Assembly: GCA_964501035.1 (NCBI GenBank)
Contig: CAZCRK010000009.1
Coordinates: forward strand, 1 to 39,407
Reading direction: 5' to 3'
Length of the DNA stretch: 39,407 bases
Part shown: in pieces, positions 1-39,407 of the stretch
How positions within the stretch are numbered: position 1 is the stretch's first letter
Layout of the letters: every line of letters begins with the position of its first letter
The notes under the pieces: model-generated
Told to the model about the DNA's origin: nothing
Seen by the model: only the letters and a program-made list of their open reading frames with translations
Database searches by the model: none
Made by a program: the position numbers and the translations under genes

Positions 1-1
1 G

Positions 2-3000
2 TGTTTCTATTTGGTCAACACCAAATGACGGCACGTAGAATTCACTTGCGTCGTTCTTCGCAACCAATACATCAGCTCCACCAAATATAGCATCGGTACT
101 CATATCATCTGAAACAACATTGAATGAAACCATATTCATTGTCATTGCATCTACATGAACATCTTGTGTGAATTCACTTGGTCCAAATGGATTAGTAAAT
201 GTTGCACAATCTGCAAATGCATAATATGCTTCACCAAATGGATCAGATAAAACATAGTTATCAAAACACATTTCAGTATCGTACTCACCTGCTTCTGCAG
301 TCATTGTTACTGTAGCCAATGCCCCTGAGCCAGCTGGAATTAAAGTACCAGAGAATGAGAATCCAAGTAATGTAAAGTTGCCATCATTTTCATTACCAGA
401 TAATGCCCAATCAGCTGGAACTCTTTCAGTTCCTTCAATACTAACAAATGTAAAGTTATCAGGAGTATCACCAATTTCAATTTGGAAACCTTGAATGTCA
501 GATGTATTATCAACATGAATATCAAATGAGGTATCACTTGTTTGAACCATGGATAAAATCACATCAGGTAAACCAATAGCAAATTCAGCAGGTTCACTTC
601 CCCAATAAATTGATTGACCTAAGTCATCTGAGAATGTTGTTCCTGCAACAGCATCTAGTACTGTTACACCATCTGCTGCATCTGCATTTACTTCATAAGT
701 AACCGTAAACAATGCACCATCACCTACGTCAATGAATGCTCCTGTCATGCTAAACCATAGTACAACCAATTCACCATTAATTTCACTAGTGGATAGCATT
801 CCATCAAGTTCACTTAATCGAGCTTCTTCCGTTACTTCAACATAAGTCAACGCTTCTGGATCTTCACCAATATGAATCTCGATACCATACACTGGGAATG
901 GATTATTTATTGAGAATGTAACATCGCCTGTACCACCTTGGTCGATAGCTTCACTTGGAGTATCAAAATATACTTCAATTTTATCCACATCTATTGCTAC
1001 AGAACCACAACCATTATCAATCATATACGCAACTCCAGTTGCATTTGATAATACTTCACCAGTAGTACAAAGTGAAACGTTTGCAGGTTCAGATGCCGCA
1101 GCAGAGAAAGTGAGATAGAATGTTTCACCATCACCAGCCTCAATTGCTGTACCTTGGAATGAGAATCCAAGTACGCGTGCAGACCCATCTTCTTGTTCTG
1201 CAACTGATAAACTCCAATCTGCTGGAACTCTGTCAGAACCAGTTACATCTAAAATACTCAAATACTCAGGAGTATCTGTTAAGTCAAACTGAACTCCATA
1301 AATTGCTTCAGGGTTAGATAAAGAAACAGCTACTGTGACTTCTTCACCTCCCATTACTTCAGCATCTGCAACAGAAATCAACACTGTTGACATTGGTGTC
1401 GCAGAGGCTTCATTTGAATTATTAGATTCTGTACCACCATCAAATACTGATGTTACCACATAGTAATATGTGTTACCATTTGATGCACTTGCATCTGCAT
1501 AGGAAGTTGTTTCAGCATCAGTTGAACCAATCAATGCATATCCCGAACCAGATGTTTCTGAACGATACATATTGTATCCAACAAGCGCTTCTCTAGTTTG
1601 AGTCGGTTCAGTTAATGTATTCAATAACTCTTTATGATGATTTGTTTCATCGTCATCATGTGCATTTTGTAAACCACCACATGCACCCCAAGGATCATTA
1701 AATGTAGCACAATCACCACAATCGTTACCCCATTCAGGACAACCATCTCCTTCAGTCCAGAAGACAATACCATATGTTCCATCATCGCAATAACCGTCAC
1801 CAAGCCATGCTAAGCAACTACCACCATCACAGTCTGTATCATTAAAACATAGACCTGCGCAATCAATATATTCTGCTGAACCGTCAGGACATGCAGGGAA
1901 TGTACCACCAGAAGTTTCAACTTCGTCCCATGCAAGGTCAACATTGTCATCACCTGCTACAGCAACTAAGTTTTCTGGTACTGGAGCTTCAAATGGTTCA
2001 GGCATTGCCCATGCTTCGTTTGAATATTCAGATTCTAAAACATCATCGAATACAGCCGTTACTACATAGAAATATTCAGTGTAGTTTTCTAAACCACCAT
2101 CATTATAAGATGTTGTGTTTCCATCTACAGAAGCTAGGAATTCATATCCAGTTCCGGTTACAAAAGATCTGTAAATATTATAACTTGTGACAGATTCACG
2201 ATTTGATGAACTGCTAGGAATAAACTCTTTATGAGCGTTTGTTTGGTAAATTGGTAATGTCATTTCTGATACACCATTTCCAGAAGAAGTAAACACTCCA
2301 TCACCTGGGCAAGCACAACCTGAGCAATCCCAATAGTAATTTGCCTCTAGAGTTGCACAATCAATACCATATTCATCCCATGCAGTATCACAGCATTCGC
2401 TTCCATAATCAGTGAAGTCAAACTCACAATCTTCACATTCAGCACTAGAAGCACAATCTTCAGGACATGACTCAGCAGTTTCATCACCATTACAAATACC
2501 ATCACCACATTCTGCTGGTCCACCTTGATTGTTTCCACATACTTCCATTGGATCATTTAATGCACCGCAATCACCACAATCATTACCATATTCAGGACAG
2601 GTTTCTCCAGCTTCCCAGAAAACTAATCCATATTCACCGTCATCACAAAATCCGTCACCTAACCAAGTGGTTTGACCTTCAACACAACCATCATAACCAG
2701 AACCGGCACAATCTGAGTTATTAAAACAAAGACCCACACAGTCCTCGTATTCTGCACTACCATCTGAACAAACAATGAACATATCACCTCCACCGCCGCC
2801 ACCGCCACCGGTAGTTGGAGCAGTCCATGATAAATCAATTTCTGCATCACCTGCTACAGCAGTTAAGTTTGTTGGAGGTGTTGGTTGGAATTCTTCTGGT
2901 GTAGCTGATGCTTCATTTGAATATACCGATTCAATTTCATCATCATACATTGCTGTAACTACATAGAAATATTCAGTGCCATTAGTTAGACCTAAATCAT

Positions 3001-6000
3001 CATACGATGTGGTTTCAGCATCTACCATATCAATAAGTTCATACCCACTACCAGATGTAAATGAACGATAAACATTATAACCAGTTAACTCATCTCGTTC
3101 CCTTACATCACTTGATGATGCATATAAACCTGCAAAATCACCAACCCATGGTTTAATTCGTGTACTAAACTCACCATTATAATTTAAAACACCATCACAT
3201 TGGTCTTCAGTACAATCACCACCGTCTAAATCGTAACAACATAAGTTTGCTCCATATTGTTGATCTTCACAATCTGGATAACCATCACCAACCCATGATG
3301 CTGGAGCACATTCACCACTTCCATCACAATCATCAAGTTGACCTATGTCTTCACAACTTCCTTCAAAGTTACAATCAGTTGTAGCAGTACCTGTTGAAGC
3401 ATTACCATCATCAAACGTAATTGTAAATGTTTCTGTTTCACCATTGCCAAATCCATAGAAGTAAAATCCATCAGTAAATCCGTATGTTGAAAGATCTTGT
3501 TGGCCAGCACTATAATCTAATGTCATTGCTGTACAACCACCTTCCCACTGGAACCAGAAGTAACCAGTTCCATCTGTGTAACAATCACCCACACTTGGAT
3601 CAGAACCACTAACTGTGAAAGAACTTGCACAAGCACCTTCACCACCGCCACCACCATTTGGTGCTGACCAGTTTAAATTAATATGTTCATCACCAGCTGT
3701 AGCTGTTAAGTTAGATGGTGGAGTTACTTCAAATGGTGCAGGTGTTGCAGCTGCTTCATTTGAATAATCTGATTCATACATATCATCAAACATAGCAGTA
3801 ACAACATAGTAATATGTATCACCATTTGTTAATCCTGTATCAAGATATTCTGTTGTATTTGCATCAACAACATCAATTAATACATACCCACTGCCTGAAG
3901 TTGCAGATCGATATACATTGTACATTGTCAATTCTTCACGAGTTTCAGTTGTGCTATATTGATTAAACACTTTTTCCACTGCTACATGTTCAATAGAGCT
4001 GGTCATATCTGAAATACCATTTCCAGAAGAAGTAAACCCTCCATCACCTGGGCAAGCACAACCTGAGCAATCCCAATAGTAATTTGCCTCTAGAGTTGCA
4101 CAATCAATACCATATTCATCCCATGCAGTATCACAGCATTCGCTTCCATAATCAGTGAAGTCAAACTCACAATCTTCACATTCAGCACTAGAAGCACAAT
4201 CTTCAGGACATGACTCAGCAGTTTCATCACCATTACAAATACCATCACCACATTCTGCTGGTCCACCTTGATTGTTTCCACATACTTCCATTGGATCATT
4301 TAATGCACCGCAATCACCACAATCATTACCATATTCAGGACAGGTTTCTCCAGCTTCCCAGAAAACTAATCCATATTCACCGTCATCACAAAATCCGTCA
4401 CCTAACCAAGTGGTTTGACCTTCAACACAACCATCATACCCAGAACCGGCACAATCTGCGTTATTAAAACAAAGACCCACACAGTCCTCGTATTCTGCAC
4501 TACCATCTGAGCAAACAATGAACATGTCACCTGTAGGAGCTTGAGATGGTTCATCCCATGTTAAGAATACTTCTTCATCACCTGCTGTAGCTACTAAGTT
4601 TTGAGGTGGGAGTACATCTTCTGGTAATTGATAGTCACAACATCCATCACATGGAATAGTTGCATCTTCATCATAGTTAACTGCAGTATCATCCATACAA
4701 CCAGTACATGATTCATCATCATTTGATGCATCATCGTCACATACACCACAGTTATCCGTTGTAGCAAATCCACCACATTCACCTGCACAATCCACTTCAG
4801 CTATACAATCACCCGCACAATCATGAAATTCATCAATAGGATACTCACATGAGTCATCATTTGTATTTGCAGTTTCATCATAGTTACAAGCGCTTTCATC
4901 AGTACAACCTAAAATAACATTACCAATGGTGTAATCATCACCAATATTAGTTTCTAATGAAACACCTAATGCATCACTGATAGTTTCTTCATCAATACTA
5001 AAAAATCCATCAGCACCTGTAAATGTTGCAGCAATATATGTAAGTGGAGCTGTTCCTACAGGTATTGTACCACCCGTAAATGAGAAACCAAGCACTAAAC
5101 CGTCAGCATTAGTTGACACACTAAAACCATTGTCAACTGCTGAACCACCTTGTGCACCGGTCACAGCAAAATCAGCAAAACTTGCATCCAAATCAAATTG
5201 GAATCCACCAACTTCTACATCATTAGATAAAGTAACTTCGAGAAGACCATCACTATAATCACTTATCCATAAATGTATTCCCTCCAATGGGCAATCTGTT
5301 GGGTCAGTTACACCACCATCACATGTACCACATACATCCACAATTGCAGTTCCGCCACATTCACCAGCACAATCCAATGTGTTTCCGTCACAATCACATG
5401 CACCTGCGGGGAATCCATCACCACCGCAAACACCACATTCATCTACTTCAGCTGTACCACCACATACACCATTACAGTCAACGTCGGCTATACAGTTTCC
5501 GTCACAATCAAAAAATTCTTCAGCATAATCGCAATCACCAGGATCTGTTGCATCTGGGTCATAGTTACATGCTGTTTCGTCCATACAACCTTCAATAACA
5601 ACAGCACCGTCATCATAGTGGAAATCTAGTGAATTTCCATCACCATCTGAAATCACCATATTTTCTATTCCAGTAGGTACACCTGCTAAATCAAGTATTA
5701 ATAAAGTACCACTTCCAGCTGGAATTACATCACCGGTCATTGAGAAACCAAGAACAAGGGTTGAGCTTGTAGAAACAGTAAATCCATTTGCTGCTGCATC
5801 TCCACCACTTGCACTATTAATTGTGGTACCCACTACATTAAACTGAAATCCGCCCATATCATAGTCACTGTTGTAACCAACATTATATGTGCCATCACCA
5901 TTGTCTTCATACCAAAGACTATTTGGTTCGTCACCAACAACGCCACCATCATCACATGGTTCGCCAGAGCCACCACATACACCACACTCATCAACAACGG

Positions 6001-6532
6001 CAGTTCCACCGCATTCACCAGCACAGTCTTCTACATTGCCGTCACAATCACATGCACCTGCATCCATGTATTCACATTCTGCTTCTGCACCAAAGTTACA
6101 GGCTGTTTCATCATCACAGGTAGCCACTGCACCATCATCATAATGGAAATCCAGAGCAACACCTGATGGGTCAGAAACTGTAATTTCTGAAATCCCTGTT
6201 GGGGTACCAGCTAAATCAACAACTACAAGTGTTCCAGAGCCTGTTGGTATTGTACCACCGGTCATTGAAAATCCTAGCACTAACGTAGATGATGTTGACA
6301 ACATAAACCCATTAGAAGTAGCATCTCCGCCACTTGCACTGTTAATTGTTGTTCCATCAACGATAAATTGGAATCCACCAATGTCATAATCACTGTTGTA
6401 TCCAACGTTATATGTTCCATCACCATTATCTTCAAACCATAAACTATTTGCTTCATCACCAACTTGGGCAAATAGAGAGGTTACAAGAATAAATGTAGAT
6501 AAAACCTTTATTATTGTTTTTATATTTAACAT
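2..6532 (-). CDS. Giant secreted acidic Cys-rich modular protein (>2177 aa, 3' end outside the window): signal peptide, 3 short cohesin-like domains with Cys-rich spacers, 4 FN3 domains with Cys-rich inserts, 3 cohesin-like domains
   Basis: Absent from the ORF track because no stop codon lies in the window. ATG at 6532-6530 is preceded by AAGGAG. Hand translation gives signal peptide MLNIKTIIKVLSTFILVTSLFA-Q, repeats GCMDETACNY and DCAGECGG, FN3 motifs PPQNLVATAG..LTW..YNVYRS..YYYVVTA, and cohesin-like SNPEAIYGVQFDL..VLGFSFQG. The frame at position 2 (..GVDQIET) matches the start frame. Confidence 0.92.
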   Translation of the reverse strand, partial: MLNIKTIIKVLSTFILVTSLFAQVGDEANSLWFEDNGDGTYNVGYNSDYDIGGFQFIVDGTTINSASGGDATSNGFMLSTSSTLVLGFSMTGGTIPTGSGTLVVVDLAGTPTGISEITVSDPSGVALDFHYDDGAVATCDDETACNFGAEAECEYMDAGACDCDGNVEDCAGECGGTAVVDECGVCGGSGEPCDDGGVVGDEPNSLWYEDNGDGTYNVGYNSDYDMGGFQFNVVGTTINSASGGDAAANGFTVSTSSTLVLGFSMTGDVIPAGSGTLLILDLAGVPTGIENMVISDGDGNSLDFHYDDGAVVIEGCMDETACNYDPDATDPGDCDYAEEFFDCDGNCIADVDCNGVCGGTAEVDECGVCGGDGFPAGACDCDGNTLDCAGECGGTAIVDVCGTCDGGVTDPTDCPLEGIHLWISDYSDGLLEVTLSNDVEVGGFQFDLDASFADFAVTGAQGGSAVDNGFSVSTNADGLVLGFSFTGGTIPVGTAPLTYIAATFTGADGFFSIDEETISDALGVSLETNIGDDYTIGNVILGCTDESACNYDETANTNDDSCEYPIDEFHDCAGDCIAEVDCAGECGGFATTDNCGVCDDDASNDDESCTGCMDDTAVNYDEDATIPCDGCCDYQLPEDVLPPQNLVATAGDEEVFLTWDEPSQAPTGDMFIVCSDGSAEYEDCVGLCFNNADCAGSGYDGCVEGQTTWLGDGFCDDGEYGLVFWEAGETCPEYGNDCGDCGALNDPMEVCGNNQGGPAECGDGICNGDETAESCPEDCASSAECEDCEFDFTDYGSECCDTAWDEYGIDCATLEANYYWDCSGCACPGDGGFTSSGNGISDMTSSIEHVAVEKVFNQYSTTETREELTMYNVYRSATSGSGYVLIDVVDANTTEYLDTGLTNGDTYYYVVTAMFDDMYESDYSNEAAATPAPFEVTPPSNLTATAGDEHINLNWSAPNGGGGGEGACASSFTVSGSDPSVGDCYTDGTGYFWFQWEGGCTAMTLDYSAGQQDLSTYGFTDGFYFYGFGNGETETFTITFDDGNASTGTATTDCNFEGSCEDIGQLDDCDGSGECAPASWVGDGYPDCEDQQYGANLCCYDLDGGDCTEDQCDGVLNYNGEFSTRIKPWVGDFAGLYASSSDVRERDELTGYNVYRSFTSGSGYELIDMVDAETTSYDDLGLTNGTEYFYVVTAMYDDEIESVYSNEASATPEEFQPTPPTNLTAVAGDAEIDLSWTAPTTGGGGGGGGDMFIVCSDGSAEYEDCVGLCFNNSDCAGSGYDGCVEGQTTWLGDGFCDDGEYGLVFWEAGETCPEYGNDCGDCGALNDPMEVCGNNQGGPAECGDGICNGDETAESCPEDCASSAECEDCEFDFTDYGSECCDTAWDEYGIDCATLEANYYWDCSGCACPGDGVFTSSGNGVSEMTLPIYQTNAHKEFIPSSSSNRESVTSYNIYRSFVTGTGYEFLASVDGNTTSYNDGGLENYTEYFYVVTAVFDDVLESEYSNEAWAMPEPFEAPVPENLVAVAGDDNVDLAWDEVETSGGTFPACPDGSAEYIDCAGLCFNDTDCDGGSCLAWLGDGYCDDGTYGIVFWTEGDGCPEWGNDCGDCATFNDPWGACGGLQNAHDDDETNHHKELLNTLTEPTQTREALVGYNMYRSETSGSGYALIGSTDAETTSYADASASNGNTYYYVVTSVFDGGTESNNSNEASATPMSTVLISVADAEVMGGEEVTVAVSLSNPEAIYGVQFDLTDTPEYLSILDVTGSDRVPADWSLSVAEQEDGSARVLGFSFQGTAIEAGDGETFYLTFSAAASEPANVSLCTTGEVLSNATGVAYMIDNGCGSVAIDVDKIEVYFDTPSEAIDQGGTGDVTFSINNPFPVYGIEIHIGEDPEALTYVEVTEEARLSELDGMLSTSEINGELVVLWFSMTGAFIDVGDGALFTVTYEVNADAADGVTVLDAVAGTTFSDDLGQSIYWGSEPAEFAIGLPDVILSMVQTSDTSFDIHVDNTSDIQGFQIEIGDTPDNFTFVSIEGTERVPADWALSGNENDGNFTLLGFSFSGTLIPAGSGALATVTMTAEAGEYDTEMCFDNYVLSDPFGEAYYAFADCATFTNPFGPSEFTQDVHVDAMTMNMVSFNVVSDDMSTDAIFGGADVLVAKNDASEFYVPSFGVDQIET
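2273..2789. repeat. Direct repeat copy 1 (~517 bp) inside the giant CDS
   Basis: Matches 4016-4532 at offset 1743 (581 codons). Five mismatches counted by eye; 2296-2695 is identical. The track shows identical shadow ORFs at 2347..2556 and 4090..4299. Confidence 0.97.
4016..4532. repeat. Direct repeat copy 2 (~517 bp) inside the giant CDS
   Basis: Near-identical to 2273-2789. Confidence 0.97.
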
Positions 6533-6600
6533 GTCTTCTCCTTTTAAGTGTCTTTTAAATAAAAAATCTTCTATCCATCAAAAATGACAGACTTTTCTGA

Positions 6601-6659
6601 GTGTAAAATTACACAATCATTTCTTTTTTTTTAGGTTTTTTTTGTGTCAGTTTGTTACA
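6601..6659 (-). promoter_or_regulatory. Putative promoter region of the giant secreted protein
   Basis: Minus-strand TGTG-TAATTT (-10-like, 6611-6606) lies within the inverted repeat GTGTAA-aa-TTACAC (6601-6614). Upstream are A9/A8 tracts and TGTAACA-aac-TGACACA. Confidence 0.4.
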
Positions 6660-6669
6660 GGGTACATTT

Positions 6670-7836
6670 TCAGATTGAATTTACTGCATTTTCAATATCT
6701 AATTCTAAATCTATAATATGTTCAATTCCTACAGATAACCTTACCAAACCATCCGTTACTCCGAGCTTTTGACGCATTTCAGCTGGAATCGATGCATGAG
6801 TCATACTGGCTGGATGGCAAACTAAACTTTCTACTCCACCCAAACTCTCTGCTAAGGTGAAAATATCTAATTTTTTAACAAACATTCTAGCTCTTTCTAG
6901 AGATCCGAGTTCTAATGAAATCATTCCTCCAAAACTTGGGTTACCGTGCGGATCTAATTGTTGTTGTTTGGCAAGCTCATGATGTGGATGGGAAACTAAC
7001 CCAGGATAAAAAACATTATCAAATTTTCCAGAATTTTCAAGAAATTCTGCTAATGTTTTTGCATTTTCATTATGTGCTTTCATTCGAACTGGCAAAGTCT
7101 TTAGTGAACGCTGGGTTAACCAACAATCAAATGGGCTAGGAACAGCCCCAACAGACATTTGAATAAACTGTAATTGCTCTAAAATGGATTCTTTATTGGT
7201 AATCACAATTCCACCAACCACATCGCTATGTCCATTCAAATATTTGGTTGTACTATGGATAATAACATCTGCACCTAACGATAATGGTCGTTGAAAATAT
7301 GGTGACATGAAGGTATTATCCACAACAGAAATTAAGTTTTTTTCTTTCGCTAATTGAGAAATAGCACTGATATCGGATAACGACATCATTGGATTTGTAG
7401 GTGTCTCATAAAACACCATTTTGGTATTGGATGTAATTGCATCTGATATATTGTTTGTATCCGATGTATCAACCCAAGATGCTTCAAGACCAAATCGTTG
7501 AAATATTTTATCCATAATGCGAAATGTCCCACCGTACACGTTGTCGGAAAATATGACATGATCTCCCTGTGATAGCATAGTTAAAATAGCCGAAGTCGCT
7601 GCCATGCCTGATCCAAATGAAGTTGCACCAATACCTCCCTCTAAAGATGCAATATTTTCCTCAAGATTTCGTCTAGTTGGGTTATCTGCTCGTGAATAAT
7701 CAAACTCATATTCAGCGAAGTTTTCTTGTTTAAAGGTAGATGTTAAATAAATGGGTAGTGAAACTGCTCCATATAATTTTTCAGGTTTTTGACCAACGTG
7801 AATGGCGTTCGTTTCGAATTTCTTACTTTTTTTCAC
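6670..7836 (-). CDS. PLP-dependent trans-sulfuration enzyme (cystathionine gamma-lyase/gamma-synthase, MetB/MccB family)
   Basis: YSRADNPT, FGSGMAA, ETPTNP, DNTF, HSTTKYLNGHSD (PLP lysine), AESLGGVESL, RLSVGIE. GTG start overlaps the secA stop. Confidence 0.95.
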   Translation of the reverse strand: MKKSKKFETNAIHVGQKPEKLYGAVSLPIYLTSTFKQENFAEYEFDYSRADNPTRRNLEENIASLEGGIGATSFGSGMAATSAILTMLSQGDHVIFSDNVYGGTFRIMDKIFQRFGLEASWVDTSDTNNISDAITSNTKMVFYETPTNPMMSLSDISAISQLAKEKNLISVVDNTFMSPYFQRPLSLGADVIIHSTTKYLNGHSDVVGGIVITNKESILEQLQFIQMSVGAVPSPFDCWLTQRSLKTLPVRMKAHNENAKTLAEFLENSGKFDNVFYPGLVSHPHHELAKQQQLDPHGNPSFGGMISLELGSLERARMFVKKLDIFTLAESLGGVESLVCHPASMTHASIPAEMRQKLGVTDGLVRLSVGIEHIIDLELDIENAVNSI

Positions 7837-10800
7837 TAATTAGCTCCATGACATTTTTTGAACTTTTTTCCACTCCCGCATGGACAAGGTTCATTTCTTC
7901 CAACTTTTTTTTCTACTACAACAGGTTGTGCTTTTTGTGGGGGTTGTCCCGGCATATTTTGTGCCTGTTGTTGAGCTTGCTGAGGTGGTGCAATAAACCC
8001 TAACCCTGCCGTTTCATCGTGTTTCATACTAATGTTTTTTGGAGTAATTTGAACGGGTTGTTTTGCATTTCCAACTTGTGTCAAATTTGCTCTAAAGATT
8101 CGTTTTAGAGTCTCTTTATTGGTATCTGACATCATTTCAGTAAACATGCCAAACCCTTCCTGTTTATATTCAATCAATGGATTTTTTTGACCATAGGCAC
8201 GAAGATTGATACCTTCCCGTAGTTGATCCATGCCATCAAGATGTTCTCTCCATTTTTCATCAATAGTTTTTAGAACCACAAACTTTTGGAATTGTTGGAA
8301 AATATCGCCTTCAGATGTTTCTTTCTTTACTTCTAAAATTGAAAGGGCTCCCTGCACCAAAAGGTCTCTTAATTCATCATGGGTTGCAATATGCTCTTGC
8401 TCATTTACAATATCCAAAGAAAATGTGTTTAGTGCTTCTGACGAAACTCCATCCCAATCCCAATCTCGGACATTGGAACTATCACAATATGCATCAATGA
8501 TTTCATCAATAAACTCATTTAATATTTCTAAAACTTCACTTGAAATATCTTCTTCATGCAGTGCAAAATTACGACGGTCATATACGATTTCACGTTGTTG
8601 ATTCATTACATCATCATATTCCAGAAGATGCTTTCTGATTCCGTAATTTCTTCCTTCAACTTTTTTCTGAGCACGTTCAATTGATTTTGACACCATAGAG
8701 TGCGTTATTACTTCACCATCTTCCACACCCATTCTATCCATAACTTTGGCAATTCTATCTGAACCAAACAAACGCATTAAATCATCTTCAAGACTAAGAT
8801 AAAAAATAGATTCACCCGCATCCCCTTGACGTCCTGCACGTCCACGAAGCTGTAAGTCAATCCGTCGTGATTCATGCCGTCCTGTACCCAAAATAAACAA
8901 ACCACCTAATTCTTTAACTGAATCACCCAATTTAATATCAGTTCCACGACCTGCCATATTTGTAGAAATTGTTATCGCAGATTTTAGTCCAGCTCGTGAG
9001 ACTACTTCGGCTTCTTTTTGGTGTTGTTTTGCATTTAGAACATTATGTGGTACTTTTTTTCTTCGTAACATGCGTGACAGTGTTTCGGATTCTTCAACAG
9101 AAGTTGTACCAACCAATACGGGTTGACCCGACTGAAACAGTTCTTCAATTTTAATGATTGTTGCATTATATTTTTCACGTTTAGAACGATAAATCATATC
9201 TTCATGGTCTTTTCGTTGGATGGTTCTATTCGTGGGAATTTCAACTACATCCAATTTATAGATTTCCATAAACTCATGGGCTTCAGTTGCTGCAGTTCCT
9301 GTCATACCAGCGAGTTTTTCGTACATTCTAAAATAATTTTGAATGGTGATTGTGGCCATCGTTTTGGTTTCTTTTTCAATCACTACATTTTCTTTGGCTT
9401 CTAAAGATTGATGCAATCCATCACTATATCTTCTACCATGTAAAACACGACCTGTATGTTCGTCAACAATGAGTACTTTGCCCTCTTGAACGATATAATC
9501 TACATCTTTTTCAAACAAAGAATATGCTTTTAACAATTGATTAATAGAGTGAATTCTATCACTTCGTTCACCATGAAGCGATTGTGCTTCATCTTTTTTT
9601 CTCAAGATATCTGCATGAGTTAGACCATCTGAGTTTTCAATTTCATGAAACATTTCACCAATATCTGGAATCACAAAATGTTCAGGATTTGATGGAGATA
9701 AAAATTCGCGACCCATTTCAGATAAATCAATTACATTTGACCTTTCTTCAATACTGAAATACAATTTTTCATCTATTTCACCCATTTTTTTGTCGCGGAT
9801 AAATTCACTTTCTGTTGAGTGAACCAATTGCTTTATACCTTGCTTTTGATATAATTTCATCAGCCGTTTATTTTTGGGTGCACCCCGACTTGCCATCAGT
9901 AGTTTAACACCTGCTTTATGTTCATCGGTATCAAAAATTTCTTCTGCTTCATTTACTAGAGAATTTACAAGCATCGTTTGTTTTTTAATAATACGTTCAA
10001 TACTTGGTTTCCATTCGTTATACTGTTGGTTTGTAGGTGCATCAACTTGACCCGAAATAATGAGTGGAGTTCGTGCCTCATCGATTAACACGGAATCAAC
10101 TTCATCAACAATAGCAAAATAATGTCCACGTTGGACTTGATTTTCAGGTGAAACTGCCATATTATCACGTAGGTAATCAAAACCAAATTGGCTATTTGTA
10201 CCATAGGTAATATCACGAGAGTACATTTCTTTTCGTTCAGCACTTCGCATTTGATTCAAAATACAGCCAACAGTGAGCCCCAAATACTCGTAGAGAAGCC
10301 CCATCCATAAACTATCTCGTTCAGCAAGGTAGTCATTCACAGTAACAACATGAACTCCTTTTCCAGTCATTGCATTTAAGATAATTGCCAGAGTTGAAAC
10401 TAGGGTTTTTCCTTCACCGGTTTTCATTTCTGTAATTTTACCATGATGTAGTACAACGCCACCAATTAGCTGCACATCAAAATGAACCATTTCCCAAGTC
10501 ATATCTTGACCAATAACTGTAAATTTTGTACCACATAATCTTCGGGAAGCATCTTTAATAATTGCAAAAATCTCAATCATATGTTCGTCTAAATATGATT
10601 GTTCAGCTTTGAGTACTTCTTTCTTTAAATCGGAACGTGAAGCTTTTTCAGCTTTTAATGTTTTTGTTGTGTTCGCAACATGTATCGCTAATCCATTTTT
10701 AATTTCATTAAATCTAGATTTTAACTCATCATCTGACAGGGATGAAAACTTTTCATAAACCTCATTTATCTGTCCCACATAAGGCTTAAGTTCTTTTAAA

Positions 10801-10856
10801 TCTTTTTCGGACTTGTTCCCAAATAATTTAGTTACAATTTTAGTTAATATCGCCAT
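7836..10856 (-). CDS. secA: Preprotein translocase ATPase SecA
   Basis: [61 protein letters not shown]-terminal [19 protein letters not shown]. Confidence 0.99.
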
Positions 10857-11307
10857 TCAACTCCTCTAATAAAATCTTTCCTTTCATATAATCATTGTAC
10901 ACAGAATCTAAGATTCCATTAACAAAACTGCTACTGTCTTTTGTACTAAAATCTTTTGCAATTTCGACCCCTTCTGCAATAGATACTTTGGGTGGAATTT
11001 CATTCACTAATAGCATTTCTGTTAAGGATAATCGTAGAATTAATTTATCCATTAATGTAATACGATTTATATCCCAATTTTTAGAACGATTCACAATATA
11101 GCTATCCATCTTTTCACTATTTTTTAATGTTAATCGAGCTAAAATACTCGCATATTTAATAACATTAGGATTATCATTCTCCTCGAAGAGAAAAGACAAT
11201 GTCGTATTCATATCTGAACCATTTAGTTCTTGAGCATAGACTGCCTGTAGGGCAGCAACACGACACCGCCTTTTCTCTTTACGAGTCATTTTACTGTTTT
11301 CAGACAT
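10840..11307 (-). CDS. nusB: Transcription antitermination factor NusB
   Basis: Arg-rich [41 protein letters not shown]. Confidence 0.96.
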
Positions 11308-12400
11308 TTCTTATTTTAAATGATTTTTTATACGGCAGATAAAAGGATTTAAGATCACCAATTTTTCGTATTCTATCTTCTGCTTGCTTATCAGAAGCCA
11401 TATTTGTTGAAATACCATCTTCTTTTGAGCGTTTGAAGATTTCCATTAGCATATCATAAATACCTTCTGCTTGACTAAATGCCCTCTCTTGATTATATCC
11501 TTCCAATTCATTAGAAACATTAATCAATCCACCTGCATTTATGGCATAATCTGGTGCATACAAAATATTATTCTTCATTAAGTCTGTACCATGTTTGTCT
11601 GGGTCTTTGAGAACATTATTTGCACCACCTGCTACTACAGTGCATTTTAATTGTGGAATTGTCGAATCATTCACAGTTGCACCTAACGCACATGGAGCAT
11701 AAACGTCAACATCCAAACCATAAATTTCATCCAAGCCAACCGCATTTGCTCCAAATCTTTCAACTGCAGTATCTATCAATCCTTGATCAATATCTGTAAC
11801 ATACAATTGAGCACCTTCTTTGTGTAAATACTCAGCAAGATACATTCCAACATGGCCAAGGCCTTGAATAGACACTTTTAAGCCATCGAGTTCATTACAA
11901 TCTAACCTTTCTTTTACCGCAGCTTTTAATCCCATAAAAACACCAAATGAAGTTACAGGAGATGGATCACCGCTACCGCCAAGTGATTTGGAAATACCGG
12001 TTACATAATTGGTTTCCATTCGGACATGTTCCATGTCTTTCAAACTTGTACCCACATCTTCAGCTGTAATATATCGACCACCTAAGCCTTCAACAAACCG
12101 GCCAAATGAACGAAATAAATTTTCTGATTTATCCGTTTTTGAATTACCAATGATGACAGCTTTACCACCACCTAGATTTAATCCAGCAATTGCTGCTTTA
12201 TACGTCATCCCTTTTGAGAGTCGTAGTACATCCACTAATGCTTCTTCTTCTGATGCATAGTTCCACATTCTGCAACCACCCAAAGCGGGTCCAAGTACAG
12301 TATTATGAATTGCAACAATTCCTTTTAACCCGGAATGTGGATCACTAAAAAAAGTAATCTGTTCATGACCACGTGAATATGTTTCTTCAAATATTTTCAT
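11300..12400 (-). CDS. ldh: Leucine dehydrogenase (Glu/Leu/Phe/Val dehydrogenase family)
   Basis: LGPALGGCR, LSKGMTYK, GGGKAVI, ITAEDVGT, QGLGHVG, PCALG, GGANN, APDYAINAGG. Confidence 0.93.
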   Translation of the reverse strand: MKIFEETYSRGHEQITFFSDPHSGLKGIVAIHNTVLGPALGGCRMWNYASEEEALVDVLRLSKGMTYKAAIAGLNLGGGKAVIIGNSKTDKSENLFRSFGRFVEGLGGRYITAEDVGTSLKDMEHVRMETNYVTGISKSLGGSGDPSPVTSFGVFMGLKAAVKERLDCNELDGLKVSIQGLGHVGMYLAEYLHKEGAQLYVTDIDQGLIDTAVERFGANAVGLDEIYGLDVDVYAPCALGATVNDSTIPQLKCTVVAGGANNVLKDPDKHGTDLMKNNILYAPDYAINAGGLINVSNELEGYNQERAFSQAEGIYDMLMEIFKRSKEDGISTNMASDKQAEDRIRKIGDLKSFYLPYKKSFKIRNV

Positions 12401-12418
12401 TTTGAATCCTTTCTTAAT

Positions 12419-13558
12419 CTATTTAAGTAATGTGCGAGCAATTACCATGCGTTGAATTTCAGAGGTTCCTTCATAAATTTGTGTAATTTTCGCATCTCTC
12501 ATAAGTCTTTCGACCCCTGTTTCACGAATGAAACCATTTCCACCATGGATTTGTACGCATTGTGTAGAAGCAAACATTGATGCTTCAGATGCATATACTT
12601 TTGCCATGGATGCCATATGCCCATACTTCATTTTTTTATCTTTCATCCATGCAGCTTTATGAATCAACATTCTGGCTGATTCTATTTGCATAGCCATATC
12701 TGCTAATTTAAACTGCACACCTTGATTTTCGGCAATGGGCTTGCCAAACTGAACTCGGTCTTTTGAATAACTTATGGCTGCTTCCAATGATGCTTGAGCA
12801 ATTCCCAATGCTTGTGCTGCAATGCCAATTCTTCCACCATCTAACGTTGCCAAAGCTATTCTAAAACCATCGCCTTCTTCTCCCAATCTGTTTTCAACGG
12901 GTACTTTTACATTGTCAAAATACAATTCAGTTGTATCGGATGCACGGATTCCTAATTTATTCTCAGGTTTTCCAACACTATATCCTTCCCAGCCTTTTTC
13001 AACCAAGAAGCATGAAATCCCCTTATATCCCACCCCTTGTTTTGTTACTGCAAAGAGCATTACATAATCGCAACTTTTCCCGTTTGTTACCCAATTTTTT
13101 GTTCCATTCACTATATAGTGATCACCATCTCGCTTGGCGATTGTAATCATATTTGATGCATCCGAACCTGATTGTGGTTCAGACAAAGAAAATGCGCCGA
13201 GTTTTTCACCCGATGCCAATCGTGTGAGATATTTTTCCTTAATTGCATCACTTCCGTAACTTTGAACGAGATAACATACCAATGAATTGTTTACGGACAT
13301 CACCACTGATGCAGACGCATCTACTTTTGAAATTTCTTCCATTGCTAACGTATAGGAAATTGCATCCATTCCACCCCCATTCCATTTGGGGTCAACCATC
13401 ATACCCATAAAACCTAATTCAGCCATTTTTTCAATTCCTTCTTTTGGCCAAATTTTCTTTTCATCCCGTTCAATTACACCGGGAAGCAATTCATCAACTG
13501 CAAATTCACGTGCAGTTTGTTGTATCATACGTTGTTCTTCAGATAATTCAAAATTCAT
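12419..13558 (-). CDS. Short/branched-chain acyl-CoA dehydrogenase
   Basis: FSLSEPQSGSDA, NGTKNWVTNG, KLGIRAS, LDGGRIGIAAQ, QIHGGNG, RDAKITQIYEGTSEIQ. Confidence 0.96.
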   Translation of the reverse strand: MNFELSEEQRMIQQTAREFAVDELLPGVIERDEKKIWPKEGIEKMAELGFMGMMVDPKWNGGGMDAISYTLAMEEISKVDASASVVMSVNNSLVCYLVQSYGSDAIKEKYLTRLASGEKLGAFSLSEPQSGSDASNMITIAKRDGDHYIVNGTKNWVTNGKSCDYVMLFAVTKQGVGYKGISCFLVEKGWEGYSVGKPENKLGIRASDTTELYFDNVKVPVENRLGEEGDGFRIALATLDGGRIGIAAQALGIAQASLEAAISYSKDRVQFGKPIAENQGVQFKLADMAMQIESARMLIHKAAWMKDKKMKYGHMASMAKVYASEASMFASTQCVQIHGGNGFIRETGVERLMRDAKITQIYEGTSEIQRMVIARTLLK

Positions 13559-13601
13559 TTATTTTTCCTCACTTTTAAAACTTTCAACTCTTCACTTTTT
13601 C

Positions 13602-14447
13602 CTAATTGTAGTAGTAAAACCCTTTGCCTGTTTTTCGTCCTAATGTGCCAGCTGAAACCATTCGTTTTAGGAGTGGACAAGGCCGATACTTACTATCACC
13701 TAAATCTTTATGAAGTACTTCCATAATTGCCAAACATACATCCAATCCAATTAAATCTGCCAAAGTCAAAGGACCCATAGGATGTGCCATTCCCAGTTTC
13801 ATTATTTGATCAATGGCTTCAGCTTCAGCAACACCCTCCATTAAACAGTATACTGCTTCATTTATCATTGGCATTAAAATTCTGTTTGCAACAAATCCAG
13901 GGTAATCATTGCATTCGACTGGAATTTTACCCATTTGTTTCGACAATTGCACCACAGTTTGTGTTGTTGCATCATCGGTTAAATGACCCCGAATAATCTC
14001 AATCAATTTCATCATAGGAACTGGATTCATAAAATGCATTCCAATAACTTTTTCAGGTCGATTGGTTTTAGATGCAATAGATGTTATAGAAATTGATGAT
14101 GTATTGGTTGCCAAAATTGTATCTTCTGAGCAAATTTTATCTAGTTGTGTGAAAATGGATGCCTTAATATCTGGGTTTTCAGATGCAGCTTCAACCACAA
14201 TATTGCTATCTGATAGTACATTCATATCCGTTGTTATTGTAATTTTATCTAGTGCAGACATTTTATCAGCATTGGATATTTTTTCTTTTTGAACTTGCCT
14301 ATCCAAATTCTTAGTAATGGTTGCAATCCCTTTTTCTAAGAATTCTTCTTTAATATCAACCAGTACAACATCAAACCCACTCAGTGCTGATACATGGGCA
14401 ATACCATTTCCCATTGTTCCAGCACCAATAATACCAATTTTAGTCAT
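13602..14447 (-). CDS. hbd: 3-hydroxybutyryl-CoA dehydrogenase
   Basis: [55 protein letters not shown]. Confidence 0.95.
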
Positions 14448-15622
14448 TATATTTTCTCCACAATTAACGCAGCCGCTTCACCGCCACCAATACAAAGAGT
14501 AGCAAGCCCACGTGATTTGTTTTTTACATTCATCGCATTTAACAACGTAACCAAAACTCGAGCACCCGATGCGCCAATTGGATGACCCAGTGAAACTGCA
14601 CCACCAAAAACATTCACTTTATCGTGAGAAATATTATGTTCACGCATGGCAGCAAGAGTAACATTCGAAAATGCCTCATTGATTTCAAACAGATCAATCT
14701 CATCGATTGTCAAATTTGCTTTGGATAATACTTTTGTCATTGATTTACCCGGTGCAGTTGTAAAATAGATGGGCTCCTGTGCAGCTGAAGCTTGAGACAC
14801 AATGCGTGCAACGGGTGTAATCCCTAGTTCTTTTGCTTTCGTTTCTGACATTAAAACAAGGACAGCAGCTCCATCATTTATACTGCTTGCATTTGCAGCA
14901 GTTATTGTACCCTCTTTGTCAAATGCTGGTCTTAGCTTAGCCAATTTATCAGGTCGGCCTTTTCCGGGTTCTTCATCGGTATCCACTATGATTGGTTCTC
15001 CTCGTCGTTGTGGAACCTCAACTGGTGTAATTTCATCTTTGAATGAACCATTTTCAATTGCTTCAAGTGACCGCCTATACGATTCTTGAGCAAATGCATC
15101 TTGTTCTTCTCGAGAATAATTATCTTCTTTTGCCAAATGTTCAGCACAATTCCCCATGTGTACATTGTCGTAAGGATCCCAAAGACCATCATGAATCATT
15201 CCATCAATGACTTGTTTATGTCCCATTCTGTGTCCACTACGTGCTTGCGGGAGATAATAGGGAACTTGACTCATGTTTTCCATGCCACCTGCAACAATTA
15301 TATCAGCATCACCTGCTTTTATCGCTTGGTCAGCTAGCATGACTGCTTTAAGTCCAGAACCACATACTTTATTTATGGTTAAACATTCAACAGATTTAGG
15401 GAGTTCTGCATAAATGGAAGCTTGTCTTGCTGGAGCTTGCCCAATACCTGCTGTTAATACATTTCCCATAATCACTTCATCCACCATTGAAGGGTCAATG
15501 CCAGCTTTAGCAATGACAGATTTTATTGCAATGGCTCCCAATTTTGGAGCAGAAATTGAACTTAATGAACCATTAAAAGAACCAATAGGGGTTCGAGAAA
15601 AAGAAACAATTACAGAATTCAT
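14447..15622 (-). CDS. atoB: Acetyl-CoA C-acetyltransferase (thiolase)
   Basis: [37 protein letters not shown]. Confidence 0.94.
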
Positions 15623-16575
15623 TTTTTATCCTTCCCATTCTTTGCATACGCTTTAATTATATTTTTAACTAACTTATGTCGGACAACATCGTTTTCATCA
15701 AACTGGACAAATGCAATACCATCGACATTTTTTAAAATATGAGTTGCATCAATCAAGCCAGACTTATCAGAAGGAGGTAAATCAATTTGTGTAATATCTC
15801 CCGTAATAATTGCTTTAGACGTTACCCCTAAACGTGTTAAAAACATTTTCATTTGCATGCGAGTTGCATTTTGAGCTTCATCTAATATCATAAATGCATT
15901 ATGGAGAGTTCGTCCACGCATATATGCAAGGGGTGCAATTTCAATAGTTCTGCTATCTATATATAACTTGAGTTTATCACGGGGAATCATATTATTTAAG
16001 GCATCATACAGTGGGGTTAGATATGGATCCACTTTTTCTTTTAAATCTCCGGGGAGAAATCCCAAGCGCTCACCAGCCTCAACAGCAGGGCGAGTGATCA
16101 CAATTTTATCTACTTCACGATTTTTTAATGAGGCAACTGCTGATGCGACAGCTTGATAGGTTTTTCCTGTTCCTGCAGGTCCAATTGCAAAAACAATATC
16201 ATTTTGCAATACCGCATTTAAATAGTTTACTTGCCCTGGAGTTTTTGCATACACAGCACCTTGATGTGTATATAATACCACAGGGTCATCCTCACCATTA
16301 TCTTGGGCTCTTGCAGATGTGTGATCACTGGCTAAATTGAGGAGGGATGTTACATCTTCTTTGTCCACAAATCCTTTTTGATTTATGGTAAATAACATAT
16401 CCTGAATAACAGATTCAATAACTTGAATATCAGATTCTTCACCATCTAAACGAACTTCGGTTCCGCGAACCACAATACTCGTTTTAAAATTGGACTCCAG
16501 TACTTTAATATTTTGATCTTTCGCCCCACTAAAGGCAAGTGGATCAACTCCAGCAATGTCAATAATCTTTTTCAA
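15619..16575 (-). CDS. phoH: PhoH-family ATPase (YbeZ-like) with N-terminal KH-like region
   Basis: GPAGTGKTY, RPAVEAGERLGFLPGD, PLAYMRGRT, DEAQN, GDITQIDL, DVVRH. TTG start. Confidence 0.95.
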   Translation of the reverse strand: MKKIIDIAGVDPLAFSGAKDQNIKVLESNFKTSIVVRGTEVRLDGEESDIQVIESVIQDMLFTINQKGFVDKEDVTSLLNLASDHTSARAQDNGEDDPVVLYTHQGAVYAKTPGQVNYLNAVLQNDIVFAIGPAGTGKTYQAVASAVASLKNREVDKIVITRPAVEAGERLGFLPGDLKEKVDPYLTPLYDALNNMIPRDKLKLYIDSRTIEIAPLAYMRGRTLHNAFMILDEAQNATRMQMKMFLTRLGVTSKAIITGDITQIDLPPSDKSGLIDATHILKNVDGIAFVQFDENDVVRHKLVKNIIKAYAKNGKDKK

Positions 16576-16603
16576 AAAAACTCTCTAATTCAATAAATTA
16601 AAT

Positions 16604-16637
16604 AAAAAAAGCCCGTTTCCCAATGGGAAATGAGCTT
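16604..16637 (-). terminator. Intrinsic terminator ~30 nt upstream of phoH
   Basis: Minus strand AAGCTCATTTCCC-ATT-GGGAAACGGGCTT followed by a T run. Confidence 0.8.
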
Positions 16638-16678
16638 ACATTTATAACCTGTAAATTAAACCTTTCATAAAGCATGGT

Positions 16679-16706
16679 AATTTACACATCTTTATCCTAT
16701 TTTCAA
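16679..16706 (-). promoter_or_regulatory. Putative sigma70-type promoter
   Basis: Minus strand TTGAAA-16 nt-TAAATT, with TGTG just before the -10 box. Confidence 0.5.
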
Positions 16707-16758
16707 TTGAGTTTTCTTGAATGGTTATATTGAAGGAAATAGGGGTGAATGGTTGTAA

Positions 16759-17172
16759 TTAAACAACATAGCTAAACTTAACAACTCGTTTTATATCTGG
16801 GTGTAAACTATTGCACACTGGGCAACACGTAGCTTGAAACTCTAACAACTCTTTCTCTTGAGTTGTAAACGACTTATTAAATATAAATTCAAGATGAATT
16901 TCGGTTATTCTTCGAGGATTAGTCCCCATAATTTTAGTTACCTTGACTTTGGTTCCATTAATATTGATTCCATTTTTTTCAGCTTCGATTCCCATTATAG
17001 TCAAAATACAACTACCCAATGCTGAAGCAACTGTATCCGTTGGAGAAAATGCCTCCCCTTTTCCATTATTATCTGTAGGTGCATCGGTTATAATTGCGTC
17101 ACCAGATTGCAAATGGATTGATGAAACCCTAAGGTTTCCTTCATATTTCAATTCAATTTGATGTTCTTTCAT
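16759..17172 (-). CDS. OsmC/Ohr-family protein
   Basis: TDAPTDNNGKGEAFSPTD, ALGSC, CPVCNSL. ATG overlaps the upstream stop (TAATG). Confidence 0.93.
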   Translation of the reverse strand: MKEHQIELKYEGNLRVSSIHLQSGDAIITDAPTDNNGKGEAFSPTDTVASALGSCILTIMGIEAEKNGININGTKVKVTKIMGTNPRRITEIHLEFIFNKSFTTQEKELLEFQATCCPVCNSLHPDIKRVVKFSYVV

Positions 17173-19646
17173 TATCTGTCTAATATGATGTTAACTGTCA
17201 TAATAATATCTAAAACATCTATCATTCCATCTTCATTAAAATCTGCTGATTGCATTTGATTCTCTGTTGGAACCCACCCGTTTATGACAAAATTTACCAT
17301 AATAATAACATCTTGAATATTTACATTTTCATCATCATTTACATCACCCATGATTATCTCGTATCCATCATTTAAGACAAAATCCCAAATTCCTCTACCA
17401 TAGGTTGCAAATCGAGCAGTATTTAACTCAGGTATAAAGTCAACAGTCCAGTAGGTTTGATCCGGTGCTGAAATTCCAGCTATAGATATCCATTCTTCTT
17501 CATTTTGAGAATACACATACGGTCCAACCTCTGTAGCAGCGAATAGAAGAATATCATCTGGTGTTCCGTACAGTTGATATACCAACGTATTGGGTAAACC
17601 ATTATCCATCGCAGTAAATGTTTGACCATGATTATATGAAACATACACCGGTGCATTGGAATATCCACTTCCACCAATGGTCACTTTGCCAAGTTCTTGA
17701 GCAGATGCCCAAATGGTAGAGCCATAAAAATATTGAGGAGTTGGTCCTGTAAAATTTGAGGTAACATTCCAGTTTTCACCATCATTCGAACTGTAATAAA
17801 ATTTACCATTTTCTGTCAAAACATAACGGTAAGAAGGATTGATAGGAGAGTATTCCATGGCAGAAACCGTTCCTGAAAAATTATAATTCTGCTCATTATA
17901 TATTATTTGATTCCCTTGAACCGAAAGCTCAATCAAGTGGTTTCCACCACTCACACCACCACCACCCAATATAGCTTTTTGTGCAGAATAGGGGTGTTCC
18001 ATTAAAGGAGCAAGCCACATGTGACCATTTCCTGGAAAATCTAATGAAATACTCCAATCAGAATGCTCAATATTTGAATAATAAATCGTAAAACCGGGAT
18101 AGTTTGTCCAAATACTGTGCCCATCATCATTGGATACTAGATGTCCATAATCACCACTTATAATTTGCTCAAAATCTCGAATTCCATTATTATCAACCAG
18201 ACTACGTTGTAAGCCTTGGTCTTGACTACCTGCAAAAATCGCATAGGGTTCGTGACGTTGAGTATATGTGGAATAATATTGACTTACCCCCAAGCCATTG
18301 AGCGAAAGATTATGTACAGAATTCAAATAATCATCTGAAGTATATAATCCTCCATCCGTAGAAATAAGGGCAATTTCATTATACTCATTATCAAGGAAAA
18401 ACCGAATCTCTGGAATATCAGCATGGAGTTTGCCTTCCATGTCATTGTAATAGTCATACCAGTTATTCACTAAGCTCCAATTGTTCGCACCATTTGTGCT
18501 ACCAAACAATTCCATTCCACCAATAAAAATTCTATCTCTTTCAAGGTTCGATGCATTGAAACTGTTTATGGTAAACCACCAATCTGAAGGACTGTTTCCT
18601 CTGTCAGACCATGTGTTTCCTCCGTTGGTTGAACGAAAAATTCTATCCCCAACATGCGCGTAAAAAAATGCTCCACTTACACCAGTCCCACCCGTCAACA
18701 AAACAGAATCTGAATAATTACCCGGAAGATCAGCAATCCAGTCAATATTATCATTTTCAATTTTGTAAAATGAGTTATCATTCAAAACATAAATAGCATC
18801 ATAAGTATAGCGAGGGGTGAAAATATCAAAATGTGATATACTTTCATTTGGAAGTCCTTGACTTGCATTTAGTGATAACACATGCTCAAAACTTTCCCCC
18901 AAATTAATAGATCGGTATATTGCTCGATTGCTTCCCTCATTAACAAGGGCATAAATATGATTGGTCTCAGCTTGCATCACCATTCTTCGCATATTTCCAT
19001 AAGATAGAAACTCCAATCCCGTTGCCTCATGCAAGGTTAAACAATCATCGTCCGAATAATAAAATCCTTTATCTGAACCAATCAATAAACGATTTAAATT
19101 TCCATTTTCAATAATTCGTAAAAATGTAATTCCTTTAATTTGCATATAGTCATTTAATGATTGCCAATTTTCACCCTCTAACGAACCTTTCCAAATATTA
19201 CCTCCGGAAGATGCGCAGTAAATTAGATTATTGTCAAAATCTATATCTGCAGTTCGAATTCTACCTGCTAAATTGTTGCTTCCTCGTTCAATCCATGTTC
19301 CTTCGATTTCACGTTCACGAATAATTTCATAATTATCTGTTAATTCAGAATGTAACCCATTCTGCAAAATGGATTGTCGTTTCACGCGTGTTTTCTTTGT
19401 GGTATTTTCTCGTGTAATCGCATCCATTTGTTTCCAATCATCATCTGGATGTGATCGGTACATGTTTTCCATCCATGCCTTACGATGTTTTTTGAGTTCT
19501 TTGCGTTTTTCTTTACGGATTACAAATTCAGTTGGGGTAGGTTGAGTTATCTGTTTCGTTTCTTTGAGGAGTTCAAACACAATACCTCCGACCAAAACAA
19601 CACACCCAAATAATACCCATTTTTTGTTAATTTTTTGAATATTCAT
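17172..19646 (-). CDS. Exported BNR/Asp-box (VPS10/sortilin-like) beta-propeller protein with C-terminal dockerin
   Basis: N-terminal hydrophobic segment; Asp-boxes SINLGESF, STNGGNTW, SNDGENW, SYNHGQTF; HADI, TDGGLY, GSQDQG, ATYGRGIW; duplicated GDVNDDENVNIQD / ADFNEDGMIDVLD at 17172-17351. Confidence 0.88.
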   Translation of the reverse strand: MNIQKINKKWVLFGCVVLVGGIVFELLKETKQITQPTPTEFVIRKEKRKELKKHRKAWMENMYRSHPDDDWKQMDAITRENTTKKTRVKRQSILQNGLHSELTDNYEIIREREIEGTWIERGSNNLAGRIRTADIDFDNNLIYCASSGGNIWKGSLEGENWQSLNDYMQIKGITFLRIIENGNLNRLLIGSDKGFYYSDDDCLTLHEATGLEFLSYGNMRRMVMQAETNHIYALVNEGSNRAIYRSINLGESFEHVLSLNASQGLPNESISHFDIFTPRYTYDAIYVLNDNSFYKIENDNIDWIADLPGNYSDSVLLTGGTGVSGAFFYAHVGDRIFRSTNGGNTWSDRGNSPSDWWFTINSFNASNLERDRIFIGGMELFGSTNGANNWSLVNNWYDYYNDMEGKLHADIPEIRFFLDNEYNEIALISTDGGLYTSDDYLNSVHNLSLNGLGVSQYYSTYTQRHEPYAIFAGSQDQGLQRSLVDNNGIRDFEQIISGDYGHLVSNDDGHSIWTNYPGFTIYYSNIEHSDWSISLDFPGNGHMWLAPLMEHPYSAQKAILGGGGVSGGNHLIELSVQGNQIIYNEQNYNFSGTVSAMEYSPINPSYRYVLTENGKFYYSSNDGENWNVTSNFTGPTPQYFYGSTIWASAQELGKVTIGGSGYSNAPVYVSYNHGQTFTAMDNGLPNTLVYQLYGTPDDILLFAATEVGPYVYSQNEEEWISIAGISAPDQTYWTVDFIPELNTARFATYGRGIWDFVLNDGYEIIMGDVNDDENVNIQDVIIMVNFVINGWVPTENQMQSADFNEDGMIDVLDIIMTVNIILDR

Positions 19647-19721
19647 GTTTCAATCTAAATTGAAAACTATATTTAATCATAGGGCGGAAATAAACTGTTA
19701 CAAAATTAAGTAAGGGGCGCG

Positions 19722-19888
19722 ACTAGTTAAAAGTTTAAAAAGTTGAAAGCAAAAAATGTCAGAACCTAATAACAAGAATCTTGGATCAAGGAGTTTGTAA
19801 TTATTAATTTTAAATCTTAATTCGTAATGCTGGATTCTGGTTACTTGAAACTTGGATTGGATATTGGATGTTGGATCTTGATGAGAGA
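19722..19888. repeat. Degenerate 7-nt periodic tandem repeat tract
   Basis: atcttgg atcaagg agtttgt aattatt aatttta aatctta attcgta atgctgg attctgg ttacttg aaacttg .. atattgg atgttgg atcttga. Confidence 0.6.
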
Positions 19889-19890
19889 AA

Positions 19891-19913
19891 CCCTTCGACA
19901 AGCTCAGAGTGAC
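19891..19913. repeat. REP-like element arm CCCTTCGACAAGCTCAGAGTGAC
   Basis: Matches the CTTCGACAAGCTCAG dispersed intergenic repeat that I recall from many Bacteroidota and other genomes. One arm only. Confidence 0.65.
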
Positions 19914-19937
19914 TAAAAGTGAACTATTAAATAAATT

Positions 19938-21719
19938 TTATTCTACTTTTACTAATAAATGGTCTTCAAAATAACAACGGGATATGGATGCATTTTCATA
20001 CGTCCACATTTCATAATAATGTCCAAATTTAGTATCTTTATCAATAGCCATTGGAATACCTAATATTTCTTCTACTTCGTGGTAGGTGTTTCCTAATTCT
20101 ATCTTGGCAATTGGTTGAGAGGTTGAAAACTTTTGTTTTCTTTTTTGAAGTAAGTGGTGAATCCTATCGGAAATATCTATTGTTTCCTTCTTATCTAGCT
20201 TCAACTTCAATTCATCAATGAGTGGTTGAAATTCACCATGCCGTTCGGGTTTTAACTCAATAATATGTTCTAGTGACATGATTGCCAATTGAATTCCGGA
20301 ACTATCCTTAGTTTGATTGACATCTCTAAGTAAACCCTCAACAATTTTATTGGTTTTAATTATGAATTCTTCTCGTAAACTGGGGTCTAACTCCAATGCA
20401 ATATGGTATTGTTCCAATGCATTTACATAATTCCCACCGATACATATAATATCCCCTTTTCGGAGCAATAACTGAGCCAATACTTCATCGGCTAGTTGAA
20501 ACAGTTTTGGGGAAAGTGTTCGTGCATTAATTATCATTTTTTCAGCGACATTAAATGACATCGTTTCAAAATGCATCGAAACACTATCAAGCAATGCAAT
20601 AGCCATATCATTTTTTCGAGATTGAATTTCAAACTTTAAATTAGCATCACCCGTTTGCATTGCCTTATCAAATAAATCAACTGCAGAATTGAAATCCTCT
20701 TCGTCTATTTTTACTAATGCTTGTTCAAAATATTGATATGGAATTTGTGAATAACATAAATCTAAATATTTTTTTGCTTTTTTCTGACGTGCATGGTTTG
20801 GATATCCACGTAAAAAGGATTCAAAATTGTGTGATGCTGTAACATAATCACCCAATAACATTTGTGAATATGCATCATCTCCAATAGTCCTTCGCCCTCC
20901 AAACGTTGCACCAAATGTTAAATACATTCCAAATCCGCGCATGTCTAAACCAGTAATAGGAGATATGCCGTCAGGGTCATTAATCACATTAAGTCGCGTT
21001 CTATTCCATTTTGCTTCAATACCGTACGTAAAGGCATATGTTTGGGTAGCACTTCGAGTTAAAAATTTGATTCCTATTGCAAAACTTTCATTAACTCCAG
21101 TACCATTTAAGTACCTCTCACCACCAACAGATTCATATAAACTTGCCCAGCTATATCCAACAGAATGATACACGTAAGGGTGCATCCATTCCCACCATTG
21201 AATAGCTATACTTGTGTTCACATTTGCATCTTGAATGAATGGTCGAAACCGATATGTTGTACCATCCGAATCCATATCATCCCACCCATCTGGTAGATTG
21301 GGATTACTTAGCATTGTGGTTAATCTGTAACCTAAACCAAATTGCACATCCACAAAATTTTGATTAATAATATGACGTAAAAAATTGGTTTTAAATACAT
21401 CAATTTCGAAAAATAAACCCGTTCTATTTGCAAAGCTATTGATGATATCAAAATTGGTATCTGCCGTTGTTGAATCGAGCAAAACTGGGGATTCACCTAA
21501 CGAAAAATCTTGATGGATTACCTTGTCCCAATAATCTGAACCTCCATAGGTGAAATATCCTGCCTTTAACTCATAGGGTGAAAATGTAATGGGTTTTCTA
21601 AATGTCATTTGATATGTCGCAGAATTCCAAAATTTATCAAACCATGTTGTATTCCATTGAGATGGTTCAGCAAATATGATTGAAAATAAACAGAAAGTAG
21701 CAAAGAATCGGAAATTCAT
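19938..21719 (-). CDS. Exported protein: beta-rich N-terminal domain, TPR-like helices, C-terminal SmpA/OmlA(BamE)-like domain
   Basis: Signal peptide ..FSIIFA; alternating aromatic beta-strands (VQFGLGYRL, FTYGIEAKW, YLTFGATF); TPR-like ALEQYHIALELDP; tail IELGNTYHEVEEILGIP..EMWTY..YFED. Confidence 0.7.
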   Translation of the reverse strand: MNFRFFATFCLFSIIFAEPSQWNTTWFDKFWNSATYQMTFRKPITFSPYELKAGYFTYGGSDYWDKVIHQDFSLGESPVLLDSTTADTNFDIINSFANRTGLFFEIDVFKTNFLRHIINQNFVDVQFGLGYRLTTMLSNPNLPDGWDDMDSDGTTYRFRPFIQDANVNTSIAIQWWEWMHPYVYHSVGYSWASLYESVGGERYLNGTGVNESFAIGIKFLTRSATQTYAFTYGIEAKWNRTRLNVINDPDGISPITGLDMRGFGMYLTFGATFGGRRTIGDDAYSQMLLGDYVTASHNFESFLRGYPNHARQKKAKKYLDLCYSQIPYQYFEQALVKIDEEDFNSAVDLFDKAMQTGDANLKFEIQSRKNDMAIALLDSVSMHFETMSFNVAEKMIINARTLSPKLFQLADEVLAQLLLRKGDIICIGGNYVNALEQYHIALELDPSLREEFIIKTNKIVEGLLRDVNQTKDSSGIQLAIMSLEHIIELKPERHGEFQPLIDELKLKLDKKETIDISDRIHHLLQKRKQKFSTSQPIAKIELGNTYHEVEEILGIPMAIDKDTKFGHYYEMWTYENASISRCYFEDHLLVKVE

Positions 21720-21829
21720 AAGTCAGAATTTAAAGAGAAAGTTGGGAAATTTGAAAGTAATAGAAGATTGAAAAATTATCATTTATTTCGTTTTAAACTC
21801 GCTGTACAATTTCTGTATCTTTTAGACCC

Positions 21830-22495
21830 ATGTTACATAGACTATTTATAATATTTATTATATTCAATATCTGCATATTTGCACAGAATAATGTTTCTCC
21901 TGGAGCATTCAGTATCACTCGCATACAATATGGCGGTGGTGGAGATTGGTATTCAGACCCCAGTTCACTCCCAAATTTATTGGAATTTGTTTCTGCAAAT
22001 ACGAATATTGTTGTTAACCCTCAGGAAAATAGAGCTGAAATTGGGGATGATATTTTTTATGCAAGCTCATATTTGTATTTAACTGGTCATGGGAATATCC
22101 GATTTAACGATGAAGAAGTCAATCAACTTAGAGACCATTTATTAGGGGGTGCTTTCTTACATGCTGATGATAATTATGGAATGGATGAATCGTTTCGACG
22201 CGAAATGAAAAAAGTATTTCCTGAGAAAGATTGGGTAGAACTCCCACCTACACACGATGTTTTTCATATATTGTTTGATTTCCCAAATGGATTACCAAAA
22301 GTTCATAAACACGATGAAAATCGTCCGCAAGCTTTGGCATTGTTTGATGAGGAAAAACTGATTGTACTTTATACCTACGAATCTGATTTAGGGGATGGTT
22401 GGGAAGATGCAAGAGTACATAATGATCCACCCAAAATTCGACAATCAGCATTAGAAATGGGAACCAATATTATTATAACCGCATTAAGTCGATAG
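21830..22495 (+). CDS. DUF4159 family exported protein
   Basis: YGGGGDWYSDP..LPNL, YLTGHGN, GAFLHADDNYG, PKVHKHD, ESDLGDGWED, MGTNI; signal peptide. Confidence 0.9.
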   Translation: MLHRLFIIFIIFNICIFAQNNVSPGAFSITRIQYGGGGDWYSDPSSLPNLLEFVSANTNIVVNPQENRAEIGDDIFYASSYLYLTGHGNIRFNDEEVNQLRDHLLGGAFLHADDNYGMDESFRREMKKVFPEKDWVELPPTHDVFHILFDFPNGLPKVHKHDENRPQALALFDEEKLIVLYTYESDLGDGWEDARVHNDPPKIRQSALEMGTNIIITALSR

Positions 22496-22496
22496 T

Positions 22497-25400
22497 ATGA
22501 ATTCAAGTATTCAGACTTTTCTACATCGGTTTAGACTAGCACAGGCAAAGGCAATGTTACAAAAAGGGTTCCTATTCTGGATTCCTGTTTTGTTGATTTT
22601 GTTAAGTCTTGTTGCAAGCTTTGAAGCAATATACTATCTTTCAGAATTTACTCGAGAGAGGATGTTTTATTTTCTGATTGTTTCTTGGTGTAGTACTGTT
22701 CTCTTTTTAATTTTTCGTTGGTTTATTCATAAAAATGGATGGATTAATAACAGCAATGATGCTGAACTAGCAAAAGTATGTGGGAGCAAAGATCCAGATA
22801 TTGCAGATCGACTTATAAATGCCCACCAGCTTCAAGCAACATCAGAAAATGATAAAGGAGCAGATTTAGCACGAGAAGCAATTGATAATATTGGAAAACA
22901 ACTCGCACAAAAAAATATCCAAAAATTAGTTGATAAACCATCTGAATCTTTTAAAAAAACCGTGATGTATGTTTTAGTTTTAACCCTCATTGGTTTTCTA
23001 AGTTTTGGTAAATTTACAATCCCTGCTTTTAATCGGGTTATTCATTACAATACTGACTATCCTGTTCCACTACCCTTTACCATTAGTTCTATTTCAGGAA
23101 ACCAACAAATTTTGGGTGGGGATTCTGTATCAGTCGCTATCGCTGGCATTGGTGATTTACCCGATTCACTGAATATTTATTGGAAGAACAATGAGGGTGT
23201 TCAACACATTTCTTCTCCAAATCAAGGTGAAGTTTTTAAACATCGGTTCAATACTGTAAGCACAGATTTAGAGGTTTGGGCTGAATATAAATCAAACTCT
23301 TGGTTTTCAGCATGGGATGTAATCAAATCAGAGACAGATACTATTTTTGTAACGGATAGGCCTATTGTTCAAGACGTGAAATTTACAATTATACCCCCAG
23401 CATATACCAATGAACAAACAACCACCGTTAATGGAATAAATTCTGATATCAATGTATTAGTAGGTAGTCGATTAAAAGTACACGCAACCTCTACCAAACC
23501 ATTGGATTTAGCGTGGGTTGTAACGGATTCAAGTCGGTTAAATCTCGAGGTTGTTGGGCATAATATTTCTGGAACATTTAATGTAAATGAAGATATGACC
23601 ATGGCTATTTTCTGCATTGATGAAAATAGTGTTGCCAATTTGCACCCTCCTCATTATCGAATTTCAACTATGCTTGATTATCCGCCCGACTTGATTATCC
23701 AATCTCCTAAACGAGAGTTTGAACTCGATGAATCAAATACGATTGAGTTATCTGCACAAACTAGTGATGACTTTGGTTTTTCAAGAGCATGGATTGATTA
23801 CAGAATAATTGCTCCTGATTATATTCAACAGGATACAACCATTTTTACTCAAGAAATTCCCGATATATTAACCAATGTGCGATCACAACAAATTATTTAC
23901 TTTTGGGATATTAACAACTTACAGCTTGCAATTGGAGATGAAATTCATTTTTGGATAAACATTTCTGATAATAACACCCTCTCGGGTCCAACTATTACTC
24001 GGTCTTCAGAATTTATAGGTCGATATCCTTCTCTAGAAGATTTGTTTGAGCGAATGGAAACTCATGAAGATGACATTGAAGAATATACAGAAGAAATAGA
24101 AATGTCTATTGAAGATGTTCAAGAATTAGTTGAAGAACTTGAACTTGAATTATTAAAGTCAGATGAAATGGACTGGGAACATCAACAAAAAGTTGAAAAT
24201 ACAGTTGAAAAAATGGAAGAGATTTTCAACCAAGTTGAACAAATTCAAGATGCAATGGAAGAATTGCAAGAACAAGCTGAAAAAAACAATTTAGTTGATG
24301 ATCAACTCATGGAAAAATTTGATAAATTTCAAGATCTAATGGACCAAATGATGACTCCAGAGCTCATGGAAGCATTGGAAAAAATGCAAGAAGCTATGAG
24401 CAAAATGGATCCACAAAAAATGTTAGATGCTCTGCAAAACTTTGAATATGATTTAAGTGAATTTGAAGAACAATTAGATCGATTCATAGAAATGTTCGAA
24501 ATGGCTATGGCCGAGCAGAAAATGGATGAGCTTGTAAAGCAAATGGAAGAAATGGTAAACGAGCAAAATCAAATTATGGAAGACATGAAGTCGGAAGAAG
24601 ATTTATCTAATTTAGCTTCACGAGAACGGCGACAAGAAGAGCGATTTAAACATGTTGAAAAATTAATGGATGATGCATCCGAAGCAATTGAAGATATTTC
24701 TGAGCAAGCCTCTGAACAATTACAACAATTAGCAGATAGTGAGCTCACAAAAGAGACCGCTGAACAATTAGAACAGACCCGAAAGGAAATGCAGAAAAAT
24801 AATCAACAAGGTGCTGAAAACTCTGGACAAAAATCCAGTGAAAATCTGCAAGAAATGCTAGAAGAAATGCAACATGCACAAGAGCAGTTTCAAAATCAAG
24901 CCATTGAAGAAATGATGAATGAATTTATGGCAGTTATTGTGAACATCTTATCCATATCAGAAAAACAAGAAACTCTCATTGCATTTTCAAAAGGCCTTCG
25001 ATCTAGCAGCCCACGTTTAGCTGAAACTGCATCACAGCAACATAAAATAAAGCGTAGTGCAGATCAATTGTTGAAACAAATTCTAATATTATCTAGAAAA
25101 ACATTCTACATTACACCACCCATTAATAGAGCAATAGGTAAAACTCAATTAGCTATGAATAAAAGTATTTCCAGTTTTGAACAAAAACGTGTAGGAAATG
25201 CTCGTAATGAACAGAAAAAAGTACTGAGTGGATTCAATAACACAGCATACTTGCTTCTATCTGCAATGAATGAGATGCAATCGAGCCAATCTGCATCTGG
25301 ATTTGAGCAATATATGGAAGCATTATCTGAAATGTCCCAACAACAGCAGGGAATCAATCAAGGTACAATGCAGTTGGGGCAAATGGGTATGATGGCTCAA

Positions 25401-25838
25401 CAACAAATGATGGAACAACTCCAGCAACAACAAGAAGGATTGCAAGAAAAGTTAGAAGATTTGTTAGGAGATATGCCCGGTGAAGAAACGGGTGGAATGG
25501 CAGCCGCAAATGAGGATATGGAAGACGTTATTGAAGATTTTAGACGAAAGCAAATTACTCGTGAAACAATTGAACGCCAAGAGCGGATTTTATCTCGTAT
25601 GTTAGATAGTCAAAAATCTATGAAACAGCGAGATTTTTCAGAAAAAAGAAAAAGCCAATCTGGAGATGAGTTTGAATATGTGGGACCTGCTGGTTTACCG
25701 GAAAATTTGGGTGATAGAAATCTTCTGTTTATAAAAGCTATGGAATCTGCATTGCAAGAAGGTCATTCTCGAGAGTATCAGGAAATGATGAAAACCTATT
25801 TTAGAGATTTACAAAAACAAACAGTAAAAAATGAATAA
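22497..25838 (+). CDS. DUF4175-like membrane-anchored protein with long Gln/Glu/Met-rich coiled coil
   Basis: About 3 N-terminal TM helices, DRLINA, PPAYT, DDFGFS, DNNTLSGP, long acidic coiled coil, RQERILSRMLD. Confidence 0.85.
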   Translation: MNSSIQTFLHRFRLAQAKAMLQKGFLFWIPVLLILLSLVASFEAIYYLSEFTRERMFYFLIVSWCSTVLFLIFRWFIHKNGWINNSNDAELAKVCGSKDPDIADRLINAHQLQATSENDKGADLAREAIDNIGKQLAQKNIQKLVDKPSESFKKTVMYVLVLTLIGFLSFGKFTIPAFNRVIHYNTDYPVPLPFTISSISGNQQILGGDSVSVAIAGIGDLPDSLNIYWKNNEGVQHISSPNQGEVFKHRFNTVSTDLEVWAEYKSNSWFSAWDVIKSETDTIFVTDRPIVQDVKFTIIPPAYTNEQTTTVNGINSDINVLVGSRLKVHATSTKPLDLAWVVTDSSRLNLEVVGHNISGTFNVNEDMTMAIFCIDENSVANLHPPHYRISTMLDYPPDLIIQSPKREFELDESNTIELSAQTSDDFGFSRAWIDYRIIAPDYIQQDTTIFTQEIPDILTNVRSQQIIYFWDINNLQLAIGDEIHFWINISDNNTLSGPTITRSSEFIGRYPSLEDLFERMETHEDDIEEYTEEIEMSIEDVQELVEELELELLKSDEMDWEHQQKVENTVEKMEEIFNQVEQIQDAMEELQEQAEKNNLVDDQLMEKFDKFQDLMDQMMTPELMEALEKMQEAMSKMDPQKMLDALQNFEYDLSEFEEQLDRFIEMFEMAMAEQKMDELVKQMEEMVNEQNQIMEDMKSEEDLSNLASRERRQEERFKHVEKLMDDASEAIEDISEQASEQLQQLADSELTKETAEQLEQTRKEMQKNNQQGAENSGQKSSENLQEMLEEMQHAQEQFQNQAIEEMMNEFMAVIVNILSISEKQETLIAFSKGLRSSSPRLAETASQQHKIKRSADQLLKQILILSRKTFYITPPINRAIGKTQLAMNKSISSFEQKRVGNARNEQKKVLSGFNNTAYLLLSAMNEMQSSQSASGFEQYMEALSEMSQQQQGINQGTMQLGQMGMMAQQQMMEQLQQQQEGLQEKLEDLLGDMPGEETGGMAAANEDMEDVIEDFRRKQITRETIERQERILSRMLDSQKSMKQRDFSEKRKSQSGDEFEYVGPAGLPENLGDRNLLFIKAMESALQEGHSREYQEMMKTYFRDLQKQTVKNE

Positions 25839-27714
25839 ACCCATACATCTAATACTAATTTTATTTTTTTCCTTGGTTTCATCTCAACCTCAAGGTATTT
25901 CACGAAATGCATTAGAAGATTTAAAACAAAAATCAAAATTACTTCAATCGGTTGATGAGGAATCTCGTAAAAAATTAACCCAAGCAATGTCGCTAGAAAA
26001 AGCTGGATTGTTTGATGAAGCCCTTCAAATATATTGGGAATTAAATACATCAAATCCGGGTGTTTTTGAATTTTATCTACCCTTAAAAAATCTTTTAAAG
26101 AGTCAAAAGAATTGGGGAAAATTGATTCAACTTGGACATCAATTCTCTAATGCCAAAAAACAGAATATAGAAAGTCAAATTGAGTTACTCGAGATTTACT
26201 TGCTAGCAGAAAAACCAGAAAAGTGGAGGCAGCTGTTATCTGAGTTATCAGCAAAATATTTTGATCAAGCAAGGATTGTAAAAAAAATTGTTACTATCGT
26301 CATCAATAATGGATTTCTTGATGAGGCATATGAAACTATAAAACATATTCGACTAAAATCTGAAAATAAAGATTTCTATTCAATGGAAATGGGAATGTAT
26401 TTCACATCACGAATGTCTTACGAAAATGCTATAATTGAGTTTTTATTATATTTAGAATACAATAGAAACCATGCTGAAATAGTTGCAGACCGGGTCATGC
26501 TTTTTCCAAATGCCCCAGAAGTTAATACAAAAGTTAGAAATCATTTAGTTTCGTCACCCATTTTAGAGGCAAACATTGCACTCTCTTACCTTGAGTTTAG
26601 AGAGAAAAGATATAGAGAGGCATATATAGCACTTCTCAAAAGTAAACCAAGTCCCAATGCATGTCTTGAATTTGGTAGAGAGTTATCATTAGTGAAACAA
26701 TTTGACCTTGCTGAAGAGGTGTTCTCAGCAATATTAGATATGGATGCAGATAGAAATGTTTTAGAATCTGCCATTTTTGAAATTGCAAATAGTTTTGAAA
26801 CAAAAACAATAAATGAATCCGCAAAACTTCCCATTTCTGGAATGTTTAAACAGAATATTTTCTTCCAATCTCCATATATTAAAATACAAGAAATCCAAAT
26901 GGAATCAATTCAAAAAGCAATTGTCATATATGACTCATTATTGTTGTCAAATCAAAACCCACAAGCCGCATTTCGATTGGCTGATATTCGATTCAAAGCT
27001 CTTGGAGATTTGGACGGTGCATCCAGTTTATTTGCTGATGTTGTCAATGCACCACAAAAAAAAGAACTACGTCAAAATGCATTGTTTCGTCTTGCTGATG
27101 TTTATATTGCAAAAGGCAATTTAGAAAAAGCGATGGAAATATTAAAATCTCAACCTCAGTTGTTTTCAGATGAGGTATCTAAAATAAATAATTTAATGAA
27201 ACAAAGTCAAATTCTATTTTATCAGGGGAATATGGTTGAGCTGGATTCATCACTGGTGAATTTATTGAAATCATCTGACAAAATGCACCCATTATTCAAT
27301 GATATTTTAGGACTTTACAGCACCGTTTTAGTATTTAAAGATACCCCTGAAATTTTTGATAAATTTGCAGAAAGTCAACTCAAAATAATGCAAAACAAAC
27401 GAACTGAAGCGATTGATATTTTAGAAGAAATAACGGAAACTCCAAGTAATATTGTAAATGAAATGGTGCAATACCAATTATCTCTTCTTCTCATGAAACA
27501 AGGGAAGATTGAGAAATCTCTATCCATTGTTTCAACCATACAAGGACATTCAATTTATACAGAAATGGCTATGATACTAAATGCTGAAATTCTTGACTTT
27601 CTGTTAAACAATGTGAGTAAATCAATTGATATTTATTTAGAGTTTTTGGAAACATATCCCAATAGCATTTACTATGATACTATCCGATTACGATTACGAG
27701 AGTTAGCGAGTTAA
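25831..27714 (+). CDS. Exported tetratricopeptide-repeat protein
   Basis: Signal peptide; all-helical; TPR-like ALFRLADVYIAKGNLEKA; C-terminal FLETYPNSIY..RLRLREL. Confidence 0.85.
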   Translation: MNKPIHLILILFFSLVSSQPQGISRNALEDLKQKSKLLQSVDEESRKKLTQAMSLEKAGLFDEALQIYWELNTSNPGVFEFYLPLKNLLKSQKNWGKLIQLGHQFSNAKKQNIESQIELLEIYLLAEKPEKWRQLLSELSAKYFDQARIVKKIVTIVINNGFLDEAYETIKHIRLKSENKDFYSMEMGMYFTSRMSYENAIIEFLLYLEYNRNHAEIVADRVMLFPNAPEVNTKVRNHLVSSPILEANIALSYLEFREKRYREAYIALLKSKPSPNACLEFGRELSLVKQFDLAEEVFSAILDMDADRNVLESAIFEIANSFETKTINESAKLPISGMFKQNIFFQSPYIKIQEIQMESIQKAIVIYDSLLLSNQNPQAAFRLADIRFKALGDLDGASSLFADVVNAPQKKELRQNALFRLADVYIAKGNLEKAMEILKSQPQLFSDEVSKINNLMKQSQILFYQGNMVELDSSLVNLLKSSDKMHPLFNDILGLYSTVLVFKDTPEIFDKFAESQLKIMQNKRTEAIDILEEITETPSNIVNEMVQYQLSLLLMKQGKIEKSLSIVSTIQGHSIYTEMAMILNAEILDFLLNNVSKSIDIYLEFLETYPNSIYYDTIRLRLRELAS

Positions 27715-27715
27715 T

Positions 27716-28975
27716 ATGAAAAAATATGTTCTAATTTTAACCATGTTTTTGATGCCTGTAATTTCACCAGCTCAAAAATTGTTAATCCCAATGGATCAAG
27801 CACAAACAGATCATTTGAAAGCCTATGGTATAGCATTTCATGCATTGACAAAAAAAACAAATGTTGATTGGTTGTTAAATTATCGTGGTGGGTCATTTAT
27901 GATTGATCACCTACCGTATATTGAGCAAGATTGTCAGCTTAGAGGAGTAACATGTGAGCCCATTGATGCTTCTGCAGTGGGGCAAATTTTAGCAACCTTG
28001 GAAGCTAATAATATGGATATGGTTTTGTTGGAAACTGAACCCAAAATTGCAGTTTACTCCCCTCCAGGAAAACAACCTTGGGACGATGCAGTAACACTTG
28101 CATTGGCTTATGCTGAAATCAAATATGATATTGTATTTGATGATGAAGTTTTGACTGGGAAACTAGAAGAATATGATTGGCTTCATTTACATCATGAAGA
28201 TTTCACAGGACAATATGGTAAATTTTATAAAAGTTATCACAATGCCCAATGGTATAAACAAATGGAAATTGATTTTCAAGCAACTGCACATAAACATGGA
28301 TTTTCAACCGTCCATCAATTAAAAAAGGCTGTTGCTTTTGCTATAAAAGAATATGTAAGCGAGGGTGGATTTATGTTTGCAATGTGTTCTGCAACGGATT
28401 CTTTTGATATTGCACTTGCATCGCTTCAAACTGATATTGCGCATAAAGTATTGGACGGAACCCCCATAGACCCTCATTATGAAAGAAAAATGAATTTTGC
28501 GAACTCAATAGCATTCGAAAATTATACACTTTACACAAATCCAATGGTGTATGAGTACTCAACTATTGATGTCCCGCCGAGTCATATGCCGGTTACTCGT
28601 GGTGCAGAAGCAGATTATTTTTCATTGTTTGAATTTTCAGCAAAATGGGATCCTGTACCCACAATGCTTACTCAAAATCATGTTTCAACTATTAATGGTT
28701 TTATGGGTCAAACAACTGGGTTTGACAGGCGTTTTCTAAAAAAACATGTACTTATTATGGGTGATGACCCTAATAGTAATCAAGTAAAGTATATTCATGG
28801 AAATGTGGGTAGAGGAACGTTTACCTTTTTAGGTGGACATGACCCAGAAGATTATCGGCACTTTGTTGGTGATCCTAAAACCGATTTATCCCTTCATAGA
28901 AATTCTCCAGGATATAGACTAATTTTAAACAATGTGCTTTTCCCAGCTGCTAGAAAGAAAGAGAAAAAGACTTAA
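27716..28975 (+). CDS. Exported class I glutamine-amidotransferase-like protein (family commonly labelled 'asparagine synthetase B' in FCB genomes)
   Basis: LIPMD..HLKAYG, WLLNYRGGSF, PWDDAVTL, DWLHLHHEDFTGQYGKF, FAMCSATD, GGHDPED, SPGYRLILNN; signal peptide. Confidence 0.82.
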   Translation: MKKYVLILTMFLMPVISPAQKLLIPMDQAQTDHLKAYGIAFHALTKKTNVDWLLNYRGGSFMIDHLPYIEQDCQLRGVTCEPIDASAVGQILATLEANNMDMVLLETEPKIAVYSPPGKQPWDDAVTLALAYAEIKYDIVFDDEVLTGKLEEYDWLHLHHEDFTGQYGKFYKSYHNAQWYKQMEIDFQATAHKHGFSTVHQLKKAVAFAIKEYVSEGGFMFAMCSATDSFDIALASLQTDIAHKVLDGTPIDPHYERKMNFANSIAFENYTLYTNPMVYEYSTIDVPPSHMPVTRGAEADYFSLFEFSAKWDPVPTMLTQNHVSTINGFMGQTTGFDRRFLKKHVLIMGDDPNSNQVKYIHGNVGRGTFTFLGGHDPEDYRHFVGDPKTDLSLHRNSPGYRLILNNVLFPAARKKEKKT

Positions 28976-29763
28976 CTAGAAGCTGACTCGTATCGTTTGA
29001 GACCTCGTTTCCAAACAAATCTAGATAGTATCATAAATGTTAGGGTTAACCCAACTTGAAGTGTAAAATATTTTAGATTTAATCCATAAAGCAGAAACCG
29101 TGTTGGAACAGACGAAATGAATGCCATGGGAACAAAAGTAAAAAGTGTTTTTCGTAATAATCCAGTGTAGATTGAATCTGGTCGTGTTGAAAATTTAAGA
29201 ACTTCATGACTGAGCCAACCGCCAACACTAAAATTCCTAAACCAAAATGTTGAACAGACAATAATAAAATCAACTGAGTACCATAGTAATGCTCCCATTC
29301 CAAATGAAAAAAGAAAATACAACCAATTTTGAAATGGAATATCTACCGAATATTGACCAACTAAGTTAATCAACATTGCACCTAAAATAAACAATGAAAC
29401 AAAAGCATATGATTTAACATAACGCATTGAAACTAAAAACTGGGAATGAACAGGCTTTAATAGATAAAAATCCAATTCACCTTTGACTGCAATTCTATTT
29501 AAATTGAACAAATTCCCTGAGAAGAAAAGCATATACACTGTATCTGCTAAAAAGGTAACTATTAAGAAAATTATCACATCTTCTCGAGAGAAATCTCCCA
29601 AGGCATCAACATACGAATAAATTACAGAAAAGAAAAAATAATGAATACCGTAAAATACAGCATCTACCAAAACTCCTGCCAAAAAGTTGGCTTTAAACTC
29701 CATATCACGAGTTAAACTATTATTAAAAAAACATTGCCACAATGAAAAGTATCTACGCACCAT
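28972..29763 (-). CDS. ABC-2 family permease (DUF990-type)
   Basis: About 6 TM segments, GELDFYLLKP, P..IY, RYESASS end. Start is probably ATG 29763 or GTG 29760 rather than 29772. Confidence 0.88.
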   Translation of the reverse strand: MVRRYFSLWQCFFNNSLTRDMEFKANFLAGVLVDAVFYGIHYFFFSVIYSYVDALGDFSREDVIIFLIVTFLADTVYMLFFSGNLFNLNRIAVKGELDFYLLKPVHSQFLVSMRYVKSYAFVSLFILGAMLINLVGQYSVDIPFQNWLYFLFSFGMGALLWYSVDFIIVCSTFWFRNFSVGGWLSHEVLKFSTRPDSIYTGLLRKTLFTFVPMAFISSVPTRFLLYGLNLKYFTLQVGLTLTFMILSRFVWKRGLKRYESASS

Positions 29764-30562
29764 ACCCTCCATACACTTTTATTCCAAATTTATACACAAT
29801 TTGACCAATAACTGTCATAACTACACACCACAAAACTGCAATTAGGATGTGCATACTCCATTCACTAACGGGAAGACGTCCTGTAGCTATACTCACAGGG
29901 AAATCAATTAAATACCGAATTGGTGTTAGTTCAATAATACGTTTCATCGTGTCTGGAAATAAATGAATAGGTATCACTTGTCCAGCAAGAACAATATTTG
30001 CAATATTGAACGTAACAACTAAAGACCGAACCTCACCAAACCAAAATGCAAAACACACCATTGCATAGTACATTGTATATGAAAGATAAACAGAAATGAT
30101 TAATGCTATAAAAAATCCAAAAATATGGAGTATTGTTGAAAATATAAATCCAGGAAAAAAGAACGGAAAAACAATAATAAGAACCGAATATGAAAGATAA
30201 AACAATGAATTATATCCAATAAAAATCATAAAATGATATGTGAAAAATGAAATTGGTCTAATCAAATATTTATTTAATTCCCCAGTTCGAATTGCATCTA
30301 TCATTTCCATAGATGTAGCCCATGATGATTTTAATTGACCAACAACCATGGAAAGGAAAATATATACCATGAGTCCAGAAAATGTAAATCCTCGTATTTC
30401 TTCTAATCCTTGCGTTTCAAAAATTTGTTTCCAAATTAAAAATTCAATCACTAGTCCAGAAAAAATAGCAAAAGTGCCTACAACGGTATTTGCTTTATAT
30501 TCAAGCGCTTGGATCCATGTCATTTTAATGACATAAAAATATTTATGAAAATTGGTTGTCAC
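29753..30562 (-). CDS. ABC-2 family permease (DUF990-type)
   Basis: About 6 TM segments, IRTGELNKYLIRP, LAGQVIPIHLFP. Confidence 0.88.
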   Translation of the reverse strand: MTTNFHKYFYVIKMTWIQALEYKANTVVGTFAIFSGLVIEFLIWKQIFETQGLEEIRGFTFSGLMVYIFLSMVVGQLKSSWATSMEMIDAIRTGELNKYLIRPISFFTYHFMIFIGYNSLFYLSYSVLIIVFPFFFPGFIFSTILHIFGFFIALIISVYLSYTMYYAMVCFAFWFGEVRSLVVTFNIANIVLAGQVIPIHLFPDTMKRIIELTPIRYLIDFPVSIATGRLPVSEWSMHILIAVLWCVVMTVIGQIVYKFGIKVYGGYGA

Positions 30563-31551
30563 GATAAAAAGTGTTCGGGATTTTCGAAAAAAGATTTCAT
30601 AGAGTCTTCAACTGGGAGGTCTTCAATACTAAATGAAATAGGAGTATCTAATTTGAATAAAGAGGCCATTAAAGAATTTAATACGTCATCCGTAGATTCA
30701 GCAGTTAAAATTCTATCTTGAATTTGGAATTCAAACTTCTTTTTCAATCCACCAAGGTCAGAAATATCAATATTATTACTAAACTCAAACATGAGTTTTC
30801 GTGGTGGTTTTACTTTATTAATTAAAGTTTCAAAATTTCCATCATATAAACTTGATCCTTTATGAATTACAAAGACCCGTTTGCATAAAGCTTCTATATC
30901 ATTCATATAATGACTCGTCAGTAAAAATGTAGTTTTATGTTGCTCATTGTAGTATTTTACAAACTCTCTAATTTTTGACTGTGAAACGACATCTAGACCA
31001 ATAGTGGGTTCATCAAATAGTACAATGCTAGGATTATGTAAAAGAGAAGCAATAATTTCCATTTTCATTCGTTCGCCAAGTGATAATCTACGAACTTGTA
31101 CGTTTAGTTTCTCTTGAACACCTAACAAATCAACCAACTCATTACGTGTTCTTTTAAACTGAATTTCATCAATTTCATATATACGTTGGTTTAACAAAAA
31201 TGATTCGGATGCAGGGATATCCCACCACAGTTGATTTTTTTGTCCCATTACAATGGATATTTGTTTAAGAAATTCGTTTTTTCTTTCCCAAGGTACAAAC
31301 CCATTGATATTCACCATTCCAGATGAAGGATGTAATAACCCAACTAATAATTTGATTAGAGTTGTTTTACCTGCTCCATTTTCACCTAAAATTCCAAGAA
31401 TTTCACCTTTTTCCACATGCAAATCCACATCCTTTAATGCGTAGAAATTCTCATATTTACGATTGAAAAATGAACGAAAAGCTCCCTTTAATCCTGCTTC
31501 TCGTTGAAATGATTTAAAATATTTTGTGAGTTGTTTTACTTCAATAGACAT
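30559..31551 (-). CDS. ABC transporter ATP-binding protein
   Basis: GENGAGKTT, GQKNQLWWDIP, LSLGERMK, FDEPTIGLD, SHYM. Confidence 0.96.
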   Translation of the reverse strand: MSIEVKQLTKYFKSFQREAGLKGAFRSFFNRKYENFYALKDVDLHVEKGEILGILGENGAGKTTLIKLLVGLLHPSSGMVNINGFVPWERKNEFLKQISIVMGQKNQLWWDIPASESFLLNQRIYEIDEIQFKRTRNELVDLLGVQEKLNVQVRRLSLGERMKMEIIASLLHNPSIVLFDEPTIGLDVVSQSKIREFVKYYNEQHKTTFLLTSHYMNDIEALCKRVFVIHKGSSLYDGNFETLINKVKPPRKLMFEFSNNIDISDLGGLKKKFEFQIQDRILTAESTDDVLNSLMASLFKLDTPISFSIEDLPVEDSMKSFFENPEHFLS

Positions 31552-31582
31552 GCAAGTAAATTACAGACGTTTGAATAAAATA

Positions 31583-32230
31583 TTAATCTAAAATTGTGAT
31601 ATTAGAAATAGCGGTAATTAATTGTCCAAAAGTTCCGTTTCCGATTGAATATTCTATTTGAGTGGGGTGAACTTGTAAATCGGAAATTGAATAAATTTTT
31701 ACGATTATATCATTTTCATTAACATAACCAGCAAGCCATGGTCCATCAAATGGAGCCATATTTAACGAACCAATTGCACTAATTTCAAGTTGATTGTTTT
31801 CCCAAATACCCACACCAACTAGAATTTCACCAAAATCAATTTCTGATTCTGTATCACCATCTCCATAAATGCCACTATTAGTAATTCCATTGTTATCGAA
31901 AACTCCAATGATATCGCCATATTCTAAGCTGGTAATTGATTCTTCAAAAATGATAAGAGACGATTCACCCGTTTCAGAAATACTTAACTCAAATTGAGAA
32001 CAAATAGTATTATCCCCACCACAAACTCCACAACCATCAATTACTGCTAACCCACCACATTCACCATTACAATCAAGTGTATAGAAACAACTATTCGGGA
32101 CATAAATGTTAGCTTCTGAATTAAAATTACAAGCTGAAGGATCGGTGCATCCAAATACATCTTCTTGCTGAAACGAATCACACCCAAAAAATGAAATAAA
32201 AATGAACAAATACAACAACAGTTGTTGCAT
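31583..32230 (-). CDS. Lipoprotein with Cys-rich repeat and one module shared with the upstream gene
   Basis: Lipobox FFGC at residue 17; GCTDPSACNF; SISETGESSLIIF..GEILVGVGIW module; TAATG coupling to the upstream gene. Confidence 0.85.
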   Translation of the reverse strand: MQQLLLYLFIFISFFGCDSFQQEDVFGCTDPSACNFNSEANIYVPNSCFYTLDCNGECGGLAVIDGCGVCGGDNTICSQFELSISETGESSLIIFEESITSLEYGDIIGVFDNNGITNSGIYGDGDTESEIDFGEILVGVGIWENNQLEISAIGSLNMAPFDGPWLAGYVNENDIIVKIYSISDLQVHPTQIEYSIGNGTFGQLITAISNITILD

Positions 32231-35200
32231 TATTTAATTAATACCACCTTGCGAGTATGAATTTGGTTTTGAGTAAATAGTTTAATAAGATAAATACCAC
32301 TGGTCATTTTACGTGCATCCCATTGAGTAGAATATTCTCCCATAGAATAAAAGCCTTGTTCTAATATTTCTACTTCACGTCCTGTTAAATCAAACACAGA
32401 AATTGTAATTTGACCACTTTCAATAATTCCAAAATCGATTGATGTTATTGGGTTAAATGGGTTTGGATAACTTTGACCTAAGTAACTTGAATTTGGCAAT
32501 TCGGCATCATTTACCAGTACAATTTCAGCAGACAAAAATACTATAATTGGACTTGACAAATATTGCCATGGTTCCATTGAAGATGGTACTGCCGAGTAAT
32601 ACTCACCTTCTGACGCATCATAAATTTGAAACTCAGGATATTCACCAGTTAACATATAGCCAATCGTTTCTTGTGAACCATCATTACCCATTACGGGTAA
32701 ATCACAAACACCACTGCCACAATCTGCTGTATCCCATCGACGTGTTCCTACACATACACCATTTCTAAATGCAGCTACCCAATCATTTGGTTGTAATAAT
32801 TCATTATTAACATCCAACACTTCATTAAAATAATAAAATGCTACTTGAGTTGATGAATTATAGTTGAAATTTTCAGGTTGGGTGTACTCACAAGATCCAT
32901 CATCAAATGTTGCTTCGTTATTAAAATTATCCGCATATTCATCCATACACCCGCAAATATTGATTCCACCCCACTCACCTGAGCAATCTTGAATACAATC
33001 ATTGGAAGGGTTATCGTCACAATACCCACAATTATCTTCGTACGAAAGTCCGCCACAAACATCAGCACAATCAAATTCTAATGTACCATCGCATATACCT
33101 TCACAATCTATAATATTTGAAGTACAGTTTGGATATTCATCATCATTATTTGGTACCCAATCATTTGGAACATCTACTTCACAATATTCAACCCCTTCAC
33201 CATAACCGAATCCATCACCATCAGAATCTTCAAAGTATAACTGGGGAGCTAGTTCAAAGCAACCACAACCAAGATCATCAGCATTATTTCCATCACAGAC
33301 ACCACAATCATCAATTTGTGCATCGCCACCCCATTCACCATTACAATCTTGCACACAATCATTCGATGAATCATCATCACAGACACCACAATTATCTTCA
33401 AGTGAAGAACCGTCACACACACCTGCACAATCATAATAATTGGATTCACATCCATCATCAGAATCTGTACAATCTTCTACCCAGTTTTCGGAAACAGTTG
33501 CATCACAAAACTCCGTTTCAGTCCCAGGTTGTCCTAGCCCATCACCATCATTATCACTACAATAAGTCAATATTTGAGCATTGCCAAAACATTCACCATT
33601 ACAATCCATATCTGCATTGCCACCATTACATACACCACAGTCATCAATTAAGGCACTTCCAAAACACTCGCCCAAGCAATCCATATCTGCATTAAAATCT
33701 TGGTCAAAACAATTTTCGTTTACTTCATCACCACAAATACAAACACCGCAATCATCAAATATCGCAGTTCCATTTGGAACTCCAGAACAGTCATTTGCAG
33801 GTGAAATAAATACACTATTTTCTTCACCAGGAGTACCATAGTTTAAAATTTCACTATCTTCATCATATAAAAGCCAGCTTTCCGCATTGGAAGATACCCA
33901 GTTTGCAGGATCACTATTATCTAATAGAGGATCTGATAACTCTGCTGAATGTCCACGATTTGAATTGCCTGTTGGCCAAGTATCTGAATCATAACTAATT
34001 GCATCCACTTCATTTCCATCTGCATCAAACAATGCAATATCATCTGAAGACGTACTAAAACTTACATCCGCAAATACACTATTGGGGATATCTTCACCTG
34101 CATATAATTCATCACCATTTTCATCAAAAAATGGATCTTCACCTGCAATAAGTAGGTATCCACCAGCTGATATAGTTCCTGATGCAATAATACCATCTTC
34201 ATCATTAATTGACCAACCTGAAACATCAACATCCTCGCTTCCACCATTATACAATTCAACATAGTCTGGTACCGATGTACCTGAAGCTGATCTAAAGAAA
34301 AATTCATTAATGACAATATTATATTGTGGAATGACTTCCATATCAAACACTGCCGTTAAAACCTCACCGTAAGTCCCGCTCCCTGATGAAAAGTTTAATA
34401 TTACATCAAATTCTTCATTCTCGGAGCTATCCCAAATTCGAGCTTTGATAGGATTACCATCGACATATCCAGCTAAAACAGGGCCATTAAACTCGGACAT
34501 ATCAACCGACCCAATAGCTACAATTGGAAGTTGAGACCCAGACCAAACCCCTGCTCCCACTAATACTTCACCATATTCTATGTTTTGACCTGTGCTGTCT
34601 GTTTCTACAATTCCATTTGCATCATACAAGGCTATTTCATCACCATTTTCAAGAATTGAAATTGAATCTTCAAATATAATTAGAGAAGACATCCCCGTTT
34701 CATTAATGGATACTTCAAAATGTTCAAGTTCGGTATTTACTAATGTGATTTCAGAAATAGAAATGAGAAGCTCTCCAAAAATGCCTGATCCCGTTGAAAA
34801 TGTAAGTGATGTTTCATATTCTATATTTTCACTCGCATCATACACTCTGACTACCAAAGGATGTCCTTCAATGTATCCAGCTAATTGTGGACCAGAAAAT
34901 TCACACATATCTACTGAACCAGTTGAAACAATTTCAAGTTGAGTGCCTGTCCATAATCCAGCACCCACCAATATTTCACCATTATGTGAATTATCACAAT
35001 CTTCATTGGTTTCAGTTACACCTGAAATATCAAAAATTCCTATTTCATCAAATGTATCTAGAGTTGTAATTGTATTTTCAAAAATAGTGAGTTGCGATTG
35101 CCCTGTTTCTTCTATACTTACTTGATAATATTGTGTTTCATCACAACCCTCATAAAAGCACGAACCATCATCAAATGTTACATCAGAGCTGTAATTACAT

Positions 35201-36663
35201 GCCTCTTCATCTGAACATCCACAAATATTACTTCCAAAGCATTCGCCAGCACAATCTAAATCAGTATTCTCACCATTACACACATCACAATCATCTATAA
35301 TTGCACTCCCAAAACAAACTCCTTCACAGTCCACATCTGCGTTAAACTCTTGGTCAGTACAATTTTCATTTATCTCATCACCACAAATACACACACCGCA
35401 ATCGTCAACAACTGCATTTCCATCAATAATACCAGCACAGTCTGGAGTACCTAATGGTTCAGTTGTTAAAAATTCAATGATTGGAGATGTTAACGATTGC
35501 CATGCAATTTCTTCTGAAGGATAGGCCTCTAAATACTCATCGGAAGAATAATCAAAATATTTAAATGTTGGATATTCTCCAGCCGACATATAACCTACAG
35601 AATATTCTTCACCGTCATCACCCATAATAGGGACATCACAAGCACCATCTCCACATTCACTAATTCGACGTGCACCAACACAAACATCTCCATTAAATGC
35701 ACCAATCCAATCTTGTGGTGCAATGGATATAGAGTCTAAAATTATTTCTTCAAAAAAGTAAAATGCAATTAATGTTGATTGGTTAAATTGAAACATTTCT
35801 GGAGGAGTATATTCACATAATCCATCATCAATATTTGCTTGCGGATTATAGTTGTTTGCTTCCGGATCCATACATCCATAAATTTCTTCTACAGTGATTT
35901 CTAAATTAAAAGGATCTATTGCATCTCCGATGGTCATATCTGATACAAACTCTAATGTTTCGTCTAAACAAAAGACTTGATCTAATGTACTACTATAATA
36001 TTTAAATGTAACAATTTCTCCGCTCACTTCATTACTAAACAACATCAAGTTAAACACCCATGTACCCATTGGTGGAAAAAACAACGCGGTCTGAACACCT
36101 CTAACATCTTCACCCACAAAGCCAGCTATAATATCATTTTCACTTCCAATATTTACATTATTTTGAGATACTGCAATGGTTACTGACCCATTGTTTTCAA
36201 ATTCGAAAGGATTTACTACCCAGGTTGATGGGTCTGAATCACAATCTTCTGGGAGTTCATCAGTACTATTCCCATTTAATTCCAATGGGTTAAACCCATT
36301 ACCAATAGTCATATCAGACACAAATTCTTGAGTTTCATCCAAATCAATTACTTCATTTCCATTATAAAATTTGAAAGAAAGAACTTCACCATTTGTTTCG
36401 TTACTAAATGTCATAATGGGGAAATAGAAGTTTTGAGCTGGAGGAAAAAATAATGCCTCTTGAACACCACGCACTTCATCACCTACAAATGCTGCCAGAG
36501 TACCAGAAGAGACTAACTCATCATCAATGATGACATGGGCTGTAATTGAACCATTAAACTCAAAATCAAAAGGGATTACTTCCCAGTCGGGATTTTGACC
36601 AAACAAATTGGGAACTGAAAAAACTACAATTAATCCAATAATTAAACTTTTTGCAAACTTCAT
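32230..36663 (-). CDS. Large secreted acidic Cys-rich modular protein with lamin-tail domain and T9SS-type-A/FlgD-like C-terminal domain
   Basis: ATG 36663 with GAGGTG RBS (track starts 4 codons earlier); signal peptide; LTD IVINEF..DYVELYN..DVSGW..GTPGEEN (~33820-34322); DxDGDGxG motifs; tail SYPNPFNP..WDA..SGIYLIKL..KVVLIK. Confidence 0.9.
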   Translation of the reverse strand: MKFAKSLIIGLIVVFSVPNLFGQNPDWEVIPFDFEFNGSITAHVIIDDELVSSGTLAAFVGDEVRGVQEALFFPPAQNFYFPIMTFSNETNGEVLSFKFYNGNEVIDLDETQEFVSDMTIGNGFNPLELNGNSTDELPEDCDSDPSTWVVNPFEFENNGSVTIAVSQNNVNIGSENDIIAGFVGEDVRGVQTALFFPPMGTWVFNLMLFSNEVSGEIVTFKYYSSTLDQVFCLDETLEFVSDMTIGDAIDPFNLEITVEEIYGCMDPEANNYNPQANIDDGLCEYTPPEMFQFNQSTLIAFYFFEEIILDSISIAPQDWIGAFNGDVCVGARRISECGDGACDVPIMGDDGEEYSVGYMSAGEYPTFKYFDYSSDEYLEAYPSEEIAWQSLTSPIIEFLTTEPLGTPDCAGIIDGNAVVDDCGVCICGDEINENCTDQEFNADVDCEGVCFGSAIIDDCDVCNGENTDLDCAGECFGSNICGCSDEEACNYSSDVTFDDGSCFYEGCDETQYYQVSIEETGQSQLTIFENTITTLDTFDEIGIFDISGVTETNEDCDNSHNGEILVGAGLWTGTQLEIVSTGSVDMCEFSGPQLAGYIEGHPLVVRVYDASENIEYETSLTFSTGSGIFGELLISISEITLVNTELEHFEVSINETGMSSLIIFEDSISILENGDEIALYDANGIVETDSTGQNIEYGEVLVGAGVWSGSQLPIVAIGSVDMSEFNGPVLAGYVDGNPIKARIWDSSENEEFDVILNFSSGSGTYGEVLTAVFDMEVIPQYNIVINEFFFRSASGTSVPDYVELYNGGSEDVDVSGWSINDEDGIIASGTISAGGYLLIAGEDPFFDENGDELYAGEDIPNSVFADVSFSTSSDDIALFDADGNEVDAISYDSDTWPTGNSNRGHSAELSDPLLDNSDPANWVSSNAESWLLYDEDSEILNYGTPGEENSVFISPANDCSGVPNGTAIFDDCGVCICGDEVNENCFDQDFNADMDCLGECFGSALIDDCGVCNGGNADMDCNGECFGNAQILTYCSDNDGDGLGQPGTETEFCDATVSENWVEDCTDSDDGCESNYYDCAGVCDGSSLEDNCGVCDDDSSNDCVQDCNGEWGGDAQIDDCGVCDGNNADDLGCGCFELAPQLYFEDSDGDGFGYGEGVEYCEVDVPNDWVPNNDDEYPNCTSNIIDCEGICDGTLEFDCADVCGGLSYEDNCGYCDDNPSNDCIQDCSGEWGGINICGCMDEYADNFNNEATFDDGSCEYTQPENFNYNSSTQVAFYYFNEVLDVNNELLQPNDWVAAFRNGVCVGTRRWDTADCGSGVCDLPVMGNDGSQETIGYMLTGEYPEFQIYDASEGEYYSAVPSSMEPWQYLSSPIIVFLSAEIVLVNDAELPNSSYLGQSYPNPFNPITSIDFGIIESGQITISVFDLTGREVEILEQGFYSMGEYSTQWDARKMTSGIYLIKLFTQNQIHTRKVVLIK

Positions 36664-36770
36664 AATACACCTCAATAATAAATAGTTAATTGCTATCGAT
36701 ACTGAATATAAGGACTATACTGCGTAAAATATAATAAAATTCGTTTCTTGTTGCAAACTGTTACGAAAAC

Positions 36771-36799
36771 AAAAAAGGGTGGAAAACTCCACCCTTTTT
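36771..36799 (-). terminator. Intrinsic terminator (potentially bidirectional) after the rightmost gene
   Basis: AAAAAGGGTGGA-AAAC-TCCACCCTTTTT perfect stem with T runs on both strands, ~20 nt after the stop at 36820. Confidence 0.9.
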
Positions 36800-36819
36800 C
36801 ATATTATTTGAAACTGATA

Positions 36820-39405
36820 TTATTTCATTAAAATAACTTTTCGAGTTTGAGAATAATTACCCGCACTCAATCGAATGAAATAAATTCCAGCTGGAGTATC
36901 TTTTGCATCCCAAATTACTTGACCAGTTCCTTGTGAATGATAACCAGAATATAGTTGTTCAACTAAATTTCCTAGCATATCAAACACAACAATATTTACA
37001 TCACCAGCTGATGCCAAATTATAATCTAAAGTTGTGGATGGGTTAAATGGATTTGGATATGCCATCCCCAACTCATAACTTTCTGGCGTCACACTTTCAT
37101 TTGCAAGTGTTGTTGTAAATACTATGGGATCGAATCCATTTCCAACTATCATATCAGAAACAAATTCAAGTGAACCATCAAGATCATACACATTTTGTGA
37201 AACATCAACATATTTGAATGTCATTACTTCACCTTCAACTACATTACTATATGTCATAGTAGGGAAATAGTAATTTTCAGCAGGTGGGAAATAAAGTGCT
37301 TCTTGTTCTCCACGACATTCATCACCAACATACGCCAACAGAGTTCCATCAGAAACTACTTCATCACCAATTGAAACATGTGCAGTAATGGCTCCATTAA
37401 ATTCATACGCAAATGGATTTACTTCACAGTCCTCGCTACGAGTTAAAGAAACTTCATAGTTATCTGTTTCTGTTGATAATAAACCTCCAGATGGATAAAC
37501 CAAGTCTTCTGCAGTATCCATGCGTAACATATAACCACTACCTGGGCTCATTTCATTTAACGTACCAAACCATCCCCATCCTGCATAAAAATCTGAAAAA
37601 CTAGATTGGTCTTTAATGAAAATACCAGTAGAAATCGAACCAAGAGCGGTGTTGATATCAATCGTAGTTTGAGGTTTATAACTTATCCAGTTCCAGCCCG
37701 TTGAAAGTGAAATTGGCTCACTTGGGTCAACTGGCATTCCGCTAAAATTAAGTGTACTCTCAGAGTTAATACCGATCATGTAAAATGTCTCATTACTAAT
37801 CTCATTTAATGTACCAAACCAACCCCATCCTGCATAATAATCTGAAAAACTAGATTGGTCTTTAATGAAAATACCTGCATCACCCAATGACGATAATACT
37901 GTTGTTAAAGACATATCTACATCTACTACATTAACAGAAAACCAATTCCAACCTACAGAAAATGAAATATTTGTTTCAACAGATGAAGAAACTGTTAAAT
38001 ATTCAGGTGTAAATGCATTTCCTAAAATCATATTAGATTCAAAAGGTATAGTTTCACTAATGTCATAAACAGCATCTTCTTGAGAGTCGTAGTATTTGAA
38101 TGTTATGGATTCTCCAATTGTTTCATTACTATAAACAAGAAGGTTAAACACATTGTAATCTGCAGGTGGGAAGAAATTACCGTAAGTAACACCTCTAATT
38201 TCATCTCCAACAAATGCTGCAAGTAAGTCTGTATTTAACTGACCAAATAATATATCATCAATGAGTACTTGTGCAGTTATTGCACCACTAAATTCATAAC
38301 TAGGTATATCAACTTCCCAGAATGGGTAGTTTGGAGCAAACTCACAGCAGTTTTCACATTCAAGAGTTGCATTAGCATCGTAGTTAAGTGCACCACTATC
38401 CATACAACCTGTACATGATGAATTGTCACCACCACATTCGCCACAATCATCCACAACATTACCATCACAATCGCAAGCTCCATCAGCAATACCTTCACCT
38501 GCACAGACACCGCATTCATCAATTTCTGCAGAGCCGCCACACACACCTTCACAGTCCTCACCAATTACACATTCACCATCGCAGTTAAATCCAGGATCAG
38601 GATAATAACAATCGCCGGTAATTGTTGCAGTATCATCGTAGTTACATGCTTCAAAATCCATACAACCGGTGCATGTAGAATTGTCACCTTCACAAACGCC
38701 GCAATCATCTTCGAACGCAGATCCACCACAATCACCATTGCAATCAATGTCAACTATACAATTTCCAGCGCAATCATAGTTTTCTACTGGGAAATTGCCA
38801 TCACAGTCGCAGGCTCCTTCAAGAATTTCTTCACAACCACATTCATAAATTGCACCTGGACCATCACAAATTCCACATTCATCTTCGAAAGCTGATCCGC
38901 CCCAGTCACCATTACAATCTTGTACACAGTCATTTGAAGCATCATCATCACATGTTCCACAATTGTCAGCATAACCTGAACCGAAACATTCGCCACATTC
39001 ATCCATGTCTGCGTTTTCACCATTACACACACCACATTCGTCATAAGCTCCAACACAATCATCTACATCATCACAGATATCATCACCATCTGCATCTTCA
39101 CATGGTGCTCCATAATGTATACCTGTACAATCCACTACATCTGCATCTAATGTGGTTCCACCAACGCCTGATAATACAAGACCAGAAATACATGCTCCAT
39201 CTCCTTGTACTTCTAAGGTAGTTAGTATTCCACTTCCTGCTGCTATCGTTGCTCCACTAAAAGAAAATCCAAGTACAGTACCTCCACCAACGGATGTACT
39301 AAAGCCTGCAGCTTCTGCACTACCACCTGATGCTCCCAATAACTCAACGCCATCTACATCAAATTGGAATCCAGCTATATCTGCATCACTTGAATAGGTA
39401 ATGTC
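36820..39405 (-). CDS. Large secreted acidic Cys-rich modular protein with T9SS-type-A/FlgD-like C-terminal domain (5' end outside the window)
   Basis: Frame stays open beyond the track start 39339 to the window edge (DITYSSDADIAGFQFDVDGVELLGASGG); many DxCGxCxG repeats; two GWNW..IKDQSSF modules; tail AYPNPFNP..WDA..AGIYFIRL..KVILMK. Confidence 0.9.
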   Translation of the reverse strand, partial: DITYSSDADIAGFQFDVDGVELLGASGGSAEAAGFSTSVGGGTVLGFSFSGATIAAGSGILTTLEVQGDGACISGLVLSGVGGTTLDADVVDCTGIHYGAPCEDADGDDICDDVDDCVGAYDECGVCNGENADMDECGECFGSGYADNCGTCDDDASNDCVQDCNGDWGGSAFEDECGICDGPGAIYECGCEEILEGACDCDGNFPVENYDCAGNCIVDIDCNGDCGGSAFEDDCGVCEGDNSTCTGCMDFEACNYDDTATITGDCYYPDPGFNCDGECVIGEDCEGVCGGSAEIDECGVCAGEGIADGACDCDGNVVDDCGECGGDNSSCTGCMDSGALNYDANATLECENCCEFAPNYPFWEVDIPSYEFSGAITAQVLIDDILFGQLNTDLLAAFVGDEIRGVTYGNFFPPADYNVFNLLVYSNETIGESITFKYYDSQEDAVYDISETIPFESNMILGNAFTPEYLTVSSSVETNISFSVGWNWFSVNVVDVDMSLTTVLSSLGDAGIFIKDQSSFSDYYAGWGWFGTLNEISNETFYMIGINSESTLNFSGMPVDPSEPISLSTGWNWISYKPQTTIDINTALGSISTGIFIKDQSSFSDFYAGWGWFGTLNEMSPGSGYMLRMDTAEDLVYPSGGLLSTETDNYEVSLTRSEDCEVNPFAYEFNGAITAHVSIGDEVVSDGTLLAYVGDECRGEQEALYFPPAENYYFPTMTYSNVVEGEVMTFKYVDVSQNVYDLDGSLEFVSDMIVGNGFDPIVFTTTLANESVTPESYELGMAYPNPFNPSTTLDYNLASAGDVNIVVFDMLGNLVEQLYSGYHSQGTGQVIWDAKDTPAGIYFIRLSAGNYSQTRKVILMK
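37553..37875. repeat. 74-bp near-identical direct repeat pair (37553-37626 and 37802-37875)
   Basis: Offset 249 nt (83 codons), 3 mismatches by eye; encodes GIFIKDQSSFSD(F/Y)YAGWGWFGTLNE. Confidence 0.92.
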
Positions 39406-39407
39406 AA

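Follow-up and report, generated by a model that had tools for sequence, protein, structure and literature searches.

A giant multi-cohesin protein as probable scaffold of a putative non-cellulolytic cohesin-dockerin system in Marinimicrobia/SAR406

The giant open reading frame (ORF) at the left end of a 39,407-nucleotide contig (C9; in its entirety the window analysed here) probably encodes a multi-cohesin protein that acts as the main scaffold in a non-cellulolytic cohesin-dockerin system spanning the whole genome of an uncultured oceanic member of Marinimicrobia/SAR406, with dockerin capture being putative. Judged from the sequences, the SAR406 cell probably uses this putative pairing of cohesins and dockerins to fasten protein-digesting enzymes to its surface. 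The idea of a non-cellulolytic cohesin-dockerin system is already published for Cloacimonadota and Planctomycetes; our literature search found no publication connecting dockerins with SAR406.

Results

The giant ORF reaches the contig end without a stop and comprises the following features:

2..6532 (-): giant scaffold ORF, 2177 aa, open-ended
6464..6532 (-): signal-like sequence, aa 1-23, with a hydrophobic core and an ..LFAQ end, read by eye from the translation
6113-6466 (-): cohesin module N1, short type; predicted fold closest to cohesins, Z up to 10.7
5588-5941 (-): cohesin module N2, short type; 75% identity to N1
4901-5296 (-): cohesin module N3, short type; by family alignment
5933-6127, 5288-5599, 4613-4915 (span 4613..6127) (-): Cys-rich linker repeats between the N-terminal cohesins
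1388..4627 (-): four FN3-like units with Cys-rich inserts; fn3 matches below cut-off
983-1405 (-): cohesin module C1, long type; Pfam Cohesin PF00963, 33.2 bits
563-997 (-): cohesin module C2, long type; Pfam Cohesin PF00963, 36.9 bits
179-580 (-): cohesin module C3, long type; top fold matches all cohesins, TMq up to 0.79

The C-terminus is lost at the contig edge and, in comparison to a relative in another genome (G028), probably lacks about 340 aa including a T9SS sorting domain. Contigs from the independent assemblies of two other studies reproduce positions 26-2325 and 26-2200, with the three long cohesins, and differ from the window by 14 and 25 letters, respectively, over those spans. 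The Cys-rich linker repeats gave no family match, and two of the Cys-rich inserts (2259-2558 and 4002-4301) show 99% nucleotide identity to each other. The giant ORF contains six cohesins and no dockerin, and a search for CBM families including CBM3, run on the whole ORF and on 14 pieces of it, gave zero matches.

By sequence and predicted fold, all six modules are cohesins, as a preliminary description of this DNA had suggested for these positions. The Pfam search that it had proposed was positive for two of them, since C1 and C2 scored over the gathering cut-off of PF00963 (24.1 bits) and were both found again in a genome-wide scan, but negative for C3, N1, N2 and N3, which had no Pfam family match at E<=1. 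That Pfam Cohesin fails to recognise two thirds of the modules (C3 and the three short ones) counts against the scaffold reading, as do the TMq values of the short-type models in Foldseek (0.47-0.62 at most). These four modules were assigned by profile comparison and structure prediction. The six modules and the N-terminus of the rightmost ORF of the window (39103-39405) align as one family, and hhalign related the short-type to the long-type cohesin profile with 98.8% probability (E 6.4e-17, 101 columns). Pfam Cohesin was found in 10 of the 48 members of this cohesin-like family, and other families were never recurrent; when the family profile was compared with PDB sequences, all six matches were cohesin chains (best E 3.7e-4). 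In sequence, the modules share only 10-19% identity with solved cohesins. The model of C3 (pLDDT 94.7) had cohesins throughout as top Foldseek matches, with TMq up to 0.79 and E of about 1e-7. For the model of N1 (pLDDT 92.9), the best 14 among 48,161 representative chains were cohesins (Z 8.9-10.7, rmsd 2.5-2.8 A across 102-106 of 118 residues), and CBM2 reached a lower Z of 6.5. A generic Ig-like sandwich, raised earlier as the competing identity of the giant-ORF modules, does not agree with the cohesin sequence family and the predicted fold, both the N1 and the C3 model matching cohesins best.

The window also encodes a dockerin-bearing protein:

17172..19646 (-): Asp-box/BNR (Sortilin-Vps10-like) propeller protein with C-terminal dockerin, 824 aa
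17193..17348 (-): its type I dockerin with two Ca-loop repeats, aa 767-817; Dockerin_1 PF00404, 31.3 bits
between giant ORF and propeller: genes for metB-like protein, SecA, NusB, Leu/Glu dehydrogenase, acyl-CoA dehydrogenase, 3-hydroxyacyl-CoA dehydrogenase, thiolase, PhoH, OsmC and others, ten housekeeping genes altogether

Both parts of this protein had been recognised beforehand and were recovered. The terminal dockerin exceeds the Pfam cut-off (22.9 bits) and shows two 12-residue D-x-N-x-D Ca-loop motifs in the translation, and the protein matches two dockerin chains of C. thermocellum, 2mte and 1daq (E 0.0016); the beta-propeller is supported at the sequence level by a Sortilin-Vps10 match of 35.4 bits (cut-off 33) and by Asp-box motifs seen in the translation. 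The score against the NCBIfam 'glycosylhydrolase' model (46.9 bits) is far under the cut-off of 175. The suggestion that giant ORF and propeller form a local system did not hold, because the ten housekeeping genes intervene; that no operon link exists between the two at the locus counts against the scaffold reading. The propeller protein is one candidate cargo among 64 dockerin frames of the genome and not a dedicated partner. Co-folding of N1 with its dockerin gave a score of 0.33, compared to 0.00 for the best of three controls, which lends weak support to a pairing and may reflect memorisation by the predictor, as similar complexes are already solved. The three runs shared at least 100% of contacts, with a partner pLDDT of at least 73. 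In the calibration, whose counts apply only roughly since self-made alignments served as input here, the mark was reached by 116 of the 157 solved complexes and by 2 of the 215 mismatched pairs; only 18 of the 157 solved complexes, plus both passing mismatches, did so at a score of 0.60 or under.

A census of both families, as called for in the preliminary description, revealed a large inventory. In the 1.87-Mb genome we obtained 67 Dockerin_1 matches, of which 63 exceed the cut-off; they fall into 64 open frames. Cohesin-like modules scoring 25 bits or more number at least 31 and are spread over 16 frames, six of which carry several modules each. Most of the modules belong to the short subtype that is missed by Pfam. 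Each scaffold of this genome holds 2-6 cohesins, compared to 9-10 in the scaffolds of relatives. An alignment of 58 dockerins displays two symmetric D-x-N-x-D-G loops; the dockerin match is followed by at most 11 residues in 47 of the 64 frames, and 50 begin with Met and a hydrophobic stretch according to our own heuristic. Peptidase families (C25 gingipain-like, S8, M14, M6, M1, C10, S9 and trypsin-like) were present on 17/64 dockerin frames and other enzyme families on 14/64; the further cargo includes nucleases, phosphatases, arylsulfotransferases, a peptidyl-arginine deiminase and binding modules. Glycoside hydrolase Pfam families were found on none of the 64 frames at E<=1e-4, and Pfam revealed neither CBM3 nor a cellulase family in the three window proteins examined. 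The expectation of a cargo other than cellulases and of a scaffold devoid of CBM3 was thus borne out, and the system is not a cellulosome sensu stricto, as dockerin-borne cellulases or hemicellulases and a scaffoldin CBM3 are absent. Ten of the 64 dockerin frames also contain a T9SS sorting domain, and in nine of these the stretch separating it from the dockerin is similar to a minimal cohesin (hhalign 85.6%, E 5.6e-6, 76 columns). Two frames on another contig (C52) combine cohesin and dockerin, as in adaptor scaffoldins, and single-cohesin proteins with sorting domains are encoded on contigs C14 and C29 and by the rightmost ORF of the window.

The right end of the window encodes two proteins with a T9SS type A sorting domain:

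32230..36675 (-): surface protein with lamin-tail domain, 1481 aa; T9SS type A sorting domain at 32242-32469
36820..39405 (-): second scaffold-like ORF (rightmost), truncated N-terminally at the opposite edge of the contig; Cys-rich repeats and repeated unknown domains
36832-37059 (-): its T9SS type A sorting domain, 47.5 bits
39103-39405 (-): its cohesin-like module, by family alignment

The latter module, already suspected in the preliminary description, groups with those of the giant ORF as stated above. The lamin-tail protein has neither cohesin nor dockerin; it is part of the same secretome and only putatively of the cohesin-dockerin assembly. The proposed FCB-type diderm host agrees with a window SecA that is 66-73% identical to those of 'Candidatus Neomarinimicrobiota' MAGs, with the T9SS translocon SprA (480 bits summed) and with 34 T9SS sorting domains over cut-off in the genome. 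Matches to PorU (308.8 bits) and PorV (70.9 bits) remained under their cut-offs of 420 and 250, respectively, and count against the scaffold reading; a search for GldM was without match in the genome, yet control genomes were equally silent. For the two secretins and the ATPase of the genome, type IV pilus scores were slightly above those of type II secretion, all under cut-offs. Since the giant ORF has lost its 3' end, its T9SS anchor is inferred only from relatives that align colinearly with it, e.g. the G028 protein with 48% identity over 481 aa to aa 1700-2177. Two relatives (G009 and G028) have an intact end, which in both is a TIGR04183 T9SS type A sorting domain, with 33.8 and 33.0 bits (cut-off 23 bits), and in two further genomes (G015 and G003) a relative occupies the same position as here, immediately following the metB-like gene (70-71% identity) on its downstream side. 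None of the six multi-cohesin frames of the genome shows a sorting domain, because contig ends cut every 3' end; this, too, counts against the scaffold reading.

Across 81 genomes of the phylum, in which both families were counted, 49 genomes carried dockerins and 40 carried the cohesin-like family; 37 genomes had both, 12 dockerins alone, 3 the cohesin-like family alone and 29 neither. The 12 genomes with dockerins alone count against the scaffold reading. The counts of the two families correlated with a Spearman rho of 0.85 over the 81 genomes and of 0.90 over 20 family means, statistics which overstate the case as related genomes are not independent.

Discussion

Based on these results, we propose that the scaffold would leave the cytoplasm by Sec, as its N-terminal signal-like sequence suggests, and, by analogy to its full-length relatives, would cross the outer membrane by the type IX secretion system and be fixed on the cell surface by a C-terminal sorting domain. 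There, its three short-type and three long-type cohesins may each capture the Ca2+-dependent C-terminal dockerin of a secreted protein. The recruited set would consist mainly of peptidases, resulting in a cell-bound array of protein- and polymer-degrading enzymes whose products would be retained near the small, streamlined cell.

The giant protein could instead be a fibrillar adhesin or spacer whose cohesin-fold modules, instead of binding dockerins, play a structural role or attach to glycans or particles, with the dockerins attaching elsewhere, e.g. to surface polysaccharide or other Ca2+-dependent ligands. Its FN3-like and Cys-rich modules are typical of adhesins, and CBM2 modules are among the top Foldseek matches of the short type with similar E-values; the lack of Pfam Cohesin in four modules, the weak pass of the N1-dockerin co-fold and the 12 dockerin-bearing genomes without the cohesin-like family point in the same direction. 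We nevertheless regard an adhesin as unlikely, as the exhaustive structural comparison placed cohesins clearly over CBM2, homology links the short type to Pfam-positive cohesins, modules and dockerins co-vary in number across the phylum, and the two cohesin-plus-dockerin frames on C52 resemble adaptor scaffoldins. These same two frames, together with the ten dockerin frames that bear a T9SS sorting domain and the minimal-cohesin-like stretch in nine of them, would fit a surface coat in which cohesin- and dockerin-bearing T9SS proteins cross-link each other rather than a scaffold for soluble enzymes. Such a coat is distinctly improbable, given 47/64 dockerin frames for free-ended secreted enzymes lacking a sorting domain and a giant ORF with six cohesins and zero dockerins, and cross-linking would be compatible with enzyme recruitment, as the adaptor scaffoldins of cellulosomes illustrate.

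We consider it very unlikely that the pairing occurs in the periplasm and serves export, i.e. that dockerin proteins leave via T9SS bound to sorting-domain cohesin proteins, surface display being a by-product. With six cargo proteins of about 50-170 kDa (from frame lengths) bound to it, a scaffold would, in our view, be an implausible substrate for translocation, and a T2SS-like route is possible for the cargo, since GspD/GspE scores of secretin and ATPase are near those of PilQ/PilB and a GspF-like protein exists. Export of this kind would account for the dockerin-terminated frames without sorting domain (47/64) and for the single-cohesin proteins with one; moreover, a clear type II secretion system was not found in the genome, its secretins and ATPase being PilQ/PilB-like, with PilM adjoining one secretin.

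The favoured surface scaffold has two genome-derived counterparts. In 'Ca. Stygibacter' (Cloacimonadota), a cellulosome-like system was inferred from genomes only (Williams et al. 2021, PMC8542988); this organism and SAR406 are alike as FCB-type diderms with signal-peptide enzymes that carry C-terminal dockerins, S8 and C25 peptidases included, and non-cellulosic polymers as proposed substrate. They differ in phylum, in CBM2/CBM3 modules, which we did not find in the SAR406 scaffold, in GH18 and GH57, compared to 0/64 glycoside hydrolases among the SAR406 dockerin frames, in the far larger SAR406 inventory (1.87 Mb with 64 dockerin frames and no fewer than 31 cohesin-like modules) and in the mostly Pfam-missed short cohesin subtype of SAR406 (PMC8542988). 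The 'Planctosome' of freshwater Nemodlikiaceae (Planctomycetes) is likewise a genome-derived hypothesis (Andrei et al. 2019, PMC6461901) and shares a non-canonical cohesin-dockerin machinery with proposed polypeptide degradation, M14 carboxypeptidases among the dockerin cargo, and lamin-tail-domain proteins. Its model comprises single cohesins on anchor and adaptor and a lamin-tail domain as tether, in contrast to 2-6 cohesins per scaffold (9-10 in relatives) and a T9SS sorting domain as the probable anchor in SAR406 (PMC6461901).

With the clostridial type I cohesin-dockerin pairs (PDB 1ohz, 2vn5, 4dh2, 6kgc) the SAR406 modules have the cohesin jelly-roll fold in common, and with clostridial cellulosomes the two-repeat Ca-loop dockerin at the end of secreted enzymes and a non-catalytic scaffold with tandem cohesins. 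Cellulosomes anchor through SLH modules or sortase. In contrast, the SAR406 anchor would be a T9SS sorting domain, the host is a diderm, and the system is without cellulases or CBM3. Cohesin and dockerin modules outside cellulose degradation were reportedly surveyed by Peer et al. in 2009. Non-cellulosomal cohesins, such as those of A. fulgidus (2xdh) and C. perfringens NagJ/GH84C (2jh2, 2w1n, 2o4e), share this distance from cellulose degradation but occur as one or a few modules per genome, whereas the SAR406 system is genome-scale; the A. fulgidus cohesin 2xdh is the best single structural match of the N1 model (Z 10.7).

Two types of cohesin-like modules in the giant open reading frame

The draft genome to which the window belongs comprises 1.87 Mb in 167 contigs at a completeness of 95.7%, and the window corresponds to one entire contig of 39,407 nt (C9). 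The giant open reading frame (ORF) at 2..6532 of the minus strand codes for 2177 residues with a signal-like sequence at the N-terminus and reaches the contig edge without a stop codon. Pfam Cohesin (PF00963) matched the undivided protein with 56.2 bits, and the protein was additionally scanned against Pfam piece by piece.

Cohesin-like modules of the giant ORF (window coordinates, strand, type and Pfam result).
6119-6463, minus strand: N1, short type; no Pfam family at E ≤ 1
5591-5941, minus strand: N2, short type; no Pfam family at E ≤ 1
4907-5299, minus strand: N3, short type; no Pfam family at E ≤ 1
983-1405, minus strand: C1, long type; Pfam Cohesin, 33.2 bits (cut-off 24.1)
563-997, minus strand: C2, long type; Pfam Cohesin, 36.9 bits (cut-off 24.1)
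179-580, minus strand: C3, long type; no Pfam family at E ≤ 1

The central part of the protein contains four FN3-like units, each with an fn3 score below the cut-off, plus Cys-rich inserts, and Cys-rich linkers stand between N1, N2 and N3. Neither for these linkers nor for the C-terminal 73 residues did Pfam return a family at E ≤ 1. An atlas look-up of an FN3-like unit with its insert gave a cluster without a name as top match (0.93); fn3 clusters came next with values below 0.9, and the look-up provided no information beyond fn3. Rfam yielded zero matches at gathering scores on the whole window.

The preliminary description had proposed three full-length and three shorter cohesin-like domains in this protein and another such domain in the rightmost gene (36820..39405, minus strand). 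The six modules and the N-terminus of the rightmost ORF aligned as one family with the common motifs G-F-Q-F and V-L-G-F-S..G..I..G, which bears out the domain in the rightmost gene, and the cohesin-like nature of the six modules is upheld by Pfam (C1, C2), hhalign and the predicted folds (C3, N1). In hhalign, a 19-member short-type profile matched a 12-member long-type profile, of which the Pfam-positive modules are part, with 98.8% probability (E = 6.4e-17, 101 columns). The family members taken from this genome and from five relatives number 48; Pfam Cohesin recognised 10 of them at E ≤ 0.01 and no second Pfam family recurred. All six hits of the family profile among PDB sequences were cohesin chains (top hit 5n5p, E = 3.7e-4).

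The AlphaFold2 model of C3 (pLDDT 94.7) gave 73 Foldseek matches at E ≤ 1e-3, the top ones all being cohesins with TMq of at most 0.79. For the model of N1 (pLDDT 92.9), the matches were weaker (TMq 0.47-0.62) and interspersed with CBM2 modules, which raised the alternative that the short modules are CBM-like. Upon exhaustive alignment of the N1 model to 48,161 representative chains, 14 cohesins ranked first with Z of 8.9-10.7 and rmsd of 2.5-2.8 Å over 102-106 of 118 residues, the non-cellulosomal cohesin of A. fulgidus being on top, compared to Z 6.5 for CBM2. With the cohesins about 3-4 Z units above CBM2, the CBM-like assignment was rejected and, as far as the predicted model goes, the exhaustive alignment settles N1 as a cohesin. 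Generic Ig-like sandwiches, the refuting outcome named beforehand, were not found on the predicted folds.

The dockerin-tailed propeller and its neighbourhood

The propeller ORF (17172..19646, minus strand) codes for 824 residues with a Sortilin-Vps10 match of 35.4 bits (cut-off 33) and Asp-box motifs. The two-repeat dockerin described at its end was confirmed: Dockerin_1 matched residues 767-817 with 31.3 bits (cut-off 22.9), two D-x-N-x-D..D motifs of the Ca-loop type are present, and, among PDB sequences, the tail matched dockerin chains of C. thermocellum (E = 0.0016). At the N-terminus (window 19560-19646, minus strand), a basic stretch precedes a long hydrophobic segment with a Cys (..W-V-L-F-G-C-V-V-L-V-G-G-I-V-F..), which may act as a signal that is cleaved off, as a lipoprotein signal or as a membrane anchor that stays uncleaved.

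Ten housekeeping genes, including a metB-like enzyme, SecA, NusB, an amino-acid dehydrogenase, three fatty-acid oxidation enzymes, PhoH and OsmC, separate the giant ORF from the propeller. They rule out a local operon of the two, and the local pairing of scaffold and propeller that had been suggested was given up. A plus-strand block at 21830-28975, comprising DUF4159, a DUF4175 protein of 1113 residues, a TPR protein and a 419-residue protein without family match, has no relation to the cohesin-dockerin finding.

Inventory of dockerins and cohesins in the genome

The cohesin-dockerin modules form a genome-wide system, not a local pair. Dockerin_1 gave 67 matches at E ≤ 0.01 (63 above the cut-off) within 64 open frames, and the alignment shows canonical symmetric two-repeat modules. 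The match ends at most 11 residues from the frame end in 47 of the 64 frames, and 50 start with a Met and a hydrophobic stretch as scored by an ad hoc heuristic rather than a signal-peptide predictor.

Pfam Cohesin was found in four places only, compared to 31 modules at ≥ 25 bits in 16 frames with the profile built from the seven modules of the window (family HMM). Since the short subtype escapes Pfam (4 hits versus at least 31 modules), standard annotation undercounts such systems. The multi-module frames carry 6 (giant ORF), 4, 4, 4, 2 and 2 modules. Eight of the 16 frames, among them each of the six with several modules, extend past a contig end on their 3' side (contigs C87, C130, C55, C19, C21, C43 and C126, and the start of the window, C9). 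The assembly is evidently broken by the repeats of the scaffold genes; as these are cut at the 3' side throughout, they are systematically truncated here and would be under-annotated.

Two adjacent frames on contig C52 (L117:1-1191 and L117:1977-3608) each combine a cohesin-like N-terminal module with a C-terminal dockerin, one of them also with LRR repeats; the first (L117:1-1191) is partly hidden by a stretch of N. This architecture resembles that of adaptor scaffoldins.

Cargo of the dockerin frames

All 64 dockerin frames were scanned against Pfam, 63 at E ≤ 1e-4 and the propeller of the window at E ≤ 0.01. Peptidase families were present in 17 of 64 frames and further enzyme families in 14.

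Enzyme families in the dockerin frames (number of frames).
Peptidases: C25 (6), S8 (4), M14 (2), M6, M1, C10, S9 and trypsin-like (1 each)
Further enzymes: arylsulfotransferase (4)
Single-frame enzymes: peptidyl-arginine deiminase, endonuclease I, Exo_endo_phos nuclease/phosphatase, purple-acid-type phosphatase, PETase-like esterase, PNGase F-like C-domain, CotH, redoxin, Cu-monooxygenase-like domain

Binding or repeat modules among the frames included FG-GAP, PKD, LRR, LTD, Kunitz and thyroglobulin type 1, among others. None of the 64 frames had a glycoside hydrolase family in Pfam, in agreement with the non-cellulolytic cargo expected earlier.

At L089:1-14028 (C2:35211-49238), a C10 and a C25 peptidase are clustered with an FG-GAP protein, all three with dockerins, the C25 protein additionally with a sorting domain. 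The four arylsulfotransferase (ASST) frames lie on contigs C43, C49 and C73 (L114:10239-13017, L115, L123:2226-3692); one dockerin among them (L123) was detected at Pfam E ≤ 1e-4 and the others stem from the genome-wide Dockerin_1 search at E ≤ 0.01. ASST is an unexpected cargo class in a degradative complex.

In 10 of the 64 frames, a T9SS sorting domain follows behind the dockerin. In nine of these, the 85-140 residues in between share the motif N-V-A-G-I-Q-V-E-G ... I-Y-N-x-N-G.

Stretches between dockerin and sorting domain (loci in the same genome).
L088:3211-3570
L089:13405-13791
L120:2801-3112
L121:8158-8421
L122:226-516
L107:2468-2887
L110:3604-3978
L114:13627-13917
L098:1609-1920

In hhalign, these stretches are similar to a minimal cohesin (85.6%, E = 5.6e-6, 76 columns); in the search with the family HMM, only the copy on contig C32 attains 26.7 bits. 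Judged from the sequences, the nine frames would have a tripartite tail of dockerin, mini-cohesin and sorting domain.

The absent C-terminus of the probable scaffold

Three genomes of the same family and order (G015, G003 and G009) encode colinear giant proteins, each of which contains 9-10 cohesin-like modules. In G015 and G003, the giant protein is encoded immediately downstream of a metB-like gene whose product is 70-71% identical to the copy in the window; these two are positional orthologues of the giant ORF. For G009, with a complete frame of 3164 residues, and for G028, orthology is suggested by colinear similarity: residues 1700-2177 of the giant ORF are 48% identical over 481 residues to the G028 protein, which continues for about 340 residues. 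Both relatives have an intact C-terminus and carry a T9SS type A sorting domain (TIGR04183) there, with 33.8 and 33.0 bits for G009 and G028, respectively (cut-off 23); the Pfam sorting-domain model scored 20.9 and 24.8 bits, below its cut-off of 27.

The rightmost ORF of the window, with a cohesin-like module, repeats and a sorting domain (47.5 bits) in this order, shows the cohesin-to-sorting-domain design of the relatives in the genome itself. When the last 366 residues of the G028 protein were compared to this genome, 33 frames matched via the common sorting domain and two frames at contig edges (C135, C81) matched further upstream, but none of all these was assignable as the lost C-terminal part of the giant ORF. 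From the relatives, we infer that this copy of the giant ORF is anchored to the surface as well.

Host, secretion and distribution in the phylum

The SecA protein is 73% identical to that of one MAG and 66-67% to those of 'Candidatus Neomarinimicrobiota' MAGs, a lineage that the title of PMC11652737 equates with Marinimicrobia, SAR406 and Marine Group A. Por_Secre_tail gave 37 matches, 34 of them above the cut-off, and SprA scored 480 bits. Together, SecA, SprA and the sorting domains agree with the FCB-type diderm host assumed before. PorU-like and PorV-like matches were both under their cut-offs; a search for GldM gave no match, with control genomes equally silent. The genome further contains two secretins, its only ones, and three T2SSE-family ATPases; the secretins and the main ATPase are located at L135, L136 and L137 (contigs C105, C90 and C71). 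They score slightly higher as PilQ/PilB than as GspD/GspE, all below the cut-offs; one secretin adjoins PilM and the ATPase a GspF/PilC-like protein.

The cohesin-like family was present in all 31 close-relative genomes searched, this one included, with 2-48 matches each; the three long cohesins, queried together as a single protein, yielded 68 pattern matches, of which none was confirmed. Of 81 evenly drawn genomes of the phylum, each at least 80% complete, 49 had dockerins and 40 had the cohesin-like family: 37 had both, 12 dockerins alone, 3 the cohesin-like family alone and 29 neither. Dockerin and cohesin-like counts gave a rho of 0.85 (0.90 for 20 family means, 0.82 minus five expanded genomes), values that overstate the statistics since related genomes are not independent; the pattern itself is consistent and favours a functional link between the two. 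At least 55 dockerins per genome, counts being lower bounds since no more than 69 candidates were scored in each genome, were found only in three families of the order to which the window belongs.

Predicted pairing and interpretation

In co-folding, N1 and the dockerin of the window, with an own alignment each, reached a score of 0.33 compared to 0.00 for the best of three controls. In the benchmark, which is approximate for the custom alignments used here, solved complexes reach the mark in 116 of 157 cases and mismatched pairs in 2 of 215, and scores of 0.60 or less comprise 18 of the 157 solved complexes plus both passing mismatched pairs. Contact agreement between runs was at least 100% and partner pLDDT at least 73. 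The pass may stem from likeness to solved cohesin-dockerin complexes, and the predicted complex lends weak support, shifting the odds for binding little. The modules of the giant ORF would presumably bind dockerins.

In the reading that we regard as the most likely one, the giant ORF probably codes for a scaffold with several cohesins that is anchored via the T9SS and belongs to a surface assembly rich in proteases. The non-cellulolytic scaffold hub of the preliminary description was partly supported: it stood with regard to domain identities, host type and cargo and fell with regard to the local pairing, given the ten housekeeping genes in between. A further reading, quite improbable, is that in this SAR406 order the dockerin largely supplants the T9SS sorting domain as C-terminal tag of the secretome, that peptidases, nucleases and phosphatases dock in the periplasm onto cohesin proteins bearing sorting domains, and that dozens of docked cargoes lacking a recognisable outer-membrane export signal pass the T9SS as passengers. 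If so, the cohesin-dockerin pairing would be a mechanism of export and display and not of assembly alone.

The seawater bacteria of the SAR406/Marinimicrobia lineage are uncultured. If some sixty hydrolases, mostly proteases, sit on cohesin scaffolds, as the reading as a surface assembly has it, this would explain how a small, streamlined cell breaks down proteins and further polymers without losing the products, and the cellulosome principle would reach protein turnover in the ocean. Since the domains are small and soluble, the central claim is directly testable with recombinant modules and no culture.

Non-cellulosomal cohesin and dockerin modules were reportedly catalogued long ago, by Peer et al. 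in 2009. A peptide-degrading 'planctosome' is proposed for freshwater Planctomycetes (PMC6461901) and a cellulosome-like complex for 'Ca. Stygibacter' of the Cloacimonadota (PMC8542988), the latter having a scaffoldin with tandem cohesins and a C-terminal surface-attachment domain as well as dockerin-bearing S8 and C25 peptidases. Compared to the complex of 'Ca. Stygibacter', the present system has the same design but belongs to another phylum, is of much larger scale and contains a short cohesin subtype missed by Pfam. Subscription journals and supplements aside, we found no literature linking dockerin, with or without cohesin, to Marinimicrobia, SAR406 or Marinisomatota, and, with the same restriction, the matches listed for Marinisomatota, Fidelibacterota or 'Marine Group A' contained no mention of dockerin.

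Repeats and independent assemblies of the giant ORF

Within the giant ORF, window positions 2259-2558 and 4002-4301 form an internal DNA repeat of 99% identity, which corresponds to two nearly identical Cys-rich inserts, each within an FN3-like unit. Because independent contigs break at these repeats, the copy number of the FN3-like/Cys-rich units is insecure. The stretch occurs in seawater and brine metagenome runs from several studies, with no RNA data set among the runs listed. In two runs that belong to other studies, contigs span 26-2325 and 26-2200 with 14 and 25 letter differences, respectively, both including all three long cohesins. These contigs end close to the start of the window, where a short contig of higher depth continues (26.2 versus 11.5), and this depth jump is consistent with a break caused by repeats.
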